A DNA stretch of 61,781 nt, the filler included, from Chloroflexota bacterium (GTDB lineage: Bacteria > Chloroflexota > Chloroflexia > QHBQ01): NCBI GenBank assembly GCA_043754535.1. It is 6 parts of 6 records of this genome, joined end to end, with 100 filler letters (N's around TTAATTAATTAA, not from the genome) between each part and the next. Parts side by side here need not be neighbours in the genome. Positions count along the whole stretch, not along the records: positions 2,583 to 22,618 come from JAYUUN010000002.1; positions 22,719 to 42,564 come from JAYUUN010000003.1; positions 42,665 to 49,172 come from JAYUUN010000004.1; positions 49,273 to 55,555 come from JAYUUN010000006.1; positions 55,656 to 61,781 come from JAYUUN010000012.1; 1 more part is not named here. One strand, written 5' to 3'. Every line of letters starts with the position of its first letter. The stretch's first letter is position 1. Made by a program: the position numbers and the translations under genes. Below the pieces are notes generated by a model. That model worked only from the letters and a program-made list of their open reading frames with translations, made no database searches and had not been told where the DNA came from. This document shows positions 1 through 61,781 of this stretch, in pieces.

Positions 1-281
1 TCCACCTGCCCCAGGCCCAGCACCTCGAAGCGGGCTTGCTGACCGAGCGGCTGGGGGAACTGCCGCGTGACCGACCCATCCTCACTGTCTGCGCTGCGGG
101 CTTCCGCTCCAGCATCAGCGCGAGCATCTTGCAGCACGCGGGCTTCCCCAACGTGCTAACTACCAGCGGTGGGATGAACGACCTGCGCGAGACCGCCCGC
201 CAGCTTGCTAGCGAACACGAGCGACAACACGCCCAGGGTGTTGCCCACGGCCATTCGCATGACCACGAGCATCAGCAGTAG
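1..281 (+). CDS. Rhodanese-domain protein, C-terminal part (5' truncated), His-rich tail
   Basis: HLPQAQHL...ILTVCAAGFRSSISASILQHAGF rhodanese active-site loop; TAG stop at 279-281. Confidence 0.8.
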   Translation, partial: HLPQAQHLEAGLLTERLGELPRDRPILTVCAAGFRSSISASILQHAGFPNVLTTSGGMNDLRETARQLASEHERQHAQGVAHGHSHDHEHQQ

Positions 282-391
282 GGGCGACGATCCCAGCCCT
301 GCTCAGCAGCAGGCAAATGTGCTATAATCAGTTATTGGCTTGCGATTGTCGCGCCAACCAGAGCAGCAAACTGCCTTTGAAGGAGACCGCA

Positions 392-1486
392 ATGGCTAAT
401 ACCCTGACTGCCTCACAATTTGCCGAGCAATTGGAGACCCTGACCAGCGAACTACGTGGCGATCAGGATCGGGCCGCCCGCGAGTATAATGAGGTTGACC
501 TGCTGGTGCGCCAGGTACAGCGCGAGGTGGACAGCCTCACCAACCGCGAGACGGCGGTTAATAACCGCATCCGCGACATGGAGATCAACCTGGAGAACTA
601 TACCCGCGAGAACATCAAGCAAATCTACGACCAGTCGCAGGAGATACAGGCCCGCCTCTCCATGCACCGCGGCCAAATTGAGCAGTTGCAGGCCAAGCGG
701 CAGGCCCTTAGCGACCAGAAGCAGAAGATGACCCACATCCTCGACCTGTTGAGTAGCACGCCGGAAGGCTTTGCTCCCTCCCGCGCAGGCGGCGGGGCGC
801 GCACCGCCAGCGACCTGGGCAGCGACGTTACCCAGCAGGAAATGGTGACGCAAGTGATCCAGGCCCAGGAGAATGAGCGGCTACGTATCTCACGACAGAT
901 GCACGATGGCCCAGCTCAGTCGCTCTCTAATCTGGTCTTGCGCGCCGAAATCTGTGAGCGGCTGATAGACATGGACGTGGCACGGGCGCGGGGCGAACTT
1001 GCCAGCCTCAAGAACCTGGTAAACAGCACCTTGCAGGCTACCCGCCAGTTTATCTTCGACCTGCGCCCCATGATCCTCGACGACCTCGGCCTCGAACCGA
1101 CCCTGCGCCGCTACCTGACCAGCTTCACCGACAAGACGAAGGTAGAGGCCAACATCCAGGTTTCGGGCATTAAAGGCCGTTTGCCGCAGCACGTAGAAGT
1201 GGCCGTCTTCCGCATCGTGCAAGAAGCCCTCAACAACGTTGGTAGCCACGCCAATGCCAGCCTGGTCAATGTCGGCCTCGAATTGGAGGAGGGTGATCTG
1301 ACTGTGACGGTTGAGGATAACGGTGGTGGCTTCAACGCCAGTGAGCGGCTGAAGCAGGGCCAGGGCAAGGCGATGGGCATTGCCAATATGCGCCAGCGGG
1401 TGGAGATGATGGGCGGTCGCTTTGAGATGGAGAGCGAGGTGGGGCGCGGCACCAAGCTAACCACCCTGATCCCGATCAGCGCGTGA
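392..1486 (+). CDS. DegS-like cytoplasmic sensor histidine kinase (coiled coil + HisKA_3 + HATPase)
   Basis: ERLRISRQMHDGPAQ H-box, FRIVQEALNN N-box, DNGGGF and GRGT G-boxes; AAGGAG RBS before ATG 392. Confidence 0.9.
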   Translation: MANTLTASQFAEQLETLTSELRGDQDRAAREYNEVDLLVRQVQREVDSLTNRETAVNNRIRDMEINLENYTRENIKQIYDQSQEIQARLSMHRGQIEQLQAKRQALSDQKQKMTHILDLLSSTPEGFAPSRAGGGARTASDLGSDVTQQEMVTQVIQAQENERLRISRQMHDGPAQSLSNLVLRAEICERLIDMDVARARGELASLKNLVNSTLQATRQFIFDLRPMILDDLGLEPTLRRYLTSFTDKTKVEANIQVSGIKGRLPQHVEVAVFRIVQEALNNVGSHANASLVNVGLELEEGDLTVTVEDNGGGFNASERLKQGQGKAMGIANMRQRVEMMGGRFEMESEVGRGTKLTTLIPISA

Positions 1487-2482
1487 TGTGGTTGCGGCCC
1501 GGCTTCAGGCTGGACTCCCAGCCCGATAGCGTCGTCTTCGATATGGACGGCGTGCTGATGGACAACGCGGCGATCATCGCCTTCGATGACGAGGCAGTGC
1601 GCTTCATCTTCAGCCACCTCTACGGCCTGGCCGATAGTGGCGTTTCCCTACTACCGCCCGCAGCAGTCAAGTCTTTCAAGGCTGCTGGTGGCTTCAATGA
1701 CGACTTCGACATTGTATATGCCGCTAGCAGCCTCTACAATGCAGCCCGCCTTACTCAGCCGAAGGTGTCTGATACAGCGCAACTACTTGCCATCGGCCCC
1801 GACTTTGGCACACTGATGGCTCAGCAGCGTGGCGGCCTCAGCCCCCTGCTAGCCACGCTGCCCGCCGCTGCCCGCCCCGATTGGCCGACGATAGAGCGCA
1901 TCTGCGCCGAAATCTACTGGGGGGCAGCGATTGTGCGCCAGCACCTCGGTCAGGAGCCGCTCTACACCGATCACCCAGGGCGTGTCTACGACGACGTGCC
2001 GCTGGTGGGCCACGACCTGTTGGCGCGGCTGGCAGGGATTGGCCTGCCCAAGTGGGGGATCATCACTGGGCGAGTAACGCTGGAACTGGATGCTGTTCTT
2101 GGTCTGCTGCCCCACCCCTTCCAGCAGCCGCCAGTGCGGGTGACGAGCGACATCATGCGGAAGCCAAACCCACAGGCCCTGCTCTACGTCGCCCGCAAGC
2201 TGGGCAGCAGTGGTGGTTTCTACGTCGGCGACAGCGCAGATGACCTCAGCCTGGTGCAGCACTACGCGGCGGTGCTGCGGGGCGAAGCGAACCCTTATGC
2301 CCCGCAGGTTCGCCCCCAGCGTAGCCTCAGCCTCGGCGAAGTGCCATCTGCCCTCGGCGACCTCAGCTTCGGCCCACCTATGCCCCCCTTCCACGCGGTG
2401 ATGATCGCCCCAGCCGAGCAATTCGCTACCTGGCAGCAGCGTGGGGCTACCGCCGTGATCGAACACGTAGACCAGTTGCCCG
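1483..2482 (+). CDS. HAD-superfamily hydrolase (runs off the contig end)
   Basis: VVFDMDGVL motif I, IITGR motif II, KPNP...YVGDSADD motifs III/IV; GTGA overlap with the kinase stop. Confidence 0.85.
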
Positions 2483-2582
2483 NNNNNNNNNNNNNNNNNN
2501 NNNNNNNNNNNNNNNNNNNNNNNNNNTTAATTAATTAANNNNNNNNNNNNNNNNNNNNNNNNNNNNNNNNNNNNNNNNNNNN
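2483..2582. other. Artificial contig linker (Ns + TTAATTAATTAA)
   Basis: 100-bp N run with a six-frame stop linker; same at 22619-22718, 42565-42664, 49173-49272, 55556-55655. Confidence 0.98.
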
Positions 2583-3088
2583 GCCTGCTAGGAGCATTGC
2601 AGGAGCAGGGGGTGGGCTTCACCAGTGTCACACTGCACGTTGGCCTCGACACCTTCCGCCCCGTCACCGAGGAGAACGTAGAAGAACACCCAATGCACTC
2701 CGAGTGGTATGAGATAAATGAGGAGGCCGCCGCCGCGATCAACCAGGCGCGGGCGCGGGCTGGCCGCGTGGTGGCGGTTGGCACCACCAGCGTGCGCGTG
2801 TTGGAGAGTGCAGCCCTGGCCCAGGCCGCAGCAACAGCTTCCATAGATAGCAGCACTGCCGAGCGCGAACTGCAAGCCGCCAGTGGCTCTACGCGGCTGT
2901 TCATCTACCCTGGCTTCCAGTATCGGCTGACCGACGCGATCATCACCAACTTCCACCTGCCCCGCAGCACTTTGCTGTTGATGATCGCCGCCTTCGTGGG
3001 CCGCGAGCGGATCATGGCTGCTTACGAGGAAGCAGTGCGGCTAGGCTACCAATTCTACAGTTTTGGCGACGCGATGCTACTTCTGTAG
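2583..3088 (+). CDS. queA: tRNA preQ1 S-adenosylmethionine ribosyltransferase-isomerase, C-terminal part (5' truncated)
   Basis: VTLHVGLDTFRPV, VAVGTTSVRVLES, TNFHLPRSTLL, YQFYSFGDAMLL are QueA signature segments. Confidence 0.96.
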
Positions 3089-3106
3089 GTATGGTATAAT
3101 CGCTCT

Positions 3107-3910
3107 ATGCAGAACCGACCACCACGCCAGCCGCGCCCACAACCTGGCCGCCCCTCCAACGAGCGTCCGTCAGCGCGCCAGCCACGCCCGCGCAGCGACT
3201 TCGACGACCCCATCTACCAGGACGATCCGCAAGTGTTGCCACCTGCCCTGCCCCAGCCAGGCGTGCCAGTTGGCGTGTACGCGGCCATCGCAGGCGTGCT
3301 GCTAACCGCTATTGTAGCAGTGCTGTTGCTAATCCTCACGGGCAGCAACCGCTCCCTGCCAGCCTCAGCCGCCACCGCCACGCCCCGCCCGTTGGAGACG
3401 CTCTCCGACCAGGCACCGCCGGGGCCAGAGCTTGCCACCCTCGCCCCGCAGGATGCAGGCAGCCTACCAACGATCACCTTCGCCCTACCGACTAGCACGC
3501 CCCTGCTGCTAACCGCTGCCCCCACCGACTCGCCTGCTCCGAGTAGCACACCGCTGCTGCTGGCAACCGCCAGCCTGCCACCAGCCCCAACCGCCAGCCC
3601 GATCACCTTGCAACCGACAGCCCAGCCCAGTGCGACGGCGATCAACTTGCAACCAACTCGCCCGCCTGCGCCGACTAGCACCCCACTGTTGCTAGCGACC
3701 GCCACGCCACTGCGCCCGACTGCGACCATGCCTCTACCGACTGCGACCCGGCCAGCCCCAACCAGCACTCCCCCGTCAGCCCCGACTGTCACCGCCCTGC
3801 CACCATCACCGACCTTGCCGCCACCAACCAACACCCCCTCTGCCCTGCCCACTGCAACCCTGGTCAAGGAGCAGCCCAGCCCGCTACCTACCCGCAAGGA
3901 GGGTGGATGA
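3107..3910 (+). CDS. Single-pass membrane protein with long Pro/Thr-rich extracellular region
   Basis: One hydrophobic helix then PT-rich low complexity; TGGTATAAT 6 nt before ATG. Confidence 0.75.
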   Translation: MQNRPPRQPRPQPGRPSNERPSARQPRPRSDFDDPIYQDDPQVLPPALPQPGVPVGVYAAIAGVLLTAIVAVLLLILTGSNRSLPASAATATPRPLETLSDQAPPGPELATLAPQDAGSLPTITFALPTSTPLLLTAAPTDSPAPSSTPLLLATASLPPAPTASPITLQPTAQPSATAINLQPTRPPAPTSTPLLLATATPLRPTATMPLPTATRPAPTSTPPSAPTVTALPPSPTLPPPTNTPSALPTATLVKEQPSPLPTRKEGG

Positions 3911-4002
3911 GCAACATTATAGCGGTATTGTTCTTGCTTCACGTAGTTGCTGTCCTCCAGGCACGAACAGGGAAGTAGTCTAGTTGAGGTTTGTGAACGC
4001 TA

Positions 4003-4929
4003 ATGACCAGGATATTTGTTGTTGATGACGACCCGGCAATCCGCAGCCTGCTTCAGGTTGCACTGTCGAGTCACGGCTACGAGGTGATCACCGCCAATGA
4101 TGGGGCCGAGGCTCTGCCGCTGATCCTGCGGAGCCAGCCAGACCTGGTGCTGACCGATGTTAGTATGCCAAAGATGGACGGCAACCAGCTTTGTAACGCG
4201 CTGCGCTCGGATGCGCGCACCGCCTTCACCCCAGTGATCTTCCTCAGTGGCAACAACTCTGTGGAAGATAAGGTTGCTAGCTTCGGCATCGGGGCAGACG
4301 ATTATGTGACCAAACCAGTTTCTATGCAAGAGTTGTTTGCTCGCATTGGAGTGCAGCTACGCAAGGTTGCCGAGCGCGGGATTATCAATTCACTGACCCG
4401 CCTGCCTGGTGGTGGACGCGTCGAGGACTTCCTCAAGATGATGCTCAACCGCGAGGGCGTGAGTTTCGCTGTCCTCTACGTCGACCTGGACAACTTCAAG
4501 GCCTACAACGACTACTATGGCTTCGTGCGTGGCAACCAGGTAATCATCCTGCTGGCCGACATACTGCGCGAGATCATGAGCGACGAGGATGGTGAGTACA
4601 ACTTCACCGGCCACATTGGGGGTGATGACTTTGTGTTGGTGACGACCTATGAGCGAGCCGAAGCGATTGGCCGCCAGATCATTAGCGAGTTCGATAGCCG
4701 GGTGCGCGATCTCTACGACCCACCCGACCTGGAGCAGGGTTACATCGTTACCAGGTCGCGGCAGGGCAACCCCAAAGCCTTCAAAATCATCAGCGTCTCC
4801 ATCGGCGTAGTCAACAACAAGTTCCGTCGGGTAACCAGTCTGTTGGATATTGGTGAGATTAGTGCGGAGGTCAAGCGGGCAGCCAAGCGCATCAAGGGCA
4901 GTTCCTTCTACGTAGACAAACGCAGATTA
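4003..4929 (+). CDS. Response regulator receiver + GGDEF(GGDDF)-type domain; ends at TTA 4927-4929 (standard code reads through to 8163)
   Basis: IFVVDDD...LTDVSMPKMDG...DDYVTKP receiver; YVDLDNFKAYNDYYGF...GHIGGDDF; domain ends at SFYVDKRR followed by TTA. Confidence 0.85.
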
Positions 4930-4935
4930 TGCCAC

Positions 4936-4965
4936 TTGTCTACTGCACCCACTTTGTGCTATAAT
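4936..4965 (+). promoter_or_regulatory. Sigma70-type promoter for the glycosyltransferase gene
   Basis: TTGTCT-18 nt-TATAAT with extended TG, 9 nt upstream of ATG 4975. Confidence 0.65.
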
Positions 4966-4974
4966 CCCCCTGTT

Positions 4975-7900
4975 ATGACAGAAAATCACATCCTGATCGT
5001 CAGCGACGACCTGGTAGCGGCTAAGATGGCTGGGCCGGGGGTGCGTAACTGGGAGCTTGCCCGCGCCCTGGTGCGAGCCGGGCAACGCGTCACTCTTGCC
5101 TCCCCTGGCGCGCAGTTTGCGCCGCCCACGCACGACTTCGGTGACCGCCTGACCCTAATCGGTTATGAGCGCGATGGTGATAATGGCCCGCTACGGGCCG
5201 TCGCCAGTAGCGTAGACCTGATCTTCGCGCATGGCTTCACCCTCCACTTCCTTCCTTTCCTGCGGGAGGTGGGCAAGCCACTGGCGGTGGATGTCTACAA
5301 CCCCTTTACCCTGGAAGACCTGCCGCGCAAGGTGGCGGGCGGCTTGGATGCAGTGGTAGTAGACGACTTCCTTGAATACCAGCGCGTGCTGAACGCCCAG
5401 CTACGAGCAGGGGACTTCTTCCTCTGCGCCAGCGAGAAGCAGCGCGACTACTGGCTGGGGATGCTCACCGCCAACCAGCGGGTCAACCCCCACAACTACG
5501 CTGCTGATGAGACGCTGCGCCTGCTGATCGACGTGCTGCCCTTCGGTATCAGCAGCACGCCGCCGCAAGCCGTAGGCCACGCCCTCAAGGGTGTACACCC
5601 TGGCATTGCAGCGGACGATAAGGTGATTGTCTGGGCCGGTGGCATCTGGGACTGGTTCGACCCTGTCACCCTGGTACAGGCTATGCCGTTGGTGTTGCGC
5701 GATGAACCGCGCGCTCGTCTCTTTTTCATGGGGACGCGCCACCCCAATGCTGTTGTGCCACCCTCGCGCAAGGTAGCGGAGGCCACCGCCAGCAGTCGCG
5801 CCCTGGGCCTGCTCGACAGCGCGATCTTCTTCAACGACTGGGTGGCCTACGACCAGCGCGCCGCCTACCTGCTTGATGCTGATCTCGGCACCAGCATCCA
5901 CCTTGACCACCTGGAGACGCGCTTCAGCTTCCGCACCCGCCTGCTCGACTACATCTGGGCGGGGCTGCCGATGGTGATTAGTGGGGGCGACAGCATCAGC
6001 GAGTTCGTTGCCGCTGAGGGGTTGGGCCAAGTGTTGCCGGTCAACGCCAACGCCGGGCAGGTGGCAGCGGCGATCCTGGCTGTGCTGCGAACGCCACGAA
6101 CTGAGTTCGCAGGCCGCTTTGCCGCCGTGCAACCGACAGTGACCTGGGATCGAGTGGCCGCCCCCCTACTCCGCTTTGCCGCCGCACCCTACTTCGCTGC
6201 CGACCGTCTGGCGGCGGGGCAGAGCCTCTACCCCTCCGACGCAGAGCGCGTCCGCACCGACCTTGAGCAGCAGCTTGAGCGCGTAGTTACGGCGAAGGAC
6301 GAGTTTACTGCCCAGGTGATCCGCGATAAGGATGAACTGATCGGTGGGCTAGAACTGGGGGTGGCCGAGCAGCAGGCTTACACCGCCCAGGTGATCCGCG
6401 ACAAGGATGCCTTCCTCACCCAGGTGGTCGCCGACAAGGATGCTTATTTCGAGCGGATCGTCGGTGAACGCGACGCAGAGATCGCCCGCTTGCAGGCGGT
6501 GACCAGTGCGCAGGCCGAGGAGATCGGTTGGCGGGCGGAGGTGATGGCTCGCCAAGAGAACGAACTGCATGGCTACCGCAGCAGTCGCTTTGTGCAGGTG
6601 GCCCGCCTGCCTCGCCGCCTGGCCGACCGCCTGAAGCAGACGCAGGCGATGCGGCAGGCCGAGCGCGAACGCAACGCCCCGATAATAATACCCGCCGAGG
6701 TCGCGCTAGACAAGTATGTGGCCCACGTCAATGAGCTAGAGGATGGCATCGCTAATCTGCTAACCCCGTTCGTCACGGTAGTGATCGTCAACTACAATGG
6801 GCTGCACTTTCTCGAACAGTGCCTCAGTGCGCTGGCGAATGATGTGTTGGATTACCCGGCAGAGAGCTATGAGGTGGTGATGGTAGACAACGCCAGCCGC
6901 GACGGTTCGGTGGCCTACGTGCGCGAACGCTACCCCTGGGTGCAGGTGGTCGCCAACGAGCGCAATCTAGCCTTCGCGGCGGGCAACAACGAGATCATGC
7001 AGGCAGCACCGGGCGAGTTCGTGGTGCTGCTCAACAACGACACGCGGGTAGAGAGCGGCTGGCTACGTGAGTTGCTGGTGGCGGCAGTGCGGCACCCTCA
7101 GGCGGCAGCCCTGACCAGCAAGCTGCTGTTCTACTATCGTCGGCTGCCACTGACCCTCGAAGCGAGTAGCTTCAACCCCGCTGCCCTGGACCAGTCGGGG
7201 GATGGCCGCGACCTGGGGGTGATGGTGCTAGGCATTGAGTACGGGGCAGGGGTGCAGCCGCCTGTAAGCGCAGTGGAGTATGGGAGGGGCTACTATCCCC
7301 TAGAGGGTGCGGGCGCGGCAGTCTACCGCTGGACGGCTGGGGCTGCTACCGCTTACGTCCCCTTCACCGACGCAGCGCAACCTTTGCCGCTGACGCTGCG
7401 CCTCAATCTCAGCCGCCCGCCCTGGGCTGGCCCGCTGCACTTGCGCCTGCGCGTCGGCGACACGGTGTTGGCGGAGTTTGCCGCCCCTGAAGATGGCACG
7501 ATCCACCTCAGCGTGCCACCTGCTTTGCTTGCCAGCGTGCCAGAGGCGATCCAGAACGTGGGCAGCCTCCTGCTCAAGGACGGCAGCGGGCGAGATCGCG
7601 GAGCGGTAGTGGTCGGCAACGCCCAGAGCTATGAGGCAGACGCGGGCCAGTACGAGCGGGAGGAGGAGGTGTTCGCTTTCTGCGGGGCGGGGGTGCTGCT
7701 TCGCACGGCGGCCCTGAAGGAAGTTGGTTATTTTGACGACCACTTCTTCATGTACTATGAGGATACCGATCTGTCCTGGCGGCTACGGCTGGCGGGCTGG
7801 CAGGTGTGGTACGTGCCAAAGGCGGTAGTGCGTCATATCCATGCAGGTAGCAGCAAGGAGTGGTCGCCCTTCTTTACCTACCATGTGCTGCGTAATCGCC

Positions 7901-8163
7901 TGTTCATGCTAGCAAAGTTGGCTCCTGCCCCGCTAGCCCGACGAGAATGGCGGGCCTTCCTGCGTCACAGCCTGCGCGCCTACTGGCAAGCCTACCTCGG
8001 CGGTCAGCGCACATACCGCCAACAGGCCGACTTGCAGGGGCGAGTTGTGCGCTCACTGCTAGCGAGCCTGCCACGCTTGTTGGCTCAGAGGCGACGGATC
8101 AAGCGGGCGGCGAGGGTCAGTGACCGCCAGATCAGGGCTTGGACGACGAAAGGGCAGGGATGA
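4975..8163 (+). CDS. Multidomain glycosyltransferase: GT4-like domain + coiled coil + GT2 domain
   Basis: HILIVSDD...MAGPGVRNWELA, WAGGIWDWFD, FSFRTRLLDY (GT4-like); VVIVNYNG, VDNASRDGS, LLNNDT, FFMYYEDTDLSWR (GT2). Confidence 0.88.
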   Translation: MTENHILIVSDDLVAAKMAGPGVRNWELARALVRAGQRVTLASPGAQFAPPTHDFGDRLTLIGYERDGDNGPLRAVASSVDLIFAHGFTLHFLPFLREVGKPLAVDVYNPFTLEDLPRKVAGGLDAVVVDDFLEYQRVLNAQLRAGDFFLCASEKQRDYWLGMLTANQRVNPHNYAADETLRLLIDVLPFGISSTPPQAVGHALKGVHPGIAADDKVIVWAGGIWDWFDPVTLVQAMPLVLRDEPRARLFFMGTRHPNAVVPPSRKVAEATASSRALGLLDSAIFFNDWVAYDQRAAYLLDADLGTSIHLDHLETRFSFRTRLLDYIWAGLPMVISGGDSISEFVAAEGLGQVLPVNANAGQVAAAILAVLRTPRTEFAGRFAAVQPTVTWDRVAAPLLRFAAAPYFAADRLAAGQSLYPSDAERVRTDLEQQLERVVTAKDEFTAQVIRDKDELIGGLELGVAEQQAYTAQVIRDKDAFLTQVVADKDAYFERIVGERDAEIARLQAVTSAQAEEIGWRAEVMARQENELHGYRSSRFVQVARLPRRLADRLKQTQAMRQAERERNAPIIIPAEVALDKYVAHVNELEDGIANLLTPFVTVVIVNYNGLHFLEQCLSALANDVLDYPAESYEVVMVDNASRDGSVAYVRERYPWVQVVANERNLAFAAGNNEIMQAAPGEFVVLLNNDTRVESGWLRELLVAAVRHPQAAALTSKLLFYYRRLPLTLEASSFNPAALDQSGDGRDLGVMVLGIEYGAGVQPPVSAVEYGRGYYPLEGAGAAVYRWTAGAATAYVPFTDAAQPLPLTLRLNLSRPPWAGPLHLRLRVGDTVLAEFAAPEDGTIHLSVPPALLASVPEAIQNVGSLLLKDGSGRDRGAVVVGNAQSYEADAGQYEREEEVFAFCGAGVLLRTAALKEVGYFDDHFFMYYEDTDLSWRLRLAGWQVWYVPKAVVRHIHAGSSKEWSPFFTYHVLRNRLFMLAKLAPAPLARREWRAFLRHSLRAYWQAYLGGQRTYRQQADLQGRVVRSLLASLPRLLAQRRRIKRAARVSDRQIRAWTTKGQG

Positions 8164-9752
8164 AGGTAGGCATCTACAACCGTTGGCTGCACACAATGGG
8201 CGGTGGCGAGCGGCATATGGGGGCGATAGCCGAAGCCCTGGCCGCCGATCCTGCCAACAGCGTTGAACTGTTGACTGACCGTCTGGTTGACCTCACCACT
8301 CTCGGCCATCGCCTCAATCTCGACCTTAGCCGAGTCAGTCTGCGCCTGCTACCTACCAGCCCTGTGCGCCACAACTACACGGTGCAGATGAATGCCAGCT
8401 TCGACTACGACCTGTTCATCAACGCCTCACACCTCGACCTGTTCCCCGCCTTTGGCCGCAAGAATGTAGCCCTCGTCTACTTCCCCTCGCAACTGCCCCA
8501 GGTTGGCAGCCAGCGGTCTGTTTTGCGGCGGGCAATGGGGCCAACGGCGGCGGTGCGGCTGTTCGCGGGCTTTCACGGGGTAGAGCAGAGCGTGGGCGGC
8601 GGGCTGATCAACTGGACACAGGAGCGCGCCGCTATCCTGCTGCCGACTAGCCCGCGCGACCGTGCCGAGGGGCTAGTGGTGCAGTTGGTTGGCACGGCAC
8701 CGCGACCAGGCGGCGAGTCAACCATCGTGCGCTTCAGCCTCAATGGGCAGCCGCTGGAGACGGAGTGGCGCGTGCCAGCCGACAACTTCAGCGTGCATAC
8801 GCTACCCCTGCCGCGCACCATAATCGCTAGGAGTGATCAGGCATTGTTGACGCTGGCAGTAGACACGCCGTTCACCCCCAGTGCGGCAGACCAACGGCTG
8901 TTGGGCATCGCACTCAGCCAGATCAACCTGGTGCGGGCTGCTGGCGGCGACTATCTTGCCCGCTTGCTCCGCCGCCGCTACGCTGGCAGCCCGCAAGTGT
9001 GGGGCTGGCAGGCGCAGAACGATATGCGGGCAGTAGCCGCTAGCCTCGATCAGGTCTGGGCCAACTCGCAGTTTACCGCACAGTGGATCGCCCGCTACTG
9101 GGGGGTGCAGGCGGAGGTACTCTACCCGCCCGTGGATGTAGACAGCTTTGGGCCGGGAGCGAAGGTGGCGCGGGTGATCAGCGTCGGTCGTTTCTTCGCT
9201 GGCAGCCACAACAAGAAGCATGACGTGATGGTGCAAGCCTTCCGCGACCTCTGTGACGCGGGTCTGCGTGGCTGGGAGTATCACCTGGTCGGCAATGTGG
9301 GCGACCGGGAGGAGGACGCAGCCTACCTGGAGCGGGTGACGGCTCTGGCCGAGGGCTACCCGATCTACGTCCACTGCGACGCGCCGTTCAGCGATCTGCA
9401 AGCCCTATATGCGGGCAGCAAGCTGTTCTGGCACGCGACCGGCTACGGCGAGGACATAGAAGCCAGCCCCGAACGCTTTGAGCATTTTGGTATCACCACG
9501 GTAGAGGCGATGGCGGCGGGTTGTGTGCCAGTGGTGATCGCGGCGGCGGGCCAGACCGAGATCGTGCGGCAGGGGGTTGACGGCCTGCTCTGGCACGACC
9601 TTGCCGAACTGAAGGCGATGACCCTGGGCCTGGTGGCCGACGACGGGCTACGGGCAAAGCTGGCGGTGGCAGCAGTCGAGCGTAGTCAGGAGTACGACAA
9701 GAGGCACGTGATCGACCACCTGCACGAGTTGGTTGCAGGGTTGGAGCTTTAG
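8160..9752 (+). CDS. Glycosyltransferase family 4
   Basis: MGGGERH N-terminus, EHFGITTVEAMAAGCVPVV motif; ATGA overlap with the upstream stop. Confidence 0.9.
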   Translation: MKVGIYNRWLHTMGGGERHMGAIAEALAADPANSVELLTDRLVDLTTLGHRLNLDLSRVSLRLLPTSPVRHNYTVQMNASFDYDLFINASHLDLFPAFGRKNVALVYFPSQLPQVGSQRSVLRRAMGPTAAVRLFAGFHGVEQSVGGGLINWTQERAAILLPTSPRDRAEGLVVQLVGTAPRPGGESTIVRFSLNGQPLETEWRVPADNFSVHTLPLPRTIIARSDQALLTLAVDTPFTPSAADQRLLGIALSQINLVRAAGGDYLARLLRRRYAGSPQVWGWQAQNDMRAVAASLDQVWANSQFTAQWIARYWGVQAEVLYPPVDVDSFGPGAKVARVISVGRFFAGSHNKKHDVMVQAFRDLCDAGLRGWEYHLVGNVGDREEDAAYLERVTALAEGYPIYVHCDAPFSDLQALYAGSKLFWHATGYGEDIEASPERFEHFGITTVEAMAAGCVPVVIAAAGQTEIVRQGVDGLLWHDLAELKAMTLGLVADDGLRAKLAVAAVERSQEYDKRHVIDHLHELVAGLEL

Positions 9753-9762
9753 AGAGGTTGCA

Positions 9763-12066
9763 ATGGCACAAGTAAACAGGCGTAGTGGGCGGCTAGTGGA
9801 TGCTGGGGTGCTGATAGTGTATGGGCTGATCACAGTGGTGATGACCTGGCCGCTGACGGTTACACTTGGTCGGCGGGCCAATCTTTCAGGTAGCATTGAC
9901 GAGTATATGTTCGTTTGGGGCTTCTGGTGGATGCGCTACTCTCTGCAAGACTTGCACACATGGCCTTTCCACACAGATTTGCTCTACCACCCTTTCGGTA
10001 CAGGTCTTGCTTTCCACGGCGGCCTCGTGCCACTGATCAGCATCCTTACCATCCCAATCCAGAGCATTTGGAACGCGGACACTGCCTACAATCTAAGCTC
10101 GCTGCTCGCTTTCGGCTTCTCTGCCTTCACCATGTACCTGCTGCTCAAGTACCTCGTTGCCAACCGCTGTGCTGCTTTCCTTGGCGGCGTGGCTTATGCC
10201 TTCTGCACCTACAAGTTCATGCAGCTGGGCCATCTGCACATCCAGAGTACTGAGTTCTTCCCACTCTACATCCTCTTCCTGATCAAAATGCTACGTGAGG
10301 AAGCGTATCAGTGGCGGCACGCTGCATTTGCGGGTCTTTGCCTGGCCTTCATCTTTCTTATAGATTACTACCAGACTGTCTATGCCATGTTCTTCACAGT
10401 CTGCTACCTGATCTACTATCTACTAGGTCGAGAGGGAGGTAGGACGGCAGCTAGTTGGCTGGCAGGACGGCGGTTGATTAACGGTTCAGCTCTGCTAAAG
10501 TTGGTTCGAAGACTGGCAATCCTTGGCCTAGTCTTTACAGTGGTAGGTAGCCCCTTGATCTTTGCTATCGTGCGAGACCTTGGCGCAGGAAACTATGTCA
10601 AATGGGGAGGAGAAAACATCTTCTATACCGACCTTGCTGCCTTCTTTGTACCCTTCACTCCTCTACTGAGCAGCTTCTCTTGGGTGCAGCAGGCTAACAT
10701 CCCGATCATCCACGATGGTGGCGTAGAGTCAGCTGCGTACTTCGGCTGGATGACGATCATCCTGATCAGTATAGGCACCTCGTTGCTGTGGCGCAAGCGT
10801 GCTGACTTCCGCTACTGGTTGGTCTTCCTACTGGTCAGTGTCCTCTTTGCTCTTGGGCCTGAACCACGCTTTCTAGGCTACCGCCTGCCGATCCCTGCCC
10901 CATACACTGTGTGGCAGTCAATACCCTTTCTCAATAATGCACGCTCGCCCTCACGCTTCAACCTGCTGATTACCTTTGCAGTTGGCGTGTTGGTAGCATA
11001 CAGTGTGGGTGCGATCATGAATGCACTTGCTAGACGCTTGAACAAGCGGCGGCTGGTGGCCGCTACTGTTCTTTTCCTTCTGATCGTGACCCCTGTAATG
11101 CTGGCCGAACACTACGTCATACCTCTGTACTTTCCTAAAAACTACCAGATCAACCCTGCTCCATATCTAGAGCAGATAGCGAGCGAACCAGGAGACCGTG
11201 CGGTGTTGACCTTGCCTATCGCAGGTGCGCTCAAGCCACAATTCGGTATCGAGCGGATCATGTATGACCAAACCTTGCACCACCATCCCACCTTTGGTGG
11301 CAGCATCTCACGACCACTAGCTACCTTCTACAACTACTACATTAGTGAAGAGTTTATCGCCATGCTTACCCCTGATCCTAGCAATCTCAGGGTTGCCAGC
11401 GTAGCGATGCAAGCGGTACTGAGCAATACAAAGGCTATGGCCTTCTACCGCTTGGATGCTGCCAGGTTGGCCTACTACACCAACATTGGCTACCTGGTTG
11501 TTCACCCACCAGCTTTGCCTGTCGGTGCCGGGTTGTTCATCAGCCAGACCATGCCTGTCGATCTGGTGTACATGAGCAAGTCCAGCTATGCACAATCGGA
11601 CACAGTAATTTACCGTGTGCGTGAGGCAGAGGTGGCACAGCTAGCGCAGACCGATACGGTGCAGCCAGGCCGCCTAGAAGCCAGTGTCTTCAGGCTGGAG
11701 GGCTGGGAGCAGATTGGCAAGAGCGGCCCCTTCGCCTGGACAACGGCGCAGGAGAGCGAACTGCTGACTACGGTGCAGGAGCCAGCCAACTACAGCGTAA
11801 CCATCCGCGCCGTACCCATGCTGCAAGCGGGCAAGCCACAGACGCTTACCTTCTACCTCAACGACGAGCAGCAAGCGGTGGGTAGCATTACCTTCGACCG
11901 TGATGGCTGGCGCGAGGAGACGATCAGCATCGGGCGGGAACACTGGCGGCTGGGGATGAACAAGCTGCGGCTGCGTACCAGCTACATCACCAGGCCGAAC
12001 AACGGTGATGGGCGGCTGCTGGGGGTGGGGGTGGAGTGGCTGAAGTTCACACCAACGGGCAAGTTA
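9763..12066 (+). CDS. Polytopic membrane protein, YfhO/GT-C-like; ends at TTA 12064-12066 (standard-code end 12114)
   Basis: Many TM helices, FHTDLLYHPFG, ARSPSRF, QTLHHHPTFGG motifs, C-terminal beta domain ending DGRLLGVGVEWLKF; in a GT operon. Confidence 0.75.
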
Positions 12067-13887
12067 GCCGTGCCGCTCTGCCTTCCTTGCGCTGGCCTCA
12101 GCGAAGTAGGCTAGCAGATCGTCCAGCGAGCGGGTGTTGAGGATGTCGGCGGCAGTAGCCCAGCCGCGTCTTGCGTTGGCGACCCCTAGCTCGGCATTGG
12201 GCGCGAAGCCGTCGGGGTGATGTGAGTCGCTGTCAATGGTCAGCTTCACGCCTGCTTGCACCGCCCAGCGCACGTAGCGGCTGTCCAGGTCGAGGCGTTC
12301 GGGCGAACCGTTGATCTCCAGGGCGGTGCCAGTTTCCGCTGCTGCCGCGATCACCTGCTCCATATCGAGGTCGGCTGGTTCGCGGCTGATCAGCAGCCTG
12401 CCGGTCGGGTGGGCGATGATATCCACATGGGGGTTACGCATTGCCCCGATCATGCGGGCTGTCACCTGCTCACGGGGTTGGCGCAGACCGACGTGGACGC
12501 TGGCGACGACCACATCCAGCCCCGCCAACACGGAGTCGGGGAAGTCGAGGCTGCCGTCCAGCAGAATCTCCATCTCCACGCCATGCAGCAGGTGAAAGTC
12601 CAGCCCCTCAGCGGCAAACTGCGCATTGATGCGCCTGATCTCTGTTGCTTGCTGCTCAAGGCGGGCTGCATCCAACCCCCGCGCAATGGTCAGCGAGTGG
12701 GTATGGTCGGTCAGGCAGGCGTAGCGGTAGCCCTGGGCGGCTGCGGCGCGGGCCATCACCTCAATCGGCTTTGCGCCGTCGCTCCACTCGCTGTGCATAT
12801 GCAGGTCGCCGCGCAGGTCGGCGACCTCTACTAGCTTCGGCAGCGTGCCAGCGATAGCTGCCTCGATCTCGCCCTGCCCCTCGCGCAACTCCGGGGCGAT
12901 GTAAGGCAAGCCCAGGTGGGCGTAGACCTCGGCTTCGGTCGCGCAACGGATCGTCTCGCCCGCTGGTTCGCCACCTTGCAGGGGGGTGAGGCCGTACTCG
13001 TTGAGCAAGTAGCCGCGTTCGGTCGCCAGCGTGCGTAGCTGGATGTTGTGCTGCTGGCTGCCAGTGAGGTGCTGCAAGAGGCTACCGTAGTGGTCGGGCG
13101 GCAACACCATCAGGTCAACGCGTAGCCCATTGCGCAGGTGGATAGTCGCCTTCGTGTCGCCGCCTATCACCTGCTCGGCCTGGGGCAGGCTGGTGAAAGC
13201 ATCAACTACCGCCTGGGTATCCGCAGCGGTTGCCAACAGGTCAATATCGCCGATGGTTGGCAGCCGCCTCCGCAGACTGCCCGCCGCCTCCAGCCGCTCG
13301 ACCGCAGGCACCCGCCGCCGCAGGGTGGCGATCAGGTCGCGGGCGATGGGCAGGGCTGTGCCAAGCGGGGTACGATTGTCGGCCTGGCGCAGCAGCGCAA
13401 TCCCTTTGAGGATGGTTTGCTCTGCCTTCAGCCCCTGGCCGGGGACTGTGCGGATGCGGCCCTCGTGCGCGGCGGCCTCCCACTCATCAAGCGTGGTAAT
13501 GCCCAGCTTGTTGTAGATCGCCATTACCGTGCGCGGGCCGATCTCTGGGATGCGGGTGATCGTAATCAGGCCGGGTGGCACTGTGGCGCGCAGGCGGTCA
13601 TAGAAGGCCAGTGCGCCTGTCCTCATCAACTCGTCAATCTTTTTGCTGATCGCCTCACCCACCCCAGGGATTTCTAGCAGCTTGCCCGCCCGCCAGACCT
13701 CGACCAGATCGGCAGGCAGATTGAGGATGGTGTCACCGGCCTTGCGGTAGGCCCGCGACTTGAAGGGCGACTCGCCCCGCAACTCCATCATGTCGGCAAT
13801 CTCAAAGAGGATACGAGCTACGTCGCTGCTGCTCGACCGTGCTTCGCTATCCAGCGGCGGGGTGGCGACGGTTGTCTGCTCAGTCAT
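12064..13887 (-). CDS. polX: DNA polymerase/3'-5' exonuclease PolX (PolX + PHP domain)
   Basis: AGSLRRRLPTIGDIDLL, TGSQQHN, GDLHMHSEWSDG, TDH, DSDSHHP; GGAGGG RBS before ATG 13887. Confidence 0.95.
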   Translation of the reverse strand: MTEQTTVATPPLDSEARSSSSDVARILFEIADMMELRGESPFKSRAYRKAGDTILNLPADLVEVWRAGKLLEIPGVGEAISKKIDELMRTGALAFYDRLRATVPPGLITITRIPEIGPRTVMAIYNKLGITTLDEWEAAAHEGRIRTVPGQGLKAEQTILKGIALLRQADNRTPLGTALPIARDLIATLRRRVPAVERLEAAGSLRRRLPTIGDIDLLATAADTQAVVDAFTSLPQAEQVIGGDTKATIHLRNGLRVDLMVLPPDHYGSLLQHLTGSQQHNIQLRTLATERGYLLNEYGLTPLQGGEPAGETIRCATEAEVYAHLGLPYIAPELREGQGEIEAAIAGTLPKLVEVADLRGDLHMHSEWSDGAKPIEVMARAAAAQGYRYACLTDHTHSLTIARGLDAARLEQQATEIRRINAQFAAEGLDFHLLHGVEMEILLDGSLDFPDSVLAGLDVVVASVHVGLRQPREQVTARMIGAMRNPHVDIIAHPTGRLLISREPADLDMEQVIAAAAETGTALEINGSPERLDLDSRYVRWAVQAGVKLTIDSDSHHPDGFAPNAELGVANARRGWATAADILNTRSLDDLLAYFAEASARKAERHG

Positions 13888-13979
13888 AAACGCGCTCCCT
13901 CCTGTAATTGCTAGCTGTGGTAGCAGAAAGGCGCACCCGCGTGCGCCCAATCTACTGCTTACCGACATAATTGATGTGA

Positions 13980-14570
13980 TAAGCTGGGGTTGACTGGGGT
14001 CAGGTAGTCCTCGTTGAGGATGTCATCGTCGTCATCCTCCTCCTCATCGCGCAACAGATAGAACAGGAGCGCACCGACCAGGGCCAGGACGATCAGCAAT
14101 GGGCTGAAACCACCGCCACCCTTCTTCTCGCCCTGCTTGCCATAGTTACGCAGCCACTCCACGTTGTCCTGTTCGGCGCGAATGTGCTTGGCGAGGGTGT
14201 CGGCTACGTCGTCGCTCACTTCAGGTAGCTTGTCAATGTAGCTCTTGATGCCCATCGCTTCTCCCCGCAGGCTGCCTTCCAGCGACGAGTAGTCGGACTT
14301 CTGGCTGCGCAACTTGCTGCTCAAGCCCACGACTGCCTCAAACGGGCTGCGCTTGTCCAGGCTCTCGGTATCGCCGCCCAAGTCTTCGTAGAGGCTGATC
14401 AGTTCGTCGCGGCGACGAGCAGCCTGATTGCGGAAGGTGGCGTACTGCTTACGTAGCTTCTTGTCCCCAATCTCCTCAGCAGAGCTATCGTAGGCTTCAA
14501 TGGCGATGTTGTTGCCCTTGACCAGTTCCTCGATAGCCTTCAGCGTCTTTTTGTCTGGCTTGTTGCTCAT
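13980..14570 (-). CDS. DUF2383/PA2169-like four-helix-bundle protein with C-terminal TM helix and acidic tail; first TTA at 13980-13982 (standard-code end 13959)
   Basis: Ferritin-like pattern (GNNIAIEAY...GEAMGIKSY), TM segment LLIVLALVGALLFYLL; AGGAG RBS. Confidence 0.65.
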
Positions 14571-14683
14571 TATTGTCTCCTCTATAACTTGGCTTGGTTG
14601 CTAGTGGGAGGCTAGCAATATGCGTGCCAGCCGACGAACAAAAAGAAGGAGGTGGCAACCCACCCCCTCCTGCCCAGCTTCCC

Positions 14684-15649
14684 CTACTTGCCTGGTACGC
14701 CATAGGTGTGTAGGCCGCCGAGGAAGTAGTTGCCGAGGAAGGTGAACACCGTAGCGACCAGGCCGAGGACGAGCAGCCAGGCCGAGCGGCTGCCCTTCCA
14801 GCGTGGCAGGCTGTGCGCGTGCAGGTAGACCCCGTAGACCAGGGCGGTGACGAGGGCGGCGGTCTCCTTCGGATCCCAACTCCAGAAGGCACCCCAGGCA
14901 TCCTTCGCCCACAAGCCGCCGAGGACGAGGACGGCGATCATCAGGGGGAAGCCGATCAGCACCGACTGGTAGCCAATATCGTCGAGGACGATGCGGCTAG
15001 GCAGCCACTTGCGCTTCGGCTCCTTGTCGCGCTGCAAGAGGTACATGATTGCCGCGCCACCCGCGACCACGAAGCCACCATAGGCGGCGATAGCCATTGC
15101 CACGTGGATGGTCAGCATCAGGCCGTTCTGCAAAGCCGGGATCAGGTTCTTCACGTCGCGCTGCTCTGGCATCAGCACGGGGATGATGATCGCATAAAGG
15201 CCGATCAGCGCGCTGAGGGGGGCGACGAACGCGCCTAGCGACTGCTGGCGGAACTGGCGCACGAGAATAAAGCCAATCAGGGCGGTGGAGAAGGTGAGGG
15301 CCGAGGCAAACTCGTACTGGTTGGAGTAGGGGGCGTGGCCGGTGACGATCCAGCGGAAGGTGACAGCCAGGGCCAGGAAGATGATCGCAACCACGTGCAG
15401 TACATTGGCATAGGTGCCAGCAGGGTGGCGCGGTTGCATGGTCGCCTCGGCCTTGAGGCTGACTGACGTGTTGCCGCCGCCGCTGGTGGCAAGCTGAGCG
15501 GTAGTGCGGCTTGCCAGCACCCCTTGCTTCAACAGGTAGTAGGCATAGAAGCCACCAGCCAGCAGCAGGGTCATCGTCCCCGCGACCAGCATATAGAGGT
15601 TCAGGCGATCCAGGCCATCCAGTTTTGCTGCAAAGACAATTGTGTTCAC
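14684..15649 (-). CDS. ccsA: Cytochrome c biogenesis protein CcsA/ResC (system II)
   Basis: WAKDAWGAFWSWDPKET WWD motif, GHAPYSNQYE, HVAMAI, GLHTYG. Confidence 0.95.
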   Translation of the reverse strand: MNTIVFAAKLDGLDRLNLYMLVAGTMTLLLAGGFYAYYLLKQGVLASRTTAQLATSGGGNTSVSLKAEATMQPRHPAGTYANVLHVVAIIFLALAVTFRWIVTGHAPYSNQYEFASALTFSTALIGFILVRQFRQQSLGAFVAPLSALIGLYAIIIPVLMPEQRDVKNLIPALQNGLMLTIHVAMAIAAYGGFVVAGGAAIMYLLQRDKEPKRKWLPSRIVLDDIGYQSVLIGFPLMIAVLVLGGLWAKDAWGAFWSWDPKETAALVTALVYGVYLHAHSLPRWKGSRSAWLLVLGLVATVFTFLGNYFLGGLHTYGVPGK

Positions 15650-15680
15650 TTGCTTTCTCCTCTATTTACCCCAAACCAAC

Positions 15681-17318
15681 TTAAGCTGTTGCCAACTCGC
15701 GCTCATGGCGCAGATCGTACTCCTCGTCGAGGGCCGTCGAGCGGTGCAGCATGGTGCCACCCGCCGCCTGCAAGTCTTCACCAACGCGTAGCATCTTGCC
15801 CGCCAGTCCGGCTCTACGGCTGGCCTGTCCCTTGAGCAGCACCACGCTGCCACCTTCACGGGGTTCGACCCGCGCCCAGAGGCGGCGCACCGGGAAGTAG
15901 AAGACGAGCATGATGCCGAAGATCATCAGGGTGCTAGCAACCACTACCAGGTTCATACCGGGATCGCGCCCAACCTGGAGGCCGCTGAACAGCCGTTCAC
16001 GCTGGAAGGTGACGGTCAGCCCCTGCTGGCTGCTACTCTGCCGCTGGCCGAGGGTAGCCTCCCACAGCGGCTGGTCGCTGCGGATGGCGTAAGCGCGCAG
16101 GTACATCTGGCCCGGCTTCACCTGCTCGTCACCCTGCCCAGCAGAGGAGACCACATCAACCTGCACCTCACCATTGCCGAGGCTGAACGAACCCATGGGC
16201 CGGGTGGGGCCATACATCTTGCTGCGGTAGGCTAGCGGCACGCTACCTTTGTAGACTGTCACCCCAGTCGCGTCCTTCACCTCGATGTCGGCAGCATTGC
16301 CAAAGAACGCCTGATGGAACTTGACCCCATCAATGTCCAGCGGGTCATTGACGCGGATCGTTTTGCGGGCGATCTCCTGGCCGTTACGGGTCACGGTCAG
16401 GTCACTGCGGTAGTCTGCTGGGCGACCGTCTGGATAGTTCTCCGAGAAAAAGCCATTGTTGTAGACGACCAGGCCCGTCCCCTGGCCCACTTCACGGCTA
16501 CTGCCTTGCGGCACGGCGAAGTCCACTAGCTTGAAGCTGTCACCCATCAGCGTTCCCCAGATCGCGCCAATGAAGATGAGGACGATACCGATGTGGTTGA
16601 GGTAGGTGCCAAGCGGCAGCAGGTGGAAGCGGTCGGCGTAGAAGCTGCGCGAGCCGTCCTCATCAGCCTGACTTTCCTGGTAGCGCACGCGCAGGCCGCC
16701 CGCAAGGGCAGCCGGTAGTTTGGCCGCTACCTCGTTGGGGGTGGCGGCGAACTGATAGCTGGCGGCATACTCACCGTGGGCGTAGAAGCGGGGGCCAACC
16801 TTCATGCGAGTGGCGGTCGCCTGCTTCCAGGTGGCGGGCAGGCGGTTGAGGGTGCAGACTACTATGTTAAGGGTCAGCACCGCCAGCAGCCCCTTGAACC
16901 AGAGCGTGCTAAAGAGGTTGAACAGGCCGAGGTCGAACATGATCCCGGTCAGGTCGCCAAAGCGCGGCTGCATCCCGGTCGTCCACATCTTGCGGCTGGC
17001 AGGGTCACCGAGCAACTCTGGCGGCATCTGGATGATCACGGTGCCGAGCAGAGTGGCGAAGGCGATCAGGGCGATCAGGGACATCGCCAGCTTGACCGAG
17101 CAGAAGAACCGCCAAACCGCCTCGCCAAAGCTGTTGACGCGCACACGGGCGGAGGTTTCGATCACCGGCACGGTCTCACGCTCTGCCTTCTTTGGCATGA
17201 AGGGAGCAGAGGGAGGGACGATCACCCTCACTTCGTCGTTGACCAGGGCAGTCTCGCCCCGCGCAACCCGACGGCGGCGTTCCTCCCGTTCCTTATTGCT
17301 GTTGATTTGGCTAGCCAT
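15681..17318 (-). CDS. resB: Cytochrome c biogenesis protein ResB/CcsB
   Basis: FFCSVKLAM...GTVIIQ, CTLNR, YLNHIG, IRVNDPL, GRDPGMNLV. Confidence 0.92.
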   Translation of the reverse strand: MASQINSNKEREERRRRVARGETALVNDEVRVIVPPSAPFMPKKAERETVPVIETSARVRVNSFGEAVWRFFCSVKLAMSLIALIAFATLLGTVIIQMPPELLGDPASRKMWTTGMQPRFGDLTGIMFDLGLFNLFSTLWFKGLLAVLTLNIVVCTLNRLPATWKQATATRMKVGPRFYAHGEYAASYQFAATPNEVAAKLPAALAGGLRVRYQESQADEDGSRSFYADRFHLLPLGTYLNHIGIVLIFIGAIWGTLMGDSFKLVDFAVPQGSSREVGQGTGLVVYNNGFFSENYPDGRPADYRSDLTVTRNGQEIARKTIRVNDPLDIDGVKFHQAFFGNAADIEVKDATGVTVYKGSVPLAYRSKMYGPTRPMGSFSLGNGEVQVDVVSSAGQGDEQVKPGQMYLRAYAIRSDQPLWEATLGQRQSSSQQGLTVTFQRERLFSGLQVGRDPGMNLVVVASTLMIFGIMLVFYFPVRRLWARVEPREGGSVVLLKGQASRRAGLAGKMLRVGEDLQAAGGTMLHRSTALDEEYDLRHERELATA

Positions 17319-17911
17319 AACTTTGCAAACCCATATTTGATAGTCAAATCTTTGAGCAGGGCTGGATTGAGTGGGCCAAGCTGGATGTGGACGATCTTGC
17401 CCGTGCTATCGAGCAGGAAGCTGCTGGGGGTGGCGGCCAGCTTGTAGGCTTTGGTTACGGCCCCATCGAGGTCGAGCAGGATAGGGAAGCTGTAGAGGGC
17501 AGTCTTGCCATCGGGCTGCACGTAGTTCTTGACCGTCGCCGCATCCTCGCGGATGTCTACACCAATCACGGCAAAGCCAGCGGCCTTGTACTGGGCGTAG
17601 GTGTCCTCAAGGTCGGGCATCTCGGCGCGGCAATCGGCGCACCAGCTAGCCCAGAAGTTGACGAGGGTCAGCTTGTTAGCCTTTGCGGTCTGCATCAAAT
17701 CTACAGTGTTGCCGCGCCAGTCGCTGAGGGTGAAGCCGGGCGGCTGGCTGCCAATGGCGATCTCTACCTGCTGACCGTTCTTGAGGTCGCCCACAGCCTT
17801 ACCATCACCATCTTGCAAGCTGCCGACGGCCCCGCTAGTGTTGTCGCAGGCTGCCAGTACCATCAAGGCCAGGGTGACGACCAACATCAGGTTGATGCGC
17901 TGCTTGATCAA
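17318..17911 (-). CDS. resA: ResA/TlpA-family thiol-disulfide oxidoreductase lipoprotein; ends at TTA 17318-17320 (standard-code end 17228)
   Basis: Lipobox LAAC, LVNFWASWCADCRAEMP, TPSSFLLD; first gene of the resABC-like operon. Confidence 0.88.
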
Positions 17912-18043
17912 TAGAAGTTCCCTCCACTTTCGGGCCTACCCACCATCTTCAAGTATAGCCCCCGGCCTAAACAGTGTCAAGCAGGGGGCATATAAGTTCC
18001 ATATAAGGGTCAGGGCTGACTGCTAGCGAAGGCACAACCACAG

Positions 18044-20701
18044 TTACTTCTTTGCTAGTCCTGGCAGCACGGTGAAGTTGGCTGGCACATTGACTATCTG
18101 CCCCCGCACTAGCAGACTGATGATGGCCGGGTCAGGGCTACTGGGCGTGTTGAATGGCACCTGAAAGCTGATCGCACCGTCGGCCCAGGTGATGATCGTC
18201 ATTGCTGTGTTGTTGATCAGCAGGCTGCTGCTGCCCTGGGTGCTGCCGAAGCCCACTCCGCTGATCGTTACCGTCACGCTGCTGCCAGCTACGGCGGCGG
18301 TGGGGTTGATGCCAGTGGCGACTGGGTTGACGGGCGTAGGGGTGCGGGTGGGGGTGCGGGTGGGGGTGCGGGTCGGGGTAGAGCTAGGGGTGGCCGTCGT
18401 GCTAGCCGTTGGGCTAGCTACAGTGCCACTGACCGTCGCGCTGGCGGTGAGGGTGGGGCCACTACTGGTGGCAGTGGCGGTGGCAACTGCTGGGCTGGCG
18501 GTAGCGGTTGTGGTCGGGCTGGGCGTACTGGTGGCAGTGGCGGTGCTGGCAGTGAGCCGCAGTTGGGTGTAGATGATCTTCGACAGTTCGGCGCGGCTGA
18601 CGCTGCGAGCGGGCTGGAAGCTACCGTTGCTGTAGCCTGCAATCACCGCGTAGGCGGCGGCGGTCTCCACATAGGGGTATGACCAGCTACCTGGTAGCAC
18701 GTCGCTGAAGTGGCCGCTGGGTGGGTTTTGCAGCGGCCAGCCGACCCCGCGCACGATCATCTTACTCAACTCACCGCGATTGACCACATTGGCGGGGCGG
18801 AACAGACCGTTGGGGTAGCCGCTGACCACACCCCGTGCGGCAGCGGTCTCCACATAGCGGTAGGCCCAATAGTTGCCAGCTACGTCGCTGAAGGTTGGCG
18901 TGCTGGGGTTGAGCAGGGGCCAGCCGTAGGCCACGCTGAGCAACTTCGCCATCTCGTCGCGGCGGGTGTTGGCGTTGGGGCGGAACGAGCCGTCAGGGTA
19001 GCCGCCGATGATGTTCTGCTCTGCCAGCCAGCCAATGTAGCCGCCCGCCCAGTAGTTGGCTGGGACATCCCAGAAGCGCAGGTTGGTGACGGTGAAGGGG
19101 TAGAGGCCGCTGCTGTAGGAGTTGGTCGCTGTGTCGTTCGCCAGCACTTGCGCGCTATAGGCCAGGTCACCGCCGGTGCTGTTGGCTGGCACGGGGTAGC
19201 TGCCCTGCCAGGTGCCAGCCGCCGTGCTGCCACTAATGAGGGTCATTGGCACGATAGTTTGGGGCCGCACAGTATCGCCAGGGGCGAGTGGCTCGTTGAC
19301 GATCAGGTAGACATTGGCGACTGGTGAACTGTCGGGGTCGCTGACGCTGGCGGTGACGCTGAGGCTACCCCCGCCGCTGCTGAAGCGAGTCTGGTTGAGC
19401 GTCACATCACGGATGCTAGGCGGCTGCTCCCCAGGGGTGGCGGTGGGGCTGGGCAGCGCAGTGTTGGTGGCGGTAGGGGTTGCAGGGTGGGCGGTTGGCG
19501 TGTAGGTGGCGGGCGGATTGGCGATCCAGCTTTGCAGGGCGGTGTAGGCTGGGCGGGGGCTGCGGTTGAAGCCACCTGCCGTGTGGTAGCCATAGACTGC
19601 GAAGAAGTTGAAGGGGTGACAGCGGTCGTACCAGGGGGCGAGACTAAAGTCCAGGTCGAAGACGATCATTACCTCCATCCAGGGCCAATAGCTGCGCGCC
19701 CACTGCACCGCGCCAACCAGGTTGTTAGCCTGCTGCTGCTGCGTCCAGATGTAGTACCAGGCGGGTTGGGGGCAGTCGGCTGCACCCGCAATGCTAGCCG
19801 GGTTGATCGCCCAGCCCATCTCGGTCGCCCACATCTTCTTGCCCCCATCACCATTGGCAGCCATCTCGTTGTGCTGCAACTCGGCACGGCGGAAGGTGAG
19901 ATAGTTGCTGGTGCGTGGGTCTTTCTCTGGGGTGTTGTTGAAGCCGTAGGGATGAGTGCTAAGTACGTCGAAGACGCTGCTCGGCACCCCAGCCGTGTTC
20001 TGGTACATCCCACGAATGTAGAGAATATCGTCCAGATGGCAGTCGCTAATGCGCCCATCTATGCCCCTGAACGGCTTGCGCTGTACGCCAGCATCGTACT
20101 CCTGCGGAGCGTCGGGTCGATACTCGGCGACGGTGGTTACGGCACCAGCCACGATCTTGATCGTGCTACTTACCGCCCGCACGCCGCTGCGCCCGGCCTG
20201 GATCAGTTGCATATACTGGCTGGGATTGGGGCAGAGATTGCCCCAGTTGTAGTCCAGGTTAGGCTCGTTCCAGAACTCGAAGGCTGCTGGTGGCTTGCCC
20301 AGATCGTTGACCAGGTGATTAGTCAGGGCTTGCATGAAGGTAGTGAAGGTAGCCATGTTGCTCGGTGGGCGACTGCTGGGACTGCCAGCCACCCGCGCCC
20401 AGGCAGGGGTATCCATCACCCGGATGATAATGTTCAGCCCGGCTGCGCCGTTCATGATGTTGTTAGCATCGCCCCAGTTATAAGTGCCATTGGTGGGGTT
20501 GGCAACCTCCCAGGAGAGGGTGTATTCAGCCCACTGCGCCCCCATGTCGGCGGCCACGCTGTTGTTCTCAATAAGGGACATGGTGAAGCCGAGGCCATTG
20601 GTGTTGAAGGCAGGTTGGGCGGGAGCCGCTGTGCTGCTAGCAGGCAAGGTCAGCAGCATAGTTAGCAGGAGGAAAGCAGTTAGTTTGCGCGATTTGCTCA
20701 T
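18044..20701 (-). CDS. Secreted GH5/GH39-like glycoside hydrolase with three SLH domains, Thr-rich linker and IPT/TIG domain
   Basis: Signal peptide, FEFWNEPN and WATEMGW catalytic Glu motifs, FWDVP...GYPDGSFRPN SLH repeats. Confidence 0.85.
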   Translation of the reverse strand: MSKSRKLTAFLLLTMLLTLPASSTAAPAQPAFNTNGLGFTMSLIENNSVAADMGAQWAEYTLSWEVANPTNGTYNWGDANNIMNGAAGLNIIIRVMDTPAWARVAGSPSSRPPSNMATFTTFMQALTNHLVNDLGKPPAAFEFWNEPNLDYNWGNLCPNPSQYMQLIQAGRSGVRAVSSTIKIVAGAVTTVAEYRPDAPQEYDAGVQRKPFRGIDGRISDCHLDDILYIRGMYQNTAGVPSSVFDVLSTHPYGFNNTPEKDPRTSNYLTFRRAELQHNEMAANGDGGKKMWATEMGWAINPASIAGAADCPQPAWYYIWTQQQQANNLVGAVQWARSYWPWMEVMIVFDLDFSLAPWYDRCHPFNFFAVYGYHTAGGFNRSPRPAYTALQSWIANPPATYTPTAHPATPTATNTALPSPTATPGEQPPSIRDVTLNQTRFSSGGGSLSVTASVSDPDSSPVANVYLIVNEPLAPGDTVRPQTIVPMTLISGSTAAGTWQGSYPVPANSTGGDLAYSAQVLANDTATNSYSSGLYPFTVTNLRFWDVPANYWAGGYIGWLAEQNIIGGYPDGSFRPNANTRRDEMAKLLSVAYGWPLLNPSTPTFSDVAGNYWAYRYVETAAARGVVSGYPNGLFRPANVVNRGELSKMIVRGVGWPLQNPPSGHFSDVLPGSWSYPYVETAAAYAVIAGYSNGSFQPARSVSRAELSKIIYTQLRLTASTATATSTPSPTTTATASPAVATATATSSGPTLTASATVSGTVASPTASTTATPSSTPTRTPTRTPTRTPTPVNPVATGINPTAAVAGSSVTVTISGVGFGSTQGSSSLLINNTAMTIITWADGAISFQVPFNTPSSPDPAIISLLVRGQIVNVPANFTVLPGLAKK

Positions 20702-20809
20702 CGAAAATCAACCTTTCTGGTGCTGCCAGCTAGCACAGTGGTGCAGGCCGCGACCGCAGCCCCACGCTAATATAACGAACGAAGTCGCCAATAGGTTCAA
20801 CCGAAGCAC

Positions 20810-20842
20810 AAAAAAGTCCCTCTCCCGGCTAAGGAAAGGGAC
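20810..20842 (-). terminator. Rho-independent terminator
   Basis: On minus strand GTCCCTTTCC-loop-GGAGAGGGAC followed by TTTTTT, just after the stop at 20862. Confidence 0.65.
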
Positions 20843-20861
20843 AGGAACAGCAAGCAGGCGG

Positions 20862-22391
20862 CTAGAAGCTACCCACCCTCAGGCTCTCATCGAAGATGCG
20901 CTCCACATCTTGCTGCAAAGCCTGGCTGCTGCGTTGCTTGAGGACTTCGTAGCCAAGCATACCTAGTAGAACGTAGTAGTTACCCTTGCCATCATCGTGC
21001 AACTCGAAGCGGGCGCGCTCAAAGTATTGCACCACGTACTTCTTGCCATCTACCGTGTTGACCTGCTCAAAGCGTTCGGTCAGTGGCAAGCCGAAGATGC
21101 TGAGACCACCGTTCGCTCGCCAGTAGCTAAGAAACGACTTGCTGAGATTGTGTTTGGTTTGCATGAAGTAGAAGTTCTGCTCACCACCTGCGTCTGCCGC
21201 TGCCGCTGTGCTGATCTGCTGTTGGCCTATCAGGTAGCTACCGAGCAGAGAAAGTTGTACCGGGTAGGCGTTGTCTTTAGTGTGGTACTCGAAGCGGGCG
21301 CGCTCAAAGTATTGCACCGTCAGCCCATCCTCCTGCATCTCGTCCGTAAGCGGGTAGCCAAACTGAGCCAGTGCGCCATTGCTGTACCAGTATTGAAGGA
21401 ACGCACCGCCAACTGCGTGTTTGGTCTCGACGAAGTAGCGTGGGCTGGCAGTGTCGTGGCTGACAAAGTAGTTATAGACGCGTCGGGCAATCTTGGGCAT
21501 CACATCACGTGGCACGTCTTCACCGTTCAAGCCCTGGGCGAGAATAGCAATAGCGACTGGCCCGGCTGGGGTAAACATGATACCCGCATCGTGCATTACG
21601 CCATCCAGGCTGCCCGTTTTGTGCGCGACTAGCACGCTAGTGGGCAGGTTGGCGGGGATCAGGTAGTTAAGCTGCTGCTGCAAGAGGATATCGAGCATCC
21701 AGCGGCTCTCCTCAGGGCTGACCAGTTGAGAACTGTACAGCTTCTCAAAGTAGCGCACCATGTCCGCAGGATTGGTCACATTGTCGTTGTCAAAATCGAG
21801 GTGGGTACCACTAAAGCCTGCGTCACTTAGCACGCTATTGATCAGCCGTTGACCCTTGTAGACATCGCCATTGCCGAGGATGCGTATCAAGAAGGAAGCA
21901 GCAGTGTTGTTGCTCTTATCAATCATCAACTCAGCAGCACGTTGGATGGTAAGGGTTGTACCGGGATCGATACCGGGATCGCCATTAGCATAATCCTCAG
22001 TATTGTCGTAGACATCGACATCATGTTTATCATTGTAGCTGATGATGCCATCAGCGTGCAAGCGCGCAATGGTAAGTAGCACGCCCAGTTTATAGAGGCT
22101 AGCAGAGACGAAGCTGTTGTTGGCTCCAACGAAGGCAGTCTGCCCCGTGTCCAGCTTCTTGACCGCGATACCCCAACTACCAGGTAGGTCATTGGTGATA
22201 GAAGCCAGAGTGCCACGCAAGCTCTCATCTGGCACATCAGGCGCACTGCTCCAGCGGATCAGGTAAGATGCAGTGTCGCTAGCCAGTGGGCCAGCAGTGG
22301 TGCTAGCCACTGCTGGGCCAGCAAAGGCCACCTGGTTTAGAGCAAAGGCGAGTAGAAGGAGCAGACAAGTTCGGCGATGTGTTCTCGACAA
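20862..22391 (-). CDS. Secreted class A beta-lactamase-like serine hydrolase with Chloroflexi-type repeats
   Basis: SASLYK (SxxK), SNN, AHKTG motifs; two YFxET/QT-K-H...QYFERARFE repeats. Confidence 0.85.
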   Translation of the reverse strand: MSRTHRRTCLLLLLAFALNQVAFAGPAVASTTAGPLASDTASYLIRWSSAPDVPDESLRGTLASITNDLPGSWGIAVKKLDTGQTAFVGANNSFVSASLYKLGVLLTIARLHADGIISYNDKHDVDVYDNTEDYANGDPGIDPGTTLTIQRAAELMIDKSNNTAASFLIRILGNGDVYKGQRLINSVLSDAGFSGTHLDFDNDNVTNPADMVRYFEKLYSSQLVSPEESRWMLDILLQQQLNYLIPANLPTSVLVAHKTGSLDGVMHDAGIMFTPAGPVAIAILAQGLNGEDVPRDVMPKIARRVYNYFVSHDTASPRYFVETKHAVGGAFLQYWYSNGALAQFGYPLTDEMQEDGLTVQYFERARFEYHTKDNAYPVQLSLLGSYLIGQQQISTAAAADAGGEQNFYFMQTKHNLSKSFLSYWRANGGLSIFGLPLTERFEQVNTVDGKKYVVQYFERARFELHDDGKGNYYVLLGMLGYEVLKQRSSQALQQDVERIFDESLRVGSF

Positions 22392-22462
22392 GGATGCTTA
22401 CCTCAAGCGCATAGTTATCATCGTTGATGATTATACCATAATCGGGCGTGCAGGGGAAGAGC

Positions 22463-22497
22463 AAAAAGCCCGCGCCTGTACATTACAGGCGCGGGCT
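22463..22497 (-). terminator. Rho-independent terminator downstream of the 5S rRNA
   Basis: Perfect stem AGCCCGCGCCTGTA/TACAGGCGCGGGCT with a T-run on the minus strand. Confidence 0.8.
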
Positions 22498-22536
22498 AGT
22501 GCAAGTTTGCGCATTTAGGCCAAAAAAGAAAGAACC

Positions 22537-22618
22537 CCCTCGCAACGTCCATATCTCCCAGGTCATCACAACCCAGTACATCAGGGGCTGCGGTCTTTCA
22601 CTGCCGGGTTCGGGATGG
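22537..22618 (-). rRNA. rrf: 5S rRNA, 3' portion (cut by the contig end)
   Basis: Minus strand CCATCCCGAACCCGGCAGTGAAA...GATGTACTGGG...CCTGGGAGA matches the conserved 5S core. Confidence 0.85.
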
Positions 22619-22718
22619 NNNNNNNNNNNNNNNNNNNNNNNNNNNNNNNNNNNNNNNNNNNNTTAATTAATTAANNNNNNNNNNNNNNNNNNNNNNNNNN
22701 NNNNNNNNNNNNNNNNNN

Positions 22719-23074
22719 AGGGCAGTACCACAGACCAGAGCTACTATGATGATGATAGCGGCAATCATTGCGTTGAGGATCACACCCAGCAGGCTGAGCA
22801 TAAGCACCTGCCAGCGATTGCGCGACCGCTTGTGTAGCAGCAGCGTGATGATGTTGATGATCAAGCCGGGGATGGCAATCATAGCCAGGGAGGGTTCGAG
22901 CAACAAGCTGAGGCTGGCTACGCCCCCTAGCCCCAGGCCCACTGCTGCTACGGCGACAAGCGTATCCACCTCTCTAGCTGGCTGCACTTTGAGGCTGTCA
23001 CGATCATCCTGCGCCTTGTCTGGCTGCGAGACTTGTGGCTCGGCTAGCTGCTCTGGCTGGTAGTAGTTGTTCAT
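22719..23074 (-). CDS. Small membrane protein (runs off the contig start)
   Basis: AGGAG RBS, three hydrophobic helices. Confidence 0.6.
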
Positions 23075-23149
23075 CTTGCTCCTCTACCCCTATCTACGCA
23101 GCGGATTGCGGCAAGGTTGCAGCCCAGTTAGTTGACTGATCGCCGCCCG

Positions 23150-23701
23150 CTAGTGCCGTCCCATCCAGCCGAACAGCGAGTTAAAGAGGCTGCTGAAGAA
23201 CAGGCCGCAGGCGAACAGCAGCGAGAGCATCCCATTGAGGATCAGGCTCAGGATGCTAACCGCCAGCACCGTTCCCGGTCTGGTTGCGAAGCCGTGTAGG
23301 GCAATGGTAACAACCGCCAGCAGGAGGCCCAGCACAGCAGTCCCCATCAACGTCAGGCTGTAGATGCCGCCGAACAGAGCGAGGGGTACGATAGCCAGGC
23401 CCAGCCAGGCCAGCACACCCACTACTCTGGCAACCAGTAGGGGATCGAACGGGCCGCGCTTGCCGTTCGCACCGTAAGCCTGCTGGATCGCATCGATGCC
23501 GAGGTCGTCGGTGGGTGGGCGATAGTCGTCGCGGGGATAGATGGGACGCGGCTGGATTTCGCGCTGGCGGGGGACTGGCGGCGGTATCTCACGGCGGGGT
23601 GCGGGTATCTCCACCCGAATCAGGGGCGGCTGCGGGCGTGGCTGTTCGCCAGACGGCTCGATCTCCCTGCGCTTGCGTTGCTCGTCCATACTCACCCCCA
23701 T
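23150..23701 (-). CDS. Membrane protein with Pro/Arg-rich N-terminus
   Basis: Three C-terminal TM helices; resembles neighbouring small membrane genes. Confidence 0.65.
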   Translation of the reverse strand: MGVSMDEQRKRREIEPSGEQPRPQPPLIRVEIPAPRREIPPPVPRQREIQPRPIYPRDDYRPPTDDLGIDAIQQAYGANGKRGPFDPLLVARVVGVLAWLGLAIVPLALFGGIYSLTLMGTAVLGLLLAVVTIALHGFATRPGTVLAVSILSLILNGMLSLLFACGLFFSSLFNSLFGWMGRH

Positions 23702-23723
23702 TGCTTCCCTTGTGGAGAACGTG

Positions 23724-24089
23724 TAAAGAACGTGGTAGCCCGGCGACCAGCAGTAGCAGTGCGCTAACCGCCAGCAGCAGCGCAGCCCCAGCCACCGCCA
23801 GCGTCACCCCCGGCTCAAGTCCCTGCTTGCGGGTGGCAATGGCGTTGAAGGCACAGACGGTACCGAGGATCGCCAGCAAGCCGAAGCAGGGTTGCAAGTA
23901 GGCAGCGAATGCCCCCAGGCTGCTCAGCACCCCCGCACAGGCGACCGCGAGGGGGGTATTGGGGTCGGGCAGGTCGGTGTTGTCTATCCGCCAGCGGGCG
24001 GCACGTTGGCGCAACTCCGCCGCCTCGGCCTGCGTCAGTTGCTCGTCGTCGTCCAGTTCATCGAACTCGTCAATCTGGTTGCGTCTCAT
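23724..24089 (-). CDS. Small membrane protein (DUF4190-like); ends at TTA 23724-23726 (standard-code end 23589)
   Basis: Acidic N-terminus plus three TM helices; TTA immediately after the last helix. Confidence 0.6.
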
Positions 24090-24122
24090 GCTGTTTGGCT
24101 GAGCATAGTTTGTGCCAGCCGT

Positions 24123-25124
24123 CTAGATCAGGCTGAGGACTAGAGCAACGACCACGACTAGCAGAGTAGCAAACAGGCCGCACCCTGGTTTCTTGTCCTC
24201 TTGTTTTACCGCTGCCAGGTCTGTTTGTCTTATCTTTGTTGCGTAAGCCAGGACTTCTACTGGCCGCTGCATCAGGGTATCGATCAACTGGCTGGCATCT
24301 GTCTTGCTCGTCTCGGCTATGTCTGTCTTGAAGGTAGCCATTACATATTGGTTGATCTCGCTGGGCTTCAGCTTCAGCCTGTCGCTGGCGATCCCGTAGA
24401 TCGCATCAACTTGCTTCTCTGTTGCTTTGCTGCCAGCGGTGTTCATACCCGCTAGTTGACCCTGCTCGACATAAAGCATATCCTCAGCTAGCCTTCTCCG
24501 TGTTGGTACTCGCTTACCCGAAGCTACCTGCCTGAGCATATCAGCCACCTCCGTAGAGATGTTATGGCAGGCTGGATCGCTCCAGCGTTCGTTAAACCAG
24601 CTTGTCAGCTTGTCACAGGTGTCTGTGTCCAAGATGTTGACGTTCAGCTCGCCCTGCTGGTTTAGCCCGGCCATCGTCATGTTGCTGCTGCCAAGATAAC
24701 CAATCACCGGGTTGTCGGCATCCTCGCGGTAGACCAGGTAGAGTTTGGCGTGCAGCTTGTGCTTGAGGAACAGCTTGATCACCACTTTGCCTTGCTCTAG
24801 CAAGTTGCTGAGTTTATAGAGTTCCTCCTTGTTGCGCTCATCTAGCTTGCCCATGGTCAATTGTGCTGCGAAGTTCTCTGCGATCTTCTGCTTCAGCGGC
24901 TCTATAGCCGAAGCATCGACGTTACCGAGCGATTCCTGCATCCCGATGATCAGGCGGCAACAATGGCCGTCACCGCCCGGCCAGGTGGCAACAATGCGAC
25001 CAACCCTGTTCCAGCCCGCCAGCGAGATGTAGCCAACACAAATGTCAGCCCGATAGGCCGGATTGAGGCTTCTCTCCAACGCTGGCAGCAGCTTCAGCCC
25101 GATATTGTCATAGACGCGTGGCAT
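24123..25124 (-). CDS. Phospholipase D-family (NgoFVII/helicase N-terminal type) protein with C-terminal membrane anchor
   Basis: ADICVGY, LHAKLYL...GYLGSSNMT...QGELNV; GGAG RBS before ATG 25124. Confidence 0.8.
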   Translation of the reverse strand: MPRVYDNIGLKLLPALERSLNPAYRADICVGYISLAGWNRVGRIVATWPGGDGHCCRLIIGMQESLGNVDASAIEPLKQKIAENFAAQLTMGKLDERNKEELYKLSNLLEQGKVVIKLFLKHKLHAKLYLVYREDADNPVIGYLGSSNMTMAGLNQQGELNVNILDTDTCDKLTSWFNERWSDPACHNISTEVADMLRQVASGKRVPTRRRLAEDMLYVEQGQLAGMNTAGSKATEKQVDAIYGIASDRLKLKPSEINQYVMATFKTDIAETSKTDASQLIDTLMQRPVEVLAYATKIRQTDLAAVKQEDKKPGCGLFATLLVVVVALVLSLI

Positions 25125-25488
25125 ATCGATCTCCAACTTTGCAACTTGCAAATCCAAAAGTAGTGGGTCACCGCTCGGCACTCCTCCATTGTACTACAAC
25201 AGCCTGCTATTGTCTACCAGCTGTCACCCTCTGATAGGCTTTGTGCAAGAAGATAAGCGAGACCCCTTCTTGTATATGAGGCTAGCAGATCATCAGCTCC
25301 GTAGGAAGGTTCACGCATGGTTCGGTACGCTGCATAGGTGTTTGTTTCAGGCAAGGGCTGGCTCTGGTACCAGCCAGTTCAGCCAATGGAAAACACCCTA
25401 TCCGCGATGGGTTACAAAGCGGCCACCATCATGTATAATAGCCGCAACGACGTTCGCCCCACCCACCTTCTGCCTTTGGAGTGCCGCC

Positions 25489-27180
25489 TTGAAGAAAAGC
25501 CAGCTTACCGCCCTGCTCGTCCTCGTCCTCACTGCCAGCTTGTTGTCCAGCTTTGAGCCACAACCCACACGGGCAGCCGCCCCCAACAAGGTTGGAGTCA
25601 ACCTGGCGGGCTTCTACGATACTGCCTACCTGCGGGCTACTGCCCGTGCGGTTGGCGAGTGGGGCTACGTGGGGGTGCTGACCTCGCCCGACCAAGCGTT
25701 CCGCCTACAACAACTGCTCGACGACTGTGCCAGCCTGCACCTGATCCCTCTGCTGCGCATCAGCGTGACGGGCGGCCAGGATGACCGATGGGAGAAGCCG
25801 CAACTGCGCGATGCCCTCTTTTGGGTTAACGTCTTCAACACCCTCAACTGGCACGACCTGCCGCGCCTGCTCGTAGTCAACAACGAAGTCAACCTCGACC
25901 AGGAGTGGGGTGGCAAGGCGAACCCTGCCGAGTACGCCGATTGGCTCAGTCTCTTTGCCCGCACTATTCGTGCTACGGCCAGCCCACCCGGTGCGTACAA
26001 GATCATGATGAGCGCACTGACCCTCGGTGCGTCCGACGAGTCGGGGCAGACTATCCACCCCGCGACCTTCGTCAAGGGGATGAAGGCCGCGATCCCTGAC
26101 ATCTTCAATCAGGTTGACGGTACGGCGATCAACATCTACACCCTGCGCCCCTACACCGACAATCGCCGTTGGAACTATCTGGGCTACCGCGAACAGCTCG
26201 ATCTGATGGGCCGTGATGTGCCGGTCTACATCATGGAGGAAGGTCTCGACCCTCACTTCCCCTACACCGACCAGGATTTGGCCGACCAGGTACGGATCGG
26301 TTGGCCGACCTGGCAGAACGATCCCCTAGTCGTCACTGTCATGCCGTTGGCTTACGTGCCGGGGGTGTACCTGCCAGAAGATATGCGGCATAGTGGCGGC
26401 TTCTGGTTCTTCGGGCTGGATGGGGGGGGCAGCGTGACCGCTATCTCACGCACCTACGCTGCGCTTGCCAGCATTGCCGATGACCCCAACCACCAGCCAC
26501 CCTACAGCGCGCAGGATGAGCTAATCCGTGCCTTCTTGCCCGCTTATGGCCCCCGCCTCGGTGGCGATGTCTACTTCGCAGAGGTTCGGCACAACCTCGA
26601 CACGCGCTTCGTGGCGGCGTGGCAGGCGGGCGGCGGACTGGCGATGTTTGGCTACCCACTGCATGAGGCGGTAGCACAGGACGGCAATCTGATCCAGTAT
26701 ACAGAGCGGGCGCGCTTTGAGTTGCACCCTGACGGCAAAGGTGGCGCAAGCCTCCAGTTCGGCTTGTTGGGGCGCGAGGCTCTGTTGGCGCAGGGGCGCA
26801 GCTTCCCGCCTGTTGCTCCCCTCTACCAGCCGACTGTCACCGCCAGTCCCAGCCCCCTGGCGACGGCCACGCCGAAGGGGAAGGTAGTGCAACCAGCCGT
26901 GGCTACCCCCTCGCCAACCGCCGTCGCTGCCCCGCTTGCGGACTTTCTCTACTATCCGCAAACCAGCCACAACATTAGCGGCCCCTTCCTCACTTACTGG
27001 CGGGCGCAAGGTGGGTTGGCTACCTTTGGCTACCCACTCTCGGAGCCAATGCTAGAGGGTGACCTGTTGGTGCAATACTTTGAGCGGGGACGGCTTGAAC
27101 TACACGCCAATAGTAGCGTTACCCTGGGTCGGTTGGGCTACGAATTGGCCCGCCGCCTCGACCTCAAGGGCTATTGGTGA
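25489..27180 (+). CDS. Secreted putative glycoside hydrolase with Chloroflexi-type repeats
   Basis: Signal peptide after TTG 25489, NNEVN and IMEEG motifs, FGYPL...QY(T/F)ER(A/G)R(F/L)ELH repeats. Confidence 0.75.
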   Translation: MKKSQLTALLVLVLTASLLSSFEPQPTRAAAPNKVGVNLAGFYDTAYLRATARAVGEWGYVGVLTSPDQAFRLQQLLDDCASLHLIPLLRISVTGGQDDRWEKPQLRDALFWVNVFNTLNWHDLPRLLVVNNEVNLDQEWGGKANPAEYADWLSLFARTIRATASPPGAYKIMMSALTLGASDESGQTIHPATFVKGMKAAIPDIFNQVDGTAINIYTLRPYTDNRRWNYLGYREQLDLMGRDVPVYIMEEGLDPHFPYTDQDLADQVRIGWPTWQNDPLVVTVMPLAYVPGVYLPEDMRHSGGFWFFGLDGGGSVTAISRTYAALASIADDPNHQPPYSAQDELIRAFLPAYGPRLGGDVYFAEVRHNLDTRFVAAWQAGGGLAMFGYPLHEAVAQDGNLIQYTERARFELHPDGKGGASLQFGLLGREALLAQGRSFPPVAPLYQPTVTASPSPLATATPKGKVVQPAVATPSPTAVAAPLADFLYYPQTSHNISGPFLTYWRAQGGLATFGYPLSEPMLEGDLLVQYFERGRLELHANSSVTLGRLGYELARRLDLKGYW

Positions 27181-27199
27181 TAGCGAGCCGCTGCGGAGG

Positions 27200-28627
27200 C
27201 TATCTGCCAGCGGGTTGTGGCACCATGGCTAAGCGGGTTGGGGCCACGCTGCTGGCTGCTGGCTGTGCTGCCCGCCGCTGTACCTTCATCAGCACGTCAG
27301 CGTTTGGTCGCAGGGTCAGGATCGGGGAGAACCCTACTGTCCCCTGCCCCTGCGCGGCGAAGCGCACGTGCTGGCAGATGGTGGCGAGTAGTAGTTGTGC
27401 CTCCATCAGGGCGAAGTGCATCCCGATGCAGATGCGTGGCCCTGCCCCGAATGCCATGTAGGCATAGCGTGGCAGCGACTTCTCGAACTCAGCAGTCCAA
27501 CGGTCAGGGTTGAAGCGTTCTGGCTCTGGGTAGTAGTCGGGTCGGTGGTGGATGCTGTAAATGTCCACTACCGGTACGTGCCAGCGGCTGATGCGGTAGC
27601 CGCCCAGTTCGTAGTCGTGCAGGGGTTGGCGAGCAATAGAGTCGGCGGGCGGGTAGAGGCGCATCGCTTCCTTGACCACTTGTGCGCTGTAGGGCAGGTT
27701 GGCGAGGTCAGCGTAGGTGGCAGCCCTGCCTTGCAGCGCACCGTCTACCTCGGCCAGCAGCTTGTCATAGCTGGCTGGGTTGTTCGCCAGCAGGTAGAAG
27801 GCCCAGGTGAGGGCGACGGCAGTCGTCTCATGCCCGGCCAGAAAGAGAGTGAGAGCTTCGGTTAGCACCTGCTGGTCGTCCATGCTCTGCCCCTGCTCAT
27901 CCTTCGCCGCCAGGAGCATGGAGAGCAGGTCGTTGCGTTCCTCTGGGCTGCGCTTGCGCTCGTCAATCATCGCCTGTACCCGCTGCTGAATGATTGCGTT
28001 CGCCTGCCGCGCCCTGCGGTTGGCGGCGGTTGGCACCGCGAGTGGTAGTTGGAAGAGCTGTGCGGTGCGCTTGCCAGTGAAGGTGACGACCTCCGCCACT
28101 GCTGCGCCAAGCTCATCCGCCTCGCTGAAGACCTCGGCATCGAACAGAGCTTTGCCCACCACCCTCATTGTCAGGGCAGCCATCTCGTGGCTAATCTCGA
28201 CGGTGGCACCCTCGCGCCAGCCCGCCTGGGCCTGCTCTGTATAGCGCACCATCGTCTCGGCGTAGCTGGCAACGCGGCGGGCAGTGAAGGCGGGGGCCAT
28301 CAGCTTGCGTTGCTTGCGCCAGTCCTCCCCCTCACTGGTGAACAGCCCATCGCCTGCGAAGGCAGTACGGAAGGCGCGGGCGATCCCCGCAGGCTTGTTA
28401 TTGTCGGCTGCGTGTTCCACCATCAGGCTTTGCACCAGGTTAGCATCGGCTATCACGATCATTTTGAAGGGGCCGAAGTAGACCCAGCCAATCGGCCCGC
28501 ACTCGTGCGTCACTCGGCTGAGGAAGCTGACGCGGTTCTTGCGGAACAGGCTGATGTTGCCAAACATTCGGTTGTTGCTTACCGCTGGCATCTTGCGGGC
28601 GGGGCTGGCTTGCGTCTTGGTTACCAT
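27200..28627 (-). CDS. Cytochrome P450
   Basis: AGHETT I-helix, EAMRLYP ExxR, FGAGPRICIG heme motif; GAGG RBS before ATG 28627. Confidence 0.96.
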   Translation of the reverse strand: MVTKTQASPARKMPAVSNNRMFGNISLFRKNRVSFLSRVTHECGPIGWVYFGPFKMIVIADANLVQSLMVEHAADNNKPAGIARAFRTAFAGDGLFTSEGEDWRKQRKLMAPAFTARRVASYAETMVRYTEQAQAGWREGATVEISHEMAALTMRVVGKALFDAEVFSEADELGAAVAEVVTFTGKRTAQLFQLPLAVPTAANRRARQANAIIQQRVQAMIDERKRSPEERNDLLSMLLAAKDEQGQSMDDQQVLTEALTLFLAGHETTAVALTWAFYLLANNPASYDKLLAEVDGALQGRAATYADLANLPYSAQVVKEAMRLYPPADSIARQPLHDYELGGYRISRWHVPVVDIYSIHHRPDYYPEPERFNPDRWTAEFEKSLPRYAYMAFGAGPRICIGMHFALMEAQLLLATICQHVRFAAQGQGTVGFSPILTLRPNADVLMKVQRRAAQPAASSVAPTRLAMVPQPAGR

Positions 28628-28858
28628 TGCGCTAACCTCTTTCATCATCTTGCGGCTGGCAGCTATCTGCATCAAACCTAGTAAGCACATCTCTGGCTTA
28701 CCCTGATGTTGTTAGTGAAATTATATACAAAGTCAGCAGACTTGTCAATGGGTTCGTTGCCGATTTCACAAACCTCGTACTTTTGGGAGAGCTAGCCAGC
28801 CGGTTTTTGCTAAGGTGTAGCTATTGACCGCTTGCCGATTAGCAACTATAATGGTGGC

Positions 28859-30319
28859 ATGAGCAAGGAACGTGATAGCATCTACGACCTGATCCATGCG
28901 CGGGAAGCCAGTGGTAGCCCACTGGACGCTGGCAACCTGAGCGCAGCAGTCAGCCAGCGGCTGGCAGAGCGCACTGCTGGCAAGCCGCCTGCTTTGCCGC
29001 CAGCAACTAGCGTCTATGCCGAGGTGACTGACCGTCTACGCCCCAGCCAGCAACATCCCCAACGCATCGCCAAGTACACGCTCGAAAAGTACCAGGCAGA
29101 GACGGCCACAGGCGAGAGCTACTGGGTGTTGAAGGACAACTACAAGGCTAACTACCTGCGGCTGGGCGATGAGCAAGTCTACCTCTGGTCGCTGCTCGAT
29201 GGCAAGCACACGATGCGCGAACTGAGTATGGCCTATGTGCAGAAGTACCATGGCAACCCGCTGGCGGTGCCGAAGGCAGTTGACCTGTTCGACGATGGGG
29301 GCTTCCTGCTAGATAGCGGTCTACACATCTACCAGGATGTTGGTCAGCGGTCGCGCCAGGTGGCCACTGAGCGCAGGCCCCTACGCCGCCTACTCAAGCG
29401 GCTCTCTTTCCTCGACCTGGGCCGCACCTTCAGCAACGTGGATGAGCCGCTCAGCTGCCTCTACAACGCGGGCGGCCACCTGTTCTACCGACCGACCATG
29501 CTGGCGGCTTACCTGGTGATCACCCTGGTGGGGCTGATGCTGTTCGCCAACTACTTCTTCAGCAGGCGGTTCGACCTGATCGCTGGGGCAGACAGCGGTG
29601 GGGCTGGTTGGTCGCTGGTCGCCCTCTATGCCGCCTACTTCTCCTCGATCCTACTGCACGAATTGGCCCACGCTCTGACCTGCAAGCACTATGGGCGTGA
29701 GGTGCATCGCGGCGGCTTCATGCTCTACTTCGGCCTGCCCGCTGTGTTCGTAGACACCGATGATATGTGGCTGGCCGACCGCAAAGCGCGAGTGATGGTA
29801 AGCTGGGCGGGGCCACTCTCTACCCTGGTGGTGGCGGGGGTGTGCAGCATTACGCTGTTCTTCCTGCCGCCCGGCAGTGGCCTAGCCAGCGCACTCTACG
29901 CCCTTGCCTTCACCAGCTACCTCAACAGCTTCTTCAACCTCAACCCGCTGCTCGAACTAGACGGCTACTTTATGCTGATGGACTGGCTAGAGTTGCCGCA
30001 GTTGCGCCGCCGGGCCTTCACCTTTGTCAACAAACGGCTGGTGGGCAAGCTGCTACGCCGCGAGAGCTTTGATCGCGAGGGGCGCATCTTCACCATCTTT
30101 GGCGTATTGGCTGCGATCTACGCGGTGATAACGGTCTGGCTAGCTCTCAGCTTCTTCGCTGAACTAGCCCGTTGGCTGGCAACTCCCTTCGGCAGTCTTG
30201 GCGACAACCTGGCTTACGCTATCGCCCTCGCGCTGCTGCTGCTCATCTATCGGCAACGGCTGCTGCGCCTGCTAGGGCGGGTGTTCGTCAGGCGCGAGGG
30301 GCGGGCCGTCGCATCGTAG
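28859..30319 (+). CDS. M50-family (site-2) zinc metalloprotease-like membrane protein with PqqD-like N-terminal region
   Basis: LLHELAHA (HExxH), WAGP, FNLNPLLELDGY; TTGACC-17-TATAAT promoter 6 nt upstream. Confidence 0.85.
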   Translation: MSKERDSIYDLIHAREASGSPLDAGNLSAAVSQRLAERTAGKPPALPPATSVYAEVTDRLRPSQQHPQRIAKYTLEKYQAETATGESYWVLKDNYKANYLRLGDEQVYLWSLLDGKHTMRELSMAYVQKYHGNPLAVPKAVDLFDDGGFLLDSGLHIYQDVGQRSRQVATERRPLRRLLKRLSFLDLGRTFSNVDEPLSCLYNAGGHLFYRPTMLAAYLVITLVGLMLFANYFFSRRFDLIAGADSGGAGWSLVALYAAYFSSILLHELAHALTCKHYGREVHRGGFMLYFGLPAVFVDTDDMWLADRKARVMVSWAGPLSTLVVAGVCSITLFFLPPGSGLASALYALAFTSYLNSFFNLNPLLELDGYFMLMDWLELPQLRRRAFTFVNKRLVGKLLRRESFDREGRIFTIFGVLAAIYAVITVWLALSFFAELARWLATPFGSLGDNLAYAIALALLLLIYRQRLLRLLGRVFVRREGRAVAS

Positions 30320-30358
30320 TTCGTGTGGGGCGCAGGAGTTTAGACAGGAGGTTTCACC

Positions 30359-30577
30359 ATGCTATGTTGGGTATGCAACAAACCGGCGAATGGGGTCTGC
30401 CAGTTCTGTGGACGGGCGATCTGCAAGGCAGATGCAAAGCGGATGCCCTACATCGTCACCGCTTACCTCGACCACAAAGGGGTGCCAGAGGTACTTGTTA
30501 CCGAGGATGTTCTGTTTTGTGGGGTCTGCAAACCAGCCAGCAAGACAATTGAGATACCAGAGATGGATGCGACCTGA
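30359..30577 (+). CDS. Small Cys-rich zinc-binding protein
   Basis: CWVC...CQFC...C...CGVC; AGGAGG RBS. Confidence 0.75.
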   Translation: MLCWVCNKPANGVCQFCGRAICKADAKRMPYIVTAYLDHKGVPEVLVTEDVLFCGVCKPASKTIEIPEMDAT

Positions 30578-30722
30578 GCAACCTTACCGCCAACCTTACA
30601 ACTATCTGCGCCTGCCTTATGCGATTTGGCAAGGGGGTACCAATTTGCCAGTACCTTTTAGCCAAAAGTACCAGCCTTAATCTGCCGAAGCTGGCGTATA
30701 ATAGATAGTGGGTTAGGAGGAA

Positions 30723-31352
30723 GTGGATCAGCAGGAAAGCGAGGACACGACTTTGCACTTGGAAAGCGGCAGTTTGGGACCACCAATACTTAGCGGCTCT
30801 CTACACGGCTTTTCAGCCGCTACTCTCCTCTCGTTGTTGAATATGCAGCGGCAGACCGGCTTGTTGTCGCTCAACAATCATGGCTACTCAGCCCTGATCA
30901 TGGTAGAGGACGGCGAAGTGGTGGATGCCGAACTGGGCCGCCTGCGCGGATTGCCAGCCCTCTTTGAAGGGGCTTCGTGGCGCGAGGGCGAGTTCACCTT
31001 CTTCAACTGTCCCACCACCGAACGTACGATTGAACTACCGCTGACCGTGATCCAGGTGCGTGTGCGCTTGTGGCTCGACCGTTGGCGTGAGGTACTGAAC
31101 ACCATCCCCAGCCTCGGTTGCCTGATCTCGGTGCGCGACCACCCCAGCGGGGACGTGATCATCAAGCCCTACCAGTGGACGATCCTGACCAGGGTTGTCG
31201 GCGGGCCGCAGAGCGTGGCCGACCTCGCCGCTGCGCTCAACGAAGACCCGCTGACCGTCGCGCGCGTCTGCTACGAACTGCTCGGCCTCGGCCTCTGCCA
31301 GGTGCAGCCCGCGATGGATGAAAGCTGGCAGGCCAGCCGCGTGCTGGTCTGA
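30723..31352 (+). CDS. DUF4388 (PATAN-like) domain protein
   Basis: LSGSLHGFS...QTGLL...DGEVVDAE...WREGEFTF; AGGAGG RBS before GTG. Confidence 0.8.
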   Translation: MDQQESEDTTLHLESGSLGPPILSGSLHGFSAATLLSLLNMQRQTGLLSLNNHGYSALIMVEDGEVVDAELGRLRGLPALFEGASWREGEFTFFNCPTTERTIELPLTVIQVRVRLWLDRWREVLNTIPSLGCLISVRDHPSGDVIIKPYQWTILTRVVGGPQSVADLAAALNEDPLTVARVCYELLGLGLCQVQPAMDESWQASRVLV

Positions 31353-31379
31353 AGCTACGCCTGTAACGACTGGCGGCTC

Positions 31380-33374
31380 TAAGCGGGCCGCCGCGATCAG
31401 CTTGCCCCCAATGATCGCTGCCAGGCCCTGCGCCCGCTTCATCCCCTCGTCATCCGTTACGTAGTTGCGTCCATAGCTGAACTCGACGGTGACGACGGCA
31501 TTGGCGTAGCGGTAGACGATCTGGGTAGTACCTAGCGGGTAGCTACCACCTTCGCGCGCACTTTGGCGCACTGCTGCCACCTCACCTACGCCCACGAACT
31601 CCAGCCAACCTGCACTAGCCAGGGCCGCCTGCTGCTCGGTCATCGCCACCGCTGCCCGCGCTGCATCCTGGTAGATCGCCACCGTCTCAGTGAAGTGCCG
31701 GAAGCCGTCTGGCTTCTGGTAGTGTGCAGTGTAGAAGTAGCTACCGCGCTGCTCGCTGACCAAGCCGTAGCCAGGGAGCAGGTCGTCGCGGTTGGCGGCA
31801 TAGCGGCTGGCAGGGACGGCCACACGCAGTTCATCAGGCAATATTGGGGTTGGCACTGCCATAGTTGGCCCAGCAGTTGGGGCGGCAGTAGCAGACTGGG
31901 TGGCGGGTGGTGGGGTCGGCGTGGGCGACCCATCGCAGGCAGCCAGCATGGCAAGCAACAGCAAGCTAGCTGCCAACTTTGACCTACGGCCACGCCAGCC
32001 GACCCAGCCGAGGGCGGCCAGGGCCGGGGGGAAGACCACCCAGGCCAGCCAGTTCTCGAAGTACGTCACCGCCACCTTCTCCTTTGCGAACGAGTAGAAG
32101 CTAAAGGCAAGCAGGCCACCAGCCAGGAAACCGAGCAGCACCGCCAGCCAGCCGCCTTGTGGCCGCAGCGCGACGAAGGGCAGCAGCCAGGCCACATACC
32201 AGGGCTGCCACCAGACCAACGCGAAGGCCAGCAAACAGGCGAAGAAGCTGGCTGCCCCACCAATCAGGGCATCGTCGAGGTCGGTAGCCTGCCACAAGCG
32301 GCTTGCCTGCCAGAGTGCAAAGCCAACCGCCAGCAGCAGCCCGCTGGCAATGAAGAAGCCACGAGCCTGGGCCAGCCCGAAGCCGAGGCTGACCGCAGAC
32401 TGCACCCCCAACGCAGCAAACGAGTTAGTCAACAGTTGGCCGCGCTGCAAGGGAGCGAAGCTGGCGAACCCCCGCCAGTAGGGAGCGTAGCAAAGTAGCG
32501 CAATCGCCAGGCTAAACCCTGTACCAGCCAAGAGACCGCTAAACATCTTTGGGCCAAACTTGCGCCAGCTGTAGACCAGCGCAGCTGGCAGCAGCAGCAG
32601 CGGCACGAACTTGACTAGTACCGCCAGGGTGAGTAGCGGCATCGCCAGCCCTAGCCTGCCGCGTAGCAGCGCAAGATAGGCGGCCAGCATGAACACCACC
32701 ATGGTCAGGTCATTGTGGCCGTTGCCGATGCTCTCAAAGAGGACGAGTGGGCAGGCGGCAAACAGGTAGCCTGCCCGCAGCGGGGCAACCCCCAATTGCC
32801 GCGCCAATGCCGCCACCAGCCCCCAGCAGCCCGCCCACGAAATAGCAGCCAGTAGCTTGAGGCCGAGCAGGTTGGCAAATAGGCTGTCACCCCCCAGTCG
32901 GCTAGCCACTGCTGCCAGCAACTCCCAGACTGGGCCGTAGGGCGAGGGGTCGCGCTGCCAGGCGACATAGGCATAGAAGGGGTCGCTGGCGAACTGCTGT
33001 GGCAGGTCGGTGAAAGGGTTGCCACCATAGTGCGTGCTGATACGGGCGCGAAAGAGCGCGTCGTAGATGTCGCTAGAGGTGAGCGGGTAGAAGAACAGCA
33101 TCATCGCCGCCGACAGTAGCGGCCCAGCCATGAGTAGCCAGCGCAGACAACCGCTCGGCTGCTGTGGTAGGGTGTAGGCGGTAACAGCATAGGCCAGCAA
33201 ACTGGCGACGTAGAGGCCAAGATAGCGCAGGTGGATCAGCGCGCTATCTAGCCCGCCTACCCGATCATAGAGGCTGACTAGCGGGAAGTTGAGGACTACC
33301 AGCAGGCAGCAGAGCGGGCCGAGGGCGACTGCAAGCAGAGTTGCGCCGTAGCGGAGGGTAGCATTACGTTCCAT
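31380..33374 (-). CDS. GT-C/GT87-like (MptA/B-type) membrane glycosyltransferase with C-terminal lipoprotein-like extension; ends at TTA 31380-31382 (standard-code end 31035)
   Basis: SSDIYD, NPF, SPYGPVW, GNGHND, LVKF motifs. Confidence 0.78.
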
Positions 33375-33401
33375 GATGCTGTTATACCACAGAGCAGCAA
33401 A

Positions 33402-34310
33402 TCAGGCTGCACCGCTCCAGGCCAGCCAGGAGGCGACTTCACCCTTGCGCTGCTTCCCCTCCGCCTCTCCACCCGGCACCTGCGTTTCGTGCAAAAGGTT
33501 CGCTGCTAGCAGGTTGTCGACTGCCCGCTCGAACGGCGCGCTATCCCAGCCGAACAGCTTTGGCAGGTAGCCACGTGGCACAGCGACAGCGTGCGGCAGG
33601 TAGGTGCTGATGATCTGCTGCATTGCACTGCTGGCGGTGTACTGCCGCGCAGCCTGTACCTGCTCTGGCAGGTGGCGCGGCACCGCATCATAGACGAAGC
33701 AATACTTCCAGCGATTGTCGGCGGCGGTGCCAACTTGCATGATTTTGAACTGGCTAGTGAGGCTGGCAATGGCCCGGTCAAAGCGGGCGGCTGCGTCCCC
33801 CTTCTGCATCGCCACTGCTTTGCGCAGCACGGTAGTGCTGGCTGGCCCCTGCGCCAAGACTGCCTCGTAGACCCGCCGCGCATCGTCGCTAAGCAGGCCG
33901 TCCTTATACTGCTCAAGATAGTCATCCAGTTCGCCATAGTTGGGTGAGAGGGCATAGAAGGCGGGCAGCAGGCTGAGGCTGATGAAGGCGGGCTTGCTCT
34001 TGACCAGCTTGCCATACCAGACCTTGCGCTCGGCAGGTAGGGTGTCCTTCAGGTTCCAGACCTTGCCCGCCGCCCAATCATGCCGCGCATCGTGCATCTG
34101 CCTGCGCTGGCCCAACAAGGCCCACCAGAGGCTGGGCAACACCAGGTCAGGGGCAGAGAAGGGGACAGCTACCCCTACCTTCTCAATGAACCAGAGCGGC
34201 CCACCCTCGCCATAGAGCTTGAGGTCGGGGCGCATATTCCACCGCCGCTCCCGCTCGGCAACGAGCGCAGCGTAGGTTAGCAGCCCAGTTGGTTTCTCTT
34301 GCGTCAACAT
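33402..34310 (-). CDS. AlkZ-related winged-helix protein (HTH_42-like)
   Basis: LPSLW...WNLKDTLP...WYGKLVKSKPAFIS pattern; GAGG RBS. Confidence 0.65.
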   Translation of the reverse strand: MLTQEKPTGLLTYAALVAERERRWNMRPDLKLYGEGGPLWFIEKVGVAVPFSAPDLVLPSLWWALLGQRRQMHDARHDWAAGKVWNLKDTLPAERKVWYGKLVKSKPAFISLSLLPAFYALSPNYGELDDYLEQYKDGLLSDDARRVYEAVLAQGPASTTVLRKAVAMQKGDAAARFDRAIASLTSQFKIMQVGTAADNRWKYCFVYDAVPRHLPEQVQAARQYTASSAMQQIISTYLPHAVAVPRGYLPKLFGWDSAPFERAVDNLLAANLLHETQVPGGEAEGKQRKGEVASWLAWSGAA

Positions 34311-34656
34311 CAGCGACCTCTGCTCCTCATCCAGCCAGCGGCATTTGCGTTCAGCCAGCCCTGAGCGATGCGCATTGCGGCCAGCGATAGAAACTATGTA
34401 CTAAGATTATACCAAACTGCTTGTTATTAGCCAAGAATGAGCTGTCGCGTTTGCCCTAAGCGGCTGCCGCCACGCAGCCGCTTCGTACCCTGGCATCCAC
34501 AGCAGGTCGCTGGTGGCCGCTGGCGGCTCCTGCCACTTCTGCTGCTCCTGCTACACTCTGCCCAGGCTAGCAAGTTTGATTTTTCACAATCTGTTATGGT
34601 ATAATCAGCCACGACTTGAATAAGATCAGCAGCAGGGATAGGGGAGGGACGTTGCG

Positions 34657-34986
34657 ATGGGGATTATGGAAAACGCGATTGATCAGGCATTCGCCCGCCT
34701 GAGCCAGCAGGAGAAGGCGGAGATGCTGACTACGGTGGCTACTCGCCTGTTGGAGAAGATGAGCGCAGAAGACCGCTACGCCCTCGCGGACAAGATCGTG
34801 GATACCCTGATTGGTGACCTCGCACCCGACGAGCGAAAGGCAGCGGTGAGCGAGTTCCTCCCTCGCATGATCGCCCGCGCTGTCGAGCAGAGCGGGCTGG
34901 GGATGGACGAACTGATGAGCCTTGCCTTCCAGGGGGTAGGGATGCTTGAGAGCCAGGCAGACAATACTCACTCAACTAGCAACTAG
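34657..34986 (+). CDS. Hypothetical helical protein
   Basis: GGAGG RBS, upstream TGGTATAAT, normal codon usage. Confidence 0.65.
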   Translation: MGIMENAIDQAFARLSQQEKAEMLTTVATRLLEKMSAEDRYALADKIVDTLIGDLAPDERKAAVSEFLPRMIARAVEQSGLGMDELMSLAFQGVGMLESQADNTHSTSN

Positions 34987-35145
34987 CATCATCTTGCTTG
35001 GTGGGAGTACGCTCTCCACTATTAGATAGGCACGGTCGCTCCGCATCATCGCGGGCTGGTAGTGGGGACTCCGATGTGCTTGCTTCTTTCGTCTTAGCTC
35101 CAGTAAACGTCTGGCTGCTGTTGATCGAGATCGACAGGTAACATT

Positions 35146-35856
35146 ATGGCACAGAAAGAGAAAGTAAGGATCACCTGCCCTCGCTGCGGCCAGCCCTTCA
35201 GCAGCGATGTGGTACGCGTGGTCGAGGCGGGCGACGATGGGCTGGCGATCCAGCTTGCTGTTGGCACCCTCAACCACTCACTCTGCCCCAACTGCGGCTT
35301 CGAGGGGCTGGTTAGCTGGCCGCTGTTCTACCATGACCGCCCGCGCAAGGTGATGCTGGCGGCAATCCCTGGTCTTGAGGGCATGAACGAGGAGCAGGTT
35401 TGGGCAGCAGTCGGCGCACAGTTGCAGTGGGTGGTCAGCGGCCTGCCTCTTGCCGCGCAGGACGACGCTTACCTCTACCAGCCACGGACGTTCCCCAGCC
35501 TGGAGATACTGGCGATGGTAGTTAGCGGGCTGCGCCGTGACGCAGAGTTGGACACGGCGATCAAGGCGGCCTACCGCAGCCAGCTTTTGCAGGCAATCTT
35601 GCTGACCAGCGGCGATCTACGCCAGCGGCGACTGCTCTTTGCCGAGAACTCTGACCTCGCAGATGAGGAGATGCTGGGCGTGTTGAATACCATGATTGAG
35701 GACTCGTTGCAGAACGTCAGCCTCGCTTCCGCCGCCCGCCTGACCGACATCCGCGACGACCTCGCCCAATACATCCGTAGCACAACCGGCCTGCAACGGA
35801 TGCGCGAACATGTCACCCACCACCGCCCCGACCTGGACGCAGAGGCTCTCAAGTGA
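35146..35856 (+). CDS. CpXC-domain protein
   Basis: ITCPRCG...CPNCG...LFYHD. Confidence 0.8.
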   Translation: MAQKEKVRITCPRCGQPFSSDVVRVVEAGDDGLAIQLAVGTLNHSLCPNCGFEGLVSWPLFYHDRPRKVMLAAIPGLEGMNEEQVWAAVGAQLQWVVSGLPLAAQDDAYLYQPRTFPSLEILAMVVSGLRRDAELDTAIKAAYRSQLLQAILLTSGDLRQRRLLFAENSDLADEEMLGVLNTMIEDSLQNVSLASAARLTDIRDDLAQYIRSTTGLQRMREHVTHHRPDLDAEALK

Positions 35857-36803
35857 ACGAACCCCCTCCTGGCCTGCCACTCCAGAGGGGCTGGGAGGGG
35901 CAGCGCGCAATGCTGGTTACCCTGACGGGACCGACGGGGGTGGGCAAGAGCGGACTGGCTCTGCGGTTGGCGGCTGCGCTGGGCGGTGAGATCGTCAATG
36001 CCGACTCGCGCACCGTCTACCGGGGTCTGGATGTGGGAACAGCCAAGCCCTCCCCCGCTGAACTAGCCGCCGTGCCACACCACCTGATCGACGTGGTGAA
36101 CCCTGACGAGAGCTACAGTCTCTCCCTCTACCAGCAAAAGGCGTATTCTATTATTGACGACTGCCTGCGGCGGGGGCGGCTGCCGCTGCTGGTTGGCGGC
36201 ACCTTGCAGTATGTAAGCGCGGTAGTGGAGGGCTGGACGATACCGACCACGCCACCTGATGCGGCCCTGCGCGCAAGGTTGGCAGCGAGCGACCCCGCCG
36301 CCCTCTATGCCGAGTTGCAGCAGGTTGACCCCAGCTCTGCTGCCAAGATTGACGAGCGCAACCAGCGGCGGGTGATCCGCGCCCTCGAAGTTTGGCACAG
36401 TAGCGGCCAGCAGTTCAGCAGCCAGCAGCGTAAGGTTGCGCCCGCCTATCGCCAACTACGCCTCGCCCTCACCTGCGAGCGCAGGGAACTTTACCGCCGC
36501 ATTGATGCGCGGGTAGATGCAATGATCGATGGGGGCTTGGTGGCAGAGGTGCAAGGGCTGGCGGCCCGCTACGGCCTCCACCTGCCTGCCCTCTCTGCTA
36601 TTGGCTACCGCCAGGTTGGAGCCTACCTGCGTGGTGAAAGCACGCTGACGCAGGCAAGCCAGCAGATCAAGTTTGATACGCACGCCTTTGTCCGCCACCA
36701 GTATGCCTGGTTTCGGCGCGACCAGGAGCTACGCTGGATCGACAACACCACTGCCGACCCTTACGACGCGGCTTTGGCGATCATTCGCGAGTTCATCACC
36801 TAA
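35853..36803 (+). CDS. miaA: tRNA dimethylallyltransferase
   Basis: GPTGVGKS, NADSRTVYRGLDVGTAKP, PHHLID, VGGT, AIGYRQ, RHQYAWF. Confidence 0.96.
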   Translation: MNEPPPGLPLQRGWEGQRAMLVTLTGPTGVGKSGLALRLAAALGGEIVNADSRTVYRGLDVGTAKPSPAELAAVPHHLIDVVNPDESYSLSLYQQKAYSIIDDCLRRGRLPLLVGGTLQYVSAVVEGWTIPTTPPDAALRARLAASDPAALYAELQQVDPSSAAKIDERNQRRVIRALEVWHSSGQQFSSQQRKVAPAYRQLRLALTCERRELYRRIDARVDAMIDGGLVAEVQGLAARYGLHLPALSAIGYRQVGAYLRGESTLTQASQQIKFDTHAFVRHQYAWFRRDQELRWIDNTTADPYDAALAIIREFIT

Positions 36804-37928
36804 ACCCGCCTCAGCCAGCAGGTCAGTGTAGAGCGACTCGTGGGCATCTAGCATTGCGCTGAGGCTGAAGCGGCGGACGGCGGCGGCATGGCAGGCAGCA
36901 CGTTCTAGCTGGCCCACCCTGCCGACAGCGGCGATCAGCCCAGCCTCGTCGTCGGCGGGCAGCAGGTAGCCACTCTCACCATCCACCACGATCTCCGGCA
37001 AGGCTCCGCGTGCGTAAGCCAGCACTGGCGTGCCTGCCGCCATCGCCTCAGCGGCGACCAGGCCGAACGGCTCGTCCCAGGCGACAGGAAAGAGCAGGGC
37101 GGCAGCCCGGCCCATCTCGTCGTACACCTGCTCGCGGCTGACCGCCCCACGATGCTCGATCTGCGCGGCGAGGTGGGGGGCAACCTGGCTGCGGTAGTAC
37201 TGCTGGTCGTAGATCGCCCCCAGCATCAGCAGCCGCCTACCACTGGCCTGGGCGACGCGAATGGCGGTAGCCGCTCCCTTCTCTGGGGCTATGCGCCCAA
37301 CAAAGAGCAGGTGGTCATCCTCGGCCTGCGCCCGGTAGGGGATGCCCTCGGCCACCCCATTGTAGATCACCCGCTCGATGGCGACCCCCACTGCAGTGTA
37401 GGTGGCAGCGCAGCGTTGGGAGACGGTGACCAGGGCTGGGCGGCTGGCAGGGGCGAAGCGGGCGGTGGTCGCTTGCAGGCTGGCGAGGCTGCGATTGATC
37501 GCTGGGTCTACGGCTGGCAGATGCAGGGTGTGGATTGGGCGAGCGCGGCTGTGGGCGAAGGAGGCCAGCGTATAAGCGGGGTAGTCGAAGGCGTGGCAGT
37601 GAACCAGGTCGAAGGGCGGCTGGCTGTCGTGTATCTCCAGGAAGGCGCGGCGAAAAGCGTCGCTGCTAAGGTAGAAAGCCTCGGCCAGCGTCCCCTGTTG
37701 CTCCCCCTGTGCAGTGAAGGTAGCCGGTTGCAGGGCAAAGGGGTCAACCTCTACCTCCACCAACCGCACTCCCGGCACGTTGGAGCCGGGTGCAACAAAG
37801 AGGTGCAGGTCGTAGCCGCGCTCGGTCAAGCCTCGTGCCAGGTCGTAGACCACCACCTGCGCCCCGCCGCTGAAGGGTGGGCCGATTGGATAGACGAGGG
37901 GAGCAACCAGGGCTATCTTTGGCTTCAT
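36801..37928 (-). CDS. Glycosyltransferase family 4; ends at TTA 36801-36803 (standard-code end 36729)
   Basis: PPFSGGAQ, FVGRIAPEKG, WDEPFGLVAAEAMAAGTPV. Confidence 0.9.
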
Positions 37929-37976
37929 AAACCTATTATAGCCCATTGATGCGCTTGCTGGCTAGCTCCGCAAGAC

Positions 37977-40679
37977 TTAAGCGGGCAGGATCGCCACCAA
38001 CGTCATGTCGTCGGCCTGCACTGCCTCACCGCAGAAATGCTCGACGGCGGCCAGGACGTGGCGGATCAGCCCCTCGCTGCTGTCGTCCAGGTAGCTGGCA
38101 ATGGTCGCTTCCAGCCGCTCGAAGCTGAACATCTCCCCTTCCAGGTTGGTTGCCTCCACAATGCCGTCGGTGTAGAGCAGCAAGCGGTCGCCCAGTTGCA
38201 ACTCCAGGCTACTCTGCTCGTACTTCACCTCATAGGTCACACCCAGGGGTACGGTCAGGCCAGGGGTGGAAACGAAGCTGCACTGGCCCGCCCGACAGAG
38301 GATCGGGGAGAGACCGCCAGCGTTCGCCAGGGTCAATCTCCGACCCACCCGCTCGATCAGCAGGTAGGTGAGAGCTACATAGCGCGTGCCGCCCATATCC
38401 TCAACCAGCCAACGATTGGCCCGCGTCAGCGCAGCACCAGGGTCGCGCTGGTGGCCGATCTCGCTTCGCACTGTATTGCGGGCCAGGCCCATCGTCATTG
38501 CTGCTGGTACGCTCTTGCCGCACGCATCGGCGATCATCAGGGCTAGCTGGTCGGGGAAGTCTACCACGTCGTAGAAGTCGCCACTGGTCTCTCGCGCAGG
38601 CAGGCAGAAGGCCGCGATTTGCAGACCAGGTGGTTGGGGGATGCTGGTAGGAAAGAGGCCGCGCTGGATACTACGTGCCAGCTCCAACTCGGTTGCTACC
38701 CGCTCCTGCTCGGCAGCCTCGACCAACAGTTGGGCGTTCCGCAGCGACAGAACCGCCTGTGGTAGCAAGGCGGTGAGCAGGTCCACTTCCTCGCGGCCAA
38801 TGCCCATCCCCCCCCGCCGCTTGAGAGCCAGTAGCCCTACCAGCCGCTCCTGCACCGCCAGGGGGACAAACATCGTCGCCCGCGCCTCCTGCAAAGCCGC
38901 TACCAAGCCCCTACCACTGCTCGGCAGATGTGGGGGTACGCTGCCCACATTCAGCGGGGTGCGATATACCATCATCCATTGGCGCAAGTTGGCGGCCACG
39001 GGCAGGGTAGTGGGCCACTGTTGGGCTGTCTCCTCCTCCCCGCTATCCTCGTCGCGGAAGCCACCAATGCCACGCCGTCCTGCTCCCCGCGCCAGACGGG
39101 TCGCTGAGTTGGCCCGGTGTAGGACGCTAGTACCATCAGGGGCAGTGGTAGCCAGGTAGAGGACAGCATCTTGCAGATTCATGATGCGAGTCAGGCCGCT
39201 GACCAGGTTGTAGCTAAGAGCGTCCAGGTCGTAAATAGCACCCAGATTGGCCCCGAAATCGAGCATCGCCTGCTCAAAGACGAAGCGTTCGCGGAAAAAG
39301 TAGCGTTCGAGCAGCCCTTGCATCCTTTCGCGGATCGGGTTGAACAGGATCGCCGTCACCAGCGTACTAATCACCACCACAAACTGCGATGCGTTTTCGC
39401 CAACCAGTAGCACTTGCAGTAGGGCAATGCTGGCAAAGTAGAGGGCGACCACCAGCACGCTCGCGGTCAGGTAGGCAATCGAGCGGCGTAGCACGAAGTT
39501 GAGGGTGAATAGGCGGTAGCGGATGATTGCGTAGCCCAGGGTCAAGGGGATAGCAACCAGGAAGCTGTAGGTGATGGGGAAGCTAACCACCTCCTGTCCG
39601 CTGATTGCCTTTGGTAGCACGGTAAGGAAGATCGTCGGCCCCAGCCCAAACATTACTCCCAGCAGGATGATCAGGCTCTGCCGTCGTACCAGTGGTTCGG
39701 GGCTACGGGTGGCATCCCAAATTAGGCTTAGCATCAGGGCTAGCATACAGAGGCCAGTGAAGAAGAAGGTGAGGCTCTCTGCTGGGATCGTCGTGATGTA
39801 TTCTTCGCGCTCTACCGCATCGGTGATCTTGGCCTGCGTCTGGTAGGCGTAGAGGATACCCAGCCCAATGCTGATCGGGTGGAGAGCGTACTGCCAGAGG
39901 GGTTGGCGCACCACGAAGGGCTTTACCCCAGGAAACTGGGTAGCAAGCTGGAAGCTGGACGCGCCCAGGGTGGCTAGCAGTACCGCGCTAAACATCCCAA
40001 ACCAGGCGAAATCTAGCGGGTGGACGCGATAGGTGAACACCCCCTCAAAGCCGGTGACCACCACCCCGCTAGCAACTACCATCGTTAGCATAAACAACTG
40101 GCTGGGCCGGTCGTGGGGCTTGAGCATATAGACGAGGATGCCAACCAGGTACATCAGCCAGCCAATGATCAGGCTTATGCCGTAGAGAGCGAAGAAGTCG
40201 CTGAAGCTAAATATATAGACCTTCGCCGTCACCGTGATTTGCCGCTCTACACCCCGCACCGTGCGCCCCAGCACGTAAGTTACCTGGTTGGGCGTGCCGC
40301 TTTGGTCGCGGGTGATGATCGGATTGCGGCTAATTGCATCGTCGAAGAAGCGTGGTGCCTGCCCATTGACGCGGATCAACACGTCGCCAGCCCGCACACC
40401 ATAGCTGTCCAACCCCAACCCCACCTGCTTGCCTGCCTCGCTCAATTCAGGCTGGGGGTCGCTGACCTTGAAGTAGTAGTTGAAGTTAAAGCCACCCCAG
40501 GGTCGGCCTACTGAGTTGATGCACTCGGCAGTGACCAGCAGCAGGTTGACCAGGATGAAGATGGCAACCAGACCATGCAGGATCATGCCGAGCGTCAGCC
40601 AGCCGAAAATGCGCCTTCGCAGGCCGCGTGGCATTGGTGGCTGAATGGCAGGGTCGGTCATTGGCTGCGGGATATCCAT
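37977..40679 (-). CDS. Membrane-bound SpoIIE/PP2C-family phosphatase (PDZ-like, TM region, GAF)
   Basis: ETSGDFYD, IADACGKS, YTDGIVEA, QADDMT. Confidence 0.9.
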   Translation of the reverse strand: MDIPQPMTDPAIQPPMPRGLRRRIFGWLTLGMILHGLVAIFILVNLLLVTAECINSVGRPWGGFNFNYYFKVSDPQPELSEAGKQVGLGLDSYGVRAGDVLIRVNGQAPRFFDDAISRNPIITRDQSGTPNQVTYVLGRTVRGVERQITVTAKVYIFSFSDFFALYGISLIIGWLMYLVGILVYMLKPHDRPSQLFMLTMVVASGVVVTGFEGVFTYRVHPLDFAWFGMFSAVLLATLGASSFQLATQFPGVKPFVVRQPLWQYALHPISIGLGILYAYQTQAKITDAVEREEYITTIPAESLTFFFTGLCMLALMLSLIWDATRSPEPLVRRQSLIILLGVMFGLGPTIFLTVLPKAISGQEVVSFPITYSFLVAIPLTLGYAIIRYRLFTLNFVLRRSIAYLTASVLVVALYFASIALLQVLLVGENASQFVVVISTLVTAILFNPIRERMQGLLERYFFRERFVFEQAMLDFGANLGAIYDLDALSYNLVSGLTRIMNLQDAVLYLATTAPDGTSVLHRANSATRLARGAGRRGIGGFRDEDSGEEETAQQWPTTLPVAANLRQWMMVYRTPLNVGSVPPHLPSSGRGLVAALQEARATMFVPLAVQERLVGLLALKRRGGMGIGREEVDLLTALLPQAVLSLRNAQLLVEAAEQERVATELELARSIQRGLFPTSIPQPPGLQIAAFCLPARETSGDFYDVVDFPDQLALMIADACGKSVPAAMTMGLARNTVRSEIGHQRDPGAALTRANRWLVEDMGGTRYVALTYLLIERVGRRLTLANAGGLSPILCRAGQCSFVSTPGLTVPLGVTYEVKYEQSSLELQLGDRLLLYTDGIVEATNLEGEMFSFERLEATIASYLDDSSEGLIRHVLAAVEHFCGEAVQADDMTLVAILPA

Positions 40680-40698
40680 AGCCTTATTGTACCACAAC

Positions 40699-41472
40699 TT
40701 AGCCCGCGCTCAAGCCGCCTAGTAGCCATTGCCAGCCAAACTCTAGCAGCGGCAGGGGAGTGGCGTGGTAGCCGGGGTGCGAGATGAAGGCCAGGCGGTC
40801 TGGCTCACCCACATACAGGGGGCTGAGGGCGTGGTAGAGGTGCTGCTGTCCCGCATAGGGTACTATGTCATCGCGCTCACCATGGACTAGCAGCAGGCGG
40901 CGGGGGTAGAAGCTACTGAGGTGCTTAAGCGGGTCGAGGTTAGCAGCAAGGGCGGCCAGTTCCTCCACCCCATCTACGTGACCGAAGCGGCGTAGGAGGT
41001 CGTCGCTGTAGTCGGCCCCACCACAGACCGAGAAGATCGGGTCGAAGCGGCGGTCGTGGCTGGCGACGGCCAGTGCGACGTAGCCCCCCATCGAGCCACC
41101 CTTCAGCCCCAAACTGCCGTTGCACAATGCAGGCTGGGCCAGCAGATAGTCGGCTACCACGCTGACATCACGCGCCGTACCAGCAATGATGTGGTAGAAG
41201 TCCCAGGGGTCGGGCGGGTCAAGCAGCACTGCTGGGTTCTTGCGTTCGCCATGAGCGCGAGCATCAATATTGACAACCGTCACCCCCGCAGCGGCTATGC
41301 GCACCGCCTCCTCCAGGTGGTCGTCCTTGCTGCCAGCATAGCCATGCACGATGATCACTGCTGGCGGGCTGTCCACCCCCGTTGGCCGCACAATGATCGT
41401 CGGGATTGGCTCCTCACCCGCGATCCTCAGCCACTCCACTGTTACTTTGCCTGGTGCCTGGTTCATCTCCAT
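40699..41472 (-). CDS. Alpha/beta hydrolase (YjfP/esterase-like)
   Basis: VHG, GGSMGG nucleophile, HGERDDIVP, GYH. Confidence 0.88.
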   Translation of the reverse strand: MEMNQAPGKVTVEWLRIAGEEPIPTIIVRPTGVDSPPAVIIVHGYAGSKDDHLEEAVRIAAAGVTVVNIDARAHGERKNPAVLLDPPDPWDFYHIIAGTARDVSVVADYLLAQPALCNGSLGLKGGSMGGYVALAVASHDRRFDPIFSVCGGADYSDDLLRRFGHVDGVEELAALAANLDPLKHLSSFYPRRLLLVHGERDDIVPYAGQQHLYHALSPLYVGEPDRLAFISHPGYHATPLPLLEFGWQWLLGGLSAG

Positions 41473-41551
41473 ATCATTCTCCCCCTGGTGGATTAACTTT
41501 GCGGAATAGGAGGCAAGAAGAATGCCCCTCTAGTGGAGGAGCATTAAAGGG

Positions 41552-41622
41552 CTGGGCTACAGGGATTCGAACCCCAACTTACTGATCCAGAATCAGCTGT
41601 CCTGCCGTTAGACGATAGCCCA
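41552..41622 (-). tRNA. tRNA-Gln(CTG), CCA not encoded
   Basis: TGGGCTA/TAGCCCA acceptor stem, anticodon arm CTGA-TTCTGGA-TCAG, GGTTCGAATCC T-loop. Confidence 0.95.
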
Positions 41623-41711
41623 ATCTGCTTGCGCGCCCTCATTATAACCCAGCCTCCCCACCCTTGTCAAGCCAGTTGCGTCCAGGGGTGCAGTCGGATA
41701 GAATAGGGGCC

Positions 41712-42002
41712 ATGAACATTGAACTCAACCAGCCGCTGATCATCCAGGCTCTGGTCTATCTCCTCTTTGGCGCAGGCTTCGGCTTGCTGGGCGAGGTAGT
41801 GGTGGGGCGGCCTCTGCTCTTTAACTTTGTGGGTAGCATTGCGGTGGCCGCCGTCGGTGCCTGGGCCGCCGCCAGCTACCTGCCCTTTGCCTTGCCCAAC
41901 GAGATCGTCTACCAACAGGTGCCGCTCTACCGGGCTGCCCTGGGCGCATTGCTAGCAACTGTAGTCTGGCTGCTCCTCTTTGGCAGGCGTAGGCGACGCT
42001 GA
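41712..42002 (+). CDS. GlsB/YeaQ/YmgE-like small membrane protein
   Basis: Three Gly-rich TM helices, basic tail. Confidence 0.65.
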   Translation: MNIELNQPLIIQALVYLLFGAGFGLLGEVVVGRPLLFNFVGSIAVAAVGAWAAASYLPFALPNEIVYQQVPLYRAALGALLATVVWLLLFGRRRRR

Positions 42003-42107
42003 GAGTGAGGTGGCGTGCTGTATGAACTAGTCAGCCCTTGCCCAACAGTAGCAGCCAGGCGAACCTGAAAACTGGCAATTGTCACTGTACAATTTCAGAC
42101 CCTGTTC

Positions 42108-42136
42108 TTGACACAATCTACACTCTGTGCTATGAT
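42108..42136 (+). promoter_or_regulatory. Sigma70 promoter upstream of the hspR-like gene
   Basis: TTGACA-17 nt-TATGAT with extended TG. Confidence 0.7.
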
Positions 42137-42188
42137 CGGGCTGAGATGGCATGGAAAATGATTAGCAGAGAAGGAGCCGAGGTAGGCT

Positions 42189-42564
42189 ATGGAAGATAGC
42201 AAGGCAGACGGATCGCAGGGCAGCCAGCTAGCGGAGAAGGCGAGTGACGGATCAGCACAGGTTAGCCCCTCGTTTGGTACCCCGCGCCTGGGCGGTAGCC
42301 GCATCAGTGCCGATAAGCCAGTTTTCACCCTGAGCGTAGCCGCCGACATCTTGGGGCTGCACCCACGCACGCTGCGGATCTATGAGGAGCATGAACTGGT
42401 CGTCCCTGATCGCACCCCGACCAAGCGGCGGCGGTACTCGCTGAACGACATCCGCAAGTTTCAGTTCATTCAGCATCTTACGCACGACCTCGGCGTGAAC
42501 CTGGCTGGCGTGCAGATCATCTTGGAGATGCTCGACGAACTGGGCAAGCACGGCCTCGACTACA
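42189..42564 (+). CDS. hspR: MerR-family heat-shock repressor HspR-like (3' truncated)
   Basis: PVFTLSVAADILGLHPRTLRIYE...RRYS...LGVNLAGV. Confidence 0.85.
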
Positions 42565-42664
42565 NNNNNNNNNNNNNNNNNNNNNNNNNNNNNNNNNNNN
42601 NNNNNNNNTTAATTAATTAANNNNNNNNNNNNNNNNNNNNNNNNNNNNNNNNNNNNNNNNNNNN

Positions 42665-42950
42665 ACACACTCACCATCTGGTCAGGCCCCAACACCGATC
42701 AGCCTATGGTCGCGCCATGCTGCGTGGCTGTTTGGCTGAGCTACGTGGTCTGTCCGAAGGCGAACGCAACGACAAGTTGTACCTCGTCAGCCTACGGCTG
42801 GGCCGGGCCGTTGCGGGTGGGTTGCTGGACGAACGGCTGGTACGGGGTGAGCTTGAGGCGGCGGGGTGCAGCATGGGGCTGGCGAGCCGGGAAGTGCGCG
42901 ACACAGTGCGCAGTGGCTTGCGTGCTGGAGCGTGGCGACCACTCCGCTAA
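42665..42950 (+). CDS. C-terminal fragment of a mobile-element primase/prim-pol-like protein (5' truncated)
   Basis: EGERNDKLY...LGRAVAGGLL...TVRSGLRAG helical domain typical of prim-pol C-termini. Confidence 0.6.
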
Positions 42951-45900
42951 CCTCGCCCCAGTTGGAAATCGCTCAAGATAGTGACCCAAAGCTGATGATG
43001 TTCAGCTCGCACATCCAGGTCTTGTTCAACCAAAGCGGTGTAGTTCCGCAGGAACTCGTCCGGCTCCACGATCAAACGCAGATAGTACAAGATGCTCCGA
43101 CTCAGCCCGTTGACCACGATCTGGCAGCCAGTCTGCTGCTCCACTGCCCCTACCTTAGCCTCAACCGTGCTACGGCTCTCCGCAGCCATGTACTGCTCCC
43201 GCGTGGACAAGATGTAGTAGCGGTCTACGGCTCGGCCACCAAACCTCGCTGGCTGTAGCTCCTGCACTAGCTTATCCACCATTGCCGTCGTGATCAACTG
43301 GTCAGATTTGACTTCCACTGCCTCAAACGGTGTACCATCCAGTCTGCCTACTTGGACATCGCCAATCCGCCCTTTCTTGTCGTTGCCAGTGTGCCTACCC
43401 AATGGTTGCAGGCTGGCATCCTGATAGCGCGGTAGCTGCTGTACCAGGCATTGGTATATGGCGTAGACTGCCAGTTCTGGCAAGCGGGCGCGACCGTTGC
43501 CCTTTGCCTGTTGGTAATGTTCCATCACCAGATCATGTATTTGCTTGATCGTCAATCCTTGCAGTGGCACGTGGTCGTAGCTTAGCTTCGCTTTGCTCTG
43601 CAAATCCAACGCCAGCAACACCACGATGATCGGTAGCGGCGCAACCCCTTCCTCCTGCACTGCGTGGAGGATGCCCTTGTAGGCTGCCAAGCTACCTGTC
43701 CCCCGTGTTTTGCCGATAAAGCTCAGATCATGGGGGAACGGTCGCTCCAAGTTGCGCCCACTCTCCATGCCACTCGCTGCACTATGAGTCAGCCCGTGTT
43801 CCTTAAGGAAAGGGGTGATGTTCTGCTGGTCGGTGTTGCGGTTGGAGTAACCTCCTTCCATGTCCGCCTGTATTTTGCGGATGTCCTGCTGCGGCACCAC
43901 GATCTTCTGCACCAACCCGGTTAGCAAGATGCTGAAGATGTACTTGCTCGCTTTCAAGTTCGCCATGATGGTTGCTACTCCCGCCGCCACGTTCATACCG
44001 CTGAGCATGATTACACCAGCCTCCAGCTTCTTTAGCGGGTGGTTCAGGGCGGGATGCTTGCTGATGTACTCGTTGATCGCCGCCTGCGGCTCTGTGCTGT
44101 CTACCAATGCTTGTGCCACATCGTATGCTTGGGTCAAGACGGCAACGTATTGGCTACGCTCGGCCATGTTCTTCTGCTCTCCTTTCCAGCTTACGGACAC
44201 TTGCTTGTCAATGTTGGTGGTGAACGGGTAGCAGCAACGGAAGTAGCCGAGCGGGATCGTTGTGTTGGTTTCACGCACCCGCACGTCGAAGCGTAGGCTA
44301 CGGAGGTAGTGGGCTACCGCTGACAGGTCGAACGGTTTATCACCCTCAGCCGCATACAGGTCAGCCAACTCCGCAGCGGGCAACACCGCAGCAGGCAGAG
44401 GGCTGACTCCAAAGCGTTGCGCGAAGCGGAGTGGGAAGCTAGGTTGGGCAGTCAACACGTCTAGCTTGAGGGTGAAGCTGGGGTGCGGCTCGGTGAAGTG
44501 GCCGTACACGTCCATCATCGCACGATAGCCAGAGTGAGAGGCCAGGTAATCTTCAATTGCGTCCCACGCCACTGCAATGTCGTCGCCAGCCATCGACCGC
44601 AGTACACACACGATCTGCTCAAGGCCATCACCCACTGCTGAGTGGAACTTGAGCGTATAGCGTAGCACCGGCTTCGGTACCTCCTGAGTGTCGAGGCGCA
44701 CTACCTGAATGGTGCAGCAGCTACCGTCACGTTCACTGGTGAAGCGGTAAACTGCACCATTGGCTGGGGTGCTGTCAGTAGTTGGTGTGCGGTGGCGCAG
44801 TGTGGGGTAGTGCCACCAAGTCTCGGTGCAGCCGTCTGCTTGCTGGTCGGGCAGCGGCCTCGCTGGGGACTGCGCGGCTTGAGCAGCAAACTCCAGGTGT
44901 TCACGGCGCGTAGCCTGTGCCTTGCGCGACTTGCGACGGTCGAAGGCGGGTGTAGAAGTCGGCTCCGCCAGGCTGATGTTGTTCGGCACGGCAAAGACTT
45001 GGTTTAGCACCGACTCCGCCAAGCGTTCAGCAAACAGCGGCGGCACCGAGTTGCCGATCTGATGCAGTACCGCACCTGCACCGCCAGCCAGTTCGTAGTC
45101 GTCGGGGAAGCTCTGTAGCCGCTTGAACTCAGCGGCGGTGAAGCGGCGGTTCTTCCAGTGAAAAGGGCCAGAGTAAGCACCAAGTTGAGCCACCACCGTT
45201 CGCACTGGTTGGTCAGGGTCAGCTTTGTAGAGGAAGTCCGAGAAGCGCGACCGCCAGGCAAAGACCGGCTGCGGGTGGCCCATCTCCTTTGTGAAGTAGC
45301 TGTAGTTGCGACCGGGCGGCACCTCGGCTAGCAGGTGGCCGTGCTTACCGCCAAGCTGGTGCAACGGCTCGTTCGGCGGTTGCAGGTTCGTAATCGCCTG
45401 TATTGCGCTCACGTACTGCTGCCCAGTAGGGGAGTCGGGGCCATGCGTCGGGCTGGGGAAACGCACTGTCCCTTGTCGGGTACCGATCAGGATCACTCGT
45501 TCACGGTGCTGAGGTACGCCATACTCTGCCGTATCCAGCACCTTGTAACTCAGCTGGTAGCCAATATGGGCAAAGGCCGCCAGCACCAACTGCCAGTCGC
45601 GTCCTCGGTTGGTGCCGAGGATGCCGCGCACATTCTCGAACAGAAAACCACGTGGCTGGTAGTGTTCAACCAGACGACAGTAGGAAGTGAACAGATCGCC
45701 ACGCGGGTCTTCATAGCCATCGCCACCGCCAACTCGGCGGGCAATGGCGGAGAAGCTCTGGCAGGGAGGCCCACCAATGATGAAGTCAATCTGCTGCGCC
45801 CGAATGTCGGTGGGTCTGACCTCGCGGATGTCGCGGTTGATGATCTGGCAGTCGGGCGGCAGGTAGCGGCTTCGGTTGAGAGCCAGCGTTTTGCAGCAAA

Positions 45901-46075
45901 CCTCGTCGAGTTCAACATAGGCCACGATCTTAAATCCGGCTCGGTGGAAGCCGATGTCGAGACCACCCGCTCCACTGAACAGCGAGAGGGTGGCTGGGTG
46001 GAGGAGAGGGGCTGGTGGGTTTGTTTCCACACCCATTGGTAGGAGCAGATCAAACAGCGAGGCTCGTGGCTGCAT
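42947..46075 (-). CDS. C5-cytosine DNA methyltransferase fused to a C-terminal PD-(D/E)xK-like nuclease domain
   Basis: SLFSGAGG, GGPPCQ, FENV, QHRER, QIGNSV MTase motifs; C-terminal GDVQ...FEAVEVK. Confidence 0.88.
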   Translation of the reverse strand: MQPRASLFDLLLPMGVETNPPAPLLHPATLSLFSGAGGLDIGFHRAGFKIVAYVELDEVCCKTLALNRSRYLPPDCQIINRDIREVRPTDIRAQQIDFIIGGPPCQSFSAIARRVGGGDGYEDPRGDLFTSYCRLVEHYQPRGFLFENVRGILGTNRGRDWQLVLAAFAHIGYQLSYKVLDTAEYGVPQHRERVILIGTRQGTVRFPSPTHGPDSPTGQQYVSAIQAITNLQPPNEPLHQLGGKHGHLLAEVPPGRNYSYFTKEMGHPQPVFAWRSRFSDFLYKADPDQPVRTVVAQLGAYSGPFHWKNRRFTAAEFKRLQSFPDDYELAGGAGAVLHQIGNSVPPLFAERLAESVLNQVFAVPNNISLAEPTSTPAFDRRKSRKAQATRREHLEFAAQAAQSPARPLPDQQADGCTETWWHYPTLRHRTPTTDSTPANGAVYRFTSERDGSCCTIQVVRLDTQEVPKPVLRYTLKFHSAVGDGLEQIVCVLRSMAGDDIAVAWDAIEDYLASHSGYRAMMDVYGHFTEPHPSFTLKLDVLTAQPSFPLRFAQRFGVSPLPAAVLPAAELADLYAAEGDKPFDLSAVAHYLRSLRFDVRVRETNTTIPLGYFRCCYPFTTNIDKQVSVSWKGEQKNMAERSQYVAVLTQAYDVAQALVDSTEPQAAINEYISKHPALNHPLKKLEAGVIMLSGMNVAAGVATIMANLKASKYIFSILLTGLVQKIVVPQQDIRKIQADMEGGYSNRNTDQQNITPFLKEHGLTHSAASGMESGRNLERPFPHDLSFIGKTRGTGSLAAYKGILHAVQEEGVAPLPIIVVLLALDLQSKAKLSYDHVPLQGLTIKQIHDLVMEHYQQAKGNGRARLPELAVYAIYQCLVQQLPRYQDASLQPLGRHTGNDKKGRIGDVQVGRLDGTPFEAVEVKSDQLITTAMVDKLVQELQPARFGGRAVDRYYILSTREQYMAAESRSTVEAKVGAVEQQTGCQIVVNGLSRSILYYLRLIVEPDEFLRNYTALVEQDLDVRAEHHQLWVTILSDFQLGRG

Positions 46076-46312
46076 GGCATTACGCCTAAAAGGTTAATGT
46101 AGGTGGGTGAGATCGCACAGGTGTGCGGTTCAGCACATTATAGTGAAGTGCGTTGCTGCTGTCAACACGCTACCTGAACAAAGGTAATGATGTGCATGAC
46201 CTCAGCCGCCGGTCAAGGGCCGCCTTCGGCCCTTGCCTCCGGCAGCTTGCTGGTAGGGTGAGGCAGTGGTGGACGAGCCGCTGACCTACATCACCTACAA
46301 GGAGCTTTAACC

Positions 46313-46543
46313 ATGAATGCTCAACTCGACTCCACCACCCGCCAGCAGCTTGCCCAAGCTGCCAACAACTGCCTGATCACCCTCGCGGACGACGGTGTGC
46401 TGACCATCCTGATCGACACCCGTCGCAACCTCGGCCCCTCCAGCAGCGGCAAGACCACGATCATCGCCTCTACCGGCGCAGGTGACAAGCTGACCATTGG
46501 TGGCAAGCAGGCTACTATCGGGCTTAACGTCTACACCAAGTGA
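46313..46543 (+). CDS. Small hypothetical protein of mobile elements
   Basis: AAGGAG RBS; GPSSSGKTTIIASTG...IGLNVY conserved-looking motif. Confidence 0.7.
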   Translation: MNAQLDSTTRQQLAQAANNCLITLADDGVLTILIDTRRNLGPSSSGKTTIIASTGAGDKLTIGGKQATIGLNVYTK

Positions 46544-46693
46544 CGCAGGGGCGCAGGGGCAAGGCCAGAAACCGCCTTGCCTGCCTGCGCCTGTCGGGAA
46601 CATGAGCCGAGCCGCGGCGGTGAGGGTGATGACCAGCCTGCACCCCGCGGCTTCGCTTTGCCTGTCAACCTCTATCCTGGAAGGAGCATCCCC

Positions 46694-46972
46694 ATGAGTT
46701 ATCTACCCCAGTCGTACCAGCCTGACGACAGCTTCAGCATCGTGCCGCCCGAAGAAGCCCTTACCACTATCGTGGATGAGCTTGCTGCCGTGCAGCAGGA
46801 AGTCAGCGACCTGCTGATTAGTCTTGGGCATCCTGACCTACCGGCCAAAACCGTTACCGCCATGCGCAGCCAGCTTGAGGTGGCGCAGACCGCTCTGGCT
46901 GAAGCGCGCAAGCAGGGCCGCAAGGCCGTCACCATCCTCGCTGCCATCACCGTGCAGGAGCGTAGGTCATGA
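46694..46972 (+). CDS. Hypothetical coiled-coil protein
   Basis: AAGGAG RBS; ATGA overlap with the next gene. Confidence 0.7.
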   Translation: MSYLPQSYQPDDSFSIVPPEEALTTIVDELAAVQQEVSDLLISLGHPDLPAKTVTAMRSQLEVAQTALAEARKQGRKAVTILAAITVQERRS

Positions 46973-47271
46973 CCACGGGGCTGACCCTGCGCCAACTACT
47001 TGCTAGCTACTTCGCTGACCATGAGCAACCCAACCCCAGCCTGCTAGAGGCTGCGCTGCTCGACGAACCTGCACCTACTGACGATGAGTGGGTCGGCCTA
47101 CCCTACCGTAGCTACATCTACCGACTGGCCGAGCGGCACCACGTAGATACCGACTTGCTAGCGCAAGCTGTGCGCTACGGCCTCGTCATGCACCGGCTGC
47201 GCCAGCCTGCCGCTCAGCCTCTTACCTTCTTTTGCTTTGCCCCTGACCAGGAAACTGAGGAACAACCATGA
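46969..47271 (+). CDS. Hypothetical protein
   Basis: ATGA overlaps on both sides. Confidence 0.65.
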   Translation: MTTGLTLRQLLASYFADHEQPNPSLLEAALLDEPAPTDDEWVGLPYRSYIYRLAERHHVDTDLLAQAVRYGLVMHRLRQPAAQPLTFFCFAPDQETEEQP

Positions 47272-48614
47272 CCATCGCTACACTACCTGCTGCTCCAACT
47301 GGGTTGTCGCCACTGTCGTCGGCCAGCCGCCCAGCTACCCAGTCCCAACCTACCGCTGAACCACCTACCAGCCAGCCAGAGCAACAGTTTAGTCCGCTGG
47401 AACGCCAACGCCGTGCCATTGCCACTGCTCTCGGTGAGCAGCACATCAGCCTGCTTGAGCCGCGCTGGTTGTCGCTCATGCGTGAAGGGGTGATCGTCAC
47501 CGTGCGCATCACCCGCTGGCGGGCGGTCGGCAAGTTGTCGCCTGCCGACCTCGGCCTACCCGAAGCTGAAGCCACCGACCTGATCGAACTGGGCGAGAAG
47601 CGGCTGCTGCCCCGTCGCCTGCTGGACGCGCTCAACAGCGTGGAGAGCAACGCCCGCAAGTGTCTCGCTCGTCATGCCTATACCACCTTCTGGGGCTACT
47701 TCGTGCCTGCCGCCAACTACCAGCAGTGGAAGCAGGAAGATGCTGAGTACCAGCGCAAGTATCTGCAACTCCGCGATGAGTTGGTGGCTGGCTACGACGA
47801 CATCAAGGCTGAACTCCTTGCTGACTATGCGGCGCAGGCACGGCTGGCCTACCGCCGGGCTGCCTTGCTTGAGCCTAAGCCGATGACTGGGGGGGAGTAC
47901 CGTGAGGAAGCGAAGTTCGTGCAGAGCTTCACCCAGCGCGTGGCCGACCTCATCCCCAGTATGCAGACCATCCGCGACAGCTTCAGCTACACCGTCGGCC
48001 TGAGCTACGTGCCGCTGCCCAGCCTGCTGGCCGAGGATGAAGCAGCCGCTGCCCGCATCCGTACTGATGCTCGTGATGAGCAGGTGCAGGCCGAGGCGAG
48101 GCGGCTGCTGGAGCGCGAGGTGATGCAGCAGGCCCAGGCCAAGAAGGTCGAACTGGTGGATGGCTTCCTTGCCAATCTGGTTGGGCAGCTACGCGGGTTG
48201 GTCTACAACGTTGCCACCGACGTACTCGCCAGCATCCAGCACAACGACGGCAAGCTGCTGGGCAAGTCCGCCGACCAGCTACGCAACCTGGTGGCAAGGG
48301 TCGGCAGCCTGAACTTCTTTGGCGACGAGGAGGTGGATGCCGCCAGCCGCCGAGTTGAGGAACTGTTGGAGGTCAAGCCCAAGCAGCGCGACGTGGCCGA
48401 ACTACAGGGGCAGCTACAGGCAGTTGCCACCCTCACCCGCGCCACCCTGCTCGACCTGGGCGAACAGCCACGTTCCGCCCGCACGTTGGGGGTGGAGGAT
48501 GCGCCGACCGAAGCCGCCGTGGTGCAGGCTCGCCGCACGCTGGGGGTCGAAGCTGCCGCTGAAGCGGTGGTGCTGCCTGCCCGCCGTGACGTTGCCATCC
48601 AAGATGCTGATTAG
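47268..48614 (+). CDS. DUF3150-like helical protein of integrative/conjugative elements
   Basis: LGEKRLLP...ARKCLARHAY...GYFVP pattern; family assignment by resemblance. Confidence 0.6.
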   Translation: MTIATLPAAPTGLSPLSSASRPATQSQPTAEPPTSQPEQQFSPLERQRRAIATALGEQHISLLEPRWLSLMREGVIVTVRITRWRAVGKLSPADLGLPEAEATDLIELGEKRLLPRRLLDALNSVESNARKCLARHAYTTFWGYFVPAANYQQWKQEDAEYQRKYLQLRDELVAGYDDIKAELLADYAAQARLAYRRAALLEPKPMTGGEYREEAKFVQSFTQRVADLIPSMQTIRDSFSYTVGLSYVPLPSLLAEDEAAAARIRTDARDEQVQAEARRLLEREVMQQAQAKKVELVDGFLANLVGQLRGLVYNVATDVLASIQHNDGKLLGKSADQLRNLVARVGSLNFFGDEEVDAASRRVEELLEVKPKQRDVAELQGQLQAVATLTRATLLDLGEQPRSARTLGVEDAPTEAAVVQARRTLGVEAAAEAVVLPARRDVAIQDAD

Positions 48615-48636
48615 CGACAAGTAAAGGAGCATAGCC

Positions 48637-49047
48637 ATGCCATGTAATGCGATTGCCACCGTGACAGGTGGCGTGACCGACGAGACCTTGCGCCGCCTGC
48701 TTGAGCAGCACCAGCAGCCGGTCAGGGCTACCATCGCCAGCTACCTGCGCCAGCGGTTCAACACCGAGGTCGAAGAACGACCAACGACCCAGCCCGGCTT
48801 CAGCTTGCGGGTGGGCGGTTACCCCGGTCTGCTCGTCACCGTGACCAGCGGCAGCAAGCTGCGGGTTGAGGCTGGCAGCGGGCGGTTGGCTGAGGCCGAA
48901 CAACTTACTGCCGAACTGAGCGCGCTACTAACCCTGCTCGGTCAGCAGTTGTTCGAGCAGGCAGTGGCGGACTTCATCCAGACCAACTACAAGGTGGAGC
49001 AGAGCCAGCGGGTCGCTGACCAGTTGGTGATCACCTTTAACATCTAA
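48637..49047 (+). CDS. Hypothetical protein
   Basis: AAGGAG RBS, co-oriented operon. Confidence 0.65.
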   Translation: MPCNAIATVTGGVTDETLRRLLEQHQQPVRATIASYLRQRFNTEVEERPTTQPGFSLRVGGYPGLLVTVTSGSKLRVEAGSGRLAEAEQLTAELSALLTLLGQQLFEQAVADFIQTNYKVEQSQRVADQLVITFNI

Positions 49048-49063
49048 GCAAGGAGCAACAACC

Positions 49064-49172
49064 ATGCGGGTACGTATCGTAGTCAAGGAGGGCAAGGTGG
49101 GCTTCTTCACCGAAACCGGCAGCTTTGTCGAAGGTGGGCAGGCCATCTTCGCCCTCAAGCAGCAGCTTGGCC
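49064..49172 (+). CDS. Small hypothetical protein, DUF2997-like (3' truncated)
   Basis: AAGGAG RBS, MRVRIVVKEGKVGFFTETGSF. Confidence 0.5.
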
Positions 49173-49272
49173 NNNNNNNNNNNNNNNNNNNNNNNNNNNN
49201 NNNNNNNNNNNNNNNNTTAATTAATTAANNNNNNNNNNNNNNNNNNNNNNNNNNNNNNNNNNNNNNNNNNNN

Positions 49273-52026
49273 GAACTTCATACGGCTATCCACATCGCGG
49301 AACAGCCCCTCGCGGTTCTCAAAGTCGTAGAGGCTGACTAGCGCACCTTGCGCCACCAGATCGCGGAAGAAATCCTTAGTCGTATCGTCGGTGGCTATGC
49401 CGCTAGGGGTGACGCAGCCAACCTGTCCACTCGATGCGACCAGCAGCCGGTCAGTCTCGGCAAACACGGAGTAGGTGTTGATCCTACCTCTACCACAGAG
49501 TGGGAAACGCCCGCTGTTGGCTAGAAAGTGACGAAATCCATCTTGGCTTCTGGTTTCTGCCAAGTAGTCATTGTATAGATCAGGGTTGTAGTTACTGTCA
49601 CGCTCGTCTTTAAGTCTGTCAATCATCTGGTTGCGTACCGAGTCGTTACGTGCTTCGGAGATATCCGACCTGCCATGTGCGCTAAACCACTCCTCCTTTT
49701 TCAACTCAATGTGTTCCCAAGGCGCGTTACCGAGTACCACGTCGAAGCCGCCACTCCAACCGGCGGCCTCGTTCTCCGGCTTGCTCTCGCGCTTGAACAC
49801 GTCGGGGAAGGCCAGATGCCAGTGGAAGAACTTGTACTGCGCTGCCAGTTTGCCAACCCGCTGCACAACTGACCCAGCCAACGCCGCTTCGCCCAGCTTC
49901 GCAACCCGGCGCAGCACGCCATCAGTCAGATATGGCACGCCGGGGAGCCGGGGCCAGACGAAGGCCGCACACCAGGCATCGGCGTGGATCAACTCGCGGC
50001 GGTATTCCGAGTCGTGCAGGCTGGCATAGAAAAGCTGCTCTTTGCGCGTAACCTCATCTACCGTGCCGTTAGCGGCCTGCTCGACGGCCAGCCGCTCGTC
50101 CTCCAGACGATGCTGGTCGCCGACTTCGTTAAAGTAGGTCTGGCGCGAACCGTCGTCGTTGGGTCGTTCCTTCTTGTTCTGCTTCTTCGCCCGGCTCATC
50201 TCCTCGCGGTTGTCGCCGGTCAATTGAGCGAAGGCAGTCTCCGGCACCCCGGCTTTGAGTAGGCGCGGGGTTGCGCCAAACAGCGAGTTGCCGCACTGGA
50301 TGTGGTGGTCGAGCAAGTCAAGCGGCTTGCCCGGCTCCATCGCCTCCATCCAGAGCGCAACCTTGCACAGTTCCACCGCCATCGGGTTCTTGTCTATGCC
50401 ATAAATGCAATTGGTGATCACCTCGCGTCGGGCAGCAGCCAGGTGGCGGGGGGCTGGCTCCTCATCGCCGGTACGTAGTCGGGCCAGGTGCAGAGCCAGC
50501 CGCCGGGCCGCTCCAACCAGGAAGTGGCCGCTGCCACAGGAGGGGTCGCAAACCTTGAGCGCAAGCAGTGCGGCGATCTTCCCCTCTTTAGTCTGCGCTC
50601 CGTCCAGCGCATCCTTCACCACCGGGTCGAGCGCGGTGTCAAGCAGTTGGTTGACCAGATCGGGGTGGGTGTAGAAGCTACCGCTAGTCTTGCGCTCGTT
50701 GCCCGCCACCCGACCGAGGCGGAAGTTGTTGCCATCGTAACGGGGTTGCAGTTCGAGCAGCCCTTCGTAGATGCTGCCAAGCTCCTCGGTGTTGAGGTTC
50801 TTGTAGTCCACTACGCGGCGGGCGGTGCCGTCGTTGGTATAGGCGAGGGCAGCCACCGCCTCAAGCAAATGCTGGTTGTCGAGGGCGGCCATGTCCAAAT
50901 CAGGGGTCAGGCCATTGCGGAATGGACCGCCAAGTGGTCCTAGCGCGAGTGCCGGGCAGCCTTCCCGCTCTAGTGTCTGGAGCATAACAACCAATCCCGC
51001 GTAGAGGTCGGCATGACGGCCACTAACTGCCCCGATCCGACCAGCAAGCTGGCGGAGGCGACTGACCGAGTAATTGGCAACATATATTTCGCGGGCAGCA
51101 TCCGGGGCAGCGGGATCGAGGAGCAAGTCACGGTCTTCGGCAACTAGCAGAAAAATTAGGCGGTAGACCAGCAGCAGCAATTGGTGGTAGAAGTCGGCCA
51201 GCTTAAGCCCACCCCCACGCAAGCGGCTCAGTAGCTCGACATTAGCCAGATGGCTAACGAAGCCCTGACCGAGAACAGTGATTGCCTGCTCCACTCCCAC
51301 GCGCAGGTGGTCGAGGGCGCGCGTACCACGCACTTTGGCAACCTGCACCCAGTCCTCCAGGCGGCAGCGGCCACCATCACGTGGTTCTAGCCGTGACTGA
51401 TGAGTGAGCATCCAGAGCAGTGCGAAGTCGGGATAGAGATCATCACTCATGATCGCTTCCAGGTCGAACTCGACATAGGCCCGGCTGCTGAGACGCAGGT
51501 TGTCGCGCAGCAGCCGCAGCTTCCGCCCATTGCTGACGAAGCCCCAGAGGTGGTCGTCGCTGCGGTTGAGGAAGTCCTGTACCAGACTGTGGGGGCTGGT
51601 GCGGGCCGCACCGACAACACCGGCGGTGCGATCATCCAAATCGTAGTTCTTGCCGAGCAGGTGGATCGGCACATTGCCCCAAGAGTTGGAGATCGGGTAG
51701 AGGCGGTCGCCCAGGGGGATATTGGAGTGGGAGAATAGGCGGCCATAGCCCAGCACAGCAAACAGCGGTAGGAGCCACTGCTTGCGCGTATCGCCACTCT
51801 CCCCACTAGCCTTCTGGAAGTTGGCCCAGGGTACCTGCAACTGCCCCCAGGCCGCGCCGATCTGTTCGTTCAGGCGAGTGGTGCCAACCAGGTTGTAGTC
51901 GGCCTCACTGATCGCCAAGTCGCGGTCGCGGTCAATCACGCGGGCCAGCAGGTCGGCGGGGAGCAAAGCTCCCTCAGTGTGTACGGTGCTGAAAGTGCTA
52001 CGCTGGCGGGTGTACATGGTTGTCAC
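49273..52026 (-). CDS. Type IIG/Eco57I-like N6-adenine DNA methyltransferase (DrmMI-like), 3' truncated
   Basis: ELGSIYEGLLE, RKTSGSFYT, DPSCGSGHFL, FDVVLGNAPW. Confidence 0.9.
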
Positions 52027-52044
52027 TCTCTACATGATGATTAG

Positions 52045-54912
52045 CTAATCGGCGGGTAGGTAGAGGTAGATACCGAGCAAGTCAGGCGGCTTATAGCCCT
52101 CGATCCGGTAGCTACGACCGCCGCGCCCACTCGACTCGCGCACTCGGCGGTGGGCAGCCAGCAGTTCGTCGCGCCGCTCATCCACCATCCGGCTAAGGGC
52201 AGGCTCAAGCAGGCCATATTCATCAAGGCTGCTTTGCAGGAACATACCAACATCTTTAGGTGCGATGTTCTCGTCAGGGCTAAGGTCAAGTAGCTGCTCA
52301 GCCTGCTCAGGGGAGAGCAGTTCCGGCTCATCAGGAGTACCCTTGAAGGCAAGTAGGTAGCAATCCTCGGCCAGCGCAGTGTGTTCTACTCCCTTAATGA
52401 CGGTGGTGAGATTGAAGCGGAGGCGGAGCATTAGCATGGTGGTGAGGCGATCAACCTTGCGGCTGCGGATCACCCCACAACGACGCGCAATCGCCTTCGC
52501 CAATGGATCAAGGGCGGTGTCCAAAACATACCCTGCCAACCCTTCTACCAATGGATGAGTACGGCTGAGGTAGATTTCGCCAGGGCGCACCGGCAATTCA
52601 AAGCGGACGCGCAAGTGAGTGGCATCCTGGCCTATGCTAGCCGCACAGATTTCGCGTACAGCAGTAGGGGTGTTACGCAGATCAATCTCCGTCACCCTAC
52701 CACTAGAAACTGCTGCGCCGAGGTCGCCTAGCGCGTCAGTGGTGAAGCGTTGGACATCGGCCCCGGAGCCAATAGCGGCCTGGACTGCCGCCAATTCGCG
52801 GACTACATCCTCGACCTTGATCGTCTGCTGGGCGAAGATGGTGCGCGAACGTTTCTCACGCTGCTCGGCAGCTTCCCAGCGGCGGTGCATCTCAGTGGCA
52901 CTAACCTCACTGGTCGTCGTCAGAATGTCCTCCAGCACCATCTGACCCGCTGCCTGCTGGCGGCTGGCCGCTCCGCCCCGTAGCCTATTGACGACTGCCA
53001 GCGCAACCTCTTGCGCGTCCATCGGCACCGGCACCGATATGCCCAGCCGCGAACGGATCACTCGATGCTTCTTAATCAACACGTCTAGCACAATACCATC
53101 AATCTGGTTGTCCACCCCATAGATGGTGATGGTCTTGACCTGCGGGCTAGGCTGACCGTAGCGGTCAACGCGCCCTTCCCGCTGTTCATGGCGGGTGGGG
53201 TTCCAGGAGAGGTCGTAGTGGACGACTGCATCGAAGTAGCTTTGCAGGTTGACCCCTTCACTGAGGCAGTCGGTGCAGACGAGTACACGCTGAGGTTGTG
53301 CGCCAAGCTCCAGGATGCGCTGTTGCCGCTCCTCCGGCGGTAGTGTGCCGGTAATTGCCTCCACTGCTACCCCCTTGAGCCTGCGCCGCAGCTCCTCGGC
53401 TACATACTCGGCAGTGGGGATGAAGCGGCAGAAGACAATTGGGTTGTAGCCCTCCTTGCGTAGACTCACCACCTGATCAATCAGCAGCTTGAGCTTGCTA
53501 TCAGGCTCGCCCATCAGCCGTTCGGCATCACGGGCCATATCCAGTAGATGCGCCCGATTGCTGGCACTATCTGCCACGTTCTCCCCTTCGTCCGCACCAG
53601 GGGCAACATCCAGCATCAGGCCCGCTTCCTCCTCGCCAAGATCAAGTACCGTACGCCGTCCAATATCCTCCACTTCAGCTATATCTGTAGCGTCGGCAAC
53701 AGCGGCGCGATTCCGCAGGGTGGCGACCGCAGCGGCGGGGCTGCTAGCGACCGAGCGTAGCAATGCCACTGCTGACCACCAACGAATCTGTTGCTGGAAG
53801 ACGGTGCCGCTGGTGTCCTCCACCCGCCCACGTGCGTAACGCAGGACACGATCAAACAAGCGGCGGTAAGGTTCGCTCAAGCGGTATGGCTGGTCGCCGC
53901 CGTCCTTACGCTCTGGGAAGGGAGTGTCGTCCAGGTAAGCCTTGATGTCAGGCCGTCGCCGCTGTACCAAATGGCGGGCCAACTCTTTCCGCAACTCAGG
54001 GGTGAGCCAGCGGTCGTCGGTCTCATCTTCGCCTCCTGCCCCGAACTTCTCGTCCAAGAGGGCAAGCAACGAGCGAAAGGCCGACTCGTTGCCACTGTGC
54101 GGGGTGGCGGTTAGCAGGAGCAGGTGACGGTTCGCGTCGGCAGCTAGATCGCGGAGTAGCTGGTGGCGTTGTTGCCTCCCGCCCGCTCCACCATAGCCCG
54201 CCGCGCAGGTGTGGGCCTCGTCCACGATCACCAATTCAGGACAAGTACGCACGAAGTCGCGCCGCCGCCGTTCGTTCTTGATGAAGTCGGTGGAAACGAC
54301 AGTAAAGGGATGTTCCTCAAATAGCGTTTTGCCCAAGTCGAGACCGCGCTCCAGCCGGTTGACGGTGCTGGCAAGTACCAGTTCAGTCTGGATGTGGAAC
54401 TTGTCGCGCAACTCGGTCTGCCACTGCTCGGCCAAGTGTGGGGGGCAGAGTACGGTTAGCCGCCTGACCTCACCACGATCCAGCAGTTCGCGGATGATCA
54501 GCCCAGCCTCAATCGTCTTGCCCACACCGACATCATCGGCGATCAGCAGGCGCACTGGGTCGAGCTTGAGAGCCATAAGGAGCGGCACAAACTGGTATGG
54601 ACGTGGCTCCACCCCCAAGCGGGCGAACGAGCGGAATGGTCCGGCACTGGAGCGAAAGCCGAGGCGCACGGCATTGCGAAGCAGGCGCGACGAGCGATGG
54701 TCAGGCCGTTTCTCATCCTCGCCATCCGCATCATTCAGGCTGGGCGGGGCGAAGCTGGCCGCCGTCACCTTCTCTAGTGGCAAGTAGATGCCTGTCACTT
54801 CAGCATCACTGCCGCCTAGCGGGCGCAGCATCAGCAAATCCCTGTTCGAGTCGGGTAGCACTACCCAATCTCTACCCCGCGCCCGCACTAGCGAGCCGAT
54901 GTTGTAGTTCAT
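52045..54912 (-). CDS. SNF2-family helicase (DrmD-like)
   Basis: LLIADDVGVGKTIEAG, VDEAH, LTATPHSG, EGVNLQ, WNPTRHEQREGRVDRYGQ. Confidence 0.92.
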   Translation of the reverse strand: MNYNIGSLVRARGRDWVVLPDSNRDLLMLRPLGGSDAEVTGIYLPLEKVTAASFAPPSLNDADGEDEKRPDHRSSRLLRNAVRLGFRSSAGPFRSFARLGVEPRPYQFVPLLMALKLDPVRLLIADDVGVGKTIEAGLIIRELLDRGEVRRLTVLCPPHLAEQWQTELRDKFHIQTELVLASTVNRLERGLDLGKTLFEEHPFTVVSTDFIKNERRRRDFVRTCPELVIVDEAHTCAAGYGGAGGRQQRHQLLRDLAADANRHLLLLTATPHSGNESAFRSLLALLDEKFGAGGEDETDDRWLTPELRKELARHLVQRRRPDIKAYLDDTPFPERKDGGDQPYRLSEPYRRLFDRVLRYARGRVEDTSGTVFQQQIRWWSAVALLRSVASSPAAAVATLRNRAAVADATDIAEVEDIGRRTVLDLGEEEAGLMLDVAPGADEGENVADSASNRAHLLDMARDAERLMGEPDSKLKLLIDQVVSLRKEGYNPIVFCRFIPTAEYVAEELRRRLKGVAVEAITGTLPPEERQQRILELGAQPQRVLVCTDCLSEGVNLQSYFDAVVHYDLSWNPTRHEQREGRVDRYGQPSPQVKTITIYGVDNQIDGIVLDVLIKKHRVIRSRLGISVPVPMDAQEVALAVVNRLRGGAASRQQAAGQMVLEDILTTTSEVSATEMHRRWEAAEQREKRSRTIFAQQTIKVEDVVRELAAVQAAIGSGADVQRFTTDALGDLGAAVSSGRVTEIDLRNTPTAVREICAASIGQDATHLRVRFELPVRPGEIYLSRTHPLVEGLAGYVLDTALDPLAKAIARRCGVIRSRKVDRLTTMLMLRLRFNLTTVIKGVEHTALAEDCYLLAFKGTPDEPELLSPEQAEQLLDLSPDENIAPKDVGMFLQSSLDEYGLLEPALSRMVDERRDELLAAHRRVRESSGRGGRSYRIEGYKPPDLLGIYLYLPAD

Positions 54913-55555
54913 TGGTGTGTCTCCCCAAAGATGTGTTGATTACTGCCAAAGGCGGCGGCCCAACTCTCCTCATCTGAGCCAAAGCGGATCACGCTCCAGC
55001 CTTGGTCGCGGTAGGCACGTAGCTTATCTAGATCGCGGTTAGCTTGCTGCTCGTCACCATCTATATAAATGGCAACCTTAGCATAAGCAAAGTCAGGGGT
55101 TGCGCTAGCACAACGTGGTAGGGTAGGTTGCACCTGGTCAGGCAAACGTAGGCCATGCCGCTGCACATAATCCAACCAGCGGGCAGCAAGGTTAGCGTCA
55201 ATGTCAAGAGCATTAGTAGACCTAGTATCAGTGAGGCTGGCAACAACCGCAGAAGTGGTAGCCGCAGCCTGCTCGTGCGTGGTTGCCTGTGTAAGGCGTA
55301 GCAGCAGGTTGTGACTAGCAAAGCGATCAAGCAGTTCATGGTGGATTTGGTTCTGGTAGTTAAGCAAGCAGTTATAACAGGCAGCCTCGCAATCCTCACG
55401 AGCATTGACGGCACGGTGCTGATCGGCCCCTGTTAGTGGGTCAAAGTGGCAGACCTCAAGTGCACGTGCTGCCACACGTGCTACTGCACCTGGTTCACCC
55501 AGCAAACGGTGAAGAACACCAGCCCCGCCCTCTGCCGCCTCGTAGAGCAGGATCA
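54909..55555 (-). CDS. C-terminus of a DUF1998-containing DEAD/DEAH helicase with nuclease-like tail (5' truncated)
   Basis: LYEAAEGGAGVL...CHF...CEAACYNCLLNYQNQ zinc motif, then PDF...IYIDG...GWSVIRF. Confidence 0.82.
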
Positions 55556-55655
55556 NNNNNNNNNNNNNNNNNNNNNNNNNNNNNNNNNNNNNNNNNNNNT
55601 TAATTAATTAANNNNNNNNNNNNNNNNNNNNNNNNNNNNNNNNNNNNNNNNNNNN

Positions 55656-56073
55656 CACGCCAGACGATCTCTGGCCGAGAGTGCTTGAGGCGCGACTGCG
55701 GCAACTGAAGGACGAAGGTGCAGCTGGGTGCTTGGCGAAGATGACCTGGGCCGAGGTGATCACCATGTTCTCAGACTTTGCCGACGAAGGGGGCAGCATC
55801 GGCGACGGCGTAACCCGCGCCTACAGCTACGCCTTTATCCAAGAGTTTGAGGCCGCAGGCGAAGGCGACAAAATCGCCCCCTCGATGCGCGAAGAAGCGG
55901 CCCGCCTGGGCGAGTACGAACTGCTCGACCTCGAAGGGATGCGCGGCAGGCTCAGGCAGAAGCAGCTAGAAGCCTACCGCAAGGTGAGCAAGCAAGGCGG
56001 TGCAGCCATGCCGATCTCAACCCGGCTGGCCGAACTGGTACGCCTGCTTGAGAGCGAGGAGGTAGAGCCATGA
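55656..56073 (+). CDS. Hypothetical protein (5' truncated)
   Basis: Open from the contig start; ATGA overlap with the next gene. Confidence 0.55.
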
Positions 56074-56999
56074 GCAAGAAACAAGTAATCGTCCCGACCG
56101 ATCCCCACGAGGCGATCCGCTTCATCACACGCCAGACCCAGCAGGCGACCGCGATCCTGGGCCTGCATGGGCGCGACTTGTGGCGTAGGTTCGTGGACAG
56201 CCTGCTTGCCTTCATGCGCGGGGACGCTGCCGAGTACGAACGCATTGCCACCGAGCTGGCCCCTGCCGAGCAGCATCTGGGGGCGGTCGTGCGCTGTCTG
56301 TTCGAGCAAGCCGACCGCAGCTACTATGACCTCCTCGGCCCAATACACATGGAGTTCGGGGCGAACAAAGGAGCCGGGCAGTTCTTCACGCCGTTCGAGG
56401 TGTCCCGCATGATGGCCCGGCTCCAGATTGGGGCTGGGGAGGGGCTAGCCAGCTTCGACCCGGCCAACCCCTGCCGCATCAACGATCCAGCGGTTGGCTC
56501 TGGGGGGATGTTGCTCGCGGCGGCAGAGGTGATCGCCGACCTGGGATTGGAGGATCGCTTGCACGACGGCACGATCCTGTTCTACGCGCAGGATGTTGAC
56601 CCGCTTTGTGCGGCAATGACTGAACTCAACTTCCGGCTACACAAGCTGGCAGGCTACGTGGCCTGCGCCAACACGCTGACCGACCCTGACCCCTGGGCCG
56701 ACCCGACCAGGACCCGCTATATCGAGCCAGCGGCGATCACGATCCAACGCTACCGGCAGGCGGCTAGGGCGGGGCTGATCCGGGACGAACTTGGCCTACT
56801 GGCTGCGCCGGAGGTTGCAGAGGCTGCCATCTCAGCCGCCGAAGTCAGGCCAGCCGCAAGCCTGGTTGACGTATCGCCCACCGAGGGGCTGCCACTAGCT
56901 TCCCTACCTCGCCGTGCCTCAGCCACCTCCGTTCGGCGACGTGGCGGCAGCAACCTGACGATGCCGTTGCCGCTACCTGATGAGGAGCAAGCGGCCTGA
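56070..56999 (+). CDS. N-6 DNA methylase-like protein (short mobile-element type)
   Basis: GQFFTP, NDPAVGSGGMLLA, YAQDVD; no NPP(Y/F) motif visible. Confidence 0.8.
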   Translation: MSKKQVIVPTDPHEAIRFITRQTQQATAILGLHGRDLWRRFVDSLLAFMRGDAAEYERIATELAPAEQHLGAVVRCLFEQADRSYYDLLGPIHMEFGANKGAGQFFTPFEVSRMMARLQIGAGEGLASFDPANPCRINDPAVGSGGMLLAAAEVIADLGLEDRLHDGTILFYAQDVDPLCAAMTELNFRLHKLAGYVACANTLTDPDPWADPTRTRYIEPAAITIQRYRQAARAGLIRDELGLLAAPEVAEAAISAAEVRPAASLVDVSPTEGLPLASLPRRASATSVRRRGGSNLTMPLPLPDEEQAA

Positions 57000-57031
57000 A
57001 CCTTCTGCAATCCCCAACACGCATTGGATGC

Positions 57032-57060
57032 TTGACTAATGCACAATGATAATGTATAAT
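57032..57060 (+). promoter_or_regulatory. Sigma70 promoter
   Basis: TTGACT-17 nt-TATAAT. Confidence 0.7.
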
Positions 57061-57197
57061 AAAGCAGGGTTGTGGTTTGCTCAGGGCCAGCACTTCACAA
57101 CCCACCGATACTTGAATTGACGTATGGCAAGCAGCCTTGCCACCCAACTAACTCAAGCGAACCTCGGCACTAACTTCACGCGAAAGAGAGCAGAGCA

Positions 57198-57980
57198 ATG
57201 ATGCAAACAACTAACATAACGGGCAACGTGACTGTCGAGTGGGTCGGTCACAACACTGGGGGGAGCCGTGATGCGGTCTGGGCTGGCTGCGCGACCGACA
57301 CAGGTGAGTACGTCGCCATCTATGGTCGGCGGGGCAGCAAGCTGCAAGAGGATCGCCAACAGTTCCCGAACGGTACGCAGGCGCAGGCCCAACTCACAAA
57401 GAAAGTGATCGAGAAGCGAGGCAAGGGCTACGTGGTCGCACCGTTCGACGATGCCAACATTGGGGTCGCCAGCTTCGCCCAGGCCAGCCAGTCAGGGCAG
57501 CCCACCGCGCCGACCCGTGATGGTACGGTAGTGTACCTGGACACACCCTTGTCAGTGCCGCCTGCTGCGGTGGTGGCAGCCCCGGAAGCTGCAACGCCGG
57601 TTACGCCGCCCCCGCGACCACTGCCAGCCGCGCCGCGCCACCAGGTACAGGTGTTGCCCACCCCGCACCTGGACAGCGTACAACTGGAGGGGCTAGCCCT
57701 GAGCCAGTTGGTCGCGCCCTACCTGGTAGCGGTAGATGGCACGACCCACACTATAGTGCTGGCGCAGGACGGCTCGGCCTTCGACTACGTAAGCGATCAG
57801 CAGTTCATGGTCGCGCAGAGTGGGCAGTGCCAGTGTGGGGTAGCGGAGTGCGGCCACGTCGCGGCGTACCAGGCCGCTCGGCAGGTGGTGGTTAGCTGCG
57901 CCCTGATCGTTCCAGCGGGGCCACGCCCCTACTGTGGGCTGCTCTACAATGCGGCCAGTGGTTGCCAGGGCAGCCACTGA
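57198..57980 (+). CDS. WGR-domain protein with SWIM-type zinc finger
   Basis: YGRRGSKLQ...EKRGKGY (WGR), CQCGVAECGH (SWIM). Confidence 0.7.
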   Translation: MMQTTNITGNVTVEWVGHNTGGSRDAVWAGCATDTGEYVAIYGRRGSKLQEDRQQFPNGTQAQAQLTKKVIEKRGKGYVVAPFDDANIGVASFAQASQSGQPTAPTRDGTVVYLDTPLSVPPAAVVAAPEAATPVTPPPRPLPAAPRHQVQVLPTPHLDSVQLEGLALSQLVAPYLVAVDGTTHTIVLAQDGSAFDYVSDQQFMVAQSGQCQCGVAECGHVAAYQAARQVVVSCALIVPAGPRPYCGLLYNAASGCQGSH

Positions 57981-58029
57981 GGCTGGCGTGTGCGTCCTCT
58001 ACCTTGTCCCGACCTCGATTGCTCAACCA

Positions 58030-58265
58030 CCGTCTTGCTCCTTTCGGCTTTGTACGTAAGATAGACCGGCTTTTACCCGCTGACCATTGATGCTGTCGCT
58101 GGTTGGCACTCTGGCCGAAGTCCAGTCCTTGACGAATGTTCCTGACATCGCCAATCGCTAGGGTCTGTACGCCTGCCTGGTGCAGCGTAGAGACAAGTTT
58201 GCTGGTTTGCTTGTGTTCAATGTCGCATATCTGGTTCTTTAGTTTGGTTAGTTGCAGCCGCTTGG
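58030..58265 (-). pseudogene. tnpB: IS200/IS605 tnpB internal fragment, frameshifted
   Basis: Minus strand KLKNQICDIEHKQTSKLV...LAIGDVRNIR...ANQRQHQWSAGK, then in another frame YLTYKAE. Confidence 0.7.
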
Positions 58266-58518
58266 TAGCCGCCGTCCTGGGCGAAGCGGGCAGCGGCCCG
58301 CTGGAGGGCCAGCAGCCTTGCCCGGCTTGCCTGTGAGCCAGCGGCGTGCATCGTCCTGCGTGGCATCTGCGCGGCTCGATCTAGGGGGTGGAGCCGCATT
58401 GTGCGCGTCGCGGTCGGCGATCAGGCTGGCGATCATGGCTACGCTCCTCCCTAACTAGGTCGGGGTCGGGTGGGCCTCTCCTCCACCGTTCCCCGCTCAT
58501 CTGGTTGTGGTATGCTAG

Positions 58519-59469
58519 CTACCGGCGCACGGAGGTCGGGGTTGCTTTACCGTTAAGCGTGTCAATGAAGCGACTGGCTTCCGGCTTAGTTAGGGCTTCA
58601 GGCTTGCGCTTGAAAGTCTCAATGCACAAGGCTGTAACCCCGGCCTTATCCAACCCCCGCTTGCTGCGGCCTGCTGCGTAGATCGTGTTGATCTGGCTCT
58701 CGGTAGCAGGCACAACGTTGCCGCCACCTCCATTGTTGCTGTTGCCGTTGTAGCTACTCTGGTTGCTGCGGGCTGGGGGTTGCTGCCGTTCCTGCTGCAA
58801 ATAACCAAGATCGGGGTCTTCGTAGCCCTCATAGTCAGCAGCCAGCGGCACGCCTGCGATCATCGCGCCCGGTGCGCCACCGATGATCTGGAAGAACGCC
58901 AGCCGCGCCTTTTGCCGCTTGTTGCCTGACCAACGCAGGCCGATAGACAGGCCGTAGCTGGACACGACGCGGGCAAACCCCTGCGCCCACGCATTGGTTA
59001 CAGCATCCATGCGCTCGGCTGGTCTACGCTTGAGCAGGTAGTTGCCGTTCTTGCCCAGCAGCAATACCCCATTGTCGCGTTCCCAGCCGTAGCCGTAAGG
59101 AGCGGTTTGCCCATCGGGGGTGATGTCCGGCACGTAGGGGTTTTCAGTGCCGAAGTTGTCGCGGCGCACCCAGCCGCGATCCGAGGTCGGGATGTAGACG
59201 CTGACCCGCACCGACACCTGCCCTAGCGGGCCAATGAAGGGCTGGCTTGAGGTGGTCAGAAAACCGGAAGCGCAATGTTCCAGCAAACCTACCAGAAACC
59301 AGACATGAATGTAACTCAAGTTGGTGTTGCCAGCTGGCACAGTGTCGATCATGTCCTGTGGGATGTCCCGCCACAGCTGTTCGATAATCTCGTCATAGGT
59401 GCGACTGCCTGCCGGGATCGGCGGCAACTGCACCGCCTCATCGGTCTGGTTGATCGGTAGATTGTCCAT
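58519..59469 (-). CDS. Rad52/Sak-like single-strand annealing protein (putative)
   Basis: LSYIHVWFL...RRDNFGTE...NAWAQGFARVVSSYGL Rad52-like pattern; C-terminal ATESQ...ASRFIDTL module; GAGGAGG RBS. Confidence 0.55.
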   Translation of the reverse strand: MDNLPINQTDEAVQLPPIPAGSRTYDEIIEQLWRDIPQDMIDTVPAGNTNLSYIHVWFLVGLLEHCASGFLTTSSQPFIGPLGQVSVRVSVYIPTSDRGWVRRDNFGTENPYVPDITPDGQTAPYGYGWERDNGVLLLGKNGNYLLKRRPAERMDAVTNAWAQGFARVVSSYGLSIGLRWSGNKRQKARLAFFQIIGGAPGAMIAGVPLAADYEGYEDPDLGYLQQERQQPPARSNQSSYNGNSNNGGGGNVVPATESQINTIYAAGRSKRGLDKAGVTALCIETFKRKPEALTKPEASRFIDTLNGKATPTSVRR

Positions 59470-59539
59470 AGTTCCTCCTCGGTGGCAACGGCCACTTGCT
59501 GTTAGGTGCTACGATAAGAGGGCAACCGCGCCGTCAGAA

Positions 59540-59648
59540 CCGGCAGCACGGCTACGCATAGGTGATTAGACGACGTAGTTGCTCACCTCATCCGGCAGCA
59601 CGGCTACGCATAGGTGATTAGACGACGTAGTTGCTCACCTCATCCGGC
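59540..59648. repeat. Perfect 52-bp tandem duplication
   Basis: CCGGCAGCACGGCTACGCATAGGTGATTAGACGACGTAGTTGCTCACCTCAT at 59540 and 59592, followed by a partial third CCGGC. Confidence 0.92.
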
Positions 59649-60028
59649 TGGACTTGCTCGGCGGGCAGGGCAGACGCAGATGCATCAATTGCCTTGAGAC
59701 GCACGATCAGGTAAACCGCCTCGGCGACTGCGTTCTGGCGGGCCAGTTCCAGCTTGGTTGCATCAAGCTCGCTGATCAACCGCTGATACTCTGCATCTAC
59801 AACCAGCATTGCGGTGGCAGCAGCGGCACGCTGTTCAGCGTTCTTGCCATCTACCTTGAGGGCGGAAGCCGCCTCCGCGACGGTGATATTGCGGGTAAGG
59901 GTGGCAATCAGTCGCTTCTGTTCTGCCGCCTGGTTGAGGCTGCTCACCAGAGCCGCAACCAGAGCGCAGCCTGGTAGGTCAGCCGGGATCAACTTGCTTA
60001 CGGTGCTATTCAGTTCGTTTGCGTTCAT
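59618..60028 (-). CDS. Hypothetical helical protein (phage-like)
   Basis: AAGGAG RBS, own promoter; GKNAEQRAA motif. Confidence 0.7.
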   Translation of the reverse strand: MNANELNSTVSKLIPADLPGCALVAALVSSLNQAAEQKRLIATLTRNITVAEAASALKVDGKNAEQRAAAATAMLVVDAEYQRLISELDATKLELARQNAVAEAVYLIVRLKAIDASASALPAEQVQPDEVSNYVV

Positions 60029-60067
60029 CGGTTTCTCCTTGCAGTTTGGGTTCGGTTCGTTGTTACA

Positions 60068-60096
60068 ATTATATCATATTGTTTTGCTTTTGTCAA
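60068..60096 (-). promoter_or_regulatory. Consensus sigma70 promoter
   Basis: TTGACA-17 nt-TATAAT with extended TG on the minus strand. Confidence 0.85.
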
Positions 60097-60244
60097 TATC
60101 ACAATAGCAATTTAGCTGGGTCAGATGGAGAGCAACAGCCGGTTAAGGGCGGGAACCATAGCACCGATGCGGCTTTAGCCGCAGCCGACAACAATCAACT
60201 CCCTGCCGCTGAAGTTGGCAGGGGGTTGGCGATAGCAAGCCGGG

Positions 60245-61435
60245 TAAGTTCGCGCCCCACGAACTGGGCAGGTGATGGGGCATGATCAGGTGGGTGAAAT
60301 TAGGCCGGTTGGGGCTGCGAAACACGCCGGGATCGGTTGGGCCGTTCAGGTCAACTGTTATCTCGACCAGCCCCAGCTTGCGGAGGGCGGCCAACATGTC
60401 CAGCAGATAGTAGATGTCGAAGCCAACCCGCAGGTTCGCCCCGGCGACTGTCAATGTCGGCAGCAGTGGCGGTGTCACATCCTCGCGGGGCGGCCAAGCG
60501 GCGGCGGTTGCGGTTCCGGTGGCACTGTCCAGCACCAGTCGCACGGTGTTGTCGTTCTTGCCCATACCCGCCGTGACCGCTTGCAGGGCCGCAGCCGCAG
60601 CCGCCACGTTCAGCCGCACGCAGGTTGACCCCGGCTGTTGCGGGATGAACTCTGTGTTGGGGCGGCAGCCCTCGGCCAGATAGACGGTGAGTCGGGTGGT
60701 AATGTCTGCGGCTGTCCACTCAAAGATTGCCCAGCTACTACGTGGGTGCAGCGACAGCGTGACCGGGACTTCAGCGGCACGGTTGGTTGGCAGCAAGGCT
60801 TTGAGAGTAGTCAGAGCCGCCGTCGGGAACAGCAACCGGGTTGCCGCCACATCGAGGTTGCCGGACTGATAGGCCAGCCGGTCGCTGGCGATGCGGAAGC
60901 CATCGCTGGTCTCTACCAGCACCTCGCCCGGCTGGTCAAACTCAAACACAACACGGCTGTACCGCTCAAGGTAGCTGTCTGTCCCAGCGACTGCGCTGCT
61001 GAACAGCGTGGCTGTAAGCGTGTCAGTGAGGTTGCTGGCAGCAAAGGTCGCCAGCACGCGATCAAGTTGTGGCTGCGCGATGATGGGGAACTCCCCCGCA
61101 TCCATACCAGCCAGCATCTCCGTTTCGCTGCTCGCCAACTGCACATCCAGCCCCGTGCTAGTCAGGGTCAAGGTCTGCCCACGTTGACCAGCTACAGCGT
61201 TGGTGATCGCCTTGTGCGGCACGGCGACCGCCCCAGCCGCTGCTACCTGTGCAGGCATGGTGACGACGATGCCCACCTCAATGTCGGTGCCGCTGATCGT
61301 GAGCTTGTCCCCCTCGCCCTCAAGTAGCACATGGCCGAGGATCGGTAGGCCCAAGGCCCGATTACCCCTTGCTACCGCCCGCCTTACCCGCTGAAGCTGG
61401 CCGCTCAGTTTGCTGGCCGCTATCTTAATTTGCAT
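60245..61435 (-). CDS. dnaN: Divergent DNA polymerase III beta clamp (element-encoded); ends at TTA 60245-60247 (standard-code end 60143)
   Basis: LPILGHVLL...SGTDIEVG, EFPII, TSDGFRIA, GFDIYYLLD, HLIMP. Confidence 0.82.
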
Positions 61436-61459
61436 GGTTGAACCCCCATTCTCTCAACA

Positions 61460-61488
61460 ATTATACCATAGTATTGTGCTTTTGTCAA
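61460..61488 (-). promoter_or_regulatory. Consensus sigma70 promoter for the dnaN-like gene
   Basis: TTGACA-17 nt-TATAAT with extended TG on the minus strand. Confidence 0.85.
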
Positions 61489-61689
61489 TACCAAGTAATC
61501 AGGCTAACGGCTCATACTGCCGCTGGAACGCGGCCAGCCCACGTTTGATGCAAAGGTGTGTCTCCGTGATCATTATTCCCCCTCGCTCACTGGCAGACCC
61601 CCGGCGGTGGTCAGGACGGCGGTCAAGTTGTTGGCTCATCGTTCCTCTCCTTTGGGGCGGGTTTGCCGCCCCGTCAAGCTCGTGGTCTA

Positions 61690-61781
61690 TTAGTCGTAGC
61701 GACCGCCGTCATAGTCCTCATATGCCAGATCGCTGTTATCTTCGTCAAAGTCAATGGCGGCAGGGTCGTTCCCAGCCTCGT
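61690..61781 (-). CDS. Acidic C-terminal end of a gene entering from beyond the window
   Basis: ...DFDEDNSDLAYEDYDGGRYD-TAA-TAG. Confidence 0.45.
   Translation of the reverse strand, partial: EAGNDPAAIDFDEDNSDLAYEDYDGGRYD

Follow-up and report, generated by a model that had tools for sequence, protein, structure and literature searches.

The question raised by this stretch of DNA is whether UUA, a leucine codon, marks the end of proteins in the bacterium from which it comes. The window, i.e. the whole stretch that was analysed, comprises 61,781 nt in six parts from six records of one genome (G000), and positions are counted along the whole stretch. G000 is a metagenome-assembled genome (MAG) of 3.9 Mb and 61% GC in 132 contigs. 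Together with its congener G001 (completeness 89% for G000 and 87% for G001) and a sister genus (G002–G004) it makes up a family of uncultured Chloroflexia, represented by five MAGs in two genera. The evidence is computational throughout; composition, homology, orthologues and substitution patterns strongly support the core reading, in which UUA would be the protein end, a usage new for a bacterium. Very probably, in this family UUA acts as a fourth stop in addition to UAA, UAG and UGA and is no longer leucine in gene interiors. If true, this would be the first case known of a sense codon turned into a stop in a free-living bacterium; a literature search found no bacterial precedent for a UUA stop.

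TTA at gene ends in the window and in the genome

The eight in-frame TTA ends listed in the preliminary description all belong to real, well-scoring ORFs, and a ninth site, beyond that list, was detected at the end of a cytochrome P450 gene (Table 1). No further in-frame TTA occurred inside the confident coding segments of the window, in agreement with the earlier claim; the rest precede start codons. A tenth in-frame TTA, at 34621-34623 on the minus strand, sits in a weak shadow ORF and was not counted. The gene caller returned 40 confident ends in the window (14 TAG, 10 TGA, 8 TAA and 8 TTA), but since it merged the 4927 site into a fused ORF, the true tally is 9 TTA ends of 41. Reading with table 11 had been said to produce tails, overlaps or fusion; this was indeed observed, with tails of 6 to 114 codons. 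Two of the TTAs double as the TAA stop of a convergent gene, that of the YfhO-like gene for a minus-strand gene (TAA called at 12066) and that of the GT4 gene for a plus-strand gene (TAA called at 36801).

Table 1. Genes of the window ending at TTA, their reading under table 11, Pfam matches (residues of the ORF) and ends of orthologues
Gene	Coordinates	Strand	Terminal TTA	Under table 11	Pfam matches	TTA residue	Orthologue end
REC-GGDEF response regulator (start inferred as first ATG)	4003..4929	+	4927-4929	fused with next glycosyltransferase, 1,388-codon ORF up to 8163	Response_reg 6-117, GGDEF 132-222; next matches from 542	311	G001 TTA
YfhO-like polytopic membrane gene	9763..12066	+	12064-12066	stop 15 codons downstream	no match		not alignable
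DUF2383 gene	13980..14570	-	13982-13980				G001 TTA at identical codon; G002 TGA, G004 TAA one residue earlier
Thioredoxin-fold (ResA/AhpC-TSA-like) gene	17318..17887	-	17320-17318	29-codon tail	AhpC-TSA 61-183	206	G001 TTA; G003 TAA, G004 TGA one residue earlier
Small membrane-protein gene	23724..24089	-	23726-23724	44-codon tail	no match		G001 TTA
Cytochrome P450 gene	27230..28672	-	27232-27230		p450 46-457	494	G001 TGA at homologous codon (CGC TTA GCC ATG vs CAC TGA GCC ATG)
GT-C-like membrane protein gene	31380..33374	-	31382-31380	114-codon tail, overlapping convergent gene 30717-31352	no match		G001 TTA
GT4 glycosyltransferase gene	36801..37946	-	36803-36801		Glycos_transf_1 214-347	387	G001, G002, G004 TTA
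Divergent DnaN-like (sliding clamp) gene	60245..61435	-	60247-60245	33-codon tail	DNA_pol3_beta_3, ends at 393 (profile position 120/121)	403	

Across G000, TTA was the rarest sense codon (0.54 per 1000, compared with 10.7 for CTA, 9.3 for CTT, 14.3 for TTG and 3.9 for out-of-frame TTA), and the central parts of long ORFs held 31 TTAs per 468,847 codons. The genome-wide pile-up at 3' ends foreseen in the preliminary description was confirmed by the decile counts of TTA across 1,272 ORFs with 400 or more codons (235, 25, 14, 1, 13, 5, 3, 2, 12 and 113), the interiors being nearly empty. The first-decile peak comes from non-coding sequence ahead of the true start codon, and the 3' pile-up is far beyond chance. 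In the same ORFs the profiles of CTA, ATA, AAA, TGT, TCA, TCT and CTT were flat, and AGA rose about 2-fold in the last decile. Across the first TTA of the 3' half the in-frame coding score dropped from +0.215 to −0.167 (82 of 117 scored), and for five control codons it was unchanged (e.g. AGA, 0.216 to 0.212). A standard stop followed TTA after a median of 21 codons and the control codons after 140–170.

The standard stops remain in use, as had been stated: the 2,842 confident genes ended at TAG (1,083), TGA (859), TAA (669) or TTA (231). A stricter end-calling rule gave 185 TTA ends, hence a range of 185–231 of about 2,840 genes, and TTA closes about 6–8% of genes, roughly one in fifteen. The base following TTA (G 0.49, T 0.28) resembles that following TGA (G 0.40, T 0.23) and not that following TAG (C 0.47). 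Genes ending at TTA had a slightly lower codon score (0.311 vs 0.327–0.337, p = 2e-5) and more often a standard stop within 3 codons beyond the end (33 of 185 vs 243 of 2,489 other genes, p = 0.001), both of which fit a weak or leaky TTA stop. The trait was common to the five MAGs of the family and absent in outgroups of the same order. Deep in-frame TTA ranged from 0.013 to 0.055 per 1000 in G000, G001, G002 and G004, where 6.2–10.9% of genes ended at TTA, and from 0.29 to 3.0 per 1000 in the same-order outgroups (57–71% GC).

Homologues and the sequence beyond TTA

Of 37 internal TTAs placed 40 codons or more within a coding segment, we examined the 20 most suspicious. A Pfam stretch covered the TTA at none of the 20; matches were present at 15, and at 8 of these different families lay on each side, one profile ending 4–10 residues before the TTA and another starting just after it. 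The scanned suspicious TTAs sit between neighbouring genes, and since the scan covered 20 of the 37 and 5 of these gave no Pfam match, the set may still include a few true sense TTAs. In the window, Pfam domains ended ahead of the TTA in 9 of 9 ORFs, a count that includes the three ORFs with no match (Table 1). Homologues of the DnaN-like protein in 9 of 9 relatives, at an identity of only 24–30%, stop 2–3 residues past the conserved IMPMHL and 4–5 residues before the aligned TTA.

Among the seven alignable window sites, G001 kept TTA at six and had TGA at the same codon at one. A check of stops in sister orthologues had been proposed earlier; in the sister genus, the DUF2383 and ResA-like genes had TAA or TGA one residue off (two genes, 4 genome-gene pairs), and TTA was kept in one gene (2 genome-gene pairs). 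Across relatives, TTA alternates with TGA and TAA. When seven genes were compared between G000 and G001, mismatches upstream of TTA were distributed over the three codon positions as 13, 3 and 42, with no indel nucleotide in 1,260, and in the tails as 13, 10 and 13 (5 indel nucleotides in 333). The mismatch rate was 10.8% in the tails vs 4.6% upstream (Fisher p = 7e-5), and the third-position share of mismatches differed as well (Fisher p = 6e-4). Downstream of the REC-GGDEF gene, G001 carries a frame-breaking indel between the TTA and the ATG of the next gene. The sequence beyond TTA is free of coding constraint and evolves like non-coding DNA.

Release factors and the reading of UUA

An altered RF1 or RF2 had been proposed earlier, and it was on the RF2 side that a correlate was found. 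RF2 of all five family genomes contains the motif HRM-VRISPY-DSQH-RRQ-TSF, in which SPY...RRQ replaces SPF...RRH; the changes are Phe to Tyr in SPF, His to Gln three residues before TSF and Leu to Met in HRLVR. The DNA pattern for P-Y-D-x3-R-R-Q-T-S-F was searched in 401 genomes of the class and occurred in 5, which are precisely the five of the family with the TTA pattern. Neither Tyr nor Gln is unique by itself: Tyr in SPF was found alone in two outgroups (G013 and G024), and one Thermodesulfobacteriota MAG carries the His-to-Gln change on its own. RF1 of the family keeps the PxT motif and His, and prfB retains its +1 frameshift site, CTT TGA C. As a correlation, these data support an altered RF2 as the candidate reader of UUA; since the correlation lies within a single clade, it represents one evolutionary event. 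We suggest that RF2 with the Tyr, Gln and Met changes would read UUA by accepting U as the middle base of the codon and would continue to recognise UGA and UAA.

It is possible, although we regard it as unlikely, that UUA is a stop read by RF1, by a factor encoded in the unassembled 11% or owing to a 16S rRNA change, the RF2 changes being coincidental markers. The family RF1 does differ near PxT (TETKG/TEANG vs TESQG/TESGG in outgroups), the RF2 correlation amounts to one event in the phylogeny and each RF2 substitution occurs singly elsewhere. However, the differing RF1 positions also vary among outgroups, with PxT and the His of RIHTS kept, while the combined RF2 change falls within the loop that recognises the codon. 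Only the second base distinguishes TTA from TGA, a codon read by RF2 only, and from TAA; a direct TTA/TGA swap was seen, and the +4 context of TTA resembles that of TGA rather than TAG. Organelles with UUA stops alter the same RF2 loop (excerpts of PMC12574857).

As the family very probably did, mitochondria with table 23 changed UUA from leucine to stop and kept the three standard stops. The UCA-stop code of Scenedesmus mitochondria is table 22. For Thraustochytrium and labyrinthulean mitochondria an altered RF2-type factor has been proposed as the UUA reader, and in labyrinthulean mtRF2a Ala, Gly or Cys stands in place of the invariant serine 'Ser204' (excerpts of PMC12574857). By the numbering of the solved chain 9fy1_8, 'Ser204' looks like the Ser of SPF, which the family RF2 keeps while changing Phe, His and Leu; the table 23 case also involves a small organellar genome and a nucleus-encoded mtRF2a, in contrast to the 3.9-Mb genome of a free-living bacterium. 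In pedinophyte-derived dinoflagellate plastids UUA and UCA are stops, a case termed by its authors the first sense-to-stop change outside mitochondria (excerpts of PMC12574857, 2025). According to the same excerpts, UUA occurs there only at CDS 3' ends, as in the family, neighbouring genes were once misread as fusions, and the plastid RF2 (pRF2) is altered in the codon-binding region, although at another residue. Those plastids differ, on that account, in being organelles with RNA editing, in having new stops in more than half of their genes (about 6–8% here) and in using UCA as well, the family reading concerning UUA. Marsupiomonadales and Pseudoscourfieldia use UUR as a stop in their mitochondria, Scenedesmus uses UCA and vertebrates AGA/AGG, and the mitochondria of Marsupiomonadales lack any tRNA gene matching UUA or UUG (excerpts of PMC12574857). 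As these excerpts present them, such changes are likewise linked to release factors that are altered or additional, but the cases are all organellar with mtRF1a or a dedicated paralogue as reader, whereas the family is bacterial and its reader would be RF2.

tRNA-Leu(UAA) and other meanings of UUA

The preliminary description had inferred loss of tRNA-Leu(UAA) together with termination at UUA. This tRNA was not found in G000 (46 tRNAs) or G001, MAGs that are 89% and 87% complete and in which other expected tRNAs were missing (Ala-TGC, Thr-GGT and Pro-CGG in G000, Leu-TAG in G001); it was present in 5 of 5 outgroups. The G000 tRNA-Leu(CAA) has a regular 5-bp anticodon stem. In the sister genus, each of G002–G004 retains a gene for tRNA-Leu(UAA) alongside the same TTA pattern and RF2 motif. 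It has a conserved C31-A39 mismatch and a compensatory T-A to C-G change in its stem, and on these grounds looks maintained. The earlier claim is therefore only partly supported: because the sister genus keeps the tRNA, its loss cannot have caused the reassignment and would at most have come afterwards, and in the sister genus either UUA is ambiguous or the tRNA has another role. The tRNA may have become dispensable after the RF2 change and been lost in the genus of G000 and G001, and UUA termination in the sister genus, with the tRNA still present, may be leaky.

We consider it improbable that UUA is unassigned, i.e. read by no tRNA or release factor, with stalled ribosomes rescued by tmRNA, an ArfB-like hydrolase or drop-off. 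The tRNA missing from G000 and G001, the tmRNA present in G000, and the slightly weaker codon bias and closer back-up stops of TTA-ending genes would agree with it. However, tmRNA tagging would degrade 6–8% of the proteome, conserved enzymes included, and in the 89%-complete G000 the RF-1 domain (PF00472) matched two genes only, those of RF1 and RF2, with neither ArfB nor PrfH represented by a homologue, which makes the rescue pathway suggested earlier unlikely. TTA is also positively maintained at the GT4 gene end in two genera and swaps with TGA and TAA, the sister genus shows the same pattern where the tRNA exists, so that UUA is not unassigned there, and the clade-specific RF2 changes would be left without explanation. 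Unassigned codons are known from Micrococcus luteus (AGA/AUA) and Mycoplasma capricolum (CGG) and, as in G000, are purged from coding sequence with the cognate tRNA missing; such a codon is expected to be absent at gene ends too, whereas TTA occurs at 185–231 ends and is conserved.

It is even harder to maintain that TTA still encodes leucine and is very rare, as with bldA in high-GC actinomycetes, the tails being translated and a slow codon tolerated near C-termini. In Streptomyces, a small group of regulatory genes has TTA in the interior, where the dedicated tRNA bldA decodes it; the codon is strongly depleted in a GC-rich genome there as in the family, but the family has no demonstrable internal TTA and carries the codon at gene ends. 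The functional-looking tRNA-Leu(UAA) of the sister genus and the fairly high GC content (61%) would suit a rare leucine codon, but outgroups of similar GC use TTA evenly (1.5–3.0 per 1000). Moreover, the coding signal collapses beyond TTA, tails lose third-position periodicity and have indels of lengths not divisible by three (among them the frame break in G001), homologues stop at TTA, and internal TTAs separate genes of unrelated families.

Assembly or base-calling errors or a chimeric bin can practically be dismissed even for so fragmented a MAG, the estimated contamination being 0.72%, the pattern occurring on all contigs and in four further MAGs of two genera, and the miscalls considered earlier being contradicted by 3 of 3 terminal TTAs in 11500-18500 (YfhO-like, DUF2383 and ResA-like genes) that were unchanged in contigs of four independent runs from four other studies. 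The DUF2383 tail holds a second TTA (13970-13968), 4 codons beyond the terminal one, which was polymorphic (13970 A>G) in 4 of 4 independent runs.

TTA at gene ends in the window and in the genome

The preliminary description had listed eight window genes in which a TTA stands where the protein should stop, and this core observation was confirmed: each of the eight TTAs is read in frame, and the ORFs that contain them score well as coding sequence. A ninth was found at 27230-27232 (-), closing a cytochrome P450 gene, and a tenth, at 34621-34623 (-), was dropped as belonging to a weak shadow ORF with a better plus-strand ORF opposite. Of the 40 confident gene ends that our own caller placed in the window, 14 were TAG, 10 TGA, 8 TAA and 8 TTA; the caller had joined the gene ending at 4927 to the next one, and the corrected tally is nine TTA ends in 41. 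The translations beyond TTA were junk-like, as claimed, with a REC-GGDEF regulator fused to a glycosyltransferase in one case. In all nine ORFs the Pfam domains finish upstream of the TTA; in the gene annotated as DnaN the C-terminal domain extends to residue 393 (profile position 120/121) and the TTA is residue 403. At two convergent gene pairs (12064-12066 and 36801-36803) the TTA of one gene is the TAA of its partner, read from the same three bases on the opposite strand, and such doubling was seen at 7 of 185 TTA ends genome-wide.

The TTA ends are not an artefact of the G000 metagenome-assembled genome (MAG; 3.87 Mb, 132 contigs, 61.4% GC, completeness 88.9%, contamination 0.72%). Contigs from four runs of four other studies span 11611-18500 with 10-18 differences each, and in all of them the terminal TTAs at 12064, 13980 and 17318 were untouched by these differences, which speaks against miscalls. 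A second TTA, in the tail of the DUF2383 gene (13970), was polymorphic in all four runs. The data sets listed for 11500-18500 included no RNA run.

Genome-wide composition was determined on the 1,272 stop-to-stop ORFs with 400 codons or more (780,344 codons). TTA was the rarest sense codon (0.54 per 1000); the rates per 1000 in the same ORFs were 10.7 for CTA, 9.3 for CTT and 14.3 for TTG, and 3.9 for TTA out of frame. By ORF decile the TTAs numbered 235, 25, 14, 1, 13, 5, 3, 2, 12 and 113, those of the first decile falling in the stretch ahead of the true start. Seven control codons were flat across the deciles, and AGA rose about 2-fold in the last one, a rise that non-coding tails on about 9% of these ORFs would account for. 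We then took, for each ORF, the first TTA past its midpoint and scored 30 codons on either side (82 scored of 117): the mean in-frame coding score was +0.215 before TTA and -0.167 after it, and was unchanged across AGA, TGT, ATA, AAA and TCA. The next standard stop lay a median of 21 codons beyond TTA and 140-170 beyond the control codons, and the distances from TTA looked geometric, as for non-coding sequence. Counts of rare codons beside segment ends (TTA 39, AGA 48 and TCA 50 of 2,842) were rejected as a control because low-scoring codons themselves define the segment ends; the before/after score is the valid one. A caller trained on G000 gave 2,842 non-overlapping confident genes, of which 1,083 ended at TAG, 859 at TGA, 669 at TAA and 231 at TTA; a stricter rule left 185 TTA-ending genes, hence a range of 185-231.

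The central parts of long ORFs held 31 TTAs in 468,847 codons. Within coding segments (1,080,300 codons in total) we counted 193, mostly near segment ends, and 37 of these lay 40 codons or more from either end. Downstream of most of these deep TTAs, no more than 50 codons away, lies an in-frame start that has a Shine-Dalgarno-like motif. Read-through translations were scanned against Pfam for 20 of the 37, namely those whose two flanks scored best as coding; 15 of the 20 gave Pfam matches, and at none was the TTA covered by a Pfam stretch. At eight of the 15 matched loci different families flank the TTA (thiolase and hexapeptide transferase, deformylase and Exo_endo_phos, APH and RNase PH, AsnC and LysE, thiamine-binding and biotin carboxylase, and others), and profiles end just before it (Thiolase_C at 122/123, CobW_C at 93/94, Iso_dh at 347/348, PmbA_TldD at 214/220), with gaps of 4-10 residues from profile end to TTA. 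These loci are best read as adjacent genes joined by table 11. Since five of the 20 had no Pfam match and the scan covered 20 of 37, G000 may hold a handful of true sense TTAs. A GT-C/GH35 junction on contig C1 (about 34442-36004, outside the window part of that contig) probably also represents two genes: the TTA stands at residue 261 of locus L170, 7 codons ahead of an ATG that has a Shine-Dalgarno-like motif, and the GH35 match begins at residue 278, from profile position 2.

Gene ends and tails among relatives

G000 and G001 belong to one genus (about 91-93% DNA identity), and G002-G004 to a sister genus (64-75%) of the same family. The same caller was applied to 100-294 kb sampled per genome.

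In-frame TTA in the family and in same-order outgroups
Genome	Group	GC	Deep in-frame TTA per 1000	Genes ending at TTA	3' pile-up
G000	this genus	61%	0.034	6.5%	
G001	this genus	62%	0.055	6.2%	
G002	sister genus	59%	0.015	6.5%	
G004	sister genus	60%	0.013	10.9%	
G006	same-order outgroup	70.7%	0.29		none
G009	same-order outgroup	57%	1.5		none
G010	same-order outgroup	64%	3.0		none
G033	same-order outgroup	58%	2.9		none

Given the TTA rates of the outgroups at their GC, base composition does not explain the depletion in the family. The sample of a further genome, G016 (18.7 kb, 10 ORFs only), gave TTA deciles of 4, 0, 1, 2, 0, 0, 0, 0, 0 and 3. Short repeated intergenic elements with the translation ...GPGRTTVRPY... 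were seen at three G004 loci (L083, L084 and also L081), and they hold several of the stray in-frame TTAs of the G004 sample.

Seven of the nine window TTA sites could be aligned with G001, and TTA was kept at six: those of REC-GGDEF, DUF2383, ResA, the small membrane protein, GT-C and GT4. At the P450 end G001 reads ...ACC CAC TGA GCC ATG and G000 ...ACC CGC TTA GCC ATG. The suggestion that orthologues in sister genomes might carry standard stops at these places was borne out for ResA, which stops one residue earlier at TAA in G003 and at TGA in G004, and for DUF2383, which stops one residue earlier at TGA in G002 and at TAA in G004; orthologues of three window genes thus have a standard stop at the TTA or within one residue of it. 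GT4 ends at TTA in G002 and G004 too, so that this TTA is kept in both genera. REC-GGDEF and the gene after it are out of frame with each other in G001, owing to an indel between the TTA of the former and the ATG of the latter. The window DnaN (60245-61435, -) shares only 24-30% identity with the DnaN of each relative searched, congener G001 included, and is a divergent second clamp-like paralogue, not the housekeeping dnaN; all nine homologues compared stop 2-3 residues past the conserved IMPMHL, 4-5 residues upstream of the TTA, which G000 reaches 7 residues past that motif.

Substitutions between G000 and G001 were compared in seven TTA-terminated genes, for the 60 codons upstream of TTA (1,260 nt) and for the tails behind it (333 nt). 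Mismatches at the first, second and third codon positions numbered 13, 3 and 42 upstream, with no indels, and 13, 10 and 13 in the tails, with 5 indel nt; divergence was 4.6% upstream and 10.8% in the tails (Fisher tests, p = 6e-4 for the share of third-position mismatches and p = 7e-5 for the divergence). Coding constraint is lost downstream of TTA, as seen in the score drop, the disappearance of the third-position bias and the tail indels in these seven genes.

tRNA-Leu(UAA) and the release factors

The preliminary description had proposed loss of tRNA-Leu(UAA); this tRNA was not found in this genus and is present in the sister genus. ARAGORN found 46 tRNAs and a tmRNA in G000 (89% complete), with leucine anticodons CAA, CAG, GAG and TAG and no tRNA-Leu(TAA). 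A Leu-tRNA covariance model found only CAG, CAA and GAG in G001 (87% complete), with no tRNA-Leu(UAA), and detected this tRNA in five of five outgroups and in G002, G003 and G004, all three of which show the TTA pattern. The sister-genus copies (G002:C96, G003:C600 and G004:C292; loci L121, L126 and L127) have A73 and share a C31-A39 mismatch that leaves a 4-bp anticodon stem, a position paired in six outgroup copies. In that stem one T-A pair has become C-G, a compensatory change that, together with the shared features, makes the tRNA look maintained. As the sister genus combines the TTA pattern with a retained tRNA, loss of the tRNA was not the cause of the reassignment and is at most secondary; in the sister genus either UUA is ambiguous or tRNA-Leu(UAA) mainly serves UUG. 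The sister-genus gene adjoins homologues of G000 C57:31268-32128 or C57:33657-34748, and between these two G000 has a TPR-like ORF and no tRNA, in a neighbourhood rearranged among genomes; synteny thus weakly suggests a true loss in G000. Superwobble, by which tRNA-Leu(CAA) would read UUA through a 4-bp anticodon stem (an idea taken from PMC13092985), was rejected, the G000 gene having five Watson-Crick pairs. A "tRNA-Pyl(cta)" reported by ARAGORN at C31:4032-4124 is probably spurious, as its acceptor and T stems contain mismatches. The tRNA-SeC gene at C84:51665-51759 is regular-looking.

Either an altered RF1 or RF2 or a rescue pathway had been proposed for termination at UUA. The genes for RF1 and RF2 are the only ones in G000 with an RF-1 domain (the RF2 gene running off a contig end). 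In RF1 both PxT and the RIHTS His are intact; the residues beside PxT at which it differs are variable among the outgroups as well, and RF1 was set aside as the cause. The recognition region of RF2 is altered in all five family genomes, where it reads HRMVRISPYDSQHRRQTSF; 28 outgroup sequences read HRLVR[IL]SPFD...RR[H]TSF. The changes are L200M, F206Y and H213Q in the numbering of chain 9fy1_8. The Met was found in none of the 28 outgroup sequences, the Tyr alone in G013 and G024, and the Gln alone in one Thermodesulfobacteriota MAG, G041. There, at locus L167, RF2 reads RRQTSF, with Gln for the conserved His and a normal SPF; in 94 kb sampled from this RRQ-without-SPY case GC was 72% and TTA was rare everywhere. 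Among 401 genomes sampled from the class, a DNA pattern for P-Y-D-x3-R-R-Q-T-S-F matched just the five family members and was absent from the other 396, drawn from 16 further families. Unpublished genomes make up 3 of the 28 RF2 outgroup rows (G007, G012 and G015), 2 of the 9 DnaN comparisons (G007 and G015) and 4 of the 401 genomes searched (G007, G012, G015 and G034), and no conclusion hinges on them.

In all seven prfB loci inspected (four family, three outgroup) ...RL-TGA closes the upstream frame and the main ORF continues in +1, with the frameshift site CTT TGA C at that spot in six. With this arrangement retained, RF2 is still expected to read UGA. The base following a TTA stop was G at 0.49 and T at 0.28, resembling the TGA context (G 0.40, T 0.23) and differing from that of TAG (C 0.47). 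UUA differs from UAA and from UGA in the second base alone. In RF2-ribosome structures the conserved His stacks on this second stop-codon base. S205 of SPF is described as contacting the same base, and RF2 as depending on the base's 6-position group (PMC5776981). In organelles with a UUA stop the same RF2 loop is reported to be altered, but at the serine (PMC12574857). If UUA is a stop, these features moderately favour RF2 as its reader, by a correlation within one clade.

UUA as a probable fourth stop codon

The best explanation of these observations is that UUA very probably serves as a fourth stop codon, beside UAA, UAG and UGA, in this family of Chloroflexia. As in a reassignment of the type of NCBI table 23, the Thraustochytrium mitochondrial code, TTA is purged from conserved sense positions and located at homologue ends, the tails are unconstrained and RF2 is altered. 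An unassigned codon would be missing from gene ends as well as from gene interiors, and we set this reading aside with 185-231 genes ending at TTA and the TTA end of GT4 conserved across two genera. A rare sense TTA of the bldA type, located within some genes only and served by its own tRNA-Leu(UAA), was rejected, as internal TTA could not be demonstrated and tRNA-Leu(UAA) was not found in G000 or G001.

If UUA is a stop, the stop may be somewhat weak. The median tail, from TTA to the next standard stop, is 6.5-7 codons in the sister genus (n = 22 and 11) and 13-14 in this genus. A standard stop lies within 3 codons downstream at 33 of 185 TTA ends in G000 versus 243 of 2,489 standard ends (p = 0.001), and the codon score is slightly lower in TTA-ending genes. 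The short sister-genus tails, the back-up stops and the lower codon score all fit such a stop.

We tentatively propose a course of events, doubtful when all its steps are taken jointly and drawn from genome comparison, in which the family is caught midway through a sense-to-stop reassignment in a free-living bacterium. A remodelled RF2 loop (SPY...RRQ) would have captured UUA as a stop with tRNA-Leu(UAA) still there; in the sister genus UUA would be a leaky terminator of dual meaning, consistent with the shorter tails; and in this genus the change would have been completed through loss of the tRNA. If true, the family would offer a natural series of ambiguous intermediates for the gain of a stop codon, and two or three substitutions in a bacterial RF2 would be enough for a fourth one.

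The UUA/UCA stop of a plastid is presented in a 2025 report as the first outside mitochondria, published sense-to-stop changes being placed there in mitochondria and one plastid lineage (PMC12574857). Our full-text literature search, subscription journals aside, returned no report of UUA or another sense codon used as a stop in bacteria, and the published bacterial code changes that it found run from stop to sense or from one sense to another only. Codetta and KACI screens are stated to place stop codons beyond their inference (10.64898/2026.04.02.715157), and cases of a UUA stop would therefore be missed by them. If confirmed, the family would have a bacterial four-stop code without an NCBI table and a natural RF2 variant of widened specificity, useful for work on stop recognition and engineered codes, and its two genera, differing in tRNA retention, would be a testable series on how codon meaning changes. 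Annotation of family genomes under table 11 gives proteins spurious C-terminal extensions, makes genes overlap that do not, and fuses separate ones.

The commonest stop in G000 is TAG (1,083 of 2,842, 38%), with TGA second (30%), at 61% GC. TGA is usually the leading stop at such GC content. The lead of TAG seems unusual and may relate to the altered RF2.

What the first reader, a model, noticed from the sequence alone, without database searches (positions are those of the whole stretch)
12061..12114. Convergent genes share one triplet: TTA (+) is the polX TAA (-)
Seen: bases 12064-12066 are in-frame TTA for the YfhO-like gene and the TAA stop of polX on the other strand. A TAA-to-TTA sequencing error cannot explain this, because correcting one strand would turn the other gene's stop into TTA. 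Inference: a double-sided stop triplet, possible only if UUA terminates. The ~770-codon Leu-rich upstream gene has no other TTA.
Basis: partly seen in the sequence, partly recalled or inferred. Interest (0 to 1): 0.7.

Follow-up and report, generated by a model that had tools for sequence, protein, structure and literature searches.

The report
Leucine codon TTA ends bacterial genes
In this uncultured Chloroflexia bacterium and its four closest relatives, the leucine codon TTA is almost never used inside genes and sits where related proteins end, so it most likely acts as a fourth stop codon, a change published so far only for mitochondria and plastids.

Summary
Window 12064-12066 is an in-frame TTA of the + strand membrane-protein gene and also the TAA stop of polX on the - strand.

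- In 1759 long ORFs, in-frame TTA is 49 of 570,839 interior codons, against 3247 and 1950 in the two other frames.
- Coding signal collapses after end-proximal TTAs.
- Pfam and NCBIfam alignments stop at TTA.
- The G004 orthologue of this gene has TAA at the homologous codon.
- No tRNA-Leu(UAA) was found in G000 or its congener G001.
- Thirteen convergent gene pairs share one TTA/TAA triplet, two of them in this window.

The trait covers the whole family f1 (5 genomes). Only these five carry an RF2 codon-reading loop SPY...RRQTSF, 5 of 121 class genomes. RF1 is unchanged there. RF2 reading UUA is an inference.

About 7-9% of genes end in TTA, so standard annotation over-extends or falsely fuses them. 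This scan has noted TTA stops before in phages, on other DNA, but not in a cell. Five literature searches found no bacterial case.

The parts
12064..12066 (.). Shared stop triplet: TTA (stop of the + gene) and TAA (stop of polX on the - strand)
   Evidence: The G004 orthologue has TAA at the homologous codon, and G003 and a G002 paralogue have TTA there. It is one of 13 such pairs in the genome.
9733..12066 (+). The start is uncertain: TTG at 9733 or ATG at 9763.
   Evidence: 99 Leu codons, no other TTA. Codon score is 0.68 before the TTA and 0.05 after it.
12067..12114 (+). Non-coding read-through tail that standard-code annotation adds to the + gene (15 codons plus TAG). It lies antisense to the last codons of polX.
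   Evidence: There is no conservation in orthologues: G004 and G003 continue with unrelated sequence and early stops. The codon score drops.
12064..13968 (-). polX (DNA polymerase/3'-5' exonuclease PolX) ending at TAA 12064-12066
   Evidence: Pfam. NCBIfam NF006375, E 1.8e-150, model positions 5-569 of 571.
4927..4929 (+). TTA stop separating a response-regulator/GGDEF gene from a large glycosyltransferase gene. The standard code reads them as one 1388-codon frame (3997-8163). TTATG stop/start overlap.
   Evidence: Response_reg 6-117 and GGDEF 132-222, TTA at codon 311, next domains from 542.
13980..13982 (-). TTA stop of the DUF2383-like gene upstream of polX, 6 codons before the standard TAA
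17318..17320 (-). TTA stop of an AhpC/TSA-redoxin gene. Domains end at residue 190-193, TTA is codon 206, and the standard stop is 29 codons later.
   Evidence: (score 0.94 before, -0.49 after).
23724..23726 (-). Probable TTA stop of a small gene with no family hit
   Evidence: score 0.49 before, -0.40 after. No Pfam or NCBIfam hit.
27230..27232 (-). TTA near the end of a cytochrome P450 gene (codon 494 of 503). The tail is too short to discriminate.
   Evidence: P450 models end at residues 478-487.
31380..31382 (-). TTA stop of a 673-codon gene. The apparent coding signal after it lies antisense to a convergent + strand ORF (30717-31352), which I take to be its source (inferred).
   Evidence: (L007, no Pfam hit).
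36801..36803 (.). Second shared stop triplet in the window: TAA of miaA (+, IPP transferase) and TTA of a GT4 glycosyltransferase gene (-)
60245..60247 (-). TTA stop of dnaN (DNA polymerase III beta subunit)
   Evidence: (L043): TIGR00663 positions 1-364 of 367 end at residue 392, and the TTA is codon 403.

Best explanation
In this genome, and in its whole family of uncultured Chloroflexia (5 species-level genomes in 2 genera), UUA no longer codes for leucine. It is a fourth termination codon beside UAA, UAG and UGA. The + strand gene ends at TTA 12064-12066. Because TTA is the reverse complement of TAA, the same three base pairs also stop polX on the other strand, so the two genes abut with no true overlap of coding sequence. 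This is shown by sequence statistics and comparison. It is not shown at protein level. How UUA is read is inferred. The most likely reader is RF2, which already accepts A or G at codon position 2 and requires A at position 3. In exactly these five genomes its codon-reading loop reads SPY...RRQTSF instead of SPF...RRHTSF. The cognate tRNA-Leu(UAA) is missing in genus g1 (this genome and G001), so there is no competitor.
For: 1. Depletion. In-frame TTA is 49 of 570,839 interior codons of 1759 long ORFs (0.09 per 1000), against 3247 and 1950 in the +1 and +2 frames. CTA is 10.4 and TTG 14.3 per 1000. The rate is at most 0.45 per 1000 in each of the 59 contigs with at least 3000 interior codons. 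Sister families f2 and f3 use it at 1.76 and 1.0 per 1000; family f1 relatives at 3 of 22,213.

2. Position. 134 in-frame TTAs lie in the last 50 codons of these stop-to-stop ORFs, and 18 lie between 75 and 200 codons from the end. For the 88 ORFs with tails of at least 12 codons, the codon score falls from 0.54 to -0.25 and GC3 from 0.75 to 0.60 across the TTA. In 1618 control ORFs the values are 0.71 to 0.64 and 0.77 to 0.75. The distance from TTA to the next standard stop (median 19, mean 24.3) equals that after ordinary stops (median 17, mean 24.3 for those at most 120 codons away).

3. Profiles. Of 33 randomly drawn terminal-TTA ORFs, 20 had NCBIfam hits. No listed alignment runs more than 2 residues past the TTA. 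In 15, a near-complete model end lies 0-19 residues before it, including galK, dnaB, dnaN, aroB and an SDR. Of 27 ORFs with coding signal on both sides of a TTA, 20 had Pfam hits and no listed alignment covers a TTA. In 11, the TTA lies between unrelated domains: def|EEP, thiamine-BP|biotin carboxylase, thiolase|hexapeptide, AsnC|LysE, APH|RNase PH and others. Of the 19 further ORFs with weaker signal, one alignment covers a TTA (see evidence against).

4. This locus. The C-termini align as ...FTPTGK|TTA (G000)...FTPNK|TAA (G004)...FTLAK|TTA (G003) and ...FSRQP|TTA (a G002 paralogue).

5. tRNA. ARAGORN finds Leu anticodons CAA, CAG, GAG and UAG but no UAA. A covariance model of tRNA-Leu finds tRNA(UAA) in 5 of 5 f2/f3 genomes searched and in none of G000 and G001.

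6. Release factors. Only two GGQ-domain genes are present per genome in the 5 genomes searched. RF1 PxT and GRIHTST motifs are unchanged in f1 (5 genomes) compared with f2/f3 (10 genomes). RF2 has four f1-specific fixed substitutions, one of them His to Gln in the codon-reading loop. The loop SPYD...RRQTSF was found in 5 of 121 genomes of the class, and these are exactly f1. UUG stays sense at 14.3 per 1000, as expected for a reader that needs A at position 3. The base after TTA (G 54%) resembles TAA (G 39%) and TGA (G 41%), and differs from TAG (C 48%).

7. Use like a stop. 18 of 141 terminal TTAs are TTATG stop/start overlaps, and 13 are stop triplets shared with a convergent TAA.
Against: There is no protein-level or ribosome-level evidence. 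All genomes involved are incomplete MAGs (G000 is 88.9% complete, G001 87%), so absence of the tRNA could in principle be an assembly gap.

Genus g2 of the same family (G002-G004) keeps a well-folded tRNA with anticodon UAA, although it also lacks sense TTA.

The RF2 link is correlative and comes from one clade, which is one evolutionary event. His to Gln alone is not sufficient: metagenome locus L261 (loop SPFNADALRQTSF) uses in-frame TTA normally, 30 of 2400 interior codons. SPY alone is not sufficient either (G013 and G024). The serine whose substitution is linked to UUA=stop in organellar RF2 was not located in my alignment. If it is the SPF serine (my assumption), it is unchanged here, so this would be a different route.

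One Pfam alignment (MFS_1 in L291) runs 9 residues past a TTA, although the near-full-length PUCC alignment of the same protein ends 13 residues before it. The family tool lists only the best stretch per family, so other stretches were not seen.

7 of 27 and 13 of 33 tested ORFs had no family hit.
Confidence: 0.85

Rival explanations
1. UUA is an unassigned codon, not a recognised stop. With no tRNA, ribosomes stall at it, and the peptide is freed by a codon-independent route such as rescue, or by a +1 slip that puts the overlapping UAG or UAA of TTAG/TTAA in the A site.
For: There is no tRNA-Leu(UAA) in G000 or G001. A tmRNA gene is present. 74 of 120 terminal TTAs are followed by G or A, so a +1 shift would give TAG or TAA. 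TTAGC alone is 42 of 141.
Against: 46 of 120 terminal TTAs are followed by T or C, so a slip cannot explain them. G after the stop is also the commonest base for TGA (41%) and TAA (39%). tmRNA tagging would mark dnaN, dnaB, galK and about 7-9% of all proteins for degradation, which is implausible (inference). No ArfB-like or third GGQ protein was found in the 5 genomes searched. No excess of nearby back-up stops follows TTA. TTA is used in TTATG coupling overlaps and in shared triplets in the same way as a normal stop.
Confidence: 0.08
2. UUA is a true stop, but it is read by RF1 or by an altered decoding centre of the ribosome, and the RF2 loop change is incidental.
For: The RF2 change is one clade-level event. 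His to Gln occurs elsewhere without loss of TTA (L261). RF1 has five f1-specific substitutions outside its reading motifs. In green-algal mitochondria UUA and UUG are stops linked to a changed RF1-type factor (PMC12574857, passages read). rRNA was not examined.
Against: RF1 PxT and GRIHTST motifs are as in sister families. Only UUA is affected, not UUG. That fits RF2, which needs A at position 3, and not the UUR pattern of the RF1-type cases. The base after the codon resembles the RF2-read stops. The two published UUA-only or UUA/UCA cases are both linked to RF2-type factors (PMC12574857, passages).
Confidence: 0.2
3. Standard genetic code. The two genes simply overlap by 51 nt, TTA is a very rare leucine codon, and the + protein carries the 16-residue tail LAVPLCLPCAGLSEVG.
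For: The + frame is open to TAG at 12112-12114. Convergent overlaps exist in this genome. High-GC genomes disfavour TTA. The phase test is only 13 of 27.
Against: All points listed for the best explanation apply. In particular, the G004 orthologue stops with TAA at this very codon and the tails are unrelated. The in-frame rate is 0.09 per 1000 in a genome of only 61% GC, where sister families use 1-1.8 per 1000. Coding signal is lost after TTA genome-wide. Apparent fusions of unrelated genes are joined only by TTA. No cognate tRNA was found.
Confidence: 0.03

Closest known systems
UUA = stop in labyrinthulean (Thraustochytrium-type) mitochondria. I recall this as NCBI translation table 23; the table number comes from no call.
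   Same: The same codon changes from Leu to stop, and the change is linked to an altered codon-binding region of an RF2-type factor (PMC12574857, passages read, which cite the original work).
   Different: That case is a small organelle genome. There the invariant 'Ser204' of mtRF2a is replaced by Ala, Gly or Cys. Here the genome is a free-living bacterium of 3.9-5 Mb and 61% GC, and the loop carries Phe to Tyr and His to Gln instead. I did not locate Ser204 in my alignment; the serine of the SPF motif is kept here.
UUA/UCA = stop in pedinophyte-derived dinoflagellate plastids (PLoS Genet 2025, PMC12574857)
   Same: A sense-to-stop change that includes UUA and is attributed to a modified RF2-type factor, with RF1 looking normal. 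The codons occur only at gene ends defined by homologues.
   Different: It is an organelle. UCA is also a stop there, whereas here TCA is a used Ser codon (994 in 570,839 interior codons). RNA editing is involved there.
UUA and UUG = stop in Marsupiomonadales and Pseudoscourfieldia mitochondria through mtRF1a (PMC12574857 passages; PMC6821328 seen only in search listings)
   Same: Leucine UUR codons become stops through a release-factor change.
   Different: Both UUA and UUG are affected there, and the factor is RF1-type. Here UUG remains a common Leu codon and the RF1 reading motifs are unchanged.
Rare TTA codons and the bldA tRNA-Leu(UAA) in Streptomyces (recalled, no call)
   Same: TTA is nearly absent from the genes of a GC-rich bacterium.
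   Different: There TTA is a sense codon inside a few regulatory genes and depends on a dedicated tRNA. Here it lies at gene ends and the tRNA was not found in G000 or G001.
Unassigned codons in Micrococcus luteus (AGA, AUA) and Mycoplasma capricolum (CGG) (recalled, no call)
   Same: Loss of a codon together with its tRNA in a bacterium.
   Different: Those codons simply vanish at extreme GC or AT content and do not mark gene ends. Here the codon has been re-used as a terminator in about 7-9% of genes.
TTA used as a stop in several uncultured phages
   Same: The same codon and the same signatures: absent inside genes and placed where relatives have stops.
   Different: Those are phage genomes on other DNA. 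This is a cellular genome with its own release factors, so it could be the kind of host in which such phages make sense (speculation).

Membership tests
Sense-to-stop reassignment of UUA (genetic code with four stops, table-23-like) | The codon is absent from internal, conserved positions of genes | tested here: met
   49 of 570,839 interior codons. 0 of 20 ORFs and 1 of the further set (MFS_1 edge) have a listed family alignment covering a TTA. Apparent internal TTAs fall between unrelated domains.
Sense-to-stop reassignment of UUA (genetic code with four stops, table-23-like) | The codon sits where homologues end or have standard stop codons | tested here: met
   In 15 of the 20 ORFs with NCBIfam hits, the model end lies 0-19 residues before the TTA, and none runs more than 2 residues past it. 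At this locus the G004 orthologue has TAA at the homologous codon.
Sense-to-stop reassignment of UUA (genetic code with four stops, table-23-like) | Sequence after the codon is non-coding | tested here: met
   Codon score falls from 0.54 to -0.25 and GC3 from 0.75 to 0.60, while controls are unchanged. Tail lengths match those after ordinary stops.
Sense-to-stop reassignment of UUA (genetic code with four stops, table-23-like) | No cognate tRNA competes for the codon | tested here: inconclusive
   Not found in G000 or G001, but both are incomplete MAGs (89% and 87%). Genus g2 of the same family has a divergent tRNA(UAA).
Sense-to-stop reassignment of UUA (genetic code with four stops, table-23-like) | A release factor with a changed codon-binding region | tested here: inconclusive
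   The RF2 loop SPY...RRQTSF is found only in family f1, 5 of 121 class genomes. The association is a single clade. Gln alone (L261) or Tyr alone (G013, G024) does not go with loss of TTA. It appears not to be the Ser204 change of the organellar cases.
Sense-to-stop reassignment of UUA (genetic code with four stops, table-23-like) | Proteins really end at the codon (proteomics, ribosome profiling or a release assay) | not testable with these tools
   No culture, proteome or translation data are available to the tools.
Ordinary convergent gene overlap under the standard code | The overlapping tail is coding and conserved in orthologues | tested here: not met
   The tail 12067-12111 has no counterpart in the G004, G003 or G002 orthologues, which stop at the homologous codon. 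Codon score is 0.05 after the TTA against 0.68 before it.
bldA-type regulation by rare TTA codons | A dedicated tRNA-Leu(UAA) is present and TTA lies inside coding sequences of a subset of genes | tested here: not met
   No such tRNA was found in G000 or G001. TTAs lie at gene ends or between genes.

The most novel reading that the evidence does not exclude
A whole family of free-living Chloroflexia uses four stop codons. This would be the first sense-to-stop codon reassignment in a cellular, non-organellar genome. It would have been reached by a new route, an RF2 reading loop with Tyr and Gln (SPY...RRQTSF) in place of the serine substitution reported for organelles. One genus (g2) still carries a tRNA(UAA), so both stages of the transition may be preserved in nature: the codon already used as a stop with the tRNA still present, and the tRNA lost. 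The TTA-stop phages noted elsewhere in this scan may infect hosts of this kind.
Probability: 0.5. Interest if true: 0.93.

Novelty: new variant of a known kind. Interest (0 to 1): 0.88.

Why it matters
Changes of a sense codon into a stop are the rarest kind of genetic-code change. In the papers I could search they are reported only for mitochondria and, since 2025, one plastid lineage. A bacterial family with a normal-sized genome and moderate GC would show that such a change does not need a tiny genome. It would also give an RF2 variant that can be tested directly for widened codon recognition.

In practice, standard-code annotation of these MAGs is wrong for roughly 7-9% of genes. It adds false C-terminal tails and joins neighbouring genes into false fusions. 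One such 'fusion' was reported earlier in this scan.

Code-inference tools that assign amino acids to codons may not flag a sense-to-stop change (my assessment, not tested). A mismatch in stop codons between phage and host may also matter for host range.

Tried and rejected
1. The 'tRNA-Pyl(CUA)' called by ARAGORN at C31:4032-4124 has mismatched acceptor and T stems. I treat it as a false call and not as evidence for TAG recoding.

2. A +1 slip onto TAG or TAA as the general mechanism is rejected, because 46 of 120 sites are TTAT or TTAC.

3. That is too weak to decide, and my loose 4-stop gene list (4074 entries) contains antisense shadow ORFs, as the TAG and TGA rows of that call show.

4. 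I looked for an independent lineage with the same RF2 loop:
   - Among the 120 best RF2 homologues, the 7 closest (at least 65% identity) have SPY...RRQTSF. Three others have Gln: P0095, P0103 and P0041.
   - The cluster look-up gave no names.
   - A metagenome scan with P0095 did not return its own contig; the best match was 60% identical.
   - 2 of the 80 loci returned have Gln. The only long one (L261) uses TTA normally.

5. One search, a pattern search of 401 Chloroflexota genomes, is void. I wrote a 12-nt gap where the motif needs 9, and G000 itself did not match. After a local check I repeated it correctly on 121 genomes of the class. The phylum-wide search was not repeated.

6. A paper passage on the role of the RF2 loop histidine was not found. 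That it stacks on the second stop-codon base is recalled from the RF2-ribosome crystal structures and comes from no call.

7. No promoter-like or terminator-like site lies in 11900-12300.

8. No structure or complex prediction was run, because they cannot model codon reading.


Full report
**The observation**

Window 12064-12066 reads TTA on the + strand. It is in frame with the + ORF 9733..12114 as its 778th codon, and it is the TAA stop of the - ORF 12064..13968.
- The - ORF is PolX: Pfam HHH_8, pol-beta thumb and PHP.
- NCBIfam NF006375 aligns at positions 5-569 of 571 and ends 10 residues before the TAA, so that stop is real.
- The + gene has 777 codons before the TTA, with 99 Leu codons, none of them TTA, and 15 out-of-frame TTAs.
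- It has no Pfam family even at E<=10, so the label 'YfhO-like' is unconfirmed.
- Under the standard code it would run 16 more codons to TAG at 12112-12114 and overlap polX by 51 nt.

**The genome**

The window is several contigs joined by N runs; 2583-22618 is contig C2. The assembly has 132 contigs, 3.87 Mb, 61.4% GC, 88.9% completeness and 0.7% contamination. The closest named records are 'MAG: Chloroflexia bacterium'.

**TTA behaves like a stop genome-wide**

I took 1759 stop-to-stop ORFs of at least 300 codons with coding-like GC3.
- In-frame TTA is 49 of 570,839 interior codons (0.09 per 1000). The two other frames hold 3247 and 1950. CTA, TTG and ATA stand at 10.4, 14.3 and 2.6 per 1000.
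- The depletion is uniform: at most 0.45 per 1000 in each of the 59 contigs with at least 3000 interior codons.
- The in-frame TTAs that do occur pile up at the 3' ends: 134 in the last 50 codons, against 18 between 75 and 200 codons from the end. Others lie in the untranslated 5' parts of the frames.
- For the 88 ORFs whose tail after the TTA has at least 12 codons, the codon log-odds score falls from 0.54 to -0.25 and GC3 from 0.75 to 0.60. In 1618 control ORFs cut at matched distances the values are 0.71 to 0.64 and 0.77 to 0.75.
- The distance from TTA to the next standard stop (median 19, mean 24.3 codons) matches the distance from an ordinary stop to the next in-frame stop (median 17, mean 24.3 among those at most 120 codons away). 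There is no special back-up stop, and the tails look like random 3' flank.

**Family profiles**

Of 69 eligible terminal-TTA ORFs I drew 33 at random and scanned them with NCBIfam.
- 20 had hits and 13 had none.
- No listed alignment runs more than 2 residues past the TTA.
- In 15, a nearly complete model end lies 0-19 residues before it. Examples:
  - galactokinase ends at residues 387-388, TTA at codon 391;
  - an SDR ends at 276-277, TTA at 277;
  - DnaB ends at 821-825, TTA at 832;
  - AroB ends at 552, TTA at 560;
  - YaeI ends at 314, TTA at 318;
  - DnaN ends at 392, TTA at 403.
- In these ORFs the standard stop lies at least 12 codons further on (up to 69).
- In the window, genes with ordinary stops have model ends 0-21 residues before the stop: PolX, CcsB, a histidine kinase and a metalloprotease.

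Only 29 of 520 in-frame TTA events (27 ORFs) have coding signal on both sides.
- 20 of these 27 ORFs had Pfam hits, and no listed alignment covers a TTA.
- In 11, the TTA lies between unrelated domains that are normally separate genes: deformylase|EEP nuclease, thiamine-binding protein|biotin carboxylase, thiolase|hexapeptide transferase, AsnC|LysE, APH|RNase PH, GT2|Dcm and others.

A further 19 ORFs have weaker signal on one side.
- Five had already been scanned, and 14 were scanned; 12 of those 14 had hits.
- One alignment, the loose MFS_1 model in L291, extends 9 residues past a TTA. The near-full-length PUCC alignment of the same protein ends 13 residues before it.
- The tool lists only the best stretch per family.

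**This locus**

The closest homologues are in genus g2 of the same family. Their C-termini align as follows:
- G000: ...FTPTGK|TTA
- G004: ...FTPNK|TAA
- G003: ...FTLAK|TTA, followed two codons later by a stop
- a G002 paralogue: ...FSRQP|TTA

What follows is unrelated in each. The G004 gene therefore has a standard stop exactly where G000 has TTA.

**Shared triplets**

With TTA counted as a stop, 13 convergent pairs share one TTA/TAA triplet. This pair and miaA/GT4 at window 36801-36803 are two of them. The classical 4-nt overlap has 31 pairs, and every other overlap length has at most 3. In addition, 18 of 141 terminal TTAs are TTATG stop/start overlaps.

**The tRNA**

ARAGORN finds 46 tRNAs, including Leu CAA, CAG, GAG and UAG but not UAA. 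I built a covariance model from the four tRNA-Leu genes and searched ten genomes.
- tRNA(UAA) is present in 5 of 5 f2/f3 genomes searched.
- It is present in G002, G003 and G004.
- It was not found in G000 or G001.
- The g2 tRNA is well folded and has a long variable arm. Its acceptor stem differs from the sister-family tRNA, it has a C31-A39 mismatch, and one stem pair shows a compensatory change. Its role is unexplained.

**Relatives**

In sampled regions, interior in-frame TTA counts are:
- family f1 (G001-G004): 3 of 22,213 codons;
- family f2: 37 of 21,076;
- family f3: 26 of 25,569.

TTA events with coding signal on both sides number 101 in 424 ORFs of f2/f3, 1 in 104 ORFs of g2, and 1 in 44 ORFs of G001 (the unpublished genomes were left out). 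The trait is therefore family-wide.

**Release factors**

- Each of the five genomes searched has only two GGQ-domain genes, RF1 and RF2.
- The RF1 PxT and GRIHTST motifs are the same in f1 (5 genomes) and f2/f3 (10 genomes, two of them unpublished).
- RF2 reads SPYDSQHRRQTSF in all five f1 genomes. It reads RRHTSF in 25 of 25 f2/f3 genomes, three of them unpublished (22 of 22 without them). Two f2 genomes have SPY with His.
- Only four substitutions are fixed between f1 and the rest, and His to Gln in the loop is one of them.
- The two solved RF2 chains shown in alignment have SPFDSSGRRHTSF at this place.
- The corrected DNA pattern for SPYD...RRQTSF matches 5 of 121 genomes of the class, exactly f1. 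An earlier, mis-specified pattern search is void.
- UUG remains a common Leu codon.
- The base after TTA (G 54%) resembles that after TAA (39%) and TGA (41%), and not that after TAG (C 48%).

All this fits RF2, which needs A at position 3 and already tolerates two purines at position 2. Against a simple story:
- An unrelated metagenome RF2 with Gln (L261) sits in a genome that uses TTA normally.
- SPY alone (G013, G024) does not go with loss of TTA.

So at most the combination is associated, and it is a single evolutionary event.

**Literature**

Five full-text searches found no report of a sense-to-stop change in bacteria. I read passages of PMC12574857. They state that:
- UUA/UCA termination in certain plastids is the first sense-to-stop case outside mitochondria;
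- UUA=stop in labyrinthulean mitochondria and in those plastids goes with substitution of 'Ser204' of an RF2-type factor;
- UUR=stop in some green-algal mitochondria goes with a changed RF1-type factor.

I read one passage of 10.1101/600445. The other papers were seen only as search listings.

**Earlier notes of this scan**
- Several notes describe TTA as a stop in uncultured phages on other DNA. I did not check them.
- A note on this genome (e1-3585524) reported a 1573-aa GT-C/GH35 'read-through fusion' made by loss of a stop. That frame (C1:32852-37642, - strand) has a single in-frame TTA at codon 807, and the GH35 domain starts at residue 824. It is most likely two genes separated by a TTA stop.

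**Verdict**

The triplet is real, and the reading 'UUA terminates' is well supported in silico, at about 0.85-0.9. The phenomenon is known from organelles. A free-living bacterial family with it was not found in print by my searches.

Noticed in passing
G000:C1:32852-37642 (- strand; locus L006): The 1596-codon frame reported earlier in this scan as a GT-C/GH35 fusion (e1-3585524) has one in-frame TTA at codon 807, and the GH35 domain starts at residue 824. It is most likely two separate genes.
   Followed up: partly
window 3997-8163 (+): A 1388-codon standard-code frame is a response-regulator/GGDEF gene (domains to residue 222) and a large multi-domain glycosyltransferase gene, separated by TTA at 4927 in a TTATG overlap.
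   Followed up: partly
L134 (G002), L139 (G003), L140 (G004): Genus g2 keeps a divergent but well-folded tRNA with anticodon UAA (new acceptor stem, C31-A39 mismatch, compensatory stem change), although it lacks sense TTA. It may be a relic or a read-through tRNA.
   Followed up: partly
G000:C81:29237-32803 (- strand; locus L018): A B3_4 domain (residues 575-729) and a complete TyrRS (823-1183) lie in one frame with no stop and no TTA between them. This may be a true fusion.
   Followed up: partly
G000:C31:4032-4124: ARAGORN calls a 93-nt 'tRNA-Pyl(CUA)' with mismatched acceptor and T stems. It is probably a false positive.
   Followed up: partly
G000:C45:29753-32440 (locus L052): The DnaB helicase frame is 895 codons against a 435-position model. 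The alignment is split into several stretches and there are weak hits to intein-containing proteins, so it probably contains an intein. The gene ends at TTA.
   Followed up: no
window 42950-46093 and 52048-54939 (- strand): A Dcm-type cytosine methyltransferase fused to a long C-terminal region, and a DISARM DrmD-like SNF2 helicase (NF038317, E 1e-99, below its cut-off). This may be a defence island.
   Followed up: no
genome-wide (G000): 42 of 141 terminal TTAs are followed by GC (TTAGC), a stronger context preference than I can explain. TAG is the commonest standard stop (770 of 1759 long ORFs).
   Followed up: no
L265 (metagenome contig, GC 51%): An unrelated metagenome contig with ordinary RF2 (His) has only 1 in-frame TTA in 3371 interior codons but 5 in the last 60 codons of its ORFs. 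This may be just strong codon bias.
   Followed up: no

Follow-up and report, generated by a model that had tools for sequence, protein, structure and literature searches.

In an uncultured Chloroflexota bacterium with a 3.9-Mb genome of 61% G+C, as in the family to which it belongs, UUA has probably ceased to be a leucine codon and would instead serve as a minor stop codon alongside the usual three, closing resA among other genes, a reading to which we assign a probability of about 85%. The analysis concerns a stretch of 61,781 nucleotides in which six contigs of this MAG are joined (hereafter, the window), together with a family sampled as two genera and five genomes: the genome under study (G000) and G001 in one genus, and G002, G003 and G004 in the sister genus. 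Termination at UUA across the genome, as put forward in the original prediction, is strongly supported at the level of sequence by the codon census, the coding signal, the splitting of domains, the ends of orthologous genes and a comparison of ResA proteins. By this reading, TTA-closed genes make up about 8% of those in G000 and about 13% of those in the sister genus.

The minus strand at the resA–resB junction reads ...GCA AAG TTA TGG CTA GCC..., in which the TTA at 17318..17320 is codon 198 of the resA frame and, acting as its stop, shares its last A with the first base of the resB ATG (17318–17316). The one-base overlap that had been claimed, TTATG at 17316..17320, is thus present at this site. 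The upstream gene (17318..17911, minus strand; 197 residues followed by TTA) has a TTG start and encodes a resA-like thiol-disulfide oxidoreductase, the translation of which has an N-terminus like that of a lipoprotein (..LAAC) and a CxxC motif, WCADC. These limits are those given by NCBI table 23, in which TTA is a stop; under table 11 the thioredoxin-like ORF covers 17228..17911 and encodes 227 residues, with a TGA at 17230–17228 as its stop. Pfam matches to AhpC-TSA (2.4e-24) and Redoxin (5.2e-23) occupy residues 53–185 of the 227, and the last 30 residues of the table 11 product therefore fall outside the domain. The corresponding stretch (17228..17317, minus strand; 29 codons and TGA) lies within resB and would be a read-through tail that is non-coding in the resA frame; the coding score falls from 0.36 upstream of the TTA to −0.22 downstream. 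The resB (CcsB) gene itself (15681..17318, minus strand) encodes 545 residues from this ATG and matches Pfam ResB (1.5e-62), so that the ORF coordinates under table 11 impose an overlap of 91 nt, in agreement with the length of the run of resA into resB that had been predicted. The third gene of the cluster is ccsA/resC (14684..15649, minus strand; 321 residues; Pfam Cytochrom_C_asm, 5.5e-38), and the presence on one strand of a gene for a CxxC thioredoxin-fold protein adjoining the ResB and CcsA genes identifies a System II cytochrome c maturation cluster.

Terminator and initiator of these co-oriented, adjacent genes overlap at 17320–17316; a ribosome ending resA would therefore already be on the start codon of resB, and this geometry suggests that translation of resB is coupled to termination of resA through termination–reinitiation. 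In the classical TAATG, TGATG and ATGA arrangements, too, the terminator and initiator of neighbouring operon genes share one base; these differ from the present one in that the terminator here would be a reassigned sense codon and coupling is deduced from geometry. The genome-wide count of such junctions, which had been proposed as a check, bore out the prediction. If a site is called junction-like when the TTA frame shows coding signal before it and the ATG frame shows it beyond, 18 of the 1820 TTATG sites in the genome qualify, resA/resB among them, as do 12 of 2252 TAATG and 50 of 9847 TGATG sites, TTATG being junction-like at least as often as either of these. Among 13 NNATG sense controls, pooled, the corresponding figure is 108 of 67,708 (0.16%), giving an odds ratio of 6.3 for TTATG (Fisher p = 6e-9).

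Two further sites in the window are of the same kind. A second putative TTA terminator (4927..4929, plus strand) would separate a response-regulator/GGDEF gene from glycosyltransferase genes that table 11 reads as a single ORF of 1386 codons. Response_reg (residues 4–115) and GGDEF (130–220) precede the TTA at codon 309, glycosyltransferase domains are found beyond it by Pfam, and the coding score changes from 0.52 to −0.32. A candidate terminator at 13980..13982 (minus strand) would end the gene downstream of ccsA (table 11 ORF 13959..14570; coding score 1.03 to −0.47), and is weak taken alone since the tail is merely six codons long.

The genome-wide census was carried out on a gene set based on ORFs and codon scores, with no gene finder and with starts taken as the longest ORF. 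In the 2819 ORF-based genes of G000, TTA is the rarest codon (455 occurrences, 0.42 per 1000), and in gene cores it accounts for 47 of 739,425 in-frame codons, compared with 4.77 per 1000 out of frame. With longest-ORF calls, the 40 codons at the start contain 40% of in-frame TTAs and the 40 at the end contain 44%, which leaves 16% for the middle; among 17 control codons the middle share is 61–81%, except for AGA, at 46%. AGA is also enriched at ORF ends, which is tentatively attributed to Shine–Dalgarno-like AGGAG motifs. Judged by positional profile and coding signal, TTG is an ordinary sense codon here, and TCA, considered as an additional new stop as in pedinoflagellate plastids, was discarded on account of its ordinary positional profile in G000. 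The 22 genes of the ribosomal-protein cluster have no internal TTA; against the reading as a stop, none of them ends in TTA, where about 1.8 such ends would be expected. A TTA at the S14/S8 junction (L295) was rejected as a terminator, since the upstream frame has no Pfam S14 match and the true S14 gene ends in TAA; this TTA sits between a Shine–Dalgarno-like motif and the S8 start. Also against it, a few in-frame TTAs within ORFs resemble neither junctions nor gene ends, for instance those in C103 (85233–85704) and C124 (10–1063).

Before TTAs at the 3′ end of ORFs (n = 125), the coding score is 0.38 and GC3 is 0.74; beyond them the values drop to −0.11 and 0.59, while for seven control codons the drop in coding score is at most 0.15. 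The drop is seen in each of the three frames and whichever of the four bases follows, as is the case for TAA, TAG and TGA. Most TTAs in the middle of ORFs (n = 50) precede a Shine–Dalgarno-like motif and an ATG, and a Pfam scan of 20 such ORFs found different families on either side of the TTA in 13, the best domain stretch spanning the codon in none of the 20. Domain pairs split in this manner include thiolase and hexapeptide transferase, peptide deformylase and Exo_endo_phos, Thiamine_BP and biotin carboxylase, and AsnC and LysE. Some domains end close to the codon: Thiolase_C (122/123) reaches residue 393, the TTA being at 397, and for Iso_dh (347/348) the corresponding positions are 377 and 385. 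Orthologous ends tell a similar story, as 19 of 23 TTA-ended ORFs of the sister genus have a G000 partner with a stop no more than six codons from the aligned end. The G000 stops facing these TTAs are TAA (5), TAG (7), TGA (5) and TTA (2), and a TTA of G000 in turn faces 18 of 198 standard stops of the sister genus. As a point against the reading, some paralogue alignments extend beyond the TTA, by up to +37 residues. The lengths of the tails after TTA match random expectation, and back-up in-frame stops shortly behind TTA are not in excess in G000 or G002 and show a slight, non-significant excess in G004.

Every one of the five family genomes shows the same behaviour of TTA, and none of the seven outgroups sampled does. 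The four family relatives have 2 TTAs among 47,465 ORF-core codons, and the seven outgroups, which are of similar G+C content, have 105 among 64,866; larger samples gave 20 of 96,782 in G002 and 3 of 53,795 in G004. At the resA–resB junction, G001, an independent assembly from the same genus, carries an identical TTATG. In the sister genus, ResA ends in ...YGFN-TGA (G004) or ...YGFK-TAA (G003), within one or two residues of the TTA in the ...YGFAK-TTA of G000, and the resA gene is followed by a spacer of about 80 nt and then by a ResB beginning MATRL..KREERRRRVA, which matches MASQINSNKEREERRRRVA of G000. The LWLAKSTAIRNG tail has no homologue in the ResA of G003 or G004; retention of this tail by relatives had been named as an outcome adverse to the prediction, and these proteins have instead an ordinary stop at the position of the TTA. 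ResB relatives in the family align from residue 1, with the N-terminal KREERRRRVA kept in the sister genus. Five substitutions separate G000 from G001 in the first 17 codons of resB; four of them leave the ResB protein unaltered, yet they change the resA-frame tail from AIRNGR to PTKNVK.

These comparisons bear directly on two alternative explanations of the junction. If the standard code applied at the site, ResA would have 227 residues, including a 30-residue tail, and resB would start at the in-frame GTG at 17229..17231 (minus strand), which overlaps the table 11 TGA of resA. The resulting four-base GTGA overlap is an ordinary coupling arrangement that is indeed present in the sequence, and the 227-residue ORF is unbroken, but the 29 resB codons upstream of the GTG are conserved as protein in the sister genus, where resA does not overlap them, and the GTG was rejected as a start. 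Together with the position at which sister-genus ResA proteins stop, the fit of the G000/G001 substitutions to the resB frame, the replacement of the GTG by CTA in G001, where the resA-frame stop is displaced, and the contrary behaviour of TTA across the whole genome, this renders the standard code at the site very improbable. An artefact of assembly, binning, contamination or ORF-based gene calling might be suspected from the joining of MAG contigs in the window and from the placement of gene starts by the longest ORF. Such an origin is extremely improbable, as the pattern recurs across two genera, in five genomes that were assembled separately, and is absent from seven outgroups treated identically, contamination amounts to 0.72%, and the census of stop-to-stop ORFs is independent of TTA.

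None of the 46 tRNAs found in G000, a genome 88.9% complete with an incomplete tRNA set, has the anticodon UAA, and searches with three different tRNA-Leu(UAA) genes retrieved no such tRNA from either G000 or G001. This tRNA occurs in 23 outgroup genomes, in 22 of which it follows tRNA-Gly(GCC); in G000, G001, G002 and G004, tRNA-Gly(GCC) stands alone in the middle of a contig. A 'tRNA-Pyl(CUA)' reported by ARAGORN on contig C31 folds into a poor cloverleaf, with mismatches in the acceptor stem, and was set aside as a false positive. In the sister genus, an f3-type tRNA query revealed that each of the three genomes retains a UAA-anticodon tRNA, which is conserved (93–94% identity, with one compensatory pair change) and displays a conserved C31·A39 mismatch. 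Loss of tRNA-Leu(UAA) is therefore not a trait of the family; the genomes that possess tRNA(UAA) show the same TTA pattern as G000, and UUA may be ambiguous in the sister genus.

The release factor RF2 carries the motif HRMVRISPYDSQHRRQTSF in all five family genomes and in six further database clusters (at least 68% identity). The combination specific to the family is L201M, F207Y and H214Q (E. coli numbering via alignment), in the codon-recognition strand and loop. Met201 is unique: the other RF2s in the comparison, 105 of 105, have Leu. On the other hand, H214Q is widespread among bacteria with the standard code (80 of 80 loci among the matches listed, including Streptomyces, Rhodococcus and Mycobacterium), and Tyr and Gln occur together in at least two Streptomyces among the matches listed; given the many standard-code bacteria with Gln, the His-to-Gln change was rejected as the sole cause and kept as part of the combination. 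The conserved serine of the SPF/SPY motif, which may correspond to the Ser204 of PMC12574857, is retained. The recognition loop of RF1 is canonical, and the two PF00472 matches are RF1 and RF2, with no extra release-factor paralogue or ArfB-type factor among them. The base following TTA (G in 56%, T in 23%) conforms more closely to the pattern of TGA, read by RF2 only, than to that of TAG, read by RF1 only. The assignment of RF2 as the reader of UUA is only a correlation, as it rests on one unique Leu-to-Met change.

In the mechanism proposed, the resA product would comprise 197 residues, end in ...YGFAK and be closed by TTA, with release on UUA most likely being direct, by an RF2 with Met, Tyr and Gln at positions 201, 207 and 214. 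A codon-capture route is probable, in which TTA would have grown rare at 61% G+C, the tRNA would have been weakened and then lost, and the release factor would have taken over the codon. A more far-reaching version is put forward tentatively: UUA could be a genuine fourth stop of a free-living bacterial family, read directly by the Met201/Tyr207/Gln214 RF2 without the serine substitution of organelles, while in the sister genus it could have a dual and possibly regulated meaning, being in the midst of reassignment with a weakened tRNA(UAA).

It is rather unlikely that UUA is instead unassigned, lacking a tRNA and read by no release factor, with release arising indirectly from a +1 shift or from rescue. 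A shift would bring into the A site either a UAG or UAA, where UUA is followed by G or A, or some nearby stop in the +1 frame; in Streptomyces the base 3′ of UUA has been considered as a possible source of a stop (PMC10732093, in the sections available). Of the 237 terminal TTAs, 132 precede G and 19 precede A, so that in 64% of cases a shift onto UAG or UAA is possible; this purine share is barely above those of TAA (54%) and TGA (59%), and a GC following TTA is common to all stops. Although the +1 frame of resA reads UAU GGC UAG, with UAG two codons on, 86 of the 237 TTAs precede T or C and have no +1-frame stop nearby (median 16–19 codons, as for ordinary stops), and for these 86 cases the shift onto UAG as a general mechanism is ruled out; in addition, the codons before TTA (AAG, GAG, CGC and others) are unable to re-pair in +1. 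Rescue by tmRNA, which is present, would place a degradation tag on about 8% of proteins, and the lack of ArfB-type factors among the PF00472 matches and of an excess of back-up stops likewise argues against indirect release, even if no decisive release-factor change was found. Quite unlikely, too, is a dual meaning in which UUA is mostly a stop and a tRNA(UAA) that is weak or regulated can read it as leucine; genes ended by TTA would then give conditional C-terminal extensions or fusions through a bldA-like switch on termination. This would cover the sister genus, where the mismatched tRNA(UAA) is kept in three of three genomes despite TTA behaviour like that of G000, and also G000 if its tRNA were merely unassembled, but the three queries yielded no such tRNA in G000 or G001, and the tails behind TTA have no coding signal in any frame and no more than random length.

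Direct termination at UUA, the reading preferred here, has counterparts in organelles. In the mitochondria of the labyrinthulean Thraustochytrium (table 23), the same leucine codon has become a stop and the rest of the code is standard, and this table reproduces the gene ends of G000. The available part of PMC12574857 proposes RF2 as the UUA reader of labyrinthulean mitochondria, in whose mtRF2a the invariant Ser204 is replaced by Ala, Gly or Cys. In the present family, the SPF/SPY serine assumed to be Ser204 is kept and other RF2 positions differ, and the setting is a free-living bacterium of 3.9 Mb rather than an organelle with a handful of genes. The same source, as far as its available text extends, describes UUA and UCA as stops in pedinoflagellate plastids, called the first such change beyond mitochondria, and UUA and UUG as stops in the mitochondria of Marsupiomonadales and Pseudoscourfieldia; the kinds of evidence are shared with this study, namely a codon found at gene ends only, 'fused genes' that are resolved, a missing tRNA and an altered release factor (PMC12574857). 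The present case differs in concerning a bacterium in which TCA and TTG are ordinary sense codons, RF1 looks canonical and RNA editing is not an issue. Streptomyces, the genus of the TTA/bldA system, shares a high G+C content and a very rare TTA, and has a single dedicated tRNA-Leu(UAA) (in part, PMC10732093). Its RF2 has Gln at the His position, as here. TTA in Streptomyces is nevertheless a sense codon within a few per cent of genes, whereas in this family it is absent from gene bodies and located at gene ends.

A change from sense to stop is, to our knowledge, the rarest kind of alteration of the genetic code. In the sections available, PMC12574857 restricts such changes to mitochondria and, since 2025, a single plastid lineage; a preprint of May 2026 describes seven bacterial reassignments, none of which is sense-to-stop, and the main large-scale screening tool is stated to be unable to detect this class (PMC9825746). 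A search of the literature found no published use of UUA or another sense codon as a stop in bacteria, and neither 'UUA' nor 'TTA' appears in the main text of PMC8629427. Annotation of these genomes with table 11 would produce spurious C-terminal tails, overlaps and gene fusions. If the reading is true, the family would supply the first example of a sense codon turned stop in a cellular genome outside organelles, and would show that such a change is feasible in a genome of thousands of genes. The family would then offer a natural intermediate, with one genus retaining a tRNA(UAA) that the other appears to lack, and a release factor with a possible new specificity that is open to testing.

On the minus strand of contig C2 (window positions 2583-22618), the sequence ...GGG TTT GCA AAG TTA TGG CTA GCC... 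contains a TTA at 17320-17318 and an ATG at 17318-17316, and the original prediction of a TTATG stop/start overlap at 17316..17320 is correct in that the two codons share base 17318. Under table 11, the upstream ORF (17228..17911, minus strand, 227 aa) and the downstream ORF (15681..17318, minus strand, 545 aa) overlap by 91 nt, which agrees with the predicted extension of resA into resB. Pfam matches to AhpC-TSA (2.4e-24) and Redoxin (5.2e-23) at residues 53-185 mark the upstream product as a thioredoxin-fold protein; the downstream product matches ResB (1.5e-62), and the gene after it encodes a CcsA-type cytochrome c assembly protein. Given these families, together with the WCADC motif and lipoprotein-like N-terminus of the resA translation, the names resA, resB and resC/ccsA are reasonable, and the proposed identities of the first two genes hold.

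Both sides of the junction are fixed at TTATG by homology to the sister genus g2. A retained C-terminal tail in ResA homologues, the finding that would have spoken against the prediction, was sought in two g2 genomes, in which ResA stops at ...QYGFN-TGA (G004) and ...AYGFK-TAA (G003), opposite ...KYGFAK-TTA in the genome under study (G000). The g2 ResB proteins align with that of G000 from residue 1, with MATRL..ADKREERRRRVA at the N-terminus in G004 and G003 versus MASQINSNKEREERRRRVA in G000. The ResA end and the ResB start are separated in G004 and G003 by a spacer of about 80 nt containing short tandem repeats; across g2 (loci L037, L038 and L059) the repeat units are of 7-8 nt, TTCTACA-like or CAACTTT-like, and vary among genomes. 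TTATG is also found at this junction in G001, a member of the same genus as G000. The first 17 resB codons of these two genomes differ at five positions, four of which are synonymous in the resB frame, yet the resA-frame tail is rewritten. An alternative table-11 start of resB at an in-frame GTG (GTGA overlap, 17231-17228) was rejected, the GTG being replaced by CTA in G001.

The G000 assembly comprises 3.87 Mb in 132 contigs (completeness 88.9%, contamination 0.72%). Since the window consists of six contigs joined by paired N spacers (2483-2582, 22619-22718, 42565-42664, 49173-49272 and 55556-55655), no feature may be read across the joins. Further candidate TTA terminators lie in frame near the 3' ends of well scoring window ORFs (lowest coordinates 12064, 23724, 27230, 31380, 34621, 36801 and 60245), several of them with table-11 tails of 9-114 codons.

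A gene set free of any assumption about TTA was obtained by scoring stop-to-stop table-11 ORFs under a codon model trained iteratively and resolving overlaps greedily. In the resulting 2819 genes no codon is rarer than TTA (455 occurrences, 0.42 per 1000, versus 12,264 for CTA and 16,942 for TTG); gene cores contain it at 47 of 739,425 codons, and the other two frames at 4.77 per 1000. When the longest ORFs are called, 40% of in-frame TTAs fall within the first 40 codons, where they are upstream of the true starts, 44% within the last 40 and 16% in between, the middle share of control codons being 61-81% for 16 of 17 and 46% for AGA. Past a 3' TTA the codon score falls from 0.38 to -0.11 and GC3 from 0.74 to 0.59 (n = 125); the score is nearly flat after ATA, AAA, CTA and TTG, and the largest drop among seven controls is 0.15 (AGA). 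The drop holds in all three frames and with each of the four next bases, as for TAA, TAG and TGA. The base following a terminal TTA (G 56%, T 23%, C 13%, A 8%) is distributed more like that after TGA (G 40%, T 24%) than that after TAG (C 47%). Within the ribosomal-protein cluster, none of 22 genes ends in TTA or contains it internally; its absence from these gene ends would fit a weaker terminator, although it is not significant. In the same cluster (L391, G000 C9:41540-61539), L15 is 501 aa long with a long C-terminal extension, S5 bears a tail rich in Gly and Arg, and the S17 ORF is extended at its N-terminus. Among the standard stops of the 2819 genes, TAG (1190) exceeds TGA (938) and TAA (691), and C follows TAG in 47% of cases; the leucine codon CTA, at 12,264, is unusually frequent. 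Together, these features suggest that CTAG-related words are unusually abundant.

The predicted enrichment of TTATG at gene junctions was also found. NNATG pentamers were considered junction-like when the NNA frame carried coding signal on the upstream side and the ATG frame on the downstream side, and the controls were other codons (13 sense codons, TAA and TGA) rather than shuffled sequences. Junction-like sites make up 18 of 1820 TTATG occurrences (0.99%), 12 of 2252 for TAATG and 50 of 9847 for TGATG, versus 0.05-0.33% for each sense codon (108 of 67,708 pooled), giving an odds ratio of 6.3 against the sense controls (p = 6e-9) and of 1.9 against TAA and TGA combined (p = 0.02).

TTA also occurs inside long ORFs, 50 times at a distance of at least 60 codons from either end, and most of these precede a GGAGG-like motif and ATG. 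In a Pfam scan of 20 such ORFs the best domain stretched across the TTA in none, and unrelated families flanked it in 13: GT1 and B3_4-TyrRS; adh_short and PmbA/TldD; Thiamine_BP and biotin carboxylase; DUF4388 and LTD; APH and RNase PH; thiolase and hexapeptide transferase; Mrr and LplA/B; TPR and amine oxidase; peptide deformylase and Exo_endo_phos; GT2 and DNA methylase; HD and ScpA; AsnC and LysE; and response regulator-GGDEF and glycosyltransferases. Full-length domain models stop shortly before the TTA, with Thiolase_C reaching profile position 122 of 123 at residue 393 (TTA at 397) and Iso_dh 347 of 348 at residue 377 (TTA at 385). One of the ORFs with an internal TTA, a 1573-codon GT-C/GH35 reading frame outside the window (L278, G000 C1:32852-37573), has it at codon 784, then GGAGG and ATG, and a GH35 domain from residue 801; it most likely represents two genes and not a fusion. 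Within residues 574-1182 of G000 C81:29237-32800 (L279), a B3_4 domain shares its frame with a complete tyrosyl-tRNA synthetase; neither TTA nor any standard stop separates the two, and the pair may be a real fusion.

A genome search placed G000 in family f1 with G001 and the three g2 genomes (G002-G004), with families f2, f3 and f4 as outgroups. With one identical simple ORF procedure for all genomes, ORF cores contained TTA at 2 of 47,465 codons in four f1 relatives versus 105 of 64,866 in seven outgroup genomes (G+C 57-71%), out-of-frame TTA being as common in f1 as in the outgroups or commoner. Larger g2 samples gave 20 of 96,782 core codons (G002) and 3 of 53,795 (G004), with late TTAs in 43 of 344 and 27 of 214 ORFs, respectively, and a similar loss of coding signal after them. 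Orthologous ends were compared where the final 150 residues were at least 50% identical and the alignment came within six residues of the end, all other pairs being dropped. Of 23 pairs with a g2 TTA end, 19 had a stop opposite it in G000 (TAA 5, TAG 7, TGA 5, TTA 2; of the other four, two were far and two had none), and a G000 TTA lay opposite a g2 standard stop in 18 of 198. In single-case comparisons, from which hits below 35% identity or wholly past the TTA were dropped, some paralogue alignments extended up to 37 residues beyond it.

ARAGORN found 46 tRNAs and tmRNA in G000, none with anticodon UAA, the leucine anticodons being CAA, CAG, GAG and UAG; as the set is incomplete (Ala-UGC, for example, is missing), this absence is by itself weak evidence. 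A 93-nt 'tRNA-Pyl(CUA)' (C31:4032-4124) was rejected as a probable false positive because of its poor cloverleaf, in which the acceptor stem is mismatched and the T arm weak; TAG is moreover the commonest stop (1190 of 2819). In the outgroups, tRNA-Leu(UAA) was recovered at 23 of 30 loci (22 f2 genomes and the f4 genome), adjoining tRNA-Gly(GCC) in 22 of the 23, and the f3 genome G006 has a divergent copy. By contrast, tRNA-Gly(GCC) is solitary in G000, where it lies mid-contig with no tRNA after it, and in G001, G002 and G004, with 1.5 kb of assembled flank on either side. Unexpectedly, an f3-type query revealed a tRNA with anticodon UAA between clp and cysS in all three g2 genomes (L343:1489-1572 in G002, L344:1379-1461 in G003 and L389:1497-1580 in G004). 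These are class-II tRNAs with acceptor stem GGGGGUA, 93-94% mutual identity, one compensatory change in the anticodon stem and a conserved C31.A39 mismatch. Queries of f2, f3 and g2 type had no match in G000 or G001, and in G000 neither the region upstream of cysS nor that downstream of clp contains such a tRNA. It thus appears to have been lost in the G000/G001 genus and kept in g2, though TTA use is identical in both; the g2 tRNA may be a relic, act as a regulated suppressor or supply leucine for non-ribosomal use.

In G000 only RF1 and RF2 carry PCRF and RF-1 domains. The RF1 loop is canonical (P-x-T...GRIHTS) in f1 and outgroups, with six f1-specific changes elsewhere in the protein. The RF2 motif is HRMVRISPYDSQHRRQTSF in all five f1 genomes versus HRLVR.SP[FY]D...RRHTSF in 25 outgroups, and alignment to E. 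coli RF2 chains identifies the differences as L201M, F207Y and H214Q. From RF2-ribosome structures, we take this His to stack on the second base of the stop codon and the neighbouring Val to contact the third. In a collection of species-representative genomes, many standard-code bacteria carry RRQTSF (Streptomyces, Rhodococcus, Mycobacterium, Oscillospiraceae and others; at least 120 stretches, with SPF+Gln in 78 and SPY+Gln in two of the 80 matches listed), so the Gln and Tyr are insufficient. Met alone is f1-specific at an otherwise invariant column, 105 of 105 other RF2s having Leu. Six further database clusters, at 68% identity or more, share the Met/Tyr/Gln triad, and the next relatives (at most 62%) lack it. 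Genomes flagged as unpublished (G007, G012, G015 and G034) contributed three of 25 outgroup RF2s, three of 30 tRNA loci and three of 26 outgroup RF1s, and no conclusion hinges on them. The programmed +1 frameshift site of prfB, CUU UGA C, is kept in G001 (5' region of L006), and RF2 autoregulation through UGA therefore seems intact. Family f1 keeps the conserved Ser of SPF/SPY, which is taken to be the counterpart of the serine substituted in organellar UUA-reading RF2s (PMC12574857).

Coding ends at TTA. Our preferred inference, to which we give roughly even odds, is that RF2 itself would decode UUA as stop. Alternatively, ribosomes could shift by +1 onto UAG or UAA at sites where UUA precedes a purine, as 64% of terminal TTAs do; at resA the shift would append Tyr-Gly before a UAG, and PMC10732093 discusses, for Streptomyces, stalling at UUA and the effect of a purine directly 3' to it. 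Such a shift fails, however, at the 86 terminal TTAs followed by T or C, which have no nearby +1-frame stop. No excess of back-up stops was found behind TTA.

With regard to precedents for UUA as stop, PMC12574857 describes UUA (with UCA or UUG) as a stop in the mitochondria of labyrinthuleans and green algae and in the plastids of peDinoflagellates, presenting the plastid case as the first sense-to-stop change beyond mitochondria. Sense-to-stop changes are undetectable by Codetta according to PMC9825746, and none is among the seven bacterial reassignments counted in bioRxiv 10.64898/2026.05.03.722492. The main text of PMC8629427 contains neither 'UUA' nor 'TTA', and a full-text search of the literature (main texts) found no bacterial case of a UUA or other sense-to-stop change. 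The observed TTATG at 17316-17320 holds: resA ends and resB begins there, as one case of the use of TTA as a terminator throughout the family.
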